The translations under genes were made by a program, and so were the position numbers. Below, piece after piece: positions 1 to 64,000 of a DNA stretch of 64,000 nt (its first letter is position 1; every line of letters starts with the position of its first letter). Source of the stretch: Stegostoma tigrinum (taxonomy: Eukaryota); assembly GCF_030684315.1 (NCBI RefSeq), contig NC_081360.1, forward strand, positions 48,183,424 to 48,247,423. The letters are read 5' to 3'. The notes under the pieces are model-generated. The model worked only from the letters and a program-made list of their open reading frames with translations, was not told where the DNA came from and did no database searches.

Positions 1-54
1 TCCTTGATTGGCCCATATTAACAGCTCCAAGCAGGGATCTCAAATAGACCCACC

Positions 55-910
55 TGGCCAACCTCATTCCAATCACTACAGAGATATAGACCAACTAAGC
101 GAGTGGGCAAAACCTTGTACGCAATATAATCTGGGAAAATGTGAGATTGTTCACTTTGGGAGGAAAAACAGAAGAGCTGAACATTATTTAAACGGAGAAA
201 GACCATAGAAAGCTACAAACAGAGTGACTTGAAAATCCTCATCTGTGAATCAGAAAATGTAGTATCCAAGATCAGCAGGTATTTGGAAAGGCAAATGGAA
301 TGTTGGTCATTATTTCAAAGGGGATGGAGTATAAAAGTAGGGAGGTTCTGCTAAAACTATACAAGACAGTAGTCAGACCACAGCTGGAATAACATGAACA
401 GTTTTGAGTCCCTTATCCAAGGAAAGATGTACTGGCATGAGATGATGGGTAGAGAAGTTTCACTCAGCCTATATCAGGGTATGGAGAGACTGGATTCTGA
501 GGAAAGGCTGAGCTTGTGGTTGTGTAAGGAGTAAGGAGTCACCTATTTAAAACCGAGTTGAGGAGGAATTTCTTCTGTCGAGATTCGTGAAATTGTGGAA
601 TTCTTTATAAAGCAGACAGCTTTTGAAGATAGGTAGTTAAGTATATTAGAGGCCGAGGGAGATTTTTAATCAGAAGGGAGTCAAAGCTTGTAGGAAAAAG
701 GCAAAAAAGTGGAATTGAGAGTTATTAGATCAGCCATGGTATCGTTGAATGGCAAAACAGACTTCTTGGCTTGAATGAAAGATAACAAGATGTAGAGCTG
801 GATGAACACAACAGGCCAAGCAGCATCAGAGGAGCAGGAAAGCTGACGTTTCGGGCCTAGACCCTTCTTCAGAAAATGAATGGCCTAGTTCTGCTTGTAC
901 GTTTTATGGA
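55..910 (+). mobile_element. Decayed CR1/HER1-like LINE 3' fragment (with a small PLE-derived insert at ~779-875)
   Basis: DIDQLSEWA..KCEIVHFGRKN (RT C-terminus), then LVRPQLE-like region and gatcagccatg...gaatggcc 3' end. Confidence 0.75.
779..875 (-). mobile_element. Short PLE-derived terminal fragment with hammerhead motif
   Basis: Reverse complement of 845-872 is CTGAAGAAGGGTCTAGGCCCGAAACGTC, followed by the family 3' sequence. Confidence 0.75.
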
Positions 911-1339
911 CCCTTGCAAGAGAAATCATGAAAGTGAAAAATAAAGAAGAATGTGTAGATAGGGTTGATGGATTAGGGAATAAGGAGTCTCATCTGAGGC
1001 ACAAATGCCAAACCAAATATTTCTGTGCTGAGAATTCCATGTATTTCTATGGTGAACTGAGTCAGTTTGAATGTAATAGAATTGAGAGGATCCAAATATA
1101 GCTATATGAAAGAACATATCTTCTTCCTATCACAATTATTAGAAACTGCTTAAACATGTCAAGAGTAAGCATGACTTTCAGTTTTATTAGTAACCCTCAA
1201 CTGCATGCTCAGCTCATGAAGCCATATACATTTGATTGCAGTGAACAAGTATGGGTGTTGTAGTTCAGTGACAGCTTTAGCCATATATCTGTAAAATTGC
1301 ACCAAGTTTAATTTTGAAAAGAGCTGCTTTTATAGATCC

Positions 1340-1528
1340 AGAGGTAGTGGGGATTGCCGATGCTGGAGAATCTGAGCAAAAATGGTGTAGAGTTAGATGA
1401 ACACAGCAGGCCAAGCAGCATCAGAGGAGCAGGAAAGCTGATGTTTTGGGTCCAGATCCAAACCGTCAGCTTTCCTGCTCCTCTGATGCTGCTTGGCCTG
1501 CTGTGTTCATCAAGCTCTACACCTTGTC
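1340..1528. mobile_element. Fold-back (hairpin) PLE-derived non-autonomous element
   Basis: gatgaacacagcaggccaagcagcatcagaggagcaggaaagctga followed by its reverse complement; junction inside the hammerhead region. Confidence 0.8.
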
Positions 1529-1683
1529 AGCTCTGTTTTTCTCGATCATTGCAATTCACTGTAACCATGAAGACATGCTAAAAGTATTAATTGAATTATT
1601 CTTAATGCACACTGTTTTAAACACAACTGCTTGTTATTTAAAGCAAGAAATCTGACCATTGTGTTCCGTGTTGGGTGTTATAG

Positions 1684-1908
1684 GTTCAATTGCAAAACAT
1701 TTTGATGAGCAAGTATGTGGAATATTTCTTTGTGGATGTCTGCAGTTGGCAAAAGAAACTAATGATTACTGATTTGATCATCTCTATGTGGATGGAAGTG
1801 CAACGAACATGGGCTTATTTGTACAGTATTTTTACTGGTTCTGAAGATATCAGGAATCAACTTTCTGAAGATGCTAAACAATTTGATGAGATTGACTTGA
1901 ACTTCAAG
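1684..1908 (+). CDS. DNAH11: Dynein heavy chain exon (DHC_N2/linker): [15 protein letters not shown]...DEIDLNFK
   Basis: ttatag|GTT acceptor, AAG|gtac donor, 225 nt, phase 0/0; [17 protein letters not shown] motif. Confidence 0.93.
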
Positions 1909-2793
1909 GTACTATGAAATCTGGACTACTGATAAACTAACTTTGTTTTAATTGCTATCTGTATGGTAATGTTTTATTGTGTTGAAATTGATGAGCCAGC
2001 TCATGTGGGAACACTGGTGGATGGATCTGTAAGTTAGGGTGCCATGAAACTGGTGGCATATTTTCCCTGCACACAGATGGCAGGTGAAGTATGGGTGGTC
2101 ACCTGCCCTTTGTCCAGTTGAGACCAAATATTAACTAATGCCCAATTCAAGATCTGCTCTTAATATATGGTGGGAAAGGCCTGCTCCCAACATGTAGCCT
2201 GGTGGCTTTAAACCTGTGGATTGCTGGTTAGTGGACGGTTGGATCCCTTCTGTTTGTGCATCCTTCATCAACCCAAGGCCACCCCACGTTCACCCACTGT
2301 AGCTCCCTCCAACCCCCAGTTGTATCACTGAATGGTATTTCCTTGACCTACCTGCCACACCAGCAATGTGTGATATTGCCAATTGTCAGAGCTGCCAGCC
2401 TATAATTAACTCATAGCCCTATGTTATGGGACGTCCTTCTAGAAGTGAGCAGGAGCACTGAGTCATTAGAAGTAAAGGCCTTTCGCTTGACAAATTAAAG
2501 CAGGGTGAGCTAAGCAGAGGTGGGCTCACCTCCAGAATGTTTCCAGGGATATAGAGAGTTCATCTTCCTTGTAAAATGCAGCTCCATTTTCTGTTTCTCA
2601 TAAAGATGATCAAAATAATCATTCCATTTTCTGTTTAAAAAAAAATGAATATTTTTATGTTACCAAAATGAATTGAATAGTGTGTGCACTTACAGAGATG
2701 ACCTTTGAAATGCAACCATAGAAAGTAATTAATCAACTCTTAAATAGTAAAGGAGTAGAATATATTAATTTGTGCATTGCGTTTCTGTTGTAG

Positions 2794-2885
2794 GACTTAA
2801 TGGCGATGGTTGTCAAAACAAAGAAAGTAATTGAGACAACAAACAATCCAGGATTACTAGGAAAATTAGAAATCCTTCAACGAAG
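2794..2885 (+). CDS. DNAH11: Dynein heavy chain exon: DLMAMVVKTKKVIETTNNPGLLGKLEILQR(R)
   Basis: ttgtag|GAC, AG|gtaac, 92 nt, phase 0/2, bridges the flanking exons in frame. Confidence 0.85.
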
Positions 2886-3178
2886 GTAACAACTACATAA
2901 CATTTTATTGGATCTTTAGCCATCCAAATTAATTCAGTTTTGTGTCAGATTATTTAGTAATTGGATATTTAATAATTTCTAACTGACTTTCTGCAATGTT
3001 CCTCTCATTCACAATCTTGTTTCTGTCTATGGCATTGCTTCTTGTTGCTGTTTTGTTGTCATGTGCATGAATCATAAAAAGCTAGCATCTAGGTTTAGCG
3101 AGGAGACATGAAGGAATAGACTAGCCTTTATTTCAAAGGGAATGGAGAATAAAAATCGAAAACAAAAAGCATATAAGG

Positions 3179-4330
3179 GATAATAAAATGTGAGGCTGGA
3201 CGAACACAGCAGGCCAAGCAGCATCTCAGGAGCACAAAAGCTGACGTTTCGGGCCTAGACCCTTCATCAGAGAGGGGGATGGGGGGAGGGAACTGGAATA
3301 AATAGGGAGAGAGGGGGAGGCGGACCGAAGACATTTTTCCATCCCCTCCCCTGTCTGCTTTCCGGAGAGACCACTCTCTCCGTGACTCCCTTGTTCGCTC
3401 CACACTGCCCTCCAACCCTACCACACCCGGCACCTTCCCCTGCAACCGCAGGAAATGCTACACTTGTCCCCACACCTCCTCCCTCACCCCCATCCCAGGC
3501 CCCAAGATGACATTCCACATCAAGCAGAGGTTCACCTGCACATCTGCCAATGTGGTATACTGCATCCACTGTACCCGGTGCGGCTTCCTCTACATTGGGG
3601 AAACCAAGCGGAGGCTTGGGGACCGCTTTGCAGAACACCTCCGCTCAGTTCGCAAAAAACAACTGCACCTCCCAGTCACAAACCATTTCCACTCCCCCTC
3701 CCATTCTCTTGATGACATGTCCATCATGGGCCTCCTGCACTGCCACAATGATGCCACCCGAAGGTTGCAGGAACAGCAACTCATATTCCGCCTGGGAACC
3801 CTGCAGCCATATGGTATCAATGTGGACTTCACCAGTTTCAAAATCTCCCCTTCCCCTACTGCATCCCTCAACCAGCCCAGTTCGTCCCCTCTCCCCACTG
3901 CACCACACAACCAGCCCAGCTCTTCCCCCCCACCCACTGCATCCCAAAACCAGTCCAACCTGTCTCTGCCTCCCTAACCGGTTCTTCCTCTCACCCATCC
4001 CTTCCTCCCACCCCAAGCCGCACCCCCAGCTAACTACTAACCTCATCCCACCTCCTTGACCTGTCCGTCTTCCCTGGACTGACCTATCCCCTCCCTACCT
4101 CCCCACCTACACTCTCTCCACCTATCTTCTTTACTCTCCATCTTCGGTCCGCCTCCCCCTCTCTCCCTATTTATTCCATTTCCCTCCCCCCATCCCCCTC
4201 TCTGATGAAGGGTCTAGGCCCGAAACGTCAGCTTTTGTGCTCCTGAGATGCTGCTTGGCCTGCTGTGTTCGTCCAGCCTCACATTTTATTATCTTGGAAT
4301 CTCCAGCATCTGCAGTTCCCATTATCTCTG
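3179..4330 (+). mobile_element. 5'-truncated Penelope-like element (Neptune-type) with GIY-YIG endonuclease and inverted 5' arm (3179-3330)
   Basis: ORF 3507-3977 has VVYCIHC...LYIGETKRRL..RF.EH...E..LI.RL.TL.P.GIN; Cys-rich linker CNRRKCYTC upstream; TSD AGCATATAAGGGATA at 3168-3182 and 4331-4345. Confidence 0.9.
4202..4229 (+). ncRNA. Minimal type-I hammerhead ribozyme motif in PLE terminus
   Basis: CTGATGA-A-GGGT CTAG GCCC-GAAAC-GTC: catalytic boxes, stem II, palindromic ACGT stem III, GUC triplet; mirror copy on - strand at 3243-3270. Confidence 0.8.
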
Positions 4331-5210
4331 AGCATATAAGGGATACTATTTAAACCACACCTAGAAATCTGCGATCAACTTTGGTCCTCTCCTTTTAAGG
4401 AATGATATACTGGCATCGAAGGCATTCCAGAGAATGTTCACTCAGTTGATTACATGTATGGGGCAACTGTTTCATGAGGAAAGGTTGAGTAGTTTAGGCC
4501 TATACTCATCGGTGTTTAGCAGATTGAGAAGCAGAATCAAGGGATGCGGGGAGAGTGCCAGGAAGTGGAGTTGATATGCCCATCAGCCATGACTTAAATG
4601 GCAGAGTGGACTTGATGGGCCGAATGGCCTTACTTCCACTCCTATGTCTTATGGTCTTATGTGATTTTATTAAAATAGAGAAGATGGTTAGTGAAATTAA
4701 CAGGGTAAGTGTGCAGATGTTATTTTTCTTTATGGGAGAGCCTAGGTCCAGATGGCATAATCTCAGAGTAACAGGTCACCTATTTAAGACAGATTTGGGG
4801 AATTTTTTTTTTTCTGATGGTTGACAGTCTGTGGAATTCCTTATTTCAAAATGCTGTTAAGGTTGCATTATTAAGTATGTTTTCCCAGCCACCATCAGTT
4901 CTGAGGAAGGGTCACTGGACCCGAAACGTTAACTGTTTTCTCCTTCACAGATGCTGTCAGACCTGCTGAGCTTCTCCAGCAACTTTGTTTTTGTTCCTGA
5001 TTTACAGCATCCATAGTTCTTTCAGTTTTTGTTAAGTATGTTCATGAATAAAAGAGGCAGATTTTTAATCATTCAGAGAATTGAGGGTCAAGGGAAAAGG
5101 CAGGAAAGTGGAATTGCATTATCAGTTCAGTCATGATCTCAATGAATGATGGAGAAAGCTTGGTGGGCTGAATGGCCTACTTTACTTGCTGTGTTGTATG
5201 GTCTTTTATG
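4331..5210 (+). mobile_element. Decayed CR1-like 3' fragments (continuing from ~3060), interrupted by PLE-derived inserts
   Basis: KPHLE..WS-like region and two 3' ends ending gaatggcctact...tatggtctt. Confidence 0.65.
4882..5031 (+). mobile_element. Short hammerhead-bearing PLE-derived element, second subfamily
   Basis: CAGTT-CTGAGGA-A-GGGTC ACTG GACCC-GAAAC-GTT-AACTG at 4896-4935; TSD TTAAGTATGTT at 4871-4881 and 5032-5042. Confidence 0.8.
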
Positions 5211-5434
5211 GCCTAGTTTGACCACTGGGCTCCTATAGATAATTTAAAATAAATCATTTTCTACCTGTCATTGTTTCTCGAAGTTGCAGAAAAACTTTCT
5301 GAAACCATTTTGGGAAATAGTTAATCAGTGCCTATAGTGGTTAAATTGTAATTATGGATAATGAATTCCAAAAGCATTTTCCATTATAAATTTGAAGACA
5401 GTAATTCATCATGGTGATGAATAGAGTGATGACA

Positions 5435-6095
5435 GAAAGTGCGTCTCCTTCCAGGTGAAGCAGTGATTTACTTGCCCCCCTTTCAATTTATTATACTGTA
5501 TTCCCTGTTCACATTGTGGTTTTCTCTAAATTGAGAAAATTGGGTTATTGATGTGCAGACCACCACAGCTCACTCCACACACACAACCCTGAGCATCTGG
5601 GTTGCTGATTTAATTCACCACCTGCTATTACATACACATGTCTATTTCCAGCCTGCTGCTGTGTTTCAGTAAAACTCAACGTAAGGGCAATGAACAACAC
5701 CTCATCTTCCACCTAGACATTTTTCTCACCTTCTGAGCTCAATCTTGAGTTCCACAGTTTTAGACCGTGAACTCTTGCATTCATTTGGTTTTTGTTTAGC
5801 CATGTGCCAGTATCTGGACAAGTGATTTGTCTCTTTAACTACAGTCATTTTCACTCCCTTCACCATTTCTTCAGTGACTTTGCAGTCACTTAATTTCTCC
5901 TGCCTCTACACTTTCCCAGAATTTCCTTCTTTTTTCCTCAGTATCTTACACTCTATCAGCTATAGATAACCCAACACATTTCTGCTGTCCATCTGTTTGG
6001 AAGAATGGGCATCTTAACTCAAAATATTAACTCTCTTTCTGTCTTCACAGATGCTGCTAAACATGCTGTTTTCCAGTAATTTCTGTTTCTATGAC
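5435..6095 (+). mobile_element. Old, decayed Penelope-like element 3' end
   Basis: Translates to FQVKQ*FTCPPFNLLYCIPCSHCGFL*IE (GIY-YIG remnant), later EQHLIFHL; ends in a degenerate cacagatgctgc family terminus. Confidence 0.65.
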
Positions 6096-6334
6096 AGAAA
6101 GTTAGAACTTTATGGAGCATGATCATAGAATTTTGAGGGCCAAATTTTTGAATTCTTTCTCCCAACTTACAGCACCTTGTCTTTTTGGAAATAAATAAAT
6201 GTTTTATCTTCATTTACTGTGTTTTAATATTTAACAAGTAGAATTTTATGCACCATGATAACTGGGTTTGCACATGGAGTGAGATGTGTTTAAAATTCTG
6301 GCGCTCTTCAAATGAGCAATCCATTTAAAGTCTT

Positions 6335-6670
6335 ACGGTAGTACAGCATGGATACAGACCGACCAAGCCAATTAGTCCATGCTGACCATGCTTCCAAACT
6401 AAACTAGCCGCACCTGCCTGCATTTCGCCCATATTCCTCCATACCTTTCCTGCTCATGTTGTAACTGTGCCTGCATCCATCACTTCCTCTGGGCACTTCT
6501 ATTGTCTGTGTAATAAGTTCTCTCATGTCCTTTTTAAATCTTTCTCCTCTCACCTTAAAAAATATTCCCCCTAGTTTTGAATTCCCCCACCTTAGGGGAA
6601 AGACCTTTGCTATTCACCTTATCCGTGCCCCTCATGATTTTATAAACCTCTATAAGGTCCCTCCCTCAGG
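6335..6670 (-). mobile_element. CR1/HER1-like LINE 3' fragment
   Basis: Reverse strand has gaggtttataaaatcatgagggg..gataaggtgaatagc 3' ORF2 region shared with other copies. Confidence 0.7.
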
Positions 6671-7379
6671 TTTTTCGGACATCTAACTTGTTTGGTAAGG
6701 TTGGTAAATTGGAAGCTGAAGGCTAATGAGGAGAGTTGTGCAGTTATTGAGGCATTTAAAAAGTGTTAATCTCCACCAATTGGCAAAAATCTCGTCATCC
6801 TGCTACAAAAAGTGTAAAAGATGGAAGAAGATGATCTCAACATTGAAATGCACTTGACTGGACTCCTTGTTCAATTCTGCAACACATCTCTCAGCCCACA
6901 CCATTTGTACTCTATAAGATTCCCATCCAGATTGCTTCCTCCCTAACTGTACTCACTAAATTATTATTCTTCATTCTGGTGCAATCTATCTCACACAGTA
7001 TTCTGTAAACCTTGGCATTCGTCTCTGATATTATCTCTTGGTTCTTACACTCCTGTCACATTAATTTAATGCTCCCCAAGTGCATCAGCAAAACACCCCA
7101 TGAGAAATTTACGGCATTCTTCTACATAGCATTGCAATCTTTATAGGATCCCTGTTCTCCAGGATTTAGCGCCAGTGCCCCATGAACTGGATTGCACTTC
7201 TCCAATACCAGTTTCTGAGACATTCAGTCATTTCTCTCATCTGATTTTCCCTCTGCCAATTTGCTTATGGCTCACACAATAATGCAGAAATTATGATTTT
7301 TGAGGTTCTGCTTCTTAAAAGAATTAGAGAGACTTGACAGATAAGACTAGAATTTACAAGAATTATAATGTAGGCGGAT

Positions 7380-7790
7380 CTAAAGACTCTGTACTTGAAT
7401 GCATGTTGCATTCGAAACAAAACAGGTGACCTAAAATCACAAATGGAAATAAGTAAATAAGATCGATCTGTTGGCCTGAATCTTGAAGGGTACAGGGCAT
7501 TTTAAAAAGGACAGGAAACTAGGAAAAGATGGAGGTGTGGCACTCTTAGTTAATGATGGTATAGGAATAACAATAGATAGGGATAACCTAATTCAGGGAA
7601 CCAAGAAGTGGAAACAGCTTGGGTAGAGACATGAAATGATAAAGGCAGGCAACCACTTCTGGAAGTGGAGTACAAACCCGCAAGCAGTCATCATATAATG
7701 CGGTGGTGTATAAAGGAAGAAATAATGAGATCGTGTTAGAAAGGAATGTTGATAATCATGGGAGATTTTAATATACATATTAATATAGCT
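7380..7790 (+). mobile_element. CR1-like APE endonuclease remnant
   Basis: LYLNA..IRNK, GGVAL and IMGDFN motifs in degenerate form. Confidence 0.6.
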
Positions 7791-8158
7791 GCAATACAAA
7801 ATCTGTGATTGTACACCATATGCAGACAGTTAAGAATGATGATGTGGTTGAGCGAGATTTTAGTCTTCAGTTTAATGTTTACCATGATTATTAGTTATGG
7901 TCAAGGAATTGGCTGTGGGCAGAACTTGAATCCACTAACTTAAAAATGGTATCAGGGACTAGATTATTTCAGAAATATTTTTTGTTTTTATTGTTAAGGT
8001 AATGAATTTGTTTAACGTGCATTTAGTAGTTTAATCTATTTTAAAGATGGTAAAACCAAATCTTACCTGTTACAATTGCATAGTGAAACAAATCCTAAAT
8101 GTATATCAAAGCAATTATTGTGACATAAAAAGTGTATGTTTTCAATCTTCTTTTACAG

Positions 8159-8285
8159 ACTGACACATTGTGAGAAAGCTTTAGCTGAATATCTTGAGAC
8201 TAAGCGACTCTCGTTTCCAAGATTTTACTTTGTTTCTGCAATGGATTTATTGGAAATTATTTCCAAAGGAGGTCAACCAAAACAG
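8159..8285 (+). CDS. DNAH11: Dynein heavy chain exon: [26 protein letters not shown]...GGQPKQ
   Basis: tttacag|A, CAG|gtaaa, 127 nt; conserved YLETKR..FPRFYF motif. Confidence 0.95.
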
Positions 8286-8399
8286 GTAAACATTCCACAC
8301 TGGCCCCTGGATATCTGGAGAATTAATGTGCATGCAAAATGAGCCACTGGCAACTAAAATCTGGTATACGTTAGTTAGCTAATAGACTTGGTGATTTTG

Positions 8400-9186
8400 C
8401 AACCCGACTGAATTTCTTCCCAATGTTTTGCTGGATTTCACAGAATCATAGAATTCTTGACTTTATGGATTTCATTGATTAATAGAGAGATTAATGAATT
8501 TACTGGATTGTGTTGTATGATACCGCATGAATTGGATGATTAATTCATTGAATGAAAAGTTATGTAATAATTCAATTATCTCAGTAATGAGAATTATATA
8601 ACAGTTATGGAATTTGACTAACTTAGTTTATTAAATGTCTGATTATGATGAATTTCATTCAATTTTTAATGCGTAATTTATCATGTTTTCTGGGTTAATC
8701 CAGCTAAGGAACTGATCATCTAATAAATGTATTGCATTTGATAGGTATAATTTAATTAAGTGAAAGCAATAAATGCTGGAAACAGTCAGCATGTCAGTCA
8801 GCAGCTCTGAAGAGAGTAGGTAACAGCATGATTTAGTTGCTAATCCTCTGATGAAGGACACTCACTTGAAACATTAAAATGTGCGTTCTCTCACAGATGC
8901 TAACTGACCTGCTGTATGTTTGTAACATCATCTGATTTTACTTTGAATTTTCACTGTCTTCAGTGTTTTCTTAAAATAAATTAATTTTCTGGATTCCAGT
9001 CATGGAAAATTTAATGAATTTGATGACTGCATTGATTTACCAAGAGATTATTTAATGGAATTCATTCAGATGCAGAAAATGCAATGAATCCTTTGGATTT
9101 GATTCACTCAGCCAGACATTATTTAAAGAATTCACTGGATTCCACTCATTAAAGCACAGATAATTTAATGAATTTTATTGAATTAG
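8400..9186. repeat. Degenerate AT-rich tandem repeat (~40-45 nt unit), interrupted by an old fold-back hammerhead element (~8760-8975)
   Basis: Recurrent ttaatgaatt(c/t)actggatt(c/t)ca units; ctgatgaagg...gaaacatt at 8848-8875. Confidence 0.5.
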
Positions 9187-10021
9187 AGTGAGGTATGACG
9201 AGATTATATAATGTCATACAGGCAATGACAGGGAATATGGATAATGCTCACAGGTGAATTTTTGAAAACGATGCTCGTCCAAATAGGAGCCCTAATTGAA
9301 TAATTGATGAGTTGGGGAGCGAGATGCTGGAGAGAGGGCAACAGTACATTGGAACTAAATGATCATAGCTGGAAGGAGAATATAATAACCCATAATGAAG
9401 CTAAATTGAGGATTTGGAGGCTTACTGAAATGGAACTCAAACTAAGACCAGAATGGTGTGATGCAGTGGTGGAAATCTGTTATAAATAAAATTACATTAA
9501 CTTGCAATGAAAAATGTTGGCAGATGTCTTCTGTTAAAAGACATGACAACAGGTTAAAAAGTTTGAGGAAGGAAATTGAAAGGAATGCACAATTTTATTT
9601 TCAGTAAATGGGTTGGAACCAAAATAAAGTTTCAGCACAGTATAAGAATATAATTTGCCAAAGCAGTATTTATATTTAGAACTGAATTCTCTATTGTGTT
9701 CTTAATGTCCTTAATACTTCAAGAACCTAGAACCACTTTCAATTCAGCCAGCCTTTAAGATATATATAAAATATTCACGTATAGAAATATGTATGTAGTA
9801 TGTCTTTAACAACTAGTTTATCGATGTAAACTCCTTTGAATTAAACGTGGTGCAACTTTTGAATTGACCAAAAAAAATTTTTGGGGTTTGCAATTTTACT
9901 TTGGATCAAGTTGGTCAGTTTCTCAGATGCTTCAAAGATGCCATCTATTATTTGATTATTAAAATGTAGACTGTTGGAACAGTAATTGACTGTGTTGTAT
10001 TTTTCTTCTTTTTATGGTCAA

Positions 10022-10348
10022 GGGTGGCACAGTGGCACAGTGGCTCAGTTGTTAGCACTGCAGCCTCACAGCGCCAGGGACCCAGGTTCAATTCCAGCCT
10101 CGGGTGACTGTCTGTGTGGAATTTGCACATTCTCCCTGTGTCCACGTGGGTCTCCTCAGGTCGCTCCGGTCTCCTCCCACAGTCCAAAGATGTGCAGGCA
10201 AGGTGGATCGGCCATGCTAAATCACCCGTAGTGTTCAGGGTTGTGTGGGTTATAGGGGGATGGGTCTGGGTGGGATGCTTCAAGTGGCGGTGTGGACTTG
10301 TTGGGTCGCAGGGCCTGTTTCCACACTGTAGGGAATCTAATCTAATCT
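10022..10348 (+). mobile_element. tRNA-derived V-SINE (HE1-like)
   Basis: A box TGGCTCAGTTG, B box GGTTCAATTCC, V-domain ctgtgtggaatttgcacattctccc, CR1-like tail ending (aatct)n. Confidence 0.88.
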
Positions 10349-12199
10349 ATATCTGGGCAATTTTCACAATGACTGTGATAGGTGCCCATGCTGTACCGTA
10401 GCATGCCAGTTCTGGAGCAAAAATCTTCAGTACTATTCCTGGAATGTTATCAGGGCCCATTGACTTTGCATTATCCATTGCATTCAAATTTTTTGTTGTT
10501 ACATGGAATTAATTTTGTAGCATCGATTGATTTTGCTTTGGATTAATTTTACTGGAGGCTCACATCTGTGCTGTTGGAGACCTCAGCAGGAGACTGAGAT
10601 AGATTTTCCATTTGGCATGTCTGGTTTAAAATACTTGCTAATGCTTCCGCTTTGGCTTTTGCATTGATTGGCATGTAAGTAGTCCTGCACTTTTAGCCAC
10701 CGAGCATTCAATGCCCCTCATCTAATTCACTGATACAAATTTTTTAAAACTGTGGGGCTAGCATAGACTTCTGTGGGACTCCACTTGTGACGTCCTGCCA
10801 ATCTGAAACAGATGCATTTATGCGCAGTCTGTTTTCTATCAACCAGACTAAGTTCTGTCCATTCTTCTATCTTGACCTCTATTCCATGAGCTCCTACTTT
10901 GTCCAATGATTTTTTATGTTGCTTAACTATTCGGTGAGACAACTCTCCCAATTTGATGACAAACCTCCAAACGTTCTCGTGGGGGAATTTGCAAGATCAA
11001 CAGTGTCATCATTTCCAGTGCCTTGGTCAATGCTGATTGGTCTGTCAGATTTCATTTATTTTATCAGACTTTGTAGTGCTTTGTCGATGAATGGTTTACG
11101 AGACCATTTTAGAGAGCACTTAAAAGTTAACCATGTTGATTAACACCACAGTGTTATGGAAGGCCTCTGAGAATGTAATCCATTTATGTGTAATGGGGAG
11201 ATTTCTTCTCATGTTCGGCTGGGAGTCTTAGTAGCATGTAATCAGTTAATAATTAATTAGTCTGCTTATCCCAAAAGTTAAAAAGAAATAATATAGGCAG
11301 AATCCATAAAGACTGAAAATGATGGAGAGACCCAGCATGTCTGGCAGCATCTCTAGAGAAAGAAACTGAATGAACATTTTTCAATCTACATGAGGTATAT
11401 GAGGAATGAACGAATTTTCCTTAAAATTTGGGATTGAATTTATACTAGATCATCCCTTTGCTCAAGTATAATTTTCAATATGAATCTTCCAAACATGTAT
11501 CCAGTTGGGATTTGCATTTCTTTCTTCTGGAAAATGAGTTAACCTTCAAGTGTCAAGCTTCCGAGATAAACATGTTCACAGTGCCAGGCGATGTGCTTTT
11601 CCCTGTCATGATCCCAACCCCATGCCATTTTGAAAGGTGTTACAGCAGAGTAAAATCACTTTCAAGCTGGCAGTGGGCTGGGAGATTAGCACAACATTTT
11701 TGAGTGAGATGAAAAATGAAAGTGTAACTGCTGATGGTGCTCAGCAGAGTGCTGGATAGAGTGTAATGAAGAGATCAGTGTGCTGCACTTGCTTGTGGCT
11801 ATGATGTTGTGGCAGTAACTGAGATAGATCTCAGAATAAATAATCAACAACCCTGATGCAAATTAATCAGAAAAGGCAGGGAAGAAACGACAGGGGAAAT
11901 ATCAGTATTTATGAAGGAAGACATTACTATGCTGGAGAGATCAATGTCCTTAGAGGGGATAAGAAACAACCGAGCTGACAATGAGTTCATGATGTGTTCA
12001 GAGGTCTACCACTAAAGTTCATGTTGGGAGGTGCTGGGTGCAACATTTCAAGTGAGAGACACCGCCACTGTTTACACTACAACTGATATTCATGCTACAG
12101 CTGTGACAGAAGGCCATCTAGAGGATTTATCACTTTTAGGATGATGGCCAGACAGCTGTAGCATATTTAAAAGAAACATTTTCTCTTGCTATCTGTATC

Positions 12200-14100
12200 T
12201 TCACATCAACAGCTACTAACAGTGCATTCCAGGTACTTCCTGCTTTGTGTTTGTAAAAAAAAACTTGCCTCTCACAGCTCCTTTAAACTTTCCCTCTTTC
12301 ACTTTGAACCTATACGATACCCCACTAAGTATTTGACATTTCTGCCCAGAGAAAAAGACTACAACTATCCACCAAATCTATTGCCTTTCCCAATTTTATA
12401 TATGTCTATCAGGTCGCCCTCAACTTCTGATGCTCTAGCGAAAGCAGTCCAAGTTTATCCAATGTAACAGGCCAAGCAGCATCTTAGGAACACAAAAGCC
12501 GATGTTTTGGGCCTTGACCCTTTTCTGATGAATGGTCTAGGCCCGAAACATCAGCTTTTGTGCTCCCAAGATGCTGCTTGGCCTGTTGTGTTCATCCAGC
12601 TCCACACTTTGTTTTCTCGGATTCTGCAGTATCTGCAGTTCCCATTATCTCTGATACAAGTTTATCCAACCACTCCTTTTGGCTAATATACTGCAATCCA
12701 AGCAACACCCTGGTAAACCTCTTCTGCACCCTCTCCCATGCTTCCATATCCTTCCTCTATGTGGCAGCCAGAACTGCGCACAGTAGTCTAAATGTGGCTG
12801 AACCAAAGTGTTATACTACTGTAATATGATTTGCCAACTTTTATAATCAAGGCCTTTACTGACAATTGCAAGCACTTGAAACTTGCACTGGCCTATAATT
12901 TCCTGGATTGTCCCAGTTGCCCTCCTTAAACAGAGGAACAACATTGGCTATTCTTCAGTCTTTTGGGACCTCGCCTGTGGCTAAAGAGGCTATAAAGATC
13001 TCTGAAAGCCCCTGCAAACTTCTCTCTTGCATCTTTCAATATAGTAGGGTCGATCCCATCAGGCCCTGAGGAATAAGCTACATTAATGTTTCTCAGTATC
13101 AGTATAGCCTGCCCAAATCTTGCCATCATCTGTGTCCTTCTTGATGAATACTGATTCAAAGTTCTCATTAAGGACTTTGCCCACTTCCTGTGGCTCCTTG
13201 TGTAAATTCCCTCCTTTTGTCTTTGAATGGATCTACCGTTTCCCTAGTTAATCCATTGCCCCTAATAAGTGTATAAAATGCCTTGGGATTTGCCATAATC
13301 CTACTTGCCAAGAAAATTACATGACTCCTTTTAGTCCTCCTAATTTCTTGTTATATTATTTTTCTGCTCCATTTATATTCCTCAAGGGTCTTGTCTGATT
13401 TCCATATACTAAACCTTGTACATGCTTCCTTTTAATATTTCTTGTCATCCGTGGTTCCTGAATCTTGCTATCCTTATCTTTCATCCTCAAAGGAACGTAT
13501 TGGCCCTGAACTCTGATCATTTGGTCTTTAAAAGATTCCTACATGCCAGATGTGGATTTACTCTCCATCAGCCAACACCAGTCTAATTTCTTCAGTTCCT
13601 GTCTAATATTGTTGTAATTAGCCTTTTCCCCAGATAGCACTTTCACCTGAGGATCAATCTCATGCTTATTCAAAAACTATCTTAAAACTTAAGGAATGAT
13701 GATCATCATTCCAAAATGTTGCTCCACTGAAACTTGATCACCTGGCCAGGCTCATTCCTCAATAAAAGGTCTAGTTTGGCCCCTTTCTGAGTTGGACTAT
13801 ACATATATTGTTTCAAGAAATCCTTCTGGATGCATCTAACAAATTCAGACCCATCCAAGCCCCTGGCATTAGGGGATTCCCAGTCAATATTAGGAAAGTT
13901 AAAATCCCTCACTACAGTAACCCTGTTATTTTTACACCTTTCCATGACCTGCTTCAATAAATGTTCTTGTCTCCTGCTGACTATATTGGGAGGGATTTAA
14001 CCCTATCATATTGATTTACGTCTTTCCTATTCCTGTATTCTGCCCATACGGACTTGCTGGATGAGTTCTGTGGCAGTCCCTTTAATGCAACGCCCCATCC
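12200..14100 (-). mobile_element. Decayed CR1-like LINE (endonuclease to 3' end, with deletions)
   Basis: VVRDFNFPNIDW...LDLLL (13706-13957), SSGPDGIDP (12926-13168). Confidence 0.8.
12463..12656. mobile_element. Fold-back PLE-derived element with hammerhead motif, inserted in CR1
   Basis: Inverted arms around ctgatgaatggtctaggcccgaaacatc; TSD CAAGTTTATCCAA at 12450-12462 and 12657-12669. Confidence 0.82.
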
Positions 14101-14379
14101 CCGCCCACAGTCCTTTAACATACCTCTTTATTTGAATCTTGTGGCAGATCATTCCATGATTTCATTGAATAGCAGGAGAGCTTTGAAGGCCAGCTAGCTA
14201 ACTTCTAGTCCTGTTTATTTCCAGCATCAGGCGCTCACCACTGCTACTGAGTCCGTGAATGGACAGCAAGTGCACTACCCTTAAATTGGCTTGAGCTTTG
14301 CGGGATCAAGATGCAAAACCAGATGCCAAGTCCAGTTCACAACCTCCCGATTACTTAATCAGCAATGGATTTTAAATGG

Positions 14380-15620
14380 AAAATAAGGTGGCAATTGTGG
14401 TATGATGTGGGAACAGGATCAGGTTATTAACTGCTTGGAAGAAAGGGTAGAAAAGCAGAATATTTTTTGAAGAGGCATTGAACTTTTGGATTGAACACAC
14501 AGTTATTTTGCAGGTTCAGTAAGCAATTAGCAAGGCAAATGGTATGATGGCCTTCATTACAATGTGTTCGAATATATGACCAAGGGCATCTTGATATCAT
14601 TTTATAAAGGTTTGGTGAGTCTTCACACGGAGGAAAGGGTATAATTTGGGTTCATATCTAAGGTTTACTTATTTCAGAGGCATAACAGTGAAAAGTTCAG
14701 TGCAGTGGTTCCCAGTATGATAAGGGTTTGTTGTGACAGAGATTATGTAAATTGGGACTGTATGTTCTGGATTTTACAAAAATAGGAAGTGATATTAAAG
14801 GGAGGACATTGCAGGAAGGATGTGGAAGCATTGGAAAAGGTGCAGAGGAGATTTATGAGGATGTTGCCTGGTCTGGAGCGAAGGCCTTATGAAGAAAGGC
14901 TGAGGGACTTGGGTCTGTTCTCATTGCAGAGAAGGAGGCTAAGAGGGGATTTAATAGAGAGACACAAGATGATCAGAGGATTAGATGGGGTGGACAGTGA
15001 GAATCTTTTTCTGAGGATGATGATGTATGCTTGTACGAGGGGGCATAGCTACAAATTGAGGGGTGATAGATTTGAGACAGATGTCAGAGGCAGGTTCTTT
15101 ACTCAGAGAGTGGTAAGGGCGTCGAACACCCTGCCTGCCAATGTAGTTAACTCAGCCACATTAGAGGCATTTGAACAGTCCTTGGCAAAGCATATGGATG
15201 ATGATGGGATAGTGTAGGGGGATGGGCTTAGATTAGTTCCCAGGTCGGCACAACATTGAGGGCCGAAGGGCCTGTTCTGCACTCTATTGTTCTATGTTCT
15301 ATGACAGACATTATGAGGTTGCATTCTTTGGCATAGGAATCTAGAACATGAGCACAGTCCCATGATAAGGGAGTATTTCTTTAGCACCATGATGAGGAAG
15401 AATTATCTCATTCAGTGTTGTGAATCTTTGGAATTCTCAACTCCAAGGATCTTTCAAATTCTCATTCAATGAACATATTTGAGGCTGAAACGTACAGAAT
15501 TTTGATCTCTCAGGAAATCGAAGAATTTGGGGAGTAGGCAGCAAAGTGGGGTTGAAGCCCTATTGAATAGCTCAACAGGCTGGAAGGCTGTATGATTTGC
15601 ACCTAGTCCTATTTCTAATG
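14380..15620 (+). mobile_element. Nested CR1-like 3' fragments (younger copy ~14805-15303 inside an older one)
   Basis: ORF 14789-15217 ALEKVQRRF.RMLPGL...RRLRGDLIE...TRGHSYKL; tail (ttctatg)n. Confidence 0.82.
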
Positions 15621-18570
15621 CACTCATGTAATGTGCATCTCATCACGTAACATCCGACAGATTGCTACTATATTGACTGAGATATTTATTTGTGTTGGTT
15701 TTGTGTGCAGGTATGTCATATTATATTCCTTTCTTGGCGAGTTCACCCTTCTCCAACATCTTGGCCCCCTGCTATACTCCAGCAATTCCTGTGGAAGATG
15801 AAAGATATTGATTGAAATTAAAAACTGGAAGAGATTTAGAGACTGAGGTGTACGTTGCTTGATGTTATGGTGACAGCAGTTCAGAATGCAATGTGCACAC
15901 AGGATTTGGAAATCTCTGAATAGGCCAGCGTTTATAGCCATTATGCAATTGTACAGGAGAAGGTGACGATTATTCTAGCACAGTCCTGATTTGTGACTTG
16001 TAGATGATGAACAATCTTTGGGGAGCCAGGTTTTTTAATTACTCACCACAGAATTCTGAATTTTTAGCTAAAGTGACCATGACTGATCCAATTTTGTTTT
16101 GGTCAGTGGTAACCCCCAGGACGTAGTTAGAACTGAATACCACACTGCTACTATCAGCAGACCTGTTTAAAATCTCATTTCTTCACCATTTCCTCCCAAT
16201 GGACGGTGACTGAGAGATGGGTGTCAGATGGCTCAAGATGAAGGTGAGTATCGGTGCTCGCAGTTCAGTTGATGTTTGAGTTGCCCTGGGGGAAGAAAGG
16301 AATGAAGCTGTGCGATGTATGTTGCTCTGAAGAGTGTAGATCAGTAAAATGCTGAGGAAGTCAGAACATGGTGATTGGTGCCTGAATGTGATGTACCGCT
16401 CACCTGCGCTGACCTAATGAGATTACTGACTCCTTGGTAGCACCGTGTCCATGTCCTTGGTGCCAAATTTCTCCTGCTATCTACAGGTACCTTCAGAATT
16501 TCTAATAGGCGAACATCACCTTCAGGGGTGAGTCAGAGAACCCAGAGTGGTGGGTAGGAAGTAGTCAGACTTTCTATGTCTTCCATCCTTCCTTCCTTTT
16601 GCCAAACTCCAACCTTCAGCACTGTTATTAGATGCAACCGTTTTGAACCGTGCCAGCGTCTGCTAGCCTGAGAAATTTTCACTGCTAGATGTTGGTTGTC
16701 AGCAAATCAGTATTCTGCTCAGGAAAGCCAGAAGTAGAATGCTAATGCTGTGGTTGAGGAAACATTCCCAAAAAGCCTGCTGACAGAACAAGTGGGCTCC
16801 TAACATACTATCAGCCCTTCTGCTACAAGGAAACTTGTAATGAAATTCTGGTCATGATATCCATAAAGGTAACTGACTGAGAATGAGAAACAAAATGGAA
16901 TATTTACAGTAAATGTGTGAAATTTGCTGAACTATGTAATATGTCAGTTGAATGGAAACTCTAGAAAAGTTATTTCTAAAAGGTCTAATTTTTAAAATAA
17001 ATAACAGATTGAGTTTTGTCTCCTTGAAGATTCTTAGCCACCTTCATTACAGAGTTGATTTCATGCTAGGGTAACATTCCAACGACACCAGTTTCTTTGT
17101 AGTATCGCAACCATCTGGCCAAAAGTTTAGTGTGAACATTAAATCCAGGATTCCCATTCTTAAAGCAGATATGCGGAGTTGTGAAAATTCCCAGCTTAGT
17201 GCACCCACCTTGGAAGAAACTACTCCAAGAGGCTAGATCTCTGTTGTGTGAGGCCAGAGGGAGCATGTTGGAATCAGGCCCACCACCTTCTGGGATCTGT
17301 CTCAGCAGCTATTGTGTGTTAAGCTGGGCTGGTTAAAGGGCCTGTTTCTTTTCTTTGAAATTTTATTTTAATTTGTTATAAAAATAGCTAGACCCTCAGC
17401 CCTCTCACCCCTGCCCCTTCTCCCTGGAAACATTCATTCCCATACACCTTCCTAACCAACTAATATACTCACCCACTCTCCATAGCCCCCAACCATGCTG
17501 GCCTGTGTGCCTGTAGCTAAACCTTTGGACTGTGATAGCCTCCATGTTGTCTCTGTACCCACCTTCCAGGTTCACTCATTCTTTCACTGTCAACCTAGAC
17601 TCCTAACCCCATCTCGTCCCCGTAAAAGCTTTGTGCAACTCATGGCCCTAGATAAATCTCCCTCACCCCCATGGACCCTACTGAAATTGAGCTGAATTCT
17701 TTAACCTACTGTCAATCAAAGCAGTCCAACAGAAGCTGTTTGTAGCTCTTGGTGATTGCTGCAGTCTGTTTCATTCTCTTTAAGTGCAGTAAAACATGTG
17801 ATCTGCTTGGTTTAGCATGCTGGAGAAAAACCACTTAGTGGTCTAACCAGCAGAGGCTCATGTTTTGAACAAGTAGCAGCTTATGCATGTTGGCAATGAG
17901 TTGCAGGTTGATATGAGAGCATTATTGTGGAGACTATGATGAGGATTTGAAATTAGGCTTCACTGTTCACAGATCCTAAGATGTTCTCACAAGTCCATAT
18001 GATGTATTTTTAGTGGGCAGTGCTTATGGCACTCCGCAGTATTAATCTTTCCAAACGTGTATGCAACAACCTTCACTTGTTCCTAATAAAACGTGATTTT
18101 AAAATTCTCCATCTTTGTTTTTGACATCCTCCACAACCTCATTCCCTTCTGTTAATGAAGTCTCCTTCAATCCTTTGAAATCTCTGCACTCCTTTAAAAA
18201 CCAACTTGTCAGTTGCTCCACTATTGGTGCTCTTGCCTTCAGTTGCTTATTCTGTAGGATTCTAAGTCATGACATTACCTCCCCAAATGTTTATGCTGTC
18301 TTCCATGTTCCTCATTCATGACATTCCATAAAACCCAACTTTTTAATCACCTTTTGGTCATCTGTCTTAATATCTCCTTAACTAGATTCGGTGTCACATT
18401 TTGCTTTATAATGCTATTGTCAAGCACTTTGGGGCATTTCAATTGCATTAAAGGTGGGATGGATATTCATACGACTTGTGTCATAAGAGGCTCTAACTGG
18501 AAGAAAAAAAATGAAATAGACCTTAAATGATGAGTTTGTTACTTTTAAAACATTCATAATTTCTCTACAG

Positions 18571-18723
18571 GTGACAAAACATTTGCTTAAGCTGTTTGAT
18601 AATTTAGCTGATTTAAAATTTGAAAATATTGACAAGCATGGTGACACATGTAAAGCATTGGGAATGTACAGTAGAGAAGGAGAGTATGTGCAGCTTTCAA
18701 CACCCTGTTTTTGTGAAGGACAG
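18571..18723 (+). CDS. DNAH11: Dynein heavy chain exon: VTKHLLKLFDNLADLKF...GMYSREGEYV...CEGQ
   Basis: ctacag|GTG, CAG|gtggg, 153 nt; HL.KLFD and GMYS.E.EYV motifs. Confidence 0.94.
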
Positions 18724-19762
18724 GTGGGTTTTTACTTGTTTGCATTCTATGTGGCAATGTGTTTGAAAATCTGAATGATATAAGACAGTTTGACATTAGT
18801 TGGAATTAATTTTGGAATGGATTCCCAATTATTGGAAGAGGTATTTTGGTTTCTGCATATATCAAAGAAAAAATATATTATGGATGAAATCATAAAATAA
18901 TTTGTCAAACAATTAAGTGAATTTGAAAATCTGAAAATTTTCATGTGAATAACAATGCAGTGTATCCCTCCCTATAGGTTTTAATCTTTTGAATAAATTT
19001 ATCACATAAGAATGGTTTCTTCTGCGTCTCAGAGTCAGTCCATTAAAGTATTTCACTTTGACATTGGCTTTCAGCATGTGTTGAAGAAAGATCTATTGTG
19101 GGAAATGCCAAAATATGACAGTTGTGCACAAATCAATAGAGGAATAAGTGCAAAAATCCAAAGGTTATGCTAAACATCAAATCTTTAGTAAAGGTGTAGA
19201 CCACTTAATGTCATGAACCTGTACACTCCAATTTGATGAGAATATGAATGTATATGCCTACTTTTGGCCCATAACCTCTTAATTTTAAATCTGAGATTCA
19301 TTGATAATTACAAGTTGACTTGGCATCAACAGCCATTTTCACAGAAAAGTTCTCCTAATTTCTACCACCGTCTATTTGCCTACAAATGTTGATCCCGAAA
19401 GGCCAAGCTCTTAATTATTAGTCTATATCCTTTTTAGTTCCAGATTCCCTAACTGGTATTAAAAAATTCTTTCTGTTTTACCTTGTTAGTTCCACTTAAA
19501 TATTTTGTAACCTTCAGTTTCTGACTTTCTAAAATACATTGAATGCATCCTCAGTTTGTGCAATATCTGTTGGTAACTTATCTTCTTCAGTCAAATTTTA
19601 ATTCTGGTAAATCTGTATCTGCTTTTTCAAGAGCTAAACTATCATGTCCAGAGCATGGTGCCTTGATCTGAACATGATGCTGCAATTGTGGTCTACCTAA
19701 GGTTTTGTATAGAAAAGGAAAAAAAAGAACTGTGTTCTGAAAGGTCTTTGCTTCATGACTAG

Positions 19763-19996
19763 GCTGAATGTTGGCTGCATAATCTTGAGGAGACAATGCG
19801 AACCACAGTGCAACATGAAATCATGGAAGCAGTTGCAGCATATGAAGAGAAGCCAAGAGATCAGTGGTTGTTCAATTACCCAGCACAAGTGGCTTTGACT
19901 GTCACTCAGATTTGGTGGACCACAGATGTTGGAATTGCTTTTGAACGTCTGGAAGAAGGCTTTGAAACAGCTTTAAAAGATTACAACAAAAAACAA
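19763..19996 (+). CDS. DNAH11: Dynein heavy chain exon: [13 protein letters not shown]...[15 protein letters not shown]...KDYNKKQ
   Basis: actag|GCT, CAA|gtaagt, 234 nt; YPAQVAL..QIWWT motif. Confidence 0.94.
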
Positions 19997-20695
19997 GTAA
20001 GTTGTCTTTAAAACAAGTTTCCTAATTAAATCTACAAAGACTGATATCTTGAGTGGTAATATTTTCGTTAAATTACAGAATTTTGACCATTCTGATTTAA
20101 TTCTACTTTTACTTGCCCATTGTACAGTGAATTTCCTCAATGGTTCTCTTAACTGGTCTTTGTAACTCACCAAGGAACCTGTTTATACAATTTATCTGGA
20201 ATTCCTTGATTATCTGTCTAAGCTATGGTAGCTGATCAGGACAATTCAAAGAAATGTCTGACAGTTGTGTTGAACAGCTTGTGATTACTACTTTTCTCTC
20301 ACAGCAGGCCACCATTTCCTATAATTCCTTCTCATTACTACAAGCTGACCAATGATTAACACATGCAGTTATTATTTTTAGATTGCAAGTTTGTTGAGAA
20401 TGCATTGAGCTCTGAAACAATTCCATCCATTTTTTTCTTCTTTAATGTTCTTGCAATAATCTTCATAATGTGCAAAGTATAGGACTGAATGAATAAGATT
20501 GAACTAATTTGCATTCCTCACTATCCATTAATTTTACTTCACATGATCAATATGCACAATTTTTATATTTTAGCTAAAACATAACGGGGGATGCCTTGCA
20601 AGTATAATGCTTTCTAGAATAAGTAATCAATGTATGACATATAGTGTACTGTACCCTATCTTTTTGAGTAGTCAAATATAATTATTTTATTGCAG

Positions 20696-20827
20696 ATTGC
20701 TCAGCTAAATGTTCTTATAAACATGCTACTAGGGGAGCTCACCCATGGTGATCGTCAGAAGATTATGACAATCTGTACAATTGATGTACATGCCAGAGAT
20801 GTTGTAGCAAAGCTCATAGCACAGAAG
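20696..20827 (+). CDS. DNAH11: Dynein heavy chain exon: [15 protein letters not shown]...[19 protein letters not shown]
   Basis: ttgcag|ATT, AAG|gtaat, 132 nt; DVHARDVV motif. Confidence 0.95.
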
Positions 20828-21344
20828 GTAATTTGTTGTAGCAATTACTCTAATGCATTCTTAAAAGCATAAAATAAACATAATTTCCCTGTAAAGGGGC
20901 TGCTCAGTTGTCCTGGAAAGAAATGACAATGTTTTGATGTAGTCATTAGGGTCTTTTCCATTGATATGTTACATAATTACATTTACTAGCTGAAGTACAA
21001 GATTGACTTTCTAGTATTTAGTCTAAATTTCTTATCACTTTGACTGTATTTCTTTAAGGTGATTGCAGTTTCAATGCATGACATTTTCGTCTTTGTTACT
21101 CAAGTACCACTGAACTGGTTTTACATTCTGCATTGCTCAATACCCATTTTAGATATTGCACTCTCTTGATATTTTTACTGAAAAAAATTAATCTCCAATC
21201 TCTGTTACCAGAGTATTTATGCTAGTGTTTCAAAATGATCTTGAAGACCTTTCTGTTGTTGAATAAATGAACCTTATTTTAATTGCATTCCATCTATTAA
21301 TAATTCTGTCATCTACAGAGCAACAGAATAGCAGATGGAAGTTT

Positions 21345-21658
21345 TTTTAAAATTCATTCATGGGATAAAAGCATTGCTGGCTAGGCAGCACTTATTGCTC
21401 AGAGTGCAGTTAAGAATCGATCACATTGCTGAGAGTATGGAATCACGTGGGGGCCAGACCAGTTAAGGATGTTAGTCGAACCAGATGGGTTTTTCCAACA
21501 ATCGACAATGGTCATCATTAGACTCTTAATTCCAGATATTTATTGAATTCAATTTCCACCATCTACCTTGGCGGGGTTTGAATGTGGGTCCCCAGAGCGT
21601 TAACTAGGTCTCCCGGATTAACAGTCCAGTGATAATACCACTAGGCCATCGCCTCCCC
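21345..21658 (-). mobile_element. tRNA-derived SINE, second family
   Basis: Minus strand starts ggggaggcgatggcctagtggta (A box), has a degenerate B box, and ends in a LINE-like tail gcaataagtgctgcctagccagc...atgaatgaat plus A-rich end. Confidence 0.7.
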
Positions 21659-22037
21659 ATGAAGACATTTATTGCCTATGAGTTATATGGAGCTGAAAAA
21701 AAAATCAGTTTCTTTTATTGATGCATTATCCTATCCTACTTACAGTTCTAATGTAGAGTTTTACCACGCTATTCCACCCCTAGTTTTCAAAAGCCAGAGG
21801 CATTCGTTGTTGGAGTCAGACAAAGCGCATGTTACACCAAACCATGGATAGAATCGTGAAAGGGTTTGAGATTGATGTGTAATTTTGAAAATGCTCTTTT
21901 CCCAGAAGTGATCACCACAGAAAATGATGTCCTTTCAGAGTAAATGTTAAAATGCGTAAATGTTAAAAACTCATTTATTACTATGTTTTATTTACTATTA
22001 TATGACAGGAGGGGATGGAATGCAAATAAAACTAATC

Positions 22038-23970
22038 GTCTTATGTAAAGGTGAGGCGTGAAGGCTCAGTTAGGGTGCTTGAGAGTTACAAGTTAGCCAG
22101 GAAGGACCTAAAGAGAGAGCTAAGAAGAGCCAGGAGGGGACATGAGAAGTCTTTGGCAGGTAGGATCAAGGAAAACCCTAAAGCTTTCTATAGGTCTGTC
22201 AGGAACATAAGAATGACTAGAGTAAGATTAGGGCCAGTCAAGGACAGTAGTGGGAAGTTGTGTGTGGAGTCCAAAGCAATAGGAGAGGCGTTAAATGAAT
22301 ATTTTTTGCCAGTAATCGCACAGTAAAAAGATAATGTTGAGGCGAATACTGACATACTGGCTATTAGACTAGAAGGGATTGAGGTTCATAAGGAGGAGGT
22401 GTTCGCAATTCTGGAAAGCGTGAAAATAGATAAGTCCCCTGGGCCAGATGGGATTTACCCTAGGATTCTCTGGGAAGCTAGGGAGGGGATTGCAGAGCCT
22501 TTGGCTTTGATCTTTATGTCATCATTGTCTACAGGAATAGTGCCAGAAGACTGGAGAATAGCAAATGTTGTCCCCTTGTTCAAGAAGGGGAGTAGAGACA
22601 GCCCTCGTAATTACAGACCAGTGAGCCTTACTTTGGTTCTGGGTAAAGTGTTGGAGAGGATTATAAGAGAGAGGATTTATAATCGTCTAGAAAGGAGTAA
22701 TTTGATTAGGAATAGTCAACACGGTTTTGTGAAGGGTAGGTCGTGCCTCACAAACCTTATTGAGTTCTTTGAGAAAGTGACCAAACAGGTGGATGAGCGG
22801 TTGATGTGGTGTCTATGGATTTTAGTAATGCGTTTGATAAGGTTTCCCCATGGTAGGCTATTGCAGAAAATATGGAGGCATGGGGTTGAGGGTGATTTAG
22901 CAGTTTGGATCAGAAATTGGCTAGCAGTAAGAAGACGGAGGGTGGTGGTTGATGGAAAATGCTCGTCCTGGAGTTCAGTTATTAGTGGGATACCGCAAGG
23001 ATCTGTTTTGGGGCCACTGCTGTTTGTCATTTTTATAAATGACCTGGATGAGGGTGTAGAAGTATTGGCTAGTAAATTTGTGGATGACACTAAAGTCAGT
23101 GGGGTTGTGTATAGTGCAGAAAGATATTGCGGGTTACAGAGGGACATAGATAAGCTGCAGAAGTGGGCTGAGAGGTGGCAAATGGAGTTTAATGTGGAAA
23201 AGTATGAGGTGATTTACTTTGGAAGGAGTAACAGGAATACAGAGTACTGGGCTAATAGTAAGATCCTTGGTAGTGTGGATGAGCAGAGAGATCTCTGTCC
23301 ATGTGCACCGATCCCTGAAAGTTGCCACCCAGGTTGATAGGTTTGTTAAGAAGGTGTATGGTGTGTTAGGTTTTATGGTAGAGGGCGGAGTTTCGGAGCC
23401 ATGAGGTCACATTGCAGCTGTACAAAACTCTGGTGCGGCCGTACTTGGAGAATAGCGTACAGTTCTGGTCGCCGCATTATATGAAGGATGTGGAAGCATT
23501 GGAAAGGGTGCAAAGGAAATTTAACAGGATGTTGCTTGGTATGGAGGGAAGGTCTTAGGAGGAAAGGCTGAGGGACTTGAGGCTGTTTTCGTTAGAGAGA
23601 AGAAGGTTAAGAGGTGACTTAATAGACATACAAGATGATCAGAGGATTAGATAGAGTGGACAGTGAAAGCTATTTTCCTTGGATGATAATGCATAGCACG
23701 AGGGGACATAGTTTTAAATTGAGGGATGATAGATATAGGGCAGAAGTCAGAGGTAAGTTCTTCACTCAGAGAAGTAAGGGCGTGGGATGACTTGCCTACA
23801 ACAGTAGTAGACTCGCCAACTTTAAGGGCATTTAAATGGCCATTGGATAAACATATGGATGATAATGGAATAGTGTAGATCAGATGGGCTTCAGATTGGT
23901 TTCACAGGTCGGTGCAACATCAAGGGCCAAAGGGCCTGTACTGCGCTGTAATGTTCTATGTTCTATGTTC
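22038..23970 (+). mobile_element. 5'-truncated CR1/HER1-like LINE with partly open reverse transcriptase
   Basis: ORF 22399-23337: KSPGPDGI, NYRPVSLT, QHGF..GRSCLTNL, GIPQGSVLGP, FVDD; frameshifts and stops; tail (ttctatg)n. Confidence 0.93.
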
Positions 23971-24770
23971 AATCATAGAATCCCTACAGTGTGGAAACAG
24001 GCCATTCGGCCTGACATGTCCTCACTGCTCCTCTGAAGAACATCCCCTCCCAGATCCAGTTGACCATGTCTAACCATGTTTAACTATGTCTAACCTGGAG
24101 AAAACCCATGCAGACACAGGGAGATTGTGCAAACTCCACGCAGTCATCCGAGGATGGGATCAAACACTCTGAAGCAGCAATGCTAACCGTTGAGCTACCA
24201 TGCCACCTTTTCTATGGCTCTGTATTTCTACACCTTGTTAAGTTATTTTGGGGTGGCACGGTGGCTCAGTGGTTTACACTGCAGTCTCACAGCACCAAGA
24301 ACCCAGGTTCGATTCCAGCCTCGGGCAACTGTCTGTGTGGAGTTTGCACATTCTCCCTGTGTCTGCGTGGGATTCCTCCCACAGTCCAAAGATGTGCAGG
24401 TTACGTGGATCGGCCGTACTAAATTGCCCATAGTGTTCAGGGGTGTGTGGGTTATAGGGGGAATGGGTTTGGGTGGGATGCTTCAAAGGGTGGTGTGGAC
24501 TTGTTGGGCCGAAGGGCCTGTTTCCACACTGTAGGGAATCTAGTCTAAAAACCCACCTAATCTAAACATCCCTGGGCACTGTGGACAATTTAGCATGGCC
24601 AACCCACCGTTGCACAACTTTAGACTGTGGGAGGAAACTTGAGCACCCGGAGAAAACCCATGCAGACACAGGGAGAGTGTGCAAGCTCCACGCAGTCACC
24701 CAAGGATGGGGTCAAACCTGGATCCCTAACGCTCTGAAGCAGCAATGCTAACCATTGAGCTACCATGCCA
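23971..24770 (-). mobile_element. HE1-like SINE split by an inserted block
   Basis: Tail at 23971-24058 and body/head at 24549-24770, both reverse complements of the 10022 SINE. Confidence 0.75.
24251..24548 (+). mobile_element. HE1-like V-SINE
   Basis: gggtggcacggtggctcagtgg head, GGTTCGATTCC B box, tail gtagggaatctagtcta. Confidence 0.88.
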
Positions 24771-25193
24771 CCTTTTCTATGGCTCTATATTTCTACACCT
24801 TGTTAACTTATTTTGCAAGAATTTTAAAATCAGGTTTGGTGAGTTCAGAGCATTTTAGGAATGCAGAGTGGTGGCTGTCTTAATTAGTAATAGTATTAGT
24901 GAAATTTGAGAGTTATGAACTAAGTTCAAGAAAACAAGATATGGAAAAATTTTGAGCAGAAATGATAAAAGCAAGTCAATTGTGAGAACAGTTTCCAGCC
25001 CCCATTATAGTAATCACAACATAGGTGGAGGTAAAGAAAGAAATGATGAAAGCTTGTCAAAGAGACTGGCAATAATTATGGGAGACTTTAATCTGCATAA
25101 AGCCTTGGAAAGTTGGTTGTTCAAAGGTAGCCCAGGTGAGTTGTTTGTAGAATATTTCCAGGACAGTTTCTTAGAACAGTATGTTCTGGAGCT

Positions 25194-25403
25194 GAAACAG
25201 AAGTAGCTGGAAAAGCTGAGTGGGTCTGGCAGCATCTGAGAAGAAAAATAATCAGAGTTAACGTTTCACAACGAGAAGGGTCACTGGACCTGAAATGTTA
25301 ACTCTGATTTTTTTTCTTCACAGATACTGCCTGACCTGCTCAGCTTTTCCAGCTAGTTCTGTTTTTGTTCCTGATTTACAGCATCTGCAGTTCTTTGGTT
25401 TAG
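25194..25403. mobile_element. Fold-back hammerhead-type element (second subfamily) in a CR1 remnant (~24870-26270)
   Basis: Inverted arms gctggaaaagctgag/ctcagcttttccagc; TSD ATGTTCTGGAGCT at 25181-25193 and 25404-25416. Confidence 0.8.
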
Positions 25404-26270
25404 ATGTTCTGGAGCTTACCAGGGAGCAGGGTATTCTTGAATGGCATTCTGCAATGAGATAGGATTAATTATGTTCTCAAAGGGAATGCACTCGCGGGTA
25501 GTAGTAGCCTTTTAACATGATTGAATTTTATGTTTAGTTTGAGAGAGAGCAGTGGGTCTGAGATTATTTTTAAAATTTTAAAGGAAATTATGAGAGCCTT
25601 GAAAGCAGAGCTGGCCAAATTGATTTGACAAATTAGTTTAAAGGATAGGTAAATAGAGATGCAGTACTGACCGTTAGAGGGATATTTTAGAATACATGGA
25701 ATAGATCCTTTCCAGCGATTAAGGAAAAATTGCATGGAGTGAATCCATCATCAGATTAACTAAAAGGATAAACTGATAGTTGTGGAGTCATACAGCATGG
25801 AAGCAGGCCCTTGGTCCAACTCATTCATGCTGATCAAGTTTCCACAACTAGACCAGCTCCACTTGCCTGCGTTTGGCCCAAATCCCCCTCAAACCTTCCT
25901 ATGCATGTCCATGTGCAATGTCTGTTAAACATTGTAACTGTATCTACATCTTCCACTTCCTCTGGCAGTTTATTCCATGTACAGACCACCTGCAAAGCTA
26001 AGTGGTACACAGGCGATTAAACAGAACATAGAAAACAGTAAATAATGTCCAAAAAGTTAAGAAAGAGGGAAAATTTAGAGTGAAAAGCTGAAGAAGAAAG
26101 AGTTAACAAACCGAAGGTTGGCCCTTTAAAAAGTGAGACTGGAGAAATAATAATGGAAAATAAGAAAATGGCAGATGAATTGAGCCGTTATTTTGCATCA
26201 GACTTGACAATAGAGAATATAAGCAATATACCAGAAGCTATGATAGATCACAAAATGAAAGTGAAGGAGG

Positions 26271-26558
26271 AATGGTGACTCAATGGGTAGCACTGCTGCC
26301 TCAGCGCCAGGGACCCAGGTTCAATTCTGCCGTCGGGCCACTGTCTGTGTGGAGTTTGCACATTCTCCCCATGTCTGCGTGGCTTTCCTCTCTCAGTCCA
26401 AAGATGTGCAGCTTAGGTGGATTGGCCATGCTACGTTGCCCGTAGTGTTCAGGGGTGTGTTACTTGGTGGATGAGAAGGGGATGGGTCTGGGTGGTATAG
26501 AGGGTTGGTGTAGACTTGTTGGGTTGGAGGGCCTGTTTCCACACTGTAGGAATTCTAT
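26271..26558 (+). mobile_element. HE1-like V-SINE
   Basis: Colinear with the 10022 SINE (gggacccaggttcaattc, ctgtgtggagtttgcacattctcccc). Confidence 0.82.
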
Positions 26559-26832
26559 GTGAAATGTGAAAACTTCGGGGAAAATCACAGTTGCCTCTTG
26601 TTGGATATCGTCATTACCTCACATAGTGGGTTGTGAATGTTTCTTGGACATTGTGAAAGCCATGCTGCACTTGCTGCAAAAATGAGACATGTTATGTTCG
26701 TTTTGGGGACTTGGGATTCCCAACAACTTCTGATGTTTTACCTCTAGCAAAAAACCTCACTGTCATGGAAAAATTCTGGTCTCTCCTATCAGTGTAAAAA
26801 CATAAATGCAATAGTTATCCATTAGCAAATTG

Positions 26833-27635
26833 AATCATGGAGATGTATAGAACGGAAACAGATCTTTCAGTCCAACTTGTCCGTGCTGACCAGATGTCCT
26901 AAATAAATCTAGTCCCCTTTGCCAGCATTTGGCCAGTATCCCTCCCATATACCCATCCAGATCCCTTTTAAATGTTGAAATTGTACCAGCCTCCACCACT
27001 TCCTCTGGCTCCTCATTCCACACACAACCACCCTCTATATGGAAAAGTTGCCCCTTAGGTCCCAATTAAGTCTTTCCCCTCTCACTTTAAACCTACGTCT
27101 GCTAGTTTTGGACTCCCCCCACTGTAGGGAAAAGACCTTGTCTATTTACTCTATCCATGCCCTTCATGATTTTTTAAACCTCTCACGGGTCATCCCTTAA
27201 CGTCTGATACTCCGGGGAAAGTAGCCCCAGCCTATTCAGCCTCTCCCTATAGCTCAAACCCTCCAACCCTGCCAACATCTTTGAAAATCTTCTTTGAGCC
27301 CTTTCAAATTTCACAACATCTTTCCTATAGCAGGAAGACCAGGATTGAACGCAGTATTCCAAAAGTGGCTTAACCCAAATCTTGTACAGTTGTAACATGA
27401 CTTCCCAACTCCTGTACTCAATGCACTGTCCAATAAAGGCAAATGTAACAAAAGCTGCCTTCACTACCCTATCTACCTGTGGCTCCACTTTCAAGGAACT
27501 ATGAACCTGCACTCCAAGGTCTCTTTGTTCAACAACACTCAGTCAGATGTTACCGTTAAATGTACAAGTCCTGCCCTGATTTGCCTTTCCAAAATGTAGC
27601 AGGACATGTTTATCTAAATGAAGCTCCATCTGCCC
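26833..27635 (-). mobile_element. CR1/HER1-like LINE 3' fragment
   Basis: ORF 27183-27512 QVHSSLKV..VKPLLEYCVQSWS..LSYRERLNRLGL. Confidence 0.85.
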
Positions 27636-29254
27636 CTCATGGAAGTGGTGTACTGTAGTGAATTTCTCAAATAAAAGGCATTGGGCTGAAACACTTTTTT
27701 TTTGGCTGAGTGTGAGCTATATTGATTTTGGTGGAATGATTCTCACTGCAAGGTTGAGTGAGTTGGCTTGCTATGTTTTGCCAACGTCACCATGGTAATT
27801 GGGATTTCAAGCCACATAGTCAACATCATGTCTGATTTTAACCCCATCTCACCACACAAGTTCACAGTGGAATTTGCCGCTCACCGGAGATCCTGAAAAT
27901 GACTGATGTTCCTCGTGCCAGCACCATATTTAAAAGGCAGTTGTGGTCCACACAATCACCATCAGTCTGGAGCTTCCTGGATATTTGCCGTGGACGTGGT
28001 GCACAAGGGGAAATCAGTGCCCCGCTTTGCAGTCCTAATGGGTAGGGTGGTGTGCAGGCAGAAATTACTTCTCCTCCAGTGGAAGTCATGACCCTGCACC
28101 ACGCCAGTCATGTCCAAGTTTTCCATCCAGGCTACAGCAGTCCCAGTCGCCTAGAGGAGTGTCCAGCACTGTAGAAAGGAGATCATTGTCTTTCTCCACT
28201 CCACTATTTTCTCTCTGATATCTCTCATTTCCCAAATTTCTACTTTTGCGCCCATTTCACCCCAAGGCTCATGTTCGACCACTCTCACTATGCCTGCAAT
28301 ATCTTCTTTCACTGACTGACATCCACCCCAATGTGCTACACTACTAGCCATACATACTGCACTGCCTCACCACTCACTAAGGACACATCCCCACCTACAC
28401 CAACACAAATGGGTGTGCCGCATACTTTCTTCTTTCTTAATACTTGTCTCTGGTAAATGGATCTCAGTAGGGCAGAAAGACTTCAGGCAGATAGTATACT
28501 GCCCTTCATTTGGTTCCTCACCCCTTTATCAGCAGCAGATCCTGACTGTCCAGCCCGTAAGTTGAGTTCAGTGTCTGTGCATAGTGTCCTTAAAATGGCA
28601 CGTGCAGAATTCAAGTGCAGAAGTGTCCTGTAAGTGGATTAGATATGTGACATGAGAGTTCATATGAATAATACACCAGATGCCAATGCCTGTGGATGAA
28701 GGGTGCATCTGACTGGTGCCCACAGAGCAGGTCAGAATTGTTTTAGCCCAGTGTCCAACATAAAAAATTTTTGATGTAAATGGTGAGTTGTACCCACTCA
28801 CGTTTTTCTGATGGCTAGTTTTATGGTGAGTTTAAGATTAAAACCTTAGTTAAGTGGGCTGTTGAGAAAGCATTTAACAAGCAAAAAGAATGTCACTTGG
28901 GAACTATCTAGGCAAGAGGCTGTTGTTGCCTATCCAGAGTCTTGTTACACCACCAAGTAAACAAGATATGGCAAGATGAATTTGACATTGAGATGGGCCT
29001 TGCTGAACATCTCGCCATTGCCCACATTGCTCTAAGCATGATTAGATTCTGCCCAATGCCTTTCTCAAAAGATGAGCATTTTAATTCAGGTTTATTTACT
29101 TTACAAATAATATGATATTTACATTTACTCACATCCATAGGGTGTAAAAGATGTGAAACAAAAATATATTTTAAAATAGAGATGAAAGCACTTTGTTCAG
29201 CTATTTTATTTACTTTTATTAATTTTAGTTTTCAATGTTAATTTTTTTTGCTAG

Positions 29255-29415
29255 GTCATTAAAGGTCAAGCATTTGCCTGGCTATCACAACTGCGTCACA
29301 GATGGGATGATCATCATCGGCAGTGTTTCATTAATGTCTGTGATGCCCAGTTTCAGTATTCATATGAATACCTTGGTAATATGTCTCGGTTGGTAATTAC
29401 ACCTCTGACTGACAG
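29255..29415 (+). CDS. DNAH11: Dynein heavy chain exon: [17 protein letters not shown]...[17 protein letters not shown](R)
   Basis: tgctag|GTC, AG|gtagg, 161 nt; [15 protein letters not shown] at AAA1 entry; absent from the ORF track, translated by hand. Confidence 0.94.
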
Positions 29416-30539
29416 GTAGGGCCTGTTTGGATCCATTTACTTGTTCGAAGTAATCTAATAATTTAACATCTGTGAAGCTAGATCTGTACTCTCTTCATTA
29501 ATAGCAATGCACTTATGCAATTTAACATTTTCAAATACTTTTAAAAAATGCTTTTATACATTTCTCCTCATACATTATAAGGTGTCTTATCAGTTTGAGC
29601 ACTGACCACCTCAGATGTCCAATGTAAAGCCATTATCATCCTGAAATATGCAACAATAATGAAAATGTGGGTTGTACCTCCCTAATCCAGCAGCATCAGG
29701 TCTGGGCCTTTGCTGTACCAGAGAATATGCCAGATCACAGAATGATTACGGTATGGAATAAGACCACTCAGCCCATCTACACATCTCTCCAAATGAGCAT
29801 TTTGGCTTCGTGCCACTCTTACTGCCTTTTCCCTGTAACCCTGTACATTGTCTCCGTTTAAATAAATTTCTACCACCCTCTTCATTGTCTCAATTGAACC
29901 TACATTCACCACACTTCCTAGGCAGAGCATCCCATTACCTAACTACTCCCAATGTGAAAATATTTTTTCCGCATCATGCATCTGCCAGGAACCATTCTGC
30001 ACTCTATAAAGCTTTTACGTCGTTCCTGTTATGTGGACCCAGAATTGTGAACAGTACTTCAGCTGAGAACTGCATAAGCTCAAATGTCAGTGTCAGAACA
30101 ATTAGCACTAAAGTGAGAAACTTGTATTTGACTGATGGTCAGTGGCTGAAATGCTAATGAAACTTTTTAAGCCATCAAAAGCATATTCCATGCACACTGA
30201 GAATAATCTCCATCAAGTTGTCCTGTTTTGTGGCTTCACCAGGTTGACTTCTAATTTTTATGTATGCCTGGCACTACTCATGGCATTCCTTCCTACATTC
30301 CCACACTTCCATTGAACCAAGGTTGATCTTCTGACTTGATGGTACTGGTTGAGTGGGGGATGTTCCAGGCCATGAGGGTGCAAAGTGTGCTGGAGTACAG
30401 TTCTACTGTAGATGGCCCACAGCACCTCTTGGGCACCCAGTTTTGAATTGCTCGATCTCTGCGAAGTCTGTCCCAGTTTACACAGTGCCACACAACTTGA
30501 TTGAGGTTATTCTCAATGTGAACTTCCGTAAAGTTGTGT

Positions 30540-33300
30540 AGCAATTTTGTTGCAGTCACTGAGATATGATTGGAGAAGGCTAGGACTGGCAGCTTGACGT
30601 TACAGTGTATAAGATATTCAGGTGGGATTTTTGGGGGAATGTAAAAGAGGTAGGGAAACGCATTATTGTTAGAGGAAGCCATCACTGCATTAATGAGGGA
30701 GGATGCTCAAGATGTCTCTTCGAATTAGGCTATCTGGGTAGACCTTAGAAATAAAAAAGGATATTCACTTTTCTGGGATTATAAAACAGATGCTGAACAG
30801 TTGGGGAGAGGGAGGAGTAGATATGTAGGCAAATTACAGTAAGGTGAGAGAGGATCAGGGTTATAGTTGTAAGGGTTTTCAACTTTGCTAACATTAACTG
30901 AGAGCACCTTAAAGCAGAAGGATTTGACGGAGTGGAATTTTTAAAGTGCTGCAAGGAGAGTATTTTGTGTCGATACATAGTCTTACTAGAGATAGAAAAC
31001 AAACCTTCCAGCTCAGCGAGCAAACTTACATTCAGAACCTCAACCTGAGCTACAAATCTTCTCAAAACTCCCTCGATAGGACTGTTTTAGAATTAATCCT
31101 AAGTCAAGTGGTTTAAGTTTCAATGGGTGAGAATTTAAAGTCATTATGGAAAGGGTTAAGGGTTTGCAGAAGTCGTGTTTCTAAATTGGGGGTGCGGAGG
31201 TGAGACCAATTTCAATATCACCAGACAGCACTTGGCAAACGTAGACTGCGAGAAGTTACTTGCAAGTAAGTCTACATTTGCAAAGTGGGATTCTTTTCAA
31301 CCTAATCTAATGAGAATTCGTGCTGTAGCAAGAGTGAAGGACAAAGACAGCAAGTCTAGGGAACCCTGGATATCCAGAGATATTCAAGAGTTTGATAAAA
31401 GAAAAAGAAGGAAGCTTGTGTCAGGTACAGCATTCTAAAAACAGGGAAGACCAGTCAAAAGTATTGAGAGTATGGGAGCTTGCTTAAAATGAAATAAGGA
31501 GGGCGCGCAAAATATCTTTGGCATATTAGATTAAGGAAAACCCCAAGCCTTTTATTAGTATATTAAGCTTAAGAGAGTTACCAGGGAAAGACTGGAACCT
31601 ATTAGAGACCAAAAGAGCATCCTGTGAGTGGAGCCAGAGGATGTGGGTGAGATCTTAAATGTGTTCACAGAAGAGAAAGTCATTGTACCCAGAAATTTCA
31701 GTTGGGATTGTGAGTTTCTGGAATGTGTTAAGATTAATGATGAGGCATTAGATGTTTTAGTGGGTGTAAGTATGCAAAAGTCTCAAGATCTGATGAGGCG
31801 CATCCCAGGTTGTTATGAGATGTATGGGAGGATATTGGTGGGGCCCCGAGCAGCTCTCTGTAATACTTCACTGGCTACAGGTAAAGTACCAGATGTTTGG
31901 AGGATAGTTATTGTGGTTCCTTTGTTCAAGAAGGGCAGCAGGAGTAGGTTACGTAATTACAGATCAGTTACATTGACATCAGTGGTAGGGAAATTATTGG
32001 AAAAAATTCTCAGGGACAGGATTAATTAAAACTCGGAAAGGCAAGGATTGATTCGGGATTGTTAGCATAGATTTGTTAGATGATCCTTGCTGACTAATTT
32101 AACTGAGTTTTTGAAAGATGACTAAATATTATTGATGTGGGTAGTGCAGTTGATACGCTTTGCATGAACTTCAGTATAAGGCCTTTGACAATACCACATT
32201 TGGAGGCTGATCCAGAAGATAAAAGCCCATGGGATCAAAGGCAAGTTGGAAAACTGGATCCAGCATTGGCTTACAAGTAGGAGGCAAGGGATGATGGTAC
32301 CCTTTGTGATTGGAAGCCTTTGACCAGTGGTGTACCACAGGGATTATGCTGGGACCATTGTTGTTTGTTATCTACTTTAATGACTTGGACATGAACATAG
32401 AAGTCATAATTAGTAATTTTGCAGATGCCATGAGAATTGGTGCTGTTGATATTGAGGATGGTCGCAGGCTACGGTCTAATATTGATCAGCTAGTAAATTG
32501 GGCAGAGCAATGGCAGAACTTAATCCTGTTAAATGCAAGGTGATGCATTTTGGGAGGTCTAATAGGGAAGAATATACACAATGACTGGTAGATTCTTAAG
32601 GAGTAACGAGGAACAAAGGGACCTTGGTGTACGAGTTCATAGATCCCTGAAGATGTCAGCACAGGTAGACAGGGTATTGAAGAAGGCATATGGGATGCTT
32701 TTCTTCATTAGTCAGGGCATAGAATGTAGGAGCAAGGAAAGTCTTGTTACAACATTGATTAGGCCACAAATGGAATACTATGAATAGCTCTGGTTGCCAT
32801 ACTATTGGAACGGCATGATTTTACTGGAGAGGGTGCAGAGGAAATTCATCAGGTTGTTGCCTGGGATGAAGAGTCTCAGTTAAGCGGAGAGGCTAGATAA
32901 ACTGGGTTTGTCTTAAGGAAGCAGAGGCTGAGGGGAGATCCAATTGAGGTACACGAAGGTATAGATATTGTAGATCATGAGTATCTGTTCCCTATGCCAG
33001 ACATGTCAAAGACCAGAGAGCACAGGTTTACAATGAGGAGTAAGTGGTTTAAAGGAGATCAAAGGGAAAAATACTTTCACCCAGAGGGTGGTAAAAATGA
33101 GGAATGTGTGACTGAGAGGGTGGTGGAGACAGATTGTCTCACAACATTTAAGCATCATCTGGATGAGCACTTAAAATAGCAGGGCATAGTGGGCAATGGA
33201 CCACATGAGTAAATGGGATTAGCGTAGTTTGGTGTTTGTTGAATGTCATAGCCACGGTGGGCAGAAGGGCCTGCTTCTACGCTGTGGGACTCTCTATGAC
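30540..33300 (+). mobile_element. Decayed CR1-like LINE (endonuclease, RT, 3' end)
   Basis: VVPLFKKG..NYRSV.LTSVVGKLLEKI, LGPLLFVIY.NDL..FAD, VHRSLK fragments. Confidence 0.85.
30995..31070 (+). mobile_element. Short 3' terminus of the Poseidon-type PLE family inserted in CR1
   Basis: aacctgagctacaaatcttctcaaaa is identical to the terminus at 46035-46060. Confidence 0.65.
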
Positions 33301-34625
33301 CGTAGGTGTCCAAACAGTCAATGGGCAATTGAGGAGCAGACATGTAGACAACTTACTAAGACATGTAAAAATAATGATAGGATTAGGGGATTTCAACAAT
33401 CCCAAAATTGACATAATCATGATATAAAGGGTTCAGGGGTGGGGTGGAGGGTGCAGATTTCTTGAAATATGTAAGAGAGCTTTTTATGTCAACATGTATA
33501 TGGTTCAACCAGGGGCAATACAGTACTCGACCTAATTTTGGGGAATGAAGCCAAACAGAAGTTTGAGGTGACAGTGGTGGAGCATTTTAGTGACACTAGC
33601 TGCAACACTGCTTTTGGTGCTTGTCGTCTTTTTAAAAGTTAGTCTGCAGAAAAGGGTTTTGGATTGTAGGAGGCATATTTTATTAAAATAAGGCAGGATG
33701 TAGCCAAAACAGACTGGCAGACAATACTTAGGGGTAAATCTACAGCAAACTAGTGGTAATCATTCAAAAAGGAACCGGGACAGTACAGGCCCAACGTATT
33801 CCCTTTATTATGAAACATGGGAGCAACAAGCTCAGAGAACTGTGGATATCTTGGAATAGTCAGGACTGGGCTAAAAGGAAAAGTGATGTATACAGGTACA
33901 GAGGGAGCAAACAGTGGAGGCCCTAGAGTAGTGTAGGAAGCCGTCTACCACCGCCCTGTCACTACGCCAATTTTGGATCCAAGTTACCAAGGTAAACTGG
34001 ATCCTTTGAGTTTTTACCTTCTTTATCACTTTAAGACCTTGTCAAAAACCCTGCTGAAATCCATAATAAACTACATCAACTGCACTATCCTTATTAACAG
34101 ACTTGGCCACCTCCTTGAAATACTCCACCAAATTTGATGGGCATGACTTCTTTCTGACAAATCCATACTGACCATCTTTGATTAAACCTTTCCTGTCTAA
34201 GTGGGGATTATTTTTTTCTTTCACAGTTTTCTCCAATAATATCCTGATGACTAATTTTAGACTCACCTGGTCTATAGTTCCCTGGTATGTCTCTATTACC
34301 CATCTCATAAAATGGAACTACATTAACTGTCCCCTATTCCCCTTTACTGTGGCTGGAGATGACCTAAAAATTAGGGTCAGGGACCTTGTAATTTCCTCCC
34401 TTATCTTCCACGGCAACCTGGGATATGAGTTATCCTGACCTGAGGATTTGTCCTCTTCTTGAAACTCTGCCAAAGCTTCCATTACCTCCTAACATCAATC
34501 TACTCAAGGACTTCACAGTTCATTTTCTTGAATCCTGTTCTTGCATCCTCCTCCTCCTGAGTAAAAACAGATGTGAAGTATTCATTCAACATTCTACATG
34601 TTCTCTGGCTTGATGCACAGATTGT
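33300..34625. mobile_element. CR1-like remnant: + strand 33300-33940, - strand 33942-34625
   Basis: + part has GDFN/LDLILGNE motifs; - part has QYGFV.KKSC.SNL.EYF..VDVVY. Confidence 0.7.
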
Positions 34626-35326
34626 ATCTCGACTGCTTTCTGTGATAACAAATTCCACATGCTTACCATGTTCCTGAAGAAGAAATTTATCTGTGACTTA
34701 GTCCTGAATGGTTTATCCTTAGATGGTGACCCCTGGTTTTGGACTGCTGTGTCATTGGTAACAGTGATCTGGCATCTACCCTGTTTCTATAAGATTCCAC
34801 CCTCATTCTTCTGGACTCCAGGAAATATAATTTTAACAGATTCAACGCCTCTTGTTATGATCAGTCCTGCCATTCCAGAAAATGGTCAGGTAAACCTTTG
34901 CTGCATTTCTTCTTGATGTACTTGTGGGTAGTGGTGGCAATTTCTCCATTCCTTTACTGCTGGGTCAAACTCCTGCGATTCCTTTCTGAACAGCGCCGTG
35001 CTGTCTCTACACCCTGAAGGCTGCAGCAGTTTGAGAATACAGTTCCCGACCACCTTCTCCTGGACAATTAGGGATGGGGAATTAATGCTGGCATTGTCAG
35101 TGATGACAACCCCCCCGCCGACCCCGCAAAATGTCCCTGTAAACAAACATGAAAATAATGTTTTTGAGCTCAGCAAACAAACCACTGTATTCAGTGCAAT
35201 CAGACCACAGAATTATAGTGTTCAACCATGTTATCCTCCGATTTGTATAGTTCTATTCTGTCATACAGGGCAGCATTACATTTACTCAGTTGTTAGTTGT
35301 TAATTATGATTTTAATTGTTCCACAG

Positions 35327-35483
35327 ATGTTATATTACTTTAACTCAATCTTTGCATTTGACAATGAGTGGTGCACTATCAGGACCTGCTGGGACAGGTA
35401 AAACTGAGACCACTAAAGACTTGGGACGGTCATTGGGCGTTATGGTCTATGTTTTCAACTGCTCAGAACAGATGGATTACAAG
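35327..35483 (+). CDS. DNAH11: Dynein heavy chain exon, AAA1 Walker A: CYITLTQSL...[15 protein letters not shown]...[10 protein letters not shown]
   Basis: ccacag|A, AAG|gtaac, 157 nt; P1 loop GPAGTGKT. Confidence 0.96.
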
Positions 35484-37554
35484 GTAACTATATACTTTTC
35501 TGCAATATAATCATGAAAGTAATGAACTTGTGAGTTGAATGCAGCAAGTTAGATTTATTTAGAAATTGTCCTTTGATTTTTTTAAAAAATAATTCTGATC
35601 AGTCTTGTCTGAGTTAGAGGATGAGGCAGCTGTCATTTCTTGGTTTGGTATTTCATGCTGAAAGTTCCACTGTATGGAACTCGAGTATAGACTATCTTAG
35701 CCTTGACTTAAAGATAGTGGAATGAAAGGTTATGGGGATAAGGCAGGAACAGGATACTGATTGTGGATGATCAGCCATGATCATAATGAATGGTGGTGCT
35801 GGCTCGAAGGGCCGAATAGCCTACTCCTGCACCTATTGTCTATTGTAATACTGCCTAACTATCAAATTGCCTGTCAGCACTGACTCTTTAGGCCATTTCT
35901 GAATTCAGGCCCCAGCAGTAGGTGGATGGGAAGTAACTGACAAAAGAAATCCTTTTTAGAACCATTATCATCACTGGTTTATAAAGCAATCAGTCTTTAT
36001 TCAATTCACTCATGGGATGTGGGCACTGCTGGTTAGCCAGCATTTCTTGTGCCTCCCTAGTTGCCCTTGAGAAGTTAATGGCGAGCTGCTTTTTTGAACT
36101 GCTGTAGGTAGAGTTACAATGCTGTTATGGAGAAAGTTCCAGAATGTTGACCCAACACATTAATTGACTTGTTAAATAAATTGTATTCTCAAAACCACTT
36201 TTTTCTTATTTATTATTACAGTTGACTTAGGGTTATGTTGGCAATAATTAAATGAAATATCCATTTAACGAATAGATTTTTTGATTTAAGGGTAATTACT
36301 GGTATCAGGGTAATGCAAATTGTCATAGTAGTCCTGAATAAAAAAAAATTACTATATCAGCTAAATCGCATTCCTCCAATACACAGGCCATGGAGAGGAG
36401 CATGTTAGACATCGGCAAAAATTTGATGGTCGCATACCAGCTGCATAACATAAGCTCCAATAAATTTTCAATTTGTTATCATCTGTCATTGACCTCAGCA
36501 AAGTTGAAAATTACCCGAATAATTTTTTTTCTTGTGTTCCTTGGTGAATCTTAATCTCCAGCTTCAGCTTTGGTCCAGCTCATTTTTCCCACTAGAAAAC
36601 TAAAATAATTGATCGGTTAGGCTTACGTAATTGTCACGTTCAAATATGAAAGTAAGGGCGTAAGAATCAGGAGCAAATGTAGACCATACAGCCCTCAGAG
36701 TCTCCTCTTCAATTCCATACAATCATGGCTGACCTTCTGCTTTAACTCCACTTTCCTGTCAGCAGCTTTGTACTTGATTTTCTGAGAAACAAAATCGGTC
36801 TATCTGACTCTTAAGTATTTCAAAAACAGAACATCTACAGCCCTCTGGAGCAGAAAATTCAAACGATTTGCAGTGTTTTGTGTAAGTTTCTCCTCATCTC
36901 AGTCTAAAATTACCCTGGAATTGTGCCCCCCCTTATCTATATTCCCTGGCTGGGGGAAACAACCTGTTGTGCCTCCACAGTCAGACCTTTAATAACTTGT
37001 ATGTTTCAATGAAATCATCTCTCATTCTTCTAAACTAGAGGAAATTGACAAAATTTACTCAGTCTTTTCTATGACAAGCCTCTCATCCCAACAATCAATC
37101 TACTGAGCTGCACTGCTCCCAGAGCAAATGTAGCCTTGCTTTAAATGTAGATGTCGAAACTGTGCATAGCTCTCCAAGTGTAGTCTCCAATTCACCAGGA
37201 CTTCTTTAATCTTGAAATTCAGATCATTTGAAATAAACGCCAGCGTGCCATTTGCCTACCCAATTTCTCTCTGTACCTGTGTGCTAACTTTCTGACCCAA
37301 ATCTCTCAGAATAACAACATTTACGAGTTCCACGAGTTTAAAAAAAATTCCGTCTTTTAATTCTTACGACCAAGGTGAATAGCCTGCTACTTCCTCATGT
37401 TAATTTTAAACTGCCACTTTGCTGCCAACTCACTTAATCTTACCACTTTTTTTATAGCTTAGAAATATTAGTCTTGTCTCTTTAAGTTATTAATGTACAA
37501 TCTAAATGGGTTAGGCTAAGCACTGATTCTTCCAATACTTCACTAGATATTAGA

Positions 37555-37862
37555 TGGTACAGTGCTTGGCACTGCTGCCTCAGTGCCAGGGACCCCATGT
37601 TCGATTCCACCCTGTCTAAATGGCATTTGTACTTTCTCACAGTGTCTGCATGGATTTTTTCCTGATGCTCTGGCTTGCTCCCACAATCCAGAGGTGTACA
37701 GGTTAGGTGGATTGACGGTGCTAAATTGCCCCAGAGTGTCCAGGAATGTGCAGGCTAGGTGGATTAACCATGGGAAATGCAAGAATCGGGTGGGTCTTGA
37801 TGGAATGCTCTTCAGAACGTGCTGAATGGCTCTTTCTGCACTGCAGGGATTCTGTGATTCTG
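37555..37862 (+). mobile_element. Older HE1-like V-SINE
   Basis: ggcactgctgcctcagtgccagggacccc..gttcgattcc head, tail ctgcagggattctgtgattctgt. Confidence 0.75.
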
Positions 37863-38189
37863 TAGTCTGCGAAGATTAAACTGTGCTTTTTATCCCTACA
37901 CTTTCCTTTCTGCCCATTAGCCAAACCACTATCCATGTTAATATCCTAACCATATGTATTGATCTATGTATACAACCTTATTAAATGTCTTTTGAAAATC
38001 CACATACACCACATCTACTGATTTTTCCTTTATCTACCCTAGGTCACATCATTGAAAACCGAAGTTTGTCAAACACAATTGCCCCTTCATAAAATAATTT
38101 GACTTTTTGCTGGTCATAATATGATTTACTAAATGCATTCTTAAGACTTCAGCTGAACAGATTTTGCCATCCACCCTGACATATCTGTT

Positions 38190-38470
38190 TGCTGTGAGGC
38201 AGTGCTGCCCTGTCAGAGATGCCTTTGGGATGCATCATTAAATCAAGGTCGCAGTTGTCTGTTGAGGTAGTAGAAATGATGTCCTGGCCAATATTTATGT
38301 TGCAAGTAATACAGAAATCACAGTTATGTAGTATTTATCACATTGTTATTTGTGGAATTTTGCTGAATGCAATTTAACTGCCATTTCTTCTACGTTTTGC
38401 CTATGCCTCAAAAATGTACTTAGTTACCTGCAAAAAAAGTTTGATGTTTTGTGGATGTGCAAAGTAATAT
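38190..38470 (+). mobile_element. Deu-domain SINE remnant (SacSINE1/AmnSINE1-like)
   Basis: gtgctgccctgtcagagatgcc...gtcctggccaatatttat...atcacattgttatttgtggaattttgctg resembles the recalled Deu-domain consensus. Confidence 0.6.
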
Positions 38471-40669
38471 AAAAATTCAGTTGTTTTTCTTTCTTTTCCT
38501 GATGACTGACATCTGAATAACCAGTCTGTAGTTGTCTGTTCTTTCTTTCCCCTTTTTCTTGAATTATGGTGTTAAATTTACTAGGTTATAATCTGTTGAG
38601 ATCATTTGAGACACTAAGGGATTTTTGGAAATCATTAGCGATCCATTCACCATCTCCATGACTACTACTTGTAGAATCCTCGATTGTATGTCACTGGGTT
38701 CTGGATGTTTGTCAACTTTTAGCCACTTAAATTTCTGATATTTTCTCTCTGACGTTAATTACCTTAAATTCCTCACACACATTTATGTCTTTGTTATATT
38801 TATTTTGGTATATAATTTGTGTCTTCTACTGTGAAAAAAATTACAAAATATTTGTTCAATGTTTTTGCCATTTCTCATTCCTCGTTACAATTTCCTGCTC
38901 CTAGCTGTAGGGACAAATTTATCATTTTAACTACTCGCTTTCTTTCTGTAGTCTTGTAAACAACAGTTACAATCTATTTTAATATTCCTCACTAGTTTGC
39001 TGTCATTTTATTTCTCCCTTTTTATTACATTTTGTGTCACTTCACTGCTTTCTATAGCACTCCAAACGTCAGAGTAACTATTTTTCTTGGCAATGTTTCT
39101 TCTTCTAAACTAATACTGTTCTTAACTTTCCCTAATAAAACATTATTAGATCTTTCTTGCTGGGTTGTTTCAATGGATGGTATTGCTGTTGAACGTTTTG
39201 AATAATTTCTTTCACCGTTTTCCAAATTTTAGTGACTGTCAAACCTTTATAGACTAGTTATCCAATTAACTCCAGTCAGCTCTCCTCTTGTAGCTGTGGA
39301 ACTCGCTTTGTTTAAGTTTTCTGTTTGGTTCTGAAGTACGTAGCTTTCAGACTTTACAATAAATTCAATTGTATTAAGGTCACTTTTTTCAGTGAATCTT
39401 TTTTCTGTGAAATTGTTAATTAATTCTGCCTCATTGCACAAAGCTAGTTAGAACAGCAACTGTATCCCTGATTTGATTCTACAAGAAGTTGGGCAGAATT
39501 TTCATACTAATGTTCGTTGGCTATAGAACACCACCTCTAGGATTCTAATGTGAAATAGCAAAATTGGGCAACCTGTTGCCTTCCAGCAGAGGTCCTGCAA
39601 AATGGATCTTCTCCCTCGAGAGCTACCAGTCAATATCAGAGGCTGGCAATTCTCCAGTGACAGCAATTCCACTGGGAACCACCACTAGTACTGCAGGAAG
39701 TCCAAGAAGGAGAATCCTGACTGGAGCTCTGAAATACAGGTGGACAGGTCCCAACAAAGAGGGAAGGCTGCGTTGGTATAAAAGGCATCAGGACATCATC
39801 CTGCAGGACCATTCCTTGCTGCCAGTTTGGCCTTCTGTTGGGGCCAGCAAAGAGAGAGGTACTCATACTAGGCTACAAGCATCCCCTCTGGGCATTTGTA
39901 CCACACTAACTGTAGAAAACAAGTGTGGGCTGAGGTGCTTTGAGGGCTACTGATGGATCTCAATTGGCATTAAGGTAAAGAAGATGTTGTCAATGCTTCC
40001 CATTCTCGAGGAAGCAGTCTGAAAGTTTGTGACCCTGCCCTCTCCGCAATCCATCTGCCACTCAGTCAGCTCCTGGGAGCAGTTCAGTTAATTGCATTGT
40101 CTCAGCAAGCTATTGCGACAATATTTTATAAATTCATCGTCAAACTCTTGCTAATCTATCATTCTTCATGGTGATTGATGTCCTGCATAATTCTTAGTGA
40201 CTTTGTTCCAAGCTCTAATTATTTCTTTGTTTTGACAATGGTATAACTGCTGTTATTCAACTTGTAAAGCAACACTACTTGCACTTTCAAATACTGTATC
40301 ATTTAGCAGTCCCATCGAAGTATACGGTCACTTGATTTTAAATTAACTGTATTTTGATATGGCCAACTTTTAAAAGCTACTTAGATCCAAAGAAAAAAAA
40401 ATCTTGAATTGATGACAAAGTGACTGTAATTGGCAGAACCTCAGTTTTTGTTTTAGGCTTGTTTAATGAGTGAGGCTGGGTCTGAATGAGTTGAAATTTG
40501 AGCAATCTTAAAGGATTATGCAAAGTAAGAATTTAAATTGCTTTTACTGTGACTGTCATTTTGTCGAGCTCTTTAATTTTATTTCCGTAATTGTTCAGCC
40601 AGATGCTGTCAAATCTAGCTACAAAAGCAACAGATACAAGCAGAAAGTCCACTTCGATAAAAAGACTTT

Positions 40670-41650
40670 ACATAGTGCCTTTCTTGATGCCCCAATGTGG
40701 ATGACAACCAATTAAGTGCTTTTGTAGTGTAGTCAGTGTTTAAACATAGGAAATGGTGTAACTCTTTCCAATATACTTGAACAGAAAGTCATTGCTATCG
40801 ATGTCATCATTACATGCACACTAAACAGTAGAACAGGAAATTGGAACTGGAGCTATCAGGTTGTATACCTATTGTTGCTGCAGCTCTTTGGCTGCCCCTT
40901 TCTTCTCTCCCCGCGCTGTCCTCCTCCACTCCCCCCTCATTGTCCCTTCCTCTGCTCCTTTCATCTTTTATACCCCTCCCTTCACTACATGCGTGCTTCC
41001 ACCTTGCCACCCTGTGCATACTTTCTGTATTAGTGGTTTAATAATTTTGAATCCTGTCCCTAAACGGGCAAATTGAGATCAACTCACAAAGCATATTTTT
41101 CATTGTAAAAGTATTGCCTTTCAAGGGCAGCTGCTGTGAGTACCCACCTGCCACCTCACCCCCCCCCGAAGTAATGTTGGTGGCAAGCATTCGCTGTTGC
41201 TGCATCAAAATCCTGCATTTCCCTCCCAAATGGCAATGTGGGGGCTACCTGCAGTACATGGACTGCTGTTCAAGAAGGCAGATCACCACCACCTTCTGAA
41301 GGCGCAGCTAGGCATGAGTAATAAATGCTGGCTCAGCTAACACACACAGATCCTCATGAGTGAATAAAAAAGAGGCCTGCAGAATGTATTTATGTACAAC
41401 AAGCTTCCACAAATATAACAAGCATTAGTTGAGACAGTAAGGAAAATAGGACCCAACCTCCTGTTTCTCCAAAGAACTACCATGACATTTTATTTTTGTG
41501 CCGCATTTGGGCCTCCTTTTAATTTCTCATGCAAAAGCACACCATTTCCTTAGTATGACATTGGTGTATTAACTTAGATTTTTGTGTTCAAGTCTCTGAA
41601 GTGAGGCTTGAACCCACAACCTTTTCTCTAAGGCAAAGAGTCATTGCACC
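40670..41650 (-). mobile_element. Fragmented Deu-domain SINE with inserted LINE-tail fragments
   Basis: tRNA-like head (ggcttgaacccacaacc at ~41605), Deu-like aagcttccacaaa and gtgtagtcagtg..aggaaa pieces. Confidence 0.45.
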
Positions 41651-41776
41651 CCCTGTATTGAGCTGCCTGGATGTGTTCCTTGCTTGTGGCTATGGCCACC
41701 TCTGAAAATATTGTGTGAATGTATTGTAATTTGAGCGATTATTGTCATTGCTTAAACATATTTTACACAATATTAG

Positions 41777-41922
41777 TCCATAGGAAACATATATAAAGGT
41801 CTCGCACAAACAGGAGTGTGGGGATGCTTTGATGAATTCAATCGTATTTCAGTGGAAGTTCTTTCAGTTGTAGCTGTACAAGTCAAGACCATTCAAGATG
41901 CAGTTAGAAACAAGAAAAAACG
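41777..41922 (+). CDS. DNAH11: Dynein heavy chain exon, AAA1 Walker B: [24 protein letters not shown]...NKKK(R)
   Basis: attag|TCC, CG|gtatg, 146 nt; WGCFDEFNR. Confidence 0.95.
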
Positions 41923-42010
41923 GTATGTGTTTTTTTAAAAATAGATATATCTGTCTAACTGATGATTCTTTGATCTCAAATTTGTACTAATGTATGTTTT
42001 GAATCAATAG

Positions 42011-42127
42011 ATTTTATTTTCTAGGAGAAAGTATTGAACTGAAACCTTCTGTAGGTATTTTCATCACCCTAAATCCTGGATATGCAGGGAGAGCAGAACT
42101 TCCTGAAAACTTGAAAGCCCTGTTCAG
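42011..42127 (+). CDS. DNAH11: Dynein heavy chain exon, AAA1 sensor I: [38 protein letters not shown](R)
   Basis: aatag|A, AG|gtgtg, 117 nt, phase 2/2; [18 protein letters not shown]. Confidence 0.93.
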
Positions 42128-42432
42128 GTGTGTACATATGATTGAGATATTAAGTGTAATGTTTCCATTATAACTGTTACCCTCAATTCCTGACACCCTC
42201 TCGTATATCACTGGGCTATAGCACAGTGATTGAGAAGGCCTTGACCTCATGTCTGATAATTCACTTCTCCAATAACTGACCAAAGAATCTTTCATTGCGG
42301 TCACAAACAGAGAGTTGAAGAAGCGTGGAATCATCAAAGGTCATGGAAAGACTAAAGAAGGATGGGAATTGAATGAACTGGGTTATTTTTATAATTCTAA
42401 TGTATATTTTATAATTTTTAAAAATTTGTCAG

Positions 42433-42571
42433 ACCTTGTGCAATGGTGATCCCAGACTTCGAGCTGATCTGTGAAATCATGTTGGTCACAGAGGGATTTA
42501 TAGATGCTAGGCAGCTTGCCAGAAAATTTATAAGTCTCTACACACTTTGCCGTGAGCTACTGTCAAAGCAG
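42433..42571 (+). CDS. DNAH11: Dynein heavy chain exon: [22 protein letters not shown]...ELLSKQ
   Basis: gtcag|A, CAG|gtaac, 139 nt. Confidence 0.95.
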
Positions 42572-42663
42572 GTAACGTAGATTTTTAGGAAAGAAGCATG
42601 ATTTTCAAACAATGTTTTTTTCTCATTGATTTGATTGCTGTTTGAACACTTATCATCCTATAG

Positions 42664-42756
42664 GACCATTATGACTGGGGCCTTAGAGCCATAAAATCTG
42701 TATTGGTAGTTGCAGGATCTCTGAAGAGAGGAGATCGAAACAGCCCTGAGGAGCAG
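42664..42756 (+). CDS. DNAH11: Dynein heavy chain exon: [31 protein letters not shown]
   Basis: ctatag|GAC, CAG|gtaag, 93 nt; [13 protein letters not shown]. Confidence 0.95.
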
Positions 42757-42938
42757 GTAAGGAGAAGTTGTAATTCTAGCTCGTTATAGTGGGCCAGTAT
42801 TGACATCTATGTGAATTTGAGATGGAAATTCTGGTGCAAAGGAGAAGGATTTGGCTCAATATTTTCTACATCAATGTGCTCAGGAAGTCTGGCTGTTTCT
42901 AGTCAGCGGTTGACCTATTCTTGCAAACAGCATGGGAC

Positions 42939-43105
42939 ATGGCTCTGTGGTTAGCACTGCTGTCTCACAGCACCAGGGAGCTGGGTTTGATCCCAGCCTC
43001 AGGCGACTGTGTGGAGTTTGCATGTCCTCCCCGTGTCTGGTTGGGTTTCCTCTGGGTGCTCCAATTTCCTCCCATGTGGATTGGCCATGCTGAATTGCCC
43101 GTGGG
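42939..43105 (+). mobile_element. Truncated HE1-like SINE
   Basis: tggctctgtggttagcactgctgtctcacagcaccaggg head and V-domain. Confidence 0.75.
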
Positions 43106-43181
43106 CTGCTTCCACACCAAAGGGGTTCTTTGTTAAAAATACTATATTTGGTTGCACGCTTGCTCGGTGTGTTTGATTGCA

Positions 43182-43215
43182 AATGTTTCGTCACCTTGTT
43201 GGATAACATCGTCAG
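43182..43215 (-). ncRNA. Hammerhead ribozyme motif of the Poseidon-type PLE
   Basis: CTGACGA-T-GTTATC CAACAA GGTGAC-GAAAC-ATT, 6-bp stem II with G-U pairs; degenerate mirror copy at 45952-45985 (+). Confidence 0.65.
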
Positions 43216-45378
43216 TCTGTCTCTGGTGAAGCACCGGTGTTCTGTCCTGCTTATTATTTATATGCCTCGGTTTGCTGGGGTGGTTGGTATTATTTTTTGG
43301 TGTCTTGTATATCAGGTCCAGTTCAATGTGTTTGTTGACAGAGTTCTGGTTAGAATGCCAGGCCTCTAGGAATTCCCTGACATGTCTCTGTTTGGTTTGT
43401 GTTATTAGGGATGTGTTGTCCCAGTTGAATTCATATCCTCCTTTGTCCATGTTTATTAAGACACCTGGGAATTGGTAATGTCTCTTGGTGGCTAGTTGGT
43501 GTTCATGTGTCCTTATTGTCGGTTTTCTTCCAGTTTGGCCTTTGTAATGTTTCTCACAGTCCTTGCAAGGTATTTTGTATATAACATTAGTTTTGTCAGT
43601 TGTGGGTATGGGGTCCTTTACATTCGTCTGTAGTTGTTGGTTTATGGGCTACCCTGATGCCTAGGAATCAGAGTAATCTTGCGGTCATCTCTATGTCTCT
43701 GATGTACATTAGGGTAACTAGTGTGTCTGGCCGTGTTGTGTCACCTTGTTGTGGTCTGTCGTGGAGGTAATGGCAGATTGTGCTTTCTGGGTATCCATTG
43801 CTTTTGAAAACTCCGTATAAGTGCTCCCGTTCTGCTTTTGCGCAATTTTGCGTTGCTGTGGTGTGTTGTGATTGTTTGAATAATTCCTGATGCATCTCTG
43901 TTTATGGGTGTTGGTGTGGTTGCTGGTATAATTAAGTATCTGGTCCATATGTGTTGCCTGTCTGTGTACACCTAGTCTAGAGTTTCCCCGTTGTTCTTGC
44001 ATTCTGCCGTTACGCCCAGGAAGGGTAGTCAGTTGTTGTTCTCTTCTACCATTGTGAATTTTGTTCCAGTGAGGAGGTTGTTTCTATGTTGGTGGGTTTC
44101 TTCTGGTTCGGTGCGTTTGATAATCATGAAGGTATCATCTACATAGCGGACCCAGCGTCTAGGTTAGATAGTGGGGAGCACTGTCTGTTCTAATCTTTCC
44201 ATTACTGCTACTGCAATCGGTCTGGATATTGGGGATCCCATTGGTGTTCTGTTGATTTGTTTAAATAAGTGGCCATTGAAGATGAAGTAGGTTATGAGGC
44301 ACAGATCCAGTTGATTCAGAGGTCCTTGTTAGTGCTGTTGGTGACATGGGGTGCCTGCCTTTCTGATTCATCCAGCAGTATGACAATTGTTGCTTTGTCT
44401 CGGTTGATGTTTATGGATATAAGAGGTGTTGTTACATTGAAGGATACCATTATCTTGTGCTCATCTCTTCTGGTGTCCTTGATGATGTTGAGGAATTATT
44501 GCTAGGAGTGGATGGAATGGGTAGTATTGTCAAGTAAGTTTTTCAGTTTCCGTTGTGTTGCTTTTGGCTAGTCTATATGTTGGAGTGCCTGGTAATGAGA
44601 CAATGGGTCTGAAGGGGACCCCTTGTTTGTATACCATAGGGAGTCCATAGAAGCAGGGTGTGTTGGATCCCTCTGGCTTTGTTTTTAGGTAGCCTGTCTT
44701 GCTGATGTCCCCTGAGCTCTGCAATTTCTTCAGGGTTGTTGCGATCCAGTTCATGAACTGTGGTGTTGGGTATGTTGCCACTTGTTGGTAGTTGTTGATG
44801 TTTGCTAATGTGTTGGCTTTCTTGATATTATTGAGCTCTATTAAGGATTATTGTGACGCGTCCTTTATCTGCCGATGGGATCCTGATGTTTCTGTCTTTC
44901 TTAAGTCTTTCCAGGGCTTTCTTCTCTTTCGTGTTGAATGTGTTTGACTTAGCTTTTCTGCTCAGTGTTGGGACTGTCATTTGTCTGATGGTCTGTTGTA
45001 TTTCCTCTCTGAGTTCATTGCTGTTCAGTGTTGATTCCAGTGCAGCCAGGAAGTCAGCTTTTTTTGGCATTTCTGTAGTAATAATTCAGTCCAGGTACTA
45101 GGACAGTCTTTTCAGTGTCTGTAAGTGGCCAGCCTGTGATGTTCTTGATCCATGTTTCTGTATTTCTGTTGTGAGTGAGTTTGGAAGTTTGTCTTGTAGG
45201 GATATAGTTTTCTTTGTTCAGGTCCTCTGTTGTTGAATGGTGATGGCGTGTTCCAATGTGGTTGTCCATTCTCGGTCAGTTGTGTTGGAGCACAAAGTGT
45301 TTGGCGTGCCATTGCCTGCTTGTATTTGTGGAGGCGGTTGTGGGCATCGTTGATCATAACCCTTATCATTCTGTAAGC

Positions 45379-45537
45379 TAATAAAATGTGAGGCTGGATG
45401 AACACAGCAGGCCAAGCAGCATCTCAGGAGCACAATAGCTTTTGTGCTCCTGAGATGCTGCTTGGCCTGCTGTGTTCATCCAGCCTCACATTTTATTATC
45501 TTGGAATTCTCCAGCATCTGCAGTTCCCATTATCTCT
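45379..45537. mobile_element. Near-perfect hairpin mini-element (Neptune-type PLE terminus) nested in the Poseidon-type PLE
   Basis: 57-bp perfectly complementary arms centred on AGCT (45437-45440); TSD TCATTCTGTAAGCT at 45366-45379 and 45537-45550. Confidence 0.9.
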
Positions 45538-47730
45538 CATTCTGTAAGCTGTTCTCCTTGCCTGTGGATTGTTGACAGGTGGTTTATATTTTAAACTTTG
45601 TGATAGTACCTGCCTTTTGAGGTGTACGTGCAGGAAGTATAGTTGTTCGCGAGTCGCCAACTAGCCACCAAGAGGCACGACCAATTCTCACTTGTCTCAA
45701 TACACACAGACAAAGAAGGATGTGAATTCAATTGGGACAAAACATCCATAATAGCACAAGCCAAACAGAGACATGCCAGGGAATTCCTGGAGTCCTGGCA
45801 TTCCAATGGAACTCCATCAACAAACATATTGAACTGGACCTGATTTACAAATCACTGAAAAACAAAGCTGGATATAATACCAACCACCCTAGCAAATCGA
45901 AGCATATAAATAACAAGCCAGACAGAACACCAATGCTTCTCCAGAGGTGCACTGACGATGTTACTAGCGCGGTGATGAAATGGCTACAATCAAACACATA
46001 CCAGGTTGATGAGCAAGTCTGCAACCTCTTCAACAACCTGAGCTACAAATCTTCTCAAAAACGTTAGATACCATATTCATGTATTTAAAATGTCAGATTG
46101 TAAGATTAATAATTTCTGATTGCATTAAGATCATAGCCAGAATAAAATCAGACATCAAAACAAATGACTTCAGGTATGTCCTTTCTGTTTTCAAAGTAGA
46201 GAAATTTGACATTCCATAAATATAAATGTAGCTTTTCAGGGCAGATGAGTGTTTAATAGTAATTATAAATTTACTATACTGTTCAAAGTCTGATTGTTTA
46301 GTGAAATGTAAAGTGTAACTTTGAAAGACTATTGCAACGAAGAATGGAAGTATTTGACAGGCCATAGATTACCCCCTCATTTAAATCAACTGCATGGAGG
46401 TTTGGTGGTGGGGGGGGGGTTGGTCTTTATAGCTTCACTTTTTTCTTGCAATGTAAAAATAGAGTATTGAGTTGTTCACACTTCTTAAAACAATACTTGC
46501 AGCTGAACAATTAAAAAATGATTTTCTCTTAAGAGTACTGTTGAATAACACTTATGCTTTCAATTTTTCATGTTTCTATTTCCCTAATTTTCTTAAGTGC
46601 TTTTACAAATAACGTTTCTTGCAGTTTTACCTTTTTTTAAAAGAAACAATTATGATAATACTTGTTCATTTAATGAACATTTCAAGTCTTCTAACTTCTC
46701 AGCCTTTTCCTTTCTACAACCAAGACATTTTAACTAACTTTGGTTGACTGCAGTCGAGCACCTTCTACTCCTTGCAGCTTTGGTGAGACCACATGGTCTT
46801 CAGCTTTTTGATAACTTTTTTGCTGATTCCACCTGGTTTGAAGTTTTACAGACAGGTTTGGTGCTGCTATTGCTTCTACAGCCTTTTTATTATCAGCTGT
46901 CACTTTTTCAGAAGTGGACATGCTCCTAAGCTGCTGAAAATATAAAGATGTTTTTCCCATTGGAATTGTTTCCTTCTTTCTTCTCAGAAGACTAGGGTCT
47001 TTGTAGATATGAAAATTTAGTCAGCCTAGCACTATTGCTGGTGTATTTTATGTGAGAGTGATGCCAACTGCTACTACTACTACCTTATATAGTCCAGTGA
47101 GTTGAATCTTCAGCCAGCCCCACCTTCAAACTGTTGGTTTCTGCCAGAATCATCCATGATGTCTTATGCAGATTCAATGCCACTTAGCGTTCTGGCTGCC
47201 ATTTGCCCAGGCCACTGACACCATATGGCGAATGTCTGAGGGAGAAGATCAGGCATCGTTTGTTTCAATCTTAATATCTTTATATTCGATATGATTCATC
47301 ATAGCTTATTCATTCAGATGTGCCTATTTATCAATAAAAAGTTCTTTCTCTTGAAATTCATCTTCCTATTACCATCAACATAATTGAAGGGAAAATTCAG
47401 GGTCTGCACAAGTGCGCACTAAACTGATGCCACCGATCTTACTAATCTGTCTTTTTCCAAAATAGAAGTAGAATCAGTAATCTTACAAACACTATGACCA
47501 GGCTGCCACCCCAGTTGGTCTGTTTATCTAATGAAATGGAATAGAATTCAACACAGTTATCAATTTTAAACTTAAAGCCAGTGACTTAGTCGACGACAGA
47601 TTGAGCTTAACTAACCATATGCACTATAATTGTTTAATTATGCAATAATTTATCATGTTTGTTAACTTAATATCATTTATTATAATGTTATTGTTCAGTC
47701 ATCATTTAATAGCATTGTTGCTGTTTCCAG

Positions 47731-47925
47731 GTCTTAATGCGTGCTCTTAGAGATTTCAATCTACCAAAAATTGTCAGCAATGATGTTCCTGTTTTTCTGG
47801 GTCTGATTGGTGATCTTTTCCCATCGTTGGAGGTACCACGAAAGAAAGATATTGATTTGGAACAGATGGTACGCCAGTCTATTTCAGAACTGCACCTGCA
47901 GCCAGAAGACAACTTCATATTAAAG
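47731..47925 (+). CDS. DNAH11: Dynein heavy chain exon: [15 protein letters not shown]...LIGDLFP...EDNFILK
   Basis: ttccag|GTC, AAG|gtgga, 195 nt. Confidence 0.95.
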
Positions 47926-48302
47926 GTGGAAATAATAGTTTTATGCTTAGTTTCTCATAAATCTAAATGAGCTGATTAAAGGATGTAATGTTCACTGTTG
48001 TAAAATGTGTATCAAGACCCGCATTTCTAACATCTGTCTAATGTTTATACTAAGCCAAAGCATGAGCATAAGCTAACAATTATTGTACCTACAAAGAATC
48101 TACTATATCTGTTGTGTACATTATCCCCAGGTAACAGGGTAAAACATCTTTTGTATTATCATTGTCTTAACTAAATTTGTTCCCATTAATATTGGTAGAT
48201 GAATTAGATGTAAAAGGTACATAAAGTTTGTGTAAATTTAATGATAAAACATTAACATAATAAAAGCATGCAAATAATCTTAAAGAGATTGTAGATGTTA
48301 TT

Positions 48303-48872
48303 AACCTGTTCAGGCATGCTACGAAGCAGTTCTGGAGCAGGTGAATCTTGAATCCAGGGCTTTTGGCCCAAAACTAGGGACACTGCCAATGTACCACAAA
48401 ACCCCCCTTTTTAAAACTGTTTCTGTCTCTACAGATGCCAGAGGAAGTGGTGGAGATGGATACAATGACAACATTTAAAAGGCATTTTGATGGGTACATG
48501 AGTAGGAAGTGTTTAGAGGGATGTGGGCCAAATGCTGACAAATGGGGCTAGATCAGTTTAGGATATCTCGTTGATGCAGATGAGTTGGACCTAAGATTTC
48601 CATGCTTTATAACTCTATGCTGAGTTTCTCCTGCATGTTTTTACATAGGTATTTTAGGTGACCTGATCAGATATGTTATACAGCATGGCAGATGAGATTT
48701 GAACGCAAACCCTCTGGCTCAGCCGTTAGGACACTACCACTTTGCCACAATATCCTCTGTTCTGTAATTATTTAATAAACCTATTCAGACATGTTTTGAT
48801 ACATCAGACACAAGTGGGACTTGAACCACGGTCTTCTGGCCCAGAGACAGGGAACCTACCGTTGTGCCACAA
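48303..48872 (-). repeat. Three tandem short tRNA-derived units
   Basis: Units at ~48303-48405, ~48660-48756 and ~48778-48872, each tgtgg(c/t)a..ggta...gttcaa.tc...catgtctgaa.aggtt on the - strand. Confidence 0.55.
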
Positions 48873-49104
48873 GCATAGCTATTTCTTAACAGCGCCATCT
48901 TTGAATCTGTTTCTCGCCATGTTATCCAGCTCTTTGTGTTTCTGATCACTATTTGAAGTACTCCCAAATCTGGCAACCAGTTTATTGTGTCTCCCTGGGT
49001 TTCTTCCCAGTTCATTCTCTCTATTTCTTTTTCCTCGAATGCTCTCTATTAATTATGTATTAATTGTGCATAATTACATACAAGTGGGTATTATCTGGGG
49101 ACTC

Positions 49105-49881
49105 TGTTATGCTCCATTAAATATGAACAGACTAAAATTGTGGTGTTTGTGACATGACAATGCTGTCACTTCAAAACAGTTATTTTGTCCTTTTTTTTTG
49201 AAGTGTAAAGGCAGAAGTGTCAAAGAGTCTAGGGAGTACTAGTTTAACAATGGAAATGGAGCGCCCAGCTCTCCCAGTTCAGGTTTTATCTAGAGATAAT
49301 GGGAACTGCAGATGCTGGAGAATCCAAGATAACAAAGTATAAAGATGGATGAACACAGCCGGCCAAGCAGCATCTTAGGAGCACAAAAGCTGACGTTTCG
49401 GGCCCAGACCCTACATCCTTTGTTATCTCAGGTTTTACCTAGTTTTGTTCTGGCTGCAGCAGTCGCTAGTGTTTTGAGTAGCAGAAGTGTTGCAAGCTTC
49501 AGTAAAAGGATTCCTATGACTTCCTGTGAAATCTCTCTCTGGATGTTGTTCCCACCTGCCTGGAAGAATCATGTTTGAATTTACCTTTTTGCCAACGGGT
49601 GGGCTTATGAAATGTTACAGTATTGGAACAGTTAATTAATTAAGTTGCTATATCAGGTTGGTTACACTTTCCAATAGTTAAGTTGCTCAAAATTCTGCTT
49701 TCTTTTGTTTGTGTTTCAACTGTGGTGTTAAATAAATTTTCTTCTGCTTAAGGCCAAGTAGTTTGACGAGTTGCATCACACCTGGAACACCCACTTCACA
49801 TCTACCTTTAAAATAAGAAAATGTTAGGGTCGAGGCTACCTTTTTGAAGTGTTTTGAGGGGGTCTTGCCTGGCCCATAACA
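49105..49881 (+). mobile_element. Probable solo LTR
   Basis: Starts TGTTATG and ends CATAACA (7-bp inverted termini, TG..CA), internal AATAAA near 49731; no clean TSD. Confidence 0.45.
49292..49428 (-). mobile_element. Short PLE-derived terminus with tiny inverted arm
   Basis: Tail plus terminus to the hammerhead stem II; TSD TCAGGTTTTA(T/C)CTAG at 49279-49293 and 49428-49442. Confidence 0.78.
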
Positions 49882-51304
49882 GGGATCAATTTCCTAGTTG
49901 TAACGCCTTTCTCTGTAAAACAATGACTAAACAAAGACTTCAATTCTATCCTTCTTTACCTACCTTTCTGGAGTATGACATAGTAGCAGAGGACGGCTGC
50001 CCAAGATTGAAGCTTGAAACTAAAATCTAGTTCGGACAGAAAATTAGAAAATTACGGAAGGCAAATGCAAGTTGTCAGGGCGTAGTCAATACTTGGTGTC
50101 TGAATCGCAACACCAGTGGAAGAGTGAACTGGATATGTGGACATGAGTTATACCCCTTCCAAAGAGAGAAAGCAAGATACAATTTTGGAGTTGTCACTTC
50201 CAATATGAAGTCAATGTTAATTTTTTGTCAGATGGAAATGGATGATGGTTTAGGACTTCCATTAGAATTGTTGTTGGATTTGACAAAAGAGGCATTCTAT
50301 AAAATGTCTCCCAGGCATGATCAGAATATGATACATTTCAGAAAATTAATGGCTATACCATCAAGAAGTATGAACTTGAACACACTGTGTAGAAAAGATT
50401 GATGAATTTCAATTTGAGGATCTTAGAATTGGCACTGACATTTAAATTACTGTGTTGTGCTGAGGTGTCTCCTATAGACAAGCTTCTGATTCTAACTGAT
50501 GTTCAGTTTTTAGCGAAGAAGACTCTCCTGGGTCAAATGTCTGCAGCGTTAAAAAATACATCATGGGGAAACCATCATTTCCTTCATCATTCATGGAATA
50601 AATTACATTTTTATTGTAATAAAAGCAATATAAAACTCAAAGATTGCCTGATTTCAGAATGGTCCAGGTACTAAATGCACATCAACACAATGGAAGGGTT
50701 AAAGCCAGGATGAACTCCAAAGAAAAAGTCACATCAGACTGGAAATATTGACCTGCTGCATACAGACCTGCTGAGTTTCTCCAGCACTTCTGGTTTTTAT
50801 TTCAAAGCTCCAGTATCAGCAGTACTTGATTTTATTAGGTAAGGATGAAAGCAAACCTGGCTATCAGAGAAGAAAGGAAAATTAGAGCATAAATAATGGG
50901 AACGTGAATCTCAGCTATGTTGACTGAACAGTTAGTTACTGCTTCAGGTATGCTTCAAGGTATTGAAGGATTTTGCAACATAACTGTTGTAAGTTTTGCC
51001 TCAGTATATGGCTTAAAGAAGGCAGCTGCCATAGATCTAGAAGCATGGGACAAAAATAGAATACTTTCATCTTGTATTTTTTTTAGAGCTATCTACCAAA
51101 TTTAATATTCGTACAATAATATTTTACAAGGATATGAGGATTATTATGGACAAAAATATGCAGAAATGGATAGTAGCTGGACTTGAGCTTGACTTAAATT
51201 GAATTTGCCCATCATGATTTCAGAGCCGTGTAAAAATATGAAAATCATGGTTGCGAATATAGCAGCTGAGTTTATTTTGCATACCTGGGATTTATTTTCC
51301 CACT

Positions 51305-51498
51305 TGAGATAACGAGGTGCAGAGCTGGATGCACACAGCAGGCTGAGCAGGAAATGTTTTCTGAAGAAGGGTCTAGGCCCGAAACGTCAGCTTTCCTGCT
51401 CCTCTGATGCTGTTCCACCTGCTGTGTTCATCCAGCTGTACACCATGTTATCTCAGAATCTCCAGCGTCTGCAGTTCCTGCTATTTCTGAAGCAATTC
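51305..51498. mobile_element. Fold-back PLE-derived element with intact hammerhead motif (51361-51388)
   Basis: CTGAAGAAGGGTCTAGGCCCGAAACGTC; short inverted arm; TSD ATTTTCCCACT at 51294-51304 and 51499-51509. Confidence 0.82.
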
Positions 51499-51819
51499 AT
51501 TTTCCCACTATTCTGTTCTGATTTTACCTTCTGCTAATATTTAGATCTGCTTGCATCCTTATTCACCTTATCTTTAATCTCCCCAAAGTCTATGAAAAGC
51601 AACATGGAGCAATGAAAAACTGCACAGATTTTTTGTGATCAAACTGCAAGTTGTCAACATGCAAAAATTCACTCCAAATGGTAGGAGAGTATGGAGTCAG
51701 TCATACAGCATGGACATAGACCCTTCAGTCTAACTAGTCTATGCTGAGCATGTTCCCAACATAATCTAGTCCCATTTGCCTGTGCTTGGCCCATATCCCT
51801 CTAAACCTTTCCTATTCGA

Positions 51820-53030
51820 GCAGGGTAGACCAAGGAGAGCCAAAGGAGCCTGGACTTCAAGAAGGTTTTTGATAAGGTGCCACACAGGAGGCTGCTGAGT
51901 GAGATAAGGGCCCATGGTGTGTTAGAGACGAGGTGCTAGCATGGATAGAAGATTGGCTGTCTGGCAGAAAGCAGAGAGTGTGGATAAAGGTGTCTTTCTC
52001 AGCTTGGCAGTCAGTGGCAAGTGGTGTTCCACGAGGGTTGGTGCTGGGACCATAACTTTTCACTTTATACATTAATGATCTAGATGAAGGAACTGTGCGC
52101 ATTCTGGCTAAGTTTGCAGACGACACAAAGATAGGTACAGGTAGTATTGAGGAGGTGGCGAGGCTTCAGAAGGATTTGGACAGGTTAGGAGAGAAGACAA
52201 AGAAGTGGCAGATGGAGTACAATGTGGGTAAGTGTGAGGTCATACACTTTGGTAAGAAGAATAAAAGCATGGGCTATTATCTAATTGGGGAGAAAATTCA
52301 GAAGTCTGAAGTGCAAAGAGACTTGGGAGTTCTCATCCAGGATTCTTTCCAGGTAAACTTGCAGGCTGAGTCAATAGTTAAGAAGGCAAATGCAATATTA
52401 GCATTTATTTTGAGAGGACTTGAATGTAGGGATGCTGGGATGTACTGCTGAGGCTTTATAAGGCTCTGGTCAGGCCACATTTGGAGTATTGTGTGCAGTT
52501 TTGGGCCTCATAACTCAGGAGGATGTAGTGGTCCTGGAGCGGGTTCAGAAAAGATTCACAAGAATGCTCCCAGGAATGGAAAGCTTAACAAAAGAGGAAT
52601 GTTTGAGGACTCTGGGACTATACTCATTGGAGTTTAGAAGGATGGGGGAATCTAATTGGAACTTTCAGAATACTGAATGGCCTGGACAAAATGGATGTTG
52701 GGAAGATGCTTCCATTGGTAGGAGAGTCTAGGATCTGAGGACACACCCTTACAGTAATGGGAAGACCTTTTGGAACGGAGATAAGGAGAAACTTCTTTAG
52801 CCAGAGAGTGGTGAATCTATGGAATTCATTGCCACAGAAGGCTCTGGAGGCCAGGTCATTGAGTACATTTAAGACTGAGATAGGTTCTTGATTATCAAGG
52901 GGATCAAGGGTTAGGAGGAGAAAGCAGGAGAATGGAGTTGAGGAACTTAATCAGCCATGATTGGGTGCCGGAGCATAATCAATTAGACAAATGGCCTAAT
53001 TTCTGCTCCTATGTTTTATGGTCTTATGAG
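51820..53030 (+). mobile_element. CR1-like LINE 3' part, inserted into a - strand CR1 3' end (51700-51820 and 53030-53505)
   Basis: LDFKK.FDKVPH, KFADDTKIG, KCEVIHFG, LERVQKRFTRM; tail tatggtcttatg. Confidence 0.87.
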
Positions 53031-53504
53031 CTTATTCGTATACTCATCCAACTGTTTTTTAAATGTAGTAACTATACTTGAATTCACTACTTTTCTGGCA
53101 GTTTGTTGCAGGTAGGAAAATCTCTGTGTTTAAAAAAAAAAGTTGCCCCTCATGTCCCTTTTAAAACGTTCTCCTCCAACCTTAAAAATATGCCACTGCT
53201 TTTGAATTCCCCCACCTTGGGAAAAAGACCTTTGTTATTCGCCTTATCAATGTCCTTTGTGATTTTATAAACCTCTATAAGGTCACCCCTCAATGTCCTA
53301 ATCTCTGATGGAAAAATGTCCGGGTCCTTCCTTATAACTCAAGCCTACTATTCGCAGTAATGTCCTGGTAAATCTTTTCACAACATTCTCCTCTGTAATA
53401 ATATCCGTCCTATAGGAGGGCAACCAGAACTGCACACAATACTCGAGAACAGGCCTTATCAATGTCTTGAACAGCCTCAACATGACATCCCAATTCCTAT
53501 ACTC

Positions 53505-53682
53505 AAAAACTGAAAGAACTGCAGATCCTATGAATCAGGAACAAAAGCAAATTTGCTGGAAAAGCTCAGCAGATCTGGCAGCACCTGTGAAGGAAAAAAC
53601 AGAGTTAAAGTTTTGGGTCCAGTGACCCTTCCTCAGAACTGTTCTGAGGAAGAGTCACTGGACCCGAAACATTAACTCTGTT
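53505..53682. mobile_element. Fold-back element with two head-to-head hammerhead motifs (second subfamily)
   Basis: gggtccagtgacccttcctcagaac-t-gttctgaggaagagtcactggacccgaaac. Confidence 0.78.
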
Positions 53683-54132
53683 TATCAATTAGCAAAATCC
53701 CAAATTGCCTACTGTCTTGTGTGACAGTGTTCCTGCATTGAAATGTACAAGAAATGGTTTAATTTTTTCTGTTTAATTGAATGCTTTACATGTTGGAAGA
53801 TAGGATTTAATCATCGCCAAAGTCTCAGAAAAAATATGTAGAATGCTGAGCTATCGAGATGAGCTGAGGTGTGATTTAGTACAGGAGTGGTAATGTAAGA
53901 GGTTATGATGGTATAATTGTATTTACAAAACATGGCAATCGATGTATTAAGGTGCGTTCTTTATTATTTGGAATCAATTGCAACATTTCAGACTTTGAGC
54001 AGCAAAAAGGAATAAATGTGGCATTTAATACATCAAATGTTTTTTTGTTTTGTGGTGAGAGCTTTGAGAAACAGGATGTAGTTGATCAAGGGCTAAAAAT
54101 AATGTGAGTAACCCTGGCACACATGAGAGGGG

Positions 54133-56620
54133 GATAATAAAGTGTGAAGCTGGATGAACACAGCAGGCCAAGCAGCATCTCAGGAGCACAAAAGCTGACG
54201 TTTCGGGCCTAGACCCTTCATCAGAGAGGGGGATGGGGAGAGGGTTCTGGAATAAATAGGGAGAGAGGGGGAGGCGGACCGAAGATGGAGAGAAAAGAAG
54301 ATAGGTGGAGAGGAGAGTATAGGTAGGGAGGTAGGGAGGGGATAGGTCGGTCCAGGGAAGACGGACACGTCAAGGAGGTGGGATGAGGTTAGTAGGTAGG
54401 AAATGGAGGTGCGGCTTGGGGTGGGAAGAAGGGATGGGTGAGAGGAAGAACAGGTTAGGGAGGCAGAGACAGGCTGGGCTGGTTTTGGATGCAGTGGGGG
54501 GAGGGGATGAGCTGGGCTGGTTGTGTGATGCAGTGGGGGGAGGGGACGAACTGGGCTGGTTTTGGGATGCGGTGGGGGCAGGAGAGATTTTGAAACTGGT
54601 GAAGTCCACATTGATACCATTGGGCTACAGGGTTCCCAAGCGGAATATGAGTTGCTGTTCCTGCAACCTTCGGGTGGCATCATTGTGGCACTGCAGGAGG
54701 CCCATGATGGACGTGTCATCGAAAGAATGGGAGGGGGAGTGGAAATGGTTCACGACTGGGAGGTGCAGTTGTTTGTTGTGAACCGAGCGGATGTGTTCTG
54801 CAAAGCGGTCCCCAAGCCTCCGCTTGGTTTCCCCAATTGTAGAGGAAGCCACACCGGTACAATGGATACAGTATAGCACATTGGCAGATGTGCAGGTGAA
54901 CATCTGCTTAATATGGAAAGTCATCTTGGGGCCTGGGATAGGGGTGAGGGAGGAGGTGTGGGGGCAAGTGTAGCACTTCCTGCGGTTGCGGGGGAAGGTG
55001 CCGGGTGTGGTGGGGTTGGAGGGCAGTGTGGAGCGAACAAGGGAGTCACGGAGAGAGTGGTCTCCAGAAACCAGACAAGGGTGGGGATGGAAAAATGTCC
55101 TGGGTGGTGGGGTCGGATTGTAGATGGCGGAAGTGTCGGAGGATGATGCGTTGTATCGGGAGGTTGGTGGGGTGGTGTGTGAGAACGAGGCGGATCCTCT
55201 TTGGGCGGTTGTGGCAGGGGCGGGGAGTGAGGGATGTGTTGCAGGAAATGCGGGTGACACGGTCAAAGGCGTTCTCGACCACTGTGGGGGGGAAAGTTGC
55301 GGTCCTTGAAGAACTTGGACATCTGGTATGTGCGGGAGTGGAATGCTTCATCCTGGGAGCAGATGCGGCGGAGGCGGATGAATTGGGAATAGGCGATGGA
55401 ATTTTTGCAGGAGGGTGGGTGGGAGGAGGTGTACTCTAGGTAGCTGTGGGAGTCGGTGGGCTTGAAATGGACATCAGTTTCTAGCTGGTTGCCTGAGATG
55501 GAGACTGAGAGGTCCAGGAAGGTGAGGGATGTGTTGGAGATGGCCCAGGTGAACTTGAGGTTGGGGTGGAAGGTGTTGGTGAAGTGGATGAACTGTTCGA
55601 GCTCCTCTGGGGAGCAAGAGGCAGCACCGATACAGTCATCAATGTAACGGAGGAAGAGGTGGGGTTTGGGGCTTGTGTAGATGCAGAAGAGGGACTGTTC
55701 CACGTAACCTACAAAGAGGCGGGCATAGCTGTGGCCCATGCGGGTGCCCATGGTCACTCCCTTTGTCTTTAGGAAGGGTGGAATCGAAAGAGAAGTTGCT
55801 GAGGGTGAGGACGAGTTCAGTTAGGCAGATGAGGGTGTCGGTGGAGGGGGACTGGTCGGGCCTGCGGGACAGGAAGAAACGGAGGGCCTTGAGGCCATCC
55901 GCATGCGGAATACAGAAACACCTCCGCTCGGTTCGCAATAAACAACTGCACCTCCCAGTCGCGAACCATTTCAACCCCCCCCCCCATTCTTTTGATGACG
56001 TGTCCATCATGTGCCTCCTGCAGTGCCACAATGATGCCACCTGAAGGTTGCAGGAACAGCAACTCATATTCCGCTTGGGAACCCTGCAGCCCAATGGTAT
56101 CAATGTGGACTTCACCAGCTTCAAAATCTCCCCTTCCCCCACCGCATCCCAAAACCAGCCCACTTCACCCCTCCCCCCACTGCATCACACAACCAGCCCA
56201 GCTCATCCCCTCCCCCCACTGCATCCTAAAACCAGCCCAGCCTGTCTCTGCCTCCCTGACCTGTTCTTCCTCTCACCCATCCCTTCCTCCCACTCCAAGC
56301 CGCACCTCCATTTCCTACCTACTAACCTCATCCCACCTCCTTGACGTGTCCGTCTTCCCTGGACTGACCTATCCCCTCCCTACCTCCCCACCTATACTCT
56401 CCTCTCCACCTATCTTCTTTTCTCTCCATCTTCGGTCTGCCTCCCCCTCTCTCCCTATTTATTCCAGAACCCTCACCCCATCCCCCTCTCTGATGAAGGG
56501 TCTAGGCCCGAAACGTCAGCTTTTGTGCTCCTGAGATGCTGCTTGGCCTGCTGTGTTCATCCAGCTTCACACTTTATTATCTTGGATTTTCCAGCATCTG
56601 CAGTTCCCATTATCTCTGAT
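54133..56620 (-). mobile_element. Neptune-type Penelope-like element: RT plus GIY-YIG on - strand, inverted + strand arm ~55915-56620
   Basis: MGTRMGHSYARLF..FLRYIDD..TFLDL..FKPTDSHSYL (55263-55757); IGETKRRLGDRFAEH (54625-55266); frameshifted; hammerheads at 54197-54224 (-) and 56490-56517 (+); TSD ACATGAGAGGGG at 54121-54132 and 56621-56632. Confidence 0.93.
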
Positions 56621-58183
56621 ACATGAGAGGGGTATCACCCGTGGACGTCCATTTCGAGAATGTGTGTACAGCAGAGATATTTTCCAAAGGACTGTAATAA
56701 ATTCAGGGATGTAGCAATTGTGGAATATGAAGGAAAAGCTACTGGTAAGTTTGAATAATGGTTGAATGTGCAAGTGATGGACAAGAAGTATGAGTAATGG
56801 ACTGGAAAAATATGTTGAAAGCCTTAAAACTTAGAAAAAATAGTGCGAGAGGATAGTGTGTTCTAGAAGTGACTTTTCAGAAAATGTTGCACTTGGGGAA
56901 AGAACCTTTGATAATGTAAGAGGGAGATTTTGCCACGTAGTCTTGACAGATAGGAAAGTGGAAATAGAAACTTGTGGGTGTATAGATTAGACAATAAAAT
57001 AAAGGCAATAGAATAGTCCTGTAACAAACAATGATAGTCTTGCCCCGGAAAAGTCATTGCAGGTGGCTACAAGGACTGAAAGATCCAACAGTACTTGGAA
57101 AGCTTGACACAATCCAAGATAAATCAGTTTGTTTGGCACCCACCACCCAGTTTAAAATTTTCACTACTCCTAGAATAGGGTAGTAGGTGTGTACCATCTA
57201 CGTGATTCGCTGTAGGACCTCACCAAAGTCCCTTCAACAATACTTACTATACCTGCAACTTATCAGACCTAGAGAAGCAAGAACAGCAAATAAATGGGAG
57301 GACTGTGACCTGAACGTTCTCCTGAAAATTATGCATATCCTCACAAAGTTATATCAGAATCCCTATATGGGCAAATAATAGAGTGACCTAAAGCCAAACT
57401 TGCAAGCATTGTGCACATCTCATGAATGAATATAAAATAAATTTCAGATGAGAATGGAATAGGCTGCCCTTTAGCTCACAAACCAGAGAAAATGGCTATC
57501 TCTTGTTGATGGACTGGGTATAGTATTGTGTTGGTCAACTAGTTTAGGTGAGATTCAGCACAGTTGGCAAATTAGATGTACATTCATTGAATAATAAGTC
57601 AATAATCGTATGATGGGAGAAGATGAGCATTCAATGAAATATGTGAACGAGAAAAGATTAAAGAAGATTGACCATCCCAGCTTGAAACAAATGCTGCATA
57701 GAAGGCTTAAAAAAAAGGTGCAGAAATAAATCATTCAGGGTTGCAATCATTCTGTGCCATTCAATAAGATCAAGGCCCAGCTGTGGATGATTTGAATTGC
57801 AAATTTCATCTCCCCCAACAACTTTTGATTCCCTTGTCTGTCAAAAATGTATGTCCTTTTATCTTAAAAATATTTAATGACCCTGCCTTCACTGCTTTAT
57901 GAGGGAGAGGCATCCAAATTTACACAATCCTAAGAAAGTAAAGATTTCTTCTCATCTCTGCCCTAAAAGAGCAACTCCTAATCTTAAAGCCGTATCTCTT
58001 ACTTCAGAACTGAAGCACAAGATGAAACATCCTTTTCACACCCATCTTTTCCAGAAAATCCTGGATCTTGTACACACCAATCAAGTCAACCTTTATTCTT
58101 CCAGACTGCAATGGAAACAAGACTACCTTGTCCAATCTTTCCTCATAGGCCAGCCCACTCATCCCATGTATCAATCTAGTAAA

Positions 58184-58435
58184 AGGGAAAAAAAAACTAA
58201 ACAACAGTGAATGCTGCAAGTTAGAATCAAAAATAGAAATTGTTGGAAAAGTTTAGCAGGTCTGGCAGCATCTGTGGAGAGAAAGCAGAGGTAACGTTTC
58301 GTGTCCAGTGACCCTTCTTCAGAACTCACTTGGAGTTATTAAGAAGGATCATTGGGTCTGAAATATTAACTTTTCATTGTCTCCACAGATTCTGCCAGAC
58401 TTGCTGAGATTTTCCAGCAATTTCTATTTTTTTAA
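58184..58435. mobile_element. Fold-back hammerhead-type element within a - strand CR1 remnant (~57720-58630)
   Basis: Inverted arms tctggcagcatctgtggaga/ctccacagattctgccagac; TSD ATCAATCTAGTAAA at 58170-58183 and 58436-58449. Confidence 0.78.
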
Positions 58436-59049
58436 ATCAATCTAGTAAACTACATCTGAACATGCTCTGATGCATTTCACCCTTTCTTATATAAAGAGAC
58501 AAGAACTGCACATATTTGGGATTTGGTCACACTAATGTCCAGCATAACTGAAGTATAAAATTTTTCTCTTCTGCTAAATTCCTGTCATAATAAAATATAG
58601 TATCACATTAACCTTCTTGATCACTCCACTATTTGCTCATGAGGGGATTCTGATATAATTCCATGTGAGGATCATATATATTTTCAGGGGAACTTTCAGG
58701 TCACAGTGCTCTCATTTGTCTGCTGTTCTTGTTTCTGTCAGTCTGATAAGTTGCAGGTATGGGAAGTAATGTTGATGGGACCTTGGTGAGCCCTACAGCG
58801 AATCATGTAAACGGTACACACCTACTACCATATGCTAGGAGTAGTGAAAATTTTAAAGTGGGTGGTGGGTGCCAAACAAACTGATTTATCTTGGATTGTG
58901 TCAGGCTTTCCAAGTACAGTTGGAGCTTTCAGCCCTTGTAGCCATCTACAGTGACTTTTCCAGGGCAAGGCTATCGCTGTTTGTCTCAGGACTGTTCTGA
59001 TGCCTTTATTTTATTGTCTAATCTATATACCCAACAGCCTCTAATTCCA

Positions 59050-60137
59050 GAGATAATGGGAACTGCAGATGCTGGAGAATTCCAAGATAATAAAATGTGA
59101 GGCTGGATGAACACAGCAGGCCAAGCAGCATCTCAGGAGCACAAAAGCTGACGTTTCGGGCCTAGACCCTTCATCAGAGAGGGGGATGGGGAGAGGGAAC
59201 TGGAATAAATAGGGAGTGAGGGGGAGGCGGACCGAAGATGGAGAGTAAAGAAGATAGGTGGAGAGAGTGTAGGTGGGGAGGTAGGGAGGGGATAGGTCGG
59301 TCCAGGGAAGACGGACAGGTCAAGGAGGTGGGATGAGGTTAGTAGATAGCTGGGGGTGCGGCTTGGGGTGGGAGGAAGGGATGGGTGAGAGGAAGAACCG
59401 GTTAGGGAGGCAGAGACAGGTTGGACTGGTTTTGGGATGCAGTGGGTGGGGGGGAAGAGCTGGGCTGGTTGTGTGGTGCAGTGGGGGGAGGGGACGAACT
59501 GGGCTGGTTTAGGGATGCAGTAGGGGAAGGGGAGATTTTGAAACTGGTGAAGTCCACATTGATACCATATGGCTGCAGGGCTGCAGTGCCACAATGATGC
59601 CACCCGAAGGTTGCAGGAACAGCAACTCATATTCCGCCTGGGAACCCTGCAGCCATATGGTATCAATGTGGACTTCACCAGTTTCAAAATCTCCCCTTCC
59701 CCTACTGCATCCCTAAACCAGCCCAGTTCGTCCCCTCCCCCCACTGCACCACACAACCAGCCCAGCTCTACCCCCCACCCACTGCATCCCAAAACCAGTC
59801 CAACCTGTCTCTGCCTCCCTAACCGGTTCTTCCTCTCACCCATCCCTTCCTCCCACCCCAAGCCGCATCCCCAGCTACCTACTAACCTCATCCCACCTCC
59901 TTGACCTGTCCGTCTTCCCTGGACCGACCTATCCCCTCCCTCCCTCCCCACCTACACTCTCTCCACCTATCTTCTTTACTCTCCATCTTCGGTCCGCCTC
60001 CCCCTCTCTCCCTATTTATTCCAGTTCCCTCTCCCCATCCTCCTCTCTGATGAAGGGTCTAGGCCCGAAATGTCAGCTTTTGTGCTCCTGAGATGCTGCT
60101 TGGCCTGCTGTGTTCATCCAGCCTCACATTTTATAGT
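59050..60137. mobile_element. Palindromic Neptune-type PLE insertion (two ~490-bp inverted 3' ends)
   Basis: Arms ~59086-59580 and ~59645-60135; hammerheads at 59150-59177 (-) and 60047-60074 (+); TSD CTCTAATTCCA at 59039-59049 and 60138-60148. Confidence 0.92.
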
Positions 60138-60432
60138 CTCTAATTCCACTTTCCTATCTGTCAAGACTAAGTGGCAAGACCTCCCTCTTGTATTATCAAA
60201 GGTTCTTTCTTCAAGTACATCATAATTTTCTGAAAAGTTCAGTTTCTGTCAAAGCTGCAGCAATGAAGTGGGAAATTCCCTGGCAAAATTCAGCTGCATG
60301 CCATAGCCCACACTTGTGATCAGATGTCTCGTCATGCTCCAGTTAATCCGTTTGCTTTGATAAGTGAAGCTTTGTATTGCAATTGCTGCTTCGTTGCTGA
60401 CCTTTCACACTTGTTGTTTATATTTTTGTTAG

Positions 60433-60510
60433 GCTACACAACTCGAGGAGTTGTTGGCAGTGCGACATTCAGTTTTTGTTGTGGGTGTTGCTGGAACTGG
60501 CAAAAGCCAG
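60433..60510 (+). CDS. DNAH11: Dynein heavy chain exon, AAA2 P-loop: [26 protein letters not shown]
   Basis: gttag|GCT, CAG|gtaagt, 78 nt; VRHSVF..G..GTGKS. Confidence 0.94.
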
Positions 60511-61898
60511 GTAAGTGAAAGCACTCTAGTTACATCACAGACTAAACCTGGAGGTCCATAGACTGAATACAGTTTGATCCAAATTATGTTAATCTCTCTT
60601 TTGCATGATGATTTTTAAGTGACAGACTAAAAACACATGATTCAATGATAATCTGTCATAATCACCCACTACTAATGAATTTAGAGCAGATGTTCATACT
60701 CGATTTGGCAACAGTGAACACTTCATTTAAAGAAGAAATGCCAATCTGATACCAAACAGTTCCCACAGGAAAATAGGGGAAATTGATGGACAAGTAAAAA
60801 CAGGCTTTTCTCATGTAGCTTTCGTTGGTCAGACTAATACTTAAAAATTCCAAGGGAGAATCTGGGAAAGTTACAGAGTACACCGAAATAAAAGGGAAAT
60901 TTTTAAACAGATTTTTATTCTTTGAACAGAACTATAATTTCTATCAGTAGTTCTATCCTTAATATTATAAAAACACATAACTGTTGAACTCTATGATCTC
61001 CTATATTTCTTTTAACAGTTCAGTTACCATAAATTATACTTGTAATAATATTGCTATTAAAACTAAGAAAAATGGTCAAAACACACATAAATTGCATCTT
61101 TCATTATCTACTCATTCAATAATAATTATTAGTTGCTCTCATTTTATTTCATAAATCTATTATATTACTTTAAGAAACAGTCTCCTAATTAACAGCCTTC
61201 AGGATTGTGCATTTCAGTGTTCTGATTGCATTGTTTCTTTTACATTATTTACTCCTATGAAGAGTCAGGATAGCATGAGAGTTAGAACAGCCATTGCAAT
61301 GTATAGAATTGGATTACTTAAGTACTGTCTATTCTATTCTGTCTAAATGTAAGTATTTTTCTCTAGTTTGATGAACGAGTATATTTTGTCAGTTATTTAT
61401 TTTCCCTCTTGTTGACTGATAAATTTCAGCAAGTTTCTGATGGGCAAGTTATGCACAGAAGAATGAATTTTGTTTGCATTGAACAATTTGTTTCTCTTAA
61501 ATCCCACTGATGATTTCCTACCTGAGCAGGAAATGGCAGAGACTCATGCCAGTTTATGGAATGGGGTAGATCCTGGAGTCCACCTCACTGGAACAGGATC
61601 TTGGAAGACTAATGGATATAGAATCTGAAGCATGGTAGAAATCAGGACCCTTTGTGCCCAAGGAGCTTGAATAAAATTATCTATGTGCAAGGAGTCCTTA
61701 AAGACTGTAAGTAAAAGGGGACAATCTGTCTCGATTAGATTTAAAACCAGATGAAGAAGCAGTCTCCAAAGCCAATGCACTTTCCCAGGATTGTAAAGAA
61801 TCAATGAAAGGCATAAATCAGTGCCTAAGCATTTATAGGAGTGTATTCTGTGACTACAAGCCTATAAAAATATGATATAATCTTTTCGATGCCTACAG

Positions 61899-62031
61899 AT
61901 ATTAAGAACTCTTCACAGGACTTATGCCAACATGAAGTTAAAGCCAATGTGGTGTGATATAAACCCCAAGGCAGTGACCACAGATGAACTGTTTGGATTC
62001 TTGCATCCTGCTACACGTGAATGGAAAGATG
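61899..62031 (+). CDS. DNAH11: Dynein heavy chain exon (AAA2): [44 protein letters not shown](G)
   Basis: ctacag|ATA, G|gtaagt, 133 nt; NPKAVT.DELFG..REWKDG. Confidence 0.95.
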
Positions 62032-62889
62032 GTAAGTCGAATGAGGTTGTCAAGTTCAGCTTTTGGGTTATCATAAACATTGATGATTTTGTTTTCCCGA
62101 ATTGTTGTTGGATACATGTAACTTTGCAGTGAGAGTCGCTACCTAGTTATTCAGTGGGAAACAGCATTTCAGCTCAGATCATGCATTGCTGCCAGAATGG
62201 ACAGACACTACAGGGAAATGCTACAGCACGGGAGATGGAAGGCCAAGAAACAAGTCTAAACTGAGGTCACTGAACCAATGGTGTTGCAAAGCCAGAACTG
62301 AAGAACTGAAGGGGCAGATGCAAAACCTAGCGGGTACTGGTCTAACAGAAGATGAAAGTTAACAGACAGTCAGACAAAAGCAAGAAAGCTTCATGAAGGC
62401 TGTGATAAAGGCAGGGAGAATTAAGTTGAGTTCTGAGGAACAGGAATAACCCAGGGGTAAAGCTGTGAAAAATATCACTATTGAGAACACACACAGTTGG
62501 AATTATTCAGTAGAAAATGTCAAAGAAGCAGGATTCATCTCTAAAAGTAATTTAATAAAACAGAAGTTAAAACAGACAATGTTTATTAAAACCACAGGCA
62601 GTGCGATTCATTTAGTAAAGCTGTTAAGGAAACAGGAATCAAATGAAGTTGCAAATGGCAGGCATTCTTCGTTATACCCATAAAATGGTGGGAATCCTCC
62701 ATTTTAGCTACAAAATGCAAGAAAAGGCTCCTATATAGTATCACAGAGCAACGGCTCTGCTAATAGTGCAAAATAAAAGACTTTAAAGTTGGAAAATAAT
62801 GATTTACACTCAGAGGATGTTGTATCAAACCATTATTGCAAGAGAGATTTAATTCGAGTTTGGAAAAATTAATTTAAAAAATTGGACAT

Positions 62890-63910
62890 GGCGTCATGCA
62901 ATATGGAAACAGACCCTATGGCCCAACTAATCCATGCCAACCAAGTTACCTAAATTGAACTAGTCTCATTTGCCTGCATTTGCCACATATTCCTCGAAAC
63001 ATTCCTATCCATATACCTGTCTAAATGTCATGTAAATGTTGTCAATGCACTCGCCTCTACCATTTCTTCTATCAGCTCATTCCAAACATGCACCACCTTC
63101 TGTGTGGAAAGGTTGCCTGTCAGGTCCATTTTAAATGTTACCCCTCTCACCTGAAACCTGTGCCCTTTAGTTTTGAACTCTCCCACCCTGGGGAAAAGAC
63201 CTTGGCTATTCACCTTATTTATGCCCCTCCACATTTATAAACCTCTGTAAAATCACCCCTCAGCCTCCAAAGCTCCGGAGAGAAAGTCCCGGCCTATCCA
63301 GCGTCTCCTTAACACTTGAACCTTCCAGTCTCAGTAACATCTTTTCCAATCTTTTTTGCACCCTTTCCAGTTTAATAACATGCTGGATGACCAGAATTGT
63401 ATGCAGCCTTCCAAATGTGGCTCTACCAATATTGTTGCTGCAACACGACATCCCAATCCCTGTAATCAGTGATTTGACAAATGAAGGCAAGCATGCCAAA
63501 TGCTGTCTTCACTACCCTGTCTATCTGTGGTGCCACTTTCAAGAAACAATGTATCTGCACCCCCAGGTTTCTCTGTTCGACAGTATTCCTTAGGACCCTA
63601 ACTGCTACCTGTGTGAGTCCTGCCCTGGTTTCTATAACAAAATGCAGTGCCTTGTATTTTTCTAAATTAAACTCTATTCTTTGCCCACTGGCCCAGTTGA
63701 TCAATATCATGTACTCTGTCCACTTAATCACCAACTTTGGTGTCATCCGCAAACTTACTAACGTGCCTGCTATATTCTCATCCGAATTATTTATATAACT
63801 GAGGAACAACAACCGATCCTTGTGGCACGTTGCTGGTCACAGTCTGAACAAGAACCTTCGACCACCACCCTTCGTTCCCTACCATCGAGCCAATTTTGTG
63901 TCTAATCTTC
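62890..63910 (-). mobile_element. CR1/HER1-like LINE 3' fragment
   Basis: VEQRNLGVQIH..LKVAPQIDRVVK.AFGMLAFI; KLERVQKR; KTKGHRF. Confidence 0.82.
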
Positions 63911-64000
63911 GAGAATGATTCTAAATAGAGAACAGGTTCCAAACTAGATACTAAATCAGAAGCTGAACGAGTGAATACTCTCTGAAATGCAATTGGGAGT

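Follow-up and report, generated by a model that had tools for sequence, protein, structure and literature searches.

Recurrent arm starts in short fold-back insertions of Penelope-like elements in introns of a shark dynein gene

Hammerhead cores at the locus

The window analysed here is a stretch of 64,000 nucleotides from the shark Stegostoma tigrinum, in which the hammerhead cores named in an initial annotation lie in introns of a dynein gene. All eight cores described there as intact were confirmed, at 845-872(-), 3243-3270(-), 4202-4229(+), 4901-4930(+), 51361-51388(+), 54197-54224(-), 56490-56517(+) and 59150-59177(-), each with the motif CTGA(T/A/G)GA-A-stem II-GAAACGT(C/T); the six decayed sites are present as well. 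The pattern CTGANGA-N10-24-GAAACGT matches the window nine times, against a mean of 0.01 and a maximum of 1 in 100 shuffles, and the ninth match (58294-58322(-)) had been labelled decayed.

The 3'-terminal cores of the Penelope-like elements (PLEs) are predicted minimal type I hammerheads with CUGANGA...GAAA, an extra base after A9, the pair G10.1-C11.1 and a palindromic 15.2-16.2; nine core columns are invariant across 17 aligned rows. As far as the accessible text of Cervera and de la Pena 2014 goes (PMC4209133), they share with the motifs described there the conserved core, the extra A9/10.1 base, the G10.1-C11.1 pair, a palindromic ACGU for stem III and a mostly single, dispersed occurrence with nearby opposite-strand pairs, which that text already ascribes to truncated PLEs. 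In contrast to these motifs, family A has a stem I of just 2 bp, a length also found in D. virilis, and a stem II of 4 bp. The accessible main text of that paper does not name sharks. None of the 22 Rfam hits of the window at E<=5 is to a hammerhead model; the best hits are sub-threshold miRNA models on the hairpins, which mirror the fold-back shape. The terminus motif had no match in genome, viral and metagenome contig collections, and the core pattern none in the viral contig collection.

Penelope-like elements and their insertions

Judged by their sequence context, the hammerhead cores mark the 3' termini of PLEs. A reverse transcriptase (RT) remnant at 55266-55820(-) is of PLE type, with 43% identity (E 1e-47) to the protein P0005, which itself matches RVT_1 and GIY-YIG in Pfam. 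The GIY-YIG endonuclease (EN) remnant of element E3 scores 21.6 bits against PF01541 (E 2.7e-4), under the curated cut-off of 22.6, and aligns by tblastn to residues 730-899 of P0005 (E 1e-51). Between RT and EN, family A has a CX2-5CxxC linker (CNRRKCYTC), by which it is assigned as probably Neptune-type; the motif is described for Nematis too (PMC8557442). A second PLE family, C, absent from the initial annotation, is represented by an old inverted copy at 43168-46060 with RT and GIY-YIG-type remnants and decayed variant cores at 43186-43215(-) and 45952-45980(+), an assignment based on motif reading and two weak tblastn hits. The open reading frame (ORF) at 43721-44083(-), which is in the wrong frame for the remnant, gave no Pfam hit and no match to P0005.

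The insertions are numbered E1 to E14, and arm starts are counted from C3 of the core as 0, with reference coordinates taken from the right-arm copy of E3 around 4202. Two short insertions have a single arm: E1 (778-876(-), family A2, intact core, start -4, no tail), which by direct reading is flanked by the direct repeat TGAATG, and E4 (4880-5030(+), family B, intact core, start about -19), with a stem I of 5 bp. In an old longer copy at 5443-6088(+), a GIY-YIG-like remnant (5443-5715) precedes a decayed B-like terminus (5989-6088). The three long fold-backs belong to family A1. E3 (3179-4331) has an intact core in each arm, a short left arm from -61, a tailed right arm with a CX4CxxC linker and a GIY-YIG remnant (3324-3974), and a target duplication of 15 nt. 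E12 (54133-56620), again with two intact cores, is composed of a left arm (54133-55916(-)) carrying RT (YIDD) and GIY-YIG remnants and a tailed right arm (55917-56620(+)), and E14 (59049-60134) has arms from -403 and -467, a left tail, one intact core and a decayed one at 60047(+).

The short fold-backs comprise E2 (1339-1533, A2), centred on stem II with arms from about +8 and +17, the tail on the left arm and no complete core; the old, B-like E5 (8760-8968, approximate limits; decayed core at 8848); E6 (12466-12656, A; arms from +6 and -4, decayed core at 12525, 13-nt target duplication); E7 (25195-25403, B; arms from +22 and +5, incomplete core, 13-nt duplication); E8 (45375-45536, A1; no ribozyme core, 14-nt duplication), which is inserted in the family C element; E9 (49292-49427, A; tailed left arm from +2, right arm of 10 nt, 15-nt duplication); E10 (51305-51494, A2; intact core, arms from about +31 and -4); E11 (53504-53686, B; arms from -5/-4 and -3/-2, palindromic centre, both cores decayed); and E13 (58189-58431, B; both arms from -4, 14-nt duplication).

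Five of the eight intact cores (3243, 4202, 54197, 56490, 59150) lie in insertions of 1.1-2.5 kb with GIY-YIG or RT remnants, two (845, 4901) in the single-armed short insertions and only one (51361) in a short fold-back. The statement of the initial annotation that many cores sit in short insertions of two inverted termini therefore holds for 6 of the 14 named sites, decayed ones counted, but for a single intact core, and a complete core is absent from three further short fold-backs (1339-1533, 45375-45536, 49292-49427). Its wider reading, minimal type I hammerheads of PLE termini that are PLE-mobilised, abundant and often short and inverted, was borne out.

Anatomy of the fold-backs

In all 12 two-armed elements a tail is found at one end only, and an inverted 5'-truncated copy with a one-end tail is a feature of EN+ PLEs (PMC8557442). 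Neptune-type EN+ PLEs are described with a head-to-head inverted pLTR with palindromic junction, a tail of 30-40 nt and a 3' hammerhead (PMC8557442; accessible part of PMC3846280). Minimal hammerheads, head-to-head inverted termini and the one-sided tail are thus published PLE features. The shark elements resemble EN+ Neptune-type PLEs in RT with C-terminal GIY-YIG, CX2-5CxxC linker, 5' truncation, inverted pLTR, one-end tail, hammerhead near the 3' end and short duplications; they differ in the many termini-only insertions of the window and in the arm starts that pile up at -4 and where the hammerhead is predicted to cut.

No two of the 12 fold-back junctions are identical, which means that copying does not proceed from the hairpin as a unit. 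The same anatomy is shared by elements of 136-2488 nt, the long ones carrying coding sequence, with target duplications varying from 7 to 15 nt. Since the two arms face in opposite directions, a transcript would contain one ribozyme and its antisense, not a dimer. The self-propagating retrozyme- or MITE-like family that the initial annotation had proposed is contradicted by these junctions, lengths, duplications and arm orientations. MITEs are likewise short and non-coding with terminal inverted repeats and a target duplication; here, however, the arms are unequal retrotransposon 3' ends, each copy has its own junction and duplication length, and the elements grade into coding copies. A MITE was rejected because of the variable junctions and duplication lengths. 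Non-LTR retrozymes are also non-coding and PLE-related with a type I hammerhead, and occur in one sampled chondrichthyan (PMC7229834; bioRxiv 10.64898/2026.07.22.740005). They are arranged head to tail with at least two consecutive complete ribozymes and have circular RNA (PMC7229834), whereas the shark elements are inverted or single with mostly clipped cores. A tandem retrozyme in the window was rejected, as nowhere in it do two or more complete hammerheads follow one another in head-to-tail units, and no array of termini was found among 9 TRF rows. Direct tandem joints of short units were seen in public contigs (4329->4207 in 12 contigs, 4331->4235 in 7), and given these few joints a tandem arrangement may exist elsewhere in the genome. 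Contig depth climbs over the terminus, a contig-based observation that is confounded by subfamilies.

In all nine short fold-backs the tailed arm extends 5' to the same point as its partner or, in seven of them, beyond it. The tailless arm is the longer one in two of the three long fold-backs (E12, E14), and snap-back as sole route was rejected for this reason.

Starts of the short arms

The arm starts cluster at -5/-4 and at +28. Among 10 short elements (E5, too decayed, excluded), five have their most 5' start at -5/-4, two of these with an extra G; under a crude uniform null the corrected P is about 2.5e-5. This boundary corresponds to reference positions 4198-4201(+), that is -4 to -1, and may represent the RNA start. 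The extra G stands before -4 in E10 and, in place of the C of longer B copies, in each arm of E13. In L1 and SVA insertions, capped ends are recognised by an untemplated G (PMC4859970). Both arms of E8 begin at +28, which is exactly the first base 3' of the predicted hammerhead cut site (4229|4230(+), +27|+28, after GUC in hammerhead numbering), and the junction lies within a palindrome (AGCT, common to both arms; +28 to +30). The starts of the remaining short arms are scattered (+2 to +31, +82), as are those of the long arms (-61 to -1692).

A census of public contigs points to the same boundary; it counts contigs, the counts of run X1 are saturated, and all figures are among the rows displayed, beyond which there were 142 joint rows and 799 loose-end rows. 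The largest loose-end class displayed for X1 lies before 4201, with 701 contigs, a median loose length of 255 and an agreement of 0.37. The tail end gave 507 contigs, a median of 255 and an agreement of 0.38, and the low agreement at 4201 denotes unique flanks like those of the tail end. This class is displayed also for X5 (19) and X12 (205) and is not among the displayed rows for X9, so that three of four runs show it. Ten X1 joints with extra letters are displayed; these are taken to be direct jumps, the kind of joint being unlabelled in the table. Three lie at 4198 and one at 4200, all four with an extra G, and four lie at 4230, one with G; the four at 4230 may descend from about two events. 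Position 4230 is missing from the displayed loose-end rows, and starts at +28 are therefore probably a minor class. In the main metagenome control family, where starts are dispersed, none of 21 sites begins at -4 to -8.

The 5' truncation is thus not random but has a recurrent boundary before the core; random truncation with no recurrent structure, which the initial annotation had set against its own proposal, does not describe these elements. In a literature search that covered few subscription papers, run without Repbase and Dfam, no publication was found that describes junctions clustering where a PLE starts or is cut.

Structure of the ribozyme segments

The stems may covary: 27 cells are changed on both sides, a value reached in none of 500 shuffles and by none of the slid controls, in an alignment of 17 rows that includes 6 metagenome loci retrieved with a pattern in which stem II was fixed. 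In these 17 rows stem I is 61% paired, and the double changes in stem II come from family C only. For the monomer, the predicted fold is a competing hairpin that would bury the core (-11.4 vs -3.6 kcal/mol), and the folding z-scores obtained for the ribozyme segments do not stand out. We propose that the ribozyme is a passenger in most short fold-backs, being either clipped, decayed or base-paired to the antisense arm.

Origin of the short arms

The reading that we favour by a small measure is that these are independent insertions of Neptune-type PLEs, the short arms being putative cDNAs that ran off the RNA 5' end at a probably capped start just 5' of the hammerhead motif or at the predicted cut site. 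The terminus would also encode the ORF start, in which case it would be present at each end of a full-length transcript. Translations of the tails read ILQHLQF, IFQHLQF and DLQHLQF, and the two closest full-length homologs begin MTLLQHLHW and MTLFQHLHR; QHL occurs in only 2 of 50 full-length homologs. Reverse transcription by the PLE protein may begin at the 5'-proximal copy of the terminus, 90-130 nt from the RNA start, and would yield a cDNA resembling a strong-stop product. The end of this cDNA would be at -4, in some cases with a G derived from the cap, or, after ribozyme cleavage, at +28. Both target strands would be nicked and primed, the tail site serving for one product and the inner site for the other; both products would then be joined head to head via local palindromes, often with loss of a few bases. 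Long fold-backs might be made by the same route, starting at the 3'-proximal copy and being truncated in the ordinary way.

The single tail of each two-armed element matches the Poseidon element PAc of the anole, for which two adjacent RT start sites and nicking of both strands are reported (PMC11167929). PAc is alike in that two RT start sites define the tail, both target strands are cleaved and extended, and the ORF start lies in the terminus. However, it belongs to a different clade, and anole RNA-seq had no reads ending at the cut site while ribozyme mutants inserted normally in vitro (PMC11167929), whereas in the shark the junctions are a hint of reverse transcription from cut RNAs. A broader version, in which shark PLE insertions form a fossil map of 5' ends, with transcripts starting at -4, germ-line ribozyme cutting that removes the capped leader, short cDNAs from capped as well as cut RNAs integrating singly, in tandem or as fold-backs, and some solo copies as SINE-like masters, is put forward tentatively and is rather doubtful.

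Alternatively, short masters from -4 to the tail could be transcribed alone and copied in trans by the PLE protein as a non-autonomous, SINE-like family, a modified form of the retrozyme/MITE idea. We consider this unlikely, although the fixed 5' boundary in hundreds of contigs, the direct tandem joints and the exclusively short intact copies of the TTTT-type (A2) and B-type in the window would fit. The short units also contain the whole ribozyme and both RT start sites, and in a rotifer cis-acting pLTRs suffice for trans-mobilisation (PMC3846280). The differing junctions and the lack of a tandem array among the TRF rows argue against it, as do long relatives, namely an X12 loose-end consensus ending ATTTCTG and the B-like terminus behind the GIY-YIG remnant at 5443-6088. 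Since the RNA start at -4 is common to this explanation and the run-off of element RNA, they differ only in the loci that make the RNA.

Hot spots of structure or microhomology, where RT coming from the 3' end stalls at the core hairpin (base about +29/+30) or attaches at the T-run or at palindromes (AGCT, ACGT, stem II), are given a small chance, and stalling at the competing hairpin is a live rival. The predicted A1 hairpin pairs C0 with G+29, the junctions of E2, E6, E8, E11 and E14 use palindromes or microhomology, and palindromic junctions and self-priming were proposed earlier (accessible part of PMC3846280); the reach of the tail arms in all nine short fold-backs is what snap-back of the first cDNA predicts. 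However, with stalling the starts should fall at +30, 3' of the hairpin, and not at -4, beyond it; the extra G and the -4 start of family B (AGTT, no T-run) are left unexplained, and the longer tailless arms of E12 and E14 cannot be produced by pure snap-back. Plain random 5' truncation with a bias to short products is very improbable in view of the pile-up at -5/-4 in the window and in contigs of three of four runs, even though it is common for PLE insertions to be very short (a median of 128 bp in Chlamydomonas; PMC9977147), long arms start at scattered points and the starts of the control family are dispersed.

Significance for Penelope-like elements

Minimal PLE hammerheads cleave weakly in vitro (PMC4209133), and their function has been called unclear (PMC8557442). 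The fold-back hairpins can mimic miRNA precursors and MITEs in annotation. If the short arms are indeed run-off products of element RNA, the abundance of short PLE termini and hairpins in the DNA of this shark would be explained, the RNA start would be located, and the genome would hold a record of PLE hammerhead cleavage in vivo. Junction counts would then measure this cleavage, as the high copy number turns it into a counting problem, namely that of an excess at the exact cut site beside the capped class at -4.

PLE insertions in a dynein gene

Judged from its sequence, the host gene lies on the + strand and encodes an axonemal dynein heavy chain (DNAH9/17-like), with predicted exons at 2795-2885, 8159-8285, 20672-20827 and 29265-29415, and the sole exon tested (29267-29413) matches DNAH9/17 with an E value of 5e-22. 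The insertions of Penelope-like elements (PLEs), resolved by self-comparison of the window and alignment, sit between these exons, i.e. in introns. They comprise 14 insertions (E1-E14) of families A and B in addition to the old family C. The latter (43168-46060) differs in type from A and B; it is an inverted PLE whose cores are decayed variants (CTGACGA-T), and E8 is nested within it. Remnants of RT and GIY-YIG were found in E12, and E3 retains a GIY-YIG remnant together with the linker CNRRKCYTC, of the kind that Neptune and Nematis PLEs have according to the accessible part of one report (PMC8557442). The identity of the GIY-YIG remnant is 93% to Stegostoma and 91% to Rhincodon proteins, which makes a carpet shark the likely source of the window. 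In family A1 the GIY-YIG region is directly followed by a 38-39 nt tandem repeat of about three copies (3846-3957, 54473-54582, 56129-56241, 59422-59533 and 59690-59802).

Twelve insertions are two-armed, nine of them short (136-250 nt) and three long (1086-2488 nt), with the arms head to head and both 3' ends outward; the other two are single-armed. A tail of 30-40 nt is present on exactly one arm in all 12 two-armed elements (approximate for the old E5), and the tailless arm is further shortened in E6, E9 and E11. Flanking direct repeats measure 7-15 nt and are clear (13-15 nt) for nine of the 14 insertions, short or degraded for the others. The closest relative of an arm was its own partner in 7 of 10 comparisons.

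The window also contains an unrelated inverted repeat pair of 430 nt (56959-57386 and 58621-59049, 86% identical in the self-comparison) and a family of dispersed repeats with a SINE-like size of about 300 nt (10032-10345, 24093-24815, 26264-26557, 37554-37765 and 42933-43102), which forms an inverted cluster at 24093-24815. Fragments at 14807-15303, 22327-23967, 26845-27629 and 62893-63707 resemble CR1/L2-type LINEs in translation.

The hammerhead motif

All eight intact cores located by the initial annotation were confirmed in the window sequence (845-872, 3243-3270, 54197-54224 and 59150-59177 on the minus strand; 4202-4229, 4901-4930, 51361-51388 and 56490-56517 on the plus strand). The pattern CTGANGA-N10-24-GAAACGT has nine matches vs 0.01 expected, and a looser core pattern without CGT 20 vs 4.4. 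No hammerhead model was among the 22 hits at E<=5 in an Rfam search of the window. Sub-threshold miRNA-precursor hits of this search fall on PLE fold-backs on both strands (45399-45478, 1390-1517 and 53588-53697), and such fold-backs probably cause false miRNA calls.

By sequence the motif fits the minimal type I hammerhead of Cervera and de la Pena (PMC4209133), with which it shares, in the accessible part of that paper, an extra base after A9, a G-C closing stem II and a palindromic ACGU replacing stem III. Nine core columns are invariant in an alignment of 17 rows (11 from the window, six from metagenomes). In the same rows 76.7% of cells pair and 27 are altered on both sides, a value reached by 0 of 500 shuffles and with all slid controls lower. 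This test is inflated by related rows, and the metagenome rows were picked with a pattern fixing stem II. The family B segment is predicted to fold into a hammerhead shape from -5 (-12.2 kcal/mol) but not from -4 (numbering from core C3 = 0). For family A, with a stem I of 2 bp, a hairpin pairing the core with the predicted cut site is the predicted preference (-11.4 vs -3.6), and two monomers are predicted to pair via stem II plus ACGU.

That these cores mark a self-propagating retrozyme- or MITE-like hairpin family is not supported in this window: only one of the eight intact cores sits in a short fold-back, every junction differs from the others, and the anatomy is shared by long copies with coding sequence. 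Retrozymes are defined, in the sections available, as tandem units (bioRxiv 10.64898/2026.07.22.740005; PMC7229834), whereas the window termini form no such array; Tandem Repeats Finder gave none among its nine rows. Fold-backs are not shark-specific, as the unrelated metagenome loci L012, L031/L041, L032 and L038 have them too. The hammerhead core is nearly identical in these loci, with differing loops, head-to-head arms and a covarying stem I. As far as the accessible text of these papers goes, general PLE anatomy (PMC8969392), inverted pLTRs with palindromic junctions (PMC3846280), hammerhead pairs on opposite strands (PMC4209133) and very short PLE insertions (PMC9977147) are already published. 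As PLEs the elements belong to a known kind, and the ribozyme likewise is not new.

Where the arms start

With E5 excluded, 13 elements give 24 arm starts: -1692, -878, -568, -467, -403, -61, -19, -5, -4 (five times), -3, +2, +5, +6, +8, +17, +22, +28 (twice), +31 and +82; -4 lies just before the core, and +28 immediately follows the predicted cut. Five of the ten short elements extend to exactly -5/-4 (corrected P 2.5e-5, with a crude uniform distribution as the null), and +28 is where each arm of E8 starts. In family B, the sequence TCAGTTC agrees with the initiator consensus YYANWYY, placing A at -4. A G precedes -4 in E10 and both arms of E13; longer B copies (E4) have C there. An untemplated G is a sign of reverse-transcribed caps in L1 and SVA (PMC4859970, accessible part). 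Among 21 sites of the main metagenome control family, none starts at -4 to -8. In two small families, at five sites, shared sequence does not begin until -6/-8, which may reflect a similar boundary or no more than divergence.

Contigs (not reads) of four public sequencing runs were aligned to 4051-4350, the right-arm terminus of E3; X1 was saturated. In X1, 701 contigs carry long, unlike sequence before 4201 vs 507 at the tail end. Because the loose-letter consensus before 4201 ends in CCTTT, with background beyond those letters, the X1 boundary is placed at about -4 to -6. This class is also listed for X5 (19) and X12 (205), and for X9 there is none among the matches listed. Ten X1 joints are listed as having extra letters; four of them, all with an extra G, restart at 4198 (-4; three joints) or 4200 (one joint), another four at 4230 (directly after the predicted cut) and the last two elsewhere, the kind of joint being deduced; 4230 is absent among the loose-end rows listed. 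Opposite-strand joints of tail end and inner end (4293/4331 in 43 contigs, 4294/4326 in 27, 4297/4329 in 13) suggest that fold-backs are arrayed end to end or that the element has inserted into its own end.

A possible mechanism

For the anole PAc element, the accessible part of one study reports an ORF start within the terminus, a tail defined by the two internal sites at which reverse transcription begins, and cutting and extension of both target strands (PMC11167929). The shark tail translates into ILQHLQF or DLQHLQF, and the two closest of 50 full-length homologs begin similarly; this, together with the ORF start of PAc, suggests that the transcript carries a terminus at each end. If priming then occurred at the 5'-proximal copy, the short cDNA would run off either where the RNA starts (-4, cap G) or where the ribozyme has cut it (+28). 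Joining of two such cDNAs, one for each target strand, via local palindromes would result in a one-tailed fold-back, and a jump to another RNA could produce the direct tandems present in public contigs.

Two main rivals were considered. Autonomous transcription of short masters seems rather unlikely. Stalling or microhomology at the hairpin, whose base at +29/+30 is merely 1-2 nt from the predicted cut site, is slightly more doubtful still. Snap-back, too, suits the short fold-backs, where the tail arm extends at least as far 5' as its partner in nine of nine, but E12 and E14 depart from this pattern.

Implications

In the dynein introns, the PLE hairpins would form long double-stranded stems in the pre-mRNA. 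A literature search, with most subscription papers, Repbase, Dfam and supplements outside its range, yielded no report of insertion starts that cluster at the predicted cut site and at a start that is probably capped. The main value of this clustering is that cleavage in vivo would become countable.

Follow-up and report, generated by a model that had tools for sequence, protein, structure and literature searches.

A short head-to-head Penelope-like insertion in Stegostoma tigrinum with both arms ending at a predicted hammerhead cut

Structure of the hairpin and its source family

Why should both arms of a short genomic palindrome begin at the very base at which a hammerhead ribozyme is predicted to cut its RNA? 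The question is raised by a hairpin of about 160 bases in a 64,000-nucleotide stretch of Stegostoma tigrinum DNA (assembly GCF_030684315.1, contig NC_081360.1, forward-strand positions 48,183,424 to 48,247,423; hereafter the window). This focal hairpin is a short head-to-head insertion of the end of a Penelope-like element (PLE), and we consider it most likely, at a probability of roughly 0.8, that RT copied the 5' end of a self-cleaved RNA, so that both arms halt at the predicted cut. Positions are numbered from the A of AGCT, window position 45437, as +1, and the features are collected in Table 1.

The perfect 57-bp stem pairs 45379-45435 with 45442-45498. A preliminary description of this DNA had two perfect 57-bp arms meeting at AGCT; the 57 perfect pairs stand, but the centre reads TAGCTT, and beside AGCT T45436 faces T45441 where an A is expected, giving one mismatch in 60 positions from the centre. 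The fold predicted for 45380-45536 has a 6-nt loop, with -119.5 kcal/mol and a z of -19. The hairpin is thus stable; calling it a perfect hairpin of pre-miRNA or siRNA size was apt as to size, though not as to perfection. We regard the hairpin as a by-product of insertion and propose no function for it, a small-RNA role being without support. At 101 of 101 positions the long arm and tail match the intact terminus at 59149-59049, and both focal arms start at +1 with none of the upstream ribozyme within them, in agreement with the earlier statement that they begin directly after GUC. The 14-bp TSD (TCATTCTGTAAGCT) and one-sided tail reported at the outset are both present; together with the inverted 5' arm, a TSD and a 30-40-nt tail on one side are the marks of short insertions of EN+ PLEs.

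Table 1. Features of the focal insertion and related sequences (window coordinates)
Feature	Positions	Strand	Basis or remark
Left TSD, 14 bp	45366..45379	+	last T doubles as arm position +62 in the pairing
Short inverted arm, pLTR +62 to +1	45379..45440	-	putative cDNA from the inner RT start site
Lone mismatch	45436..45436	.	T against the A predicted by the arm; likely a later point mutation
AGCT junction common to both arms	45437..45440	.	first four bases 3' of the predicted hammerhead cut GUC^
Long arm, pLTR +1 to +62	45437..45498	+
One-sided PLE tail (about 38 nt), +63 to +101	45499..45537	+	tail as defined in PMC11167929, PMC8557442
Right TSD	45537..45550	+
Intact terminus used as yardstick	59049..59181	-	minimal type I hammerhead: CUGAUGA from 59177, stem II, GAAA-CG-UC, arm, tail
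GIY-YIG endonuclease remnant of the focal family (A), with CX4CXXC linker, putatively Neptune-type	3306..3977	+	Pfam PF01541
Decayed older Penelope-like element hosting the hairpin insertion; limits approximate	43142..45585	-	endonuclease without Cys linker, putatively Penelope/Poseidon-type

The focal arm and tail are the pLTR common to elements encoding a GIY-YIG endonuclease, an assignment that pairs the 101/101 identity with a weak PF01541 match on the remnant, which lies upstream of a family A terminus (E 2.8e-4, 21.5 bits, under the Pfam cut-off of 22.6). A Pfam search with the endonuclease fragments of the decayed host element gave no match. Judged from decayed fragments, a CX2-5CxxC linker is seen in the family A remnant and absent from 43142-43648, a C-like remnant that aligns at just 34% over 41 residues; C is one of two other families (B and C) compared below. 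A Cys linker before EN marks the Neptune type and its absence the Penelope/Poseidon type (PMC8557442).

Intact termini carry CUGANGA, one extra base, stem II and GAAA-CG-UC, the layout of a minimal type I hammerhead, and show the CUGANGA plus GAAA-UH core, the extra nucleotide 9/10.1, G10.1-C11.1 and the palindromic 15.2-16.2. The same CUGANGA, extra nucleotide before G10.1, G10.1-C11.1, GAAA, palindromic CG and short helix I are described for PLE minimal type I hammerheads (PMC4209133). In the yardstick terminus the predicted cut falls between 59150 and 59149, and when up to three mismatches are allowed, the window holds 10 copies of the sequence around it, GAAACGTC^AGCTTTTGTGCTCC, against 0 expected. 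Among hammerhead instances chosen by core pattern in the sampled loci (199 from family A, 30 from B and 16 from C), stem II pairs 1-5 are kept in 77-95%, and helix I, which closes the motif at the cut, has 2 bp in A (189/199 and 181/199), 4 bp in B and 3 bp in C. Families A and B open stem I with U-A and family C opens it with A-U, a difference that fixes the register of the cut. Stem I of family A has just 2 pairs, and the predicted fold of the monomer is an inactive alternative hairpin. The Rfam hammerhead search returned no hit at gathering score across the window and none at E<=10 on two termini.

Insertion ends around the predicted cut

Short hairpins of family A, defined by two exact 12-nt anchors, number about 44,600 in the 3.2-Gb assembly: 1,262 with gaps of 0-13, 4,892 of 14-44, 12,122 of 45-75, 24,503 of 76-106 and 1,825 of 107-137. 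Our sample took the first 50 listed from each of the three middle gap strata and the first 15 of the last, plus anchored hairpins in the flanks. Excluding the focal copy and loci picked for junction type, this gave 179 hairpins, most of them within the initial 17 Mb of contig C1, which were weighted over four strata (43,342).

Most short insertions continue past the ribozyme, and a minority belong to the +1 class. Weighted, 65% of hairpins have their furthest 5' reach at -28..-35 and 86% at or above -20; 4.3% stop exactly at +1, and 9.7% at +1 or downstream of it, a share that becomes about 12% once the 0-13 stratum is added. Short arms mostly end at +58..+68 and tails near +100, with a TSD mode of 14 bp in both end classes. 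The main wall of 5' ends, at -28..-35 and 2-5 nt before hammerhead stem I, appears in hairpins and solo copies alike (for example loci L051-L065; window 819-872 and 51361) and likely marks the transcription start; PLE promoters sit in the pLTR (PMC2377424, PMC6765202). A cap-derived extra base at the -32 wall was considered but is not supported: a C follows 18 of 30 hairpin arms, but the matching G was found in just 1 of 7 solo copies.

Around the cut itself, unweighted furthest reach falls at +1 in 19 of the 179 hairpins, at +2 in 4, at +3 in 2 and at -1..-4 in 2 altogether, so that end points are enriched at the cut base over its neighbours, as the preliminary description had supposed. Arm ends over all family A copies, counted where the next three bases do not match, give 508 at +2, 3,567 at +1, 582 at -1 and 58 at -2, the -2 pattern being about 2.5 times stricter (about 0.18 of random triplets against 0.44). 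When 30 of the "-1" loci were inspected by eye, at least 12 proved to be +1 ends followed by the G of the partner arm, and in 6 a read-through copy carried a small indel. Among the 100 +1 ends listed, TTT, the palindromic type, follows in 64, and 36 are non-palindromic.

Head-to-tail junctions tell of the same base. Scored by eye from arm end to tail start, with units within one array not independent, 46 of 99 are exactly +1, 8 are ambiguous, 20 fall at a -16 microhomology and 25 elsewhere. Four of five tandem arrays have AGCT at the start of each internal unit, while the preceding tail end varies from +98 to +107 (units of 98-107 nt); the fifth restarts at -16. Such varying junctions argue for repeated run-off and re-initiation: had the DNA been duplicated, or the template been a circle, a single junction would recur from unit to unit.

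Arrays of about 100-nt units running from +1 to the tail end, with varying junctions, are found at L336 (C17:68221147-68221691), L337, L338 and L339. Minisatellites of 50 nt derived from about +13 to +62 of the pLTR are a separate observation (L103:1971-2330, L221:4370-4800, L224, L228). At L172:1525-1750 an 18S rRNA fragment, itself partly inverted, lies between two PLE arms ending at +1(+GC).

A pile-up at AGCT might also come from microhomology alone, with longer cDNAs or palindromes trimmed or deleted down to these four self-complementary bases. The preliminary description had named deletion of a longer palindrome as a rival source of AGCT-centred copies, and junctions do favour microhomology, as in the -16 jumps and in the 7 of 50 family C hairpins centred on ACGT. 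Against it, symmetric junctions at AGCT(+1), 709 in one subfamily only, are 3-30-fold more frequent than at four control palindromes searched, like AGCT, with patterns 24-34 nt long: 47 at ACGT(-5), 240 at GGCC(-13), 108 at CTAG(-16) and 23 at GGCC(+28), the last three of these pooling subfamilies and the first three tolerating CpG decay. A microhomology-only null for family A, where 18 of 51 lie at +1, yields p between 5e-13 and 0.004 across the weights tried; it predicts more ends at -1..-4 than at +1, and we observed 1 against 18.

Family C, whose terminus reads GAAACGTC^TGAAAAC with no palindrome at the cut, bears on the same point. Among the 50 listed of its 59 short hairpins, scored by script, furthest reach is +1 in 18, -1..-4 in 6 and -5, at the ACGT palindrome, in 7. 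Of the 100 arms, 27 end at +1, with 1, 2 and 1 at -1, -2 and -3, and four blunt +1/+1 joins (TTTTCA joined to TGAAAA) have zero microhomology. With junctions weighted by microhomology alone, the null gives P(+1) of at most 0.05 and p<=1.6e-11. Arm ends over all family C copies number 63 at +1 and 20 at -2, about 9 of 30 "+1" loci being indel noise. Family B, whose copies are older and whose GTTAAC palindrome spans the cut, gave no clear +1 spike in 50 listed hairpins judged by eye. The sharp peak at GTC^ that the preliminary description had set as a check is thus present, in non-palindromic junctions, tandem jumps and palindrome-free family C as well. At the level of the family we hold microhomology alone to be very improbable. 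For the focal copy by itself, AGCT annealing after trimming of longer cDNAs is possible, the controls implying about 50-240 such cases per 709; contigs from the four further runs compared gave multi-copy repeat pieces, none of which covers this locus.

It is somewhat less improbable, though still unlikely, that RT stalls at a folded, uncut hammerhead just before C17 and then jumps or joins, with no cleavage at all. About 86% of hairpins read past the site, and a 6-bp hairpin with +2 as its 3' base can form in the family A monomer, both of which suit stalling. That hairpin, however, would put the ends at +3 rather than +1; family C folds differently yet ends at the same base; furthest reach has no peak at the stem II base (-8/-9); and six consecutive array units halt at +1 with zero read-through.

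The base +1 could instead be a genuine RNA end of another origin, a minor transcription start or the product of a host or element nuclease. That other ends occur is shown by the -28..-35 wall and by a second small cluster of furthest reach at +7/+8 (11 of 179). An end of this kind would have to coincide with the NUH^ base in two distant families of differing sequence, however, and +1 fits no AG splice acceptor in either, so we give this origin as little credence as microhomology alone. Arm ends at +7/+8, often followed by a C, can be seen at L017, L018, L024, L027, L070, L079 and L090.

Lastly, a MITE-like non-autonomous hairpin master might have spread as a unit, perhaps yielding small RNAs. 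The 709 identical 24-nt centres and the stable fold would suit it, but the AGCT-centred copies fall into several subfamily types, which agree within a locus, and differ in where their short arms end. Mixed in both respects, they arose repeatedly and not from one master. Arms within one hairpin differ at a median of 1 position and those of different hairpins at a median of 3; sharing subfamily marks within a locus, they point to one source per hairpin and, again, to repeated origin. Of the alternatives weighed here, a master copy is the one we find hardest to credit.

Two cDNAs and their template

The centre of the palindrome had at first been taken as a fold-back point. Snap-back of a single cDNA needs the tail arm always to reach furthest, and this the arms refute: of 169 oriented hairpins, 73 have the tail arm as the farther-reaching one, 76 have the short arm, and in 20 the two are equal (19, 15 and 11 in family C). 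Snap-back is therefore rejected, and the symmetry is what two separate cDNAs would give. In the available text of PMC3846280, PLE palindromes are read as self-priming on an antisense template; here, by contrast, arm reach is symmetric and ends pile up at the cut and at -28..-35.

The template had been proposed to be the ~100-nt 3' product of self-cleavage. The part of this claim that concerns cleavage is supported, in that ends peak at the cut as a fossil of cleavage would, but a 100-nt template is not required. The element extends beyond the tail, which makes a template RNA of 100 nt improbable, and insertion length was likely set by internal RT start sites.

The cleaved-RNA reading can be laid out in steps. 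In the intact termini, stem I of the minimal type I hammerhead sets the cut at GUC^AGCU. A minority of transcripts, represented by about 4-12% of short hairpin insertions, would be cut at GUC^, and most would keep a 5' end 28-35 nt upstream of the cut. To judge from PMC11167929, the 14-bp TSD and the one-sided tail, the protein would nick the two target strands at points some 14 bp from each other, and two cDNAs would be primed, at about +100 and about +62. Both would run off at +1 and end in AGCT-3', the four self-complementary bases would anneal, and fill-in would produce a perfect palindrome, one base of which would have mutated afterwards in the focal copy.

Mapped across the genome, the +1 ends in two distant families likely record self-cleavage of the ribozyme in the germ line. 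More broadly, and with rather less assurance than for the focal copy, we favour viewing short PLE insertions as a base-resolution record of RNA ends: they would register in vivo cleavage in two clades, a germ-line cleaved fraction per family (about 5-10% here) and a transcription start near -32. They would also point to an integration route by which a dimer makes two cDNAs, from two internal start sites on both target strands, and joins them end to end, with template jumping like that of R2 from the cut 5' end.

Relation to known systems

Head-to-head pLTR arms, a 30-40-nt one-sided tail, a TSD and a junction palindrome are known PLE structure (PMC8557442, PMC3846280). The closest experimental comparison is the Anolis Poseidon element PAc, for which RT starts in vitro at two internal sites, one on each side of the tail, and both target strands are cut and extended (PMC11167929). 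According to the available text of that paper, PAc ribozyme mutants insert normally and zero RNA-seq reads end at the cut. Unprocessed RNA is the main template there, in agreement with the read-through majority here; unlike in PAc, a genomic minority here ends exactly at the cut.

R2 offers a parallel in another ribozyme class. Its genomic 5' junctions track the self-cleavage site of an HDV-like ribozyme (PMC3774820), and "extra template" and snap-back 5' junctions are known (PMC11331408). In R2, however, cleavage frees the element from an rRNA co-transcript, whereas for these PLEs a cut template is a side route. Non-LTR retrozymes (10.64898/2026.07.22.740005) likewise comprise tandem pLTR-derived units tied to hammerheads, but the retrozyme unit is, in the text available, a whole ribozyme and thought to be circle-derived. 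The arrays here are without the core and their junctions differ from unit to unit; since a retrozyme has a whole hammerhead per unit, neither the focal hairpin nor the +1 arrays, which have no core, are retrozymes.

Thus the structure is already known, and the link of PLE insertion ends to cleavage appears new: we found no earlier report in the open-access literature of PLE insertions ending at the hammerhead cut, and the accessible part of the cyPhyRNA-seq paper holds nothing on PLE ribozymes. Minimal hammerheads occur in nearly all PLEs, and the spike of ends bears on whether they cut in living cells. The available text of PMC4209133 offers no evidence that PLE hammerheads act in vivo and describes their in vitro activity as low. 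The spike at the cut base is evidence from DNA alone, from which the predicted cleavage may be deduced. Wherever a PLE-bearing genome has been assembled, mapping such ends would be an inexpensive way to assay the cleavage site, the relative efficiency of each ribozyme variant and the transcript start, and the same data account for the likely origin of the head-to-head, one-tailed PLE structure.

Other PLE remnants lie in the window. A second copy of the host-type endonuclease end with a hammerhead-like terminus occupies 45657-46060, inverted relative to 43204-43499. Long head-to-head family A insertions extending into the GIY-YIG region are found at 3179-4330, 54133-56620 and 59049-60139, and older short hairpins, of a family A variant and of family B, at 1340-1541 and 58229-58431. 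The ORF remnant at 22327-23337 resembles what we take to be a CR1-type non-LTR reverse transcriptase.
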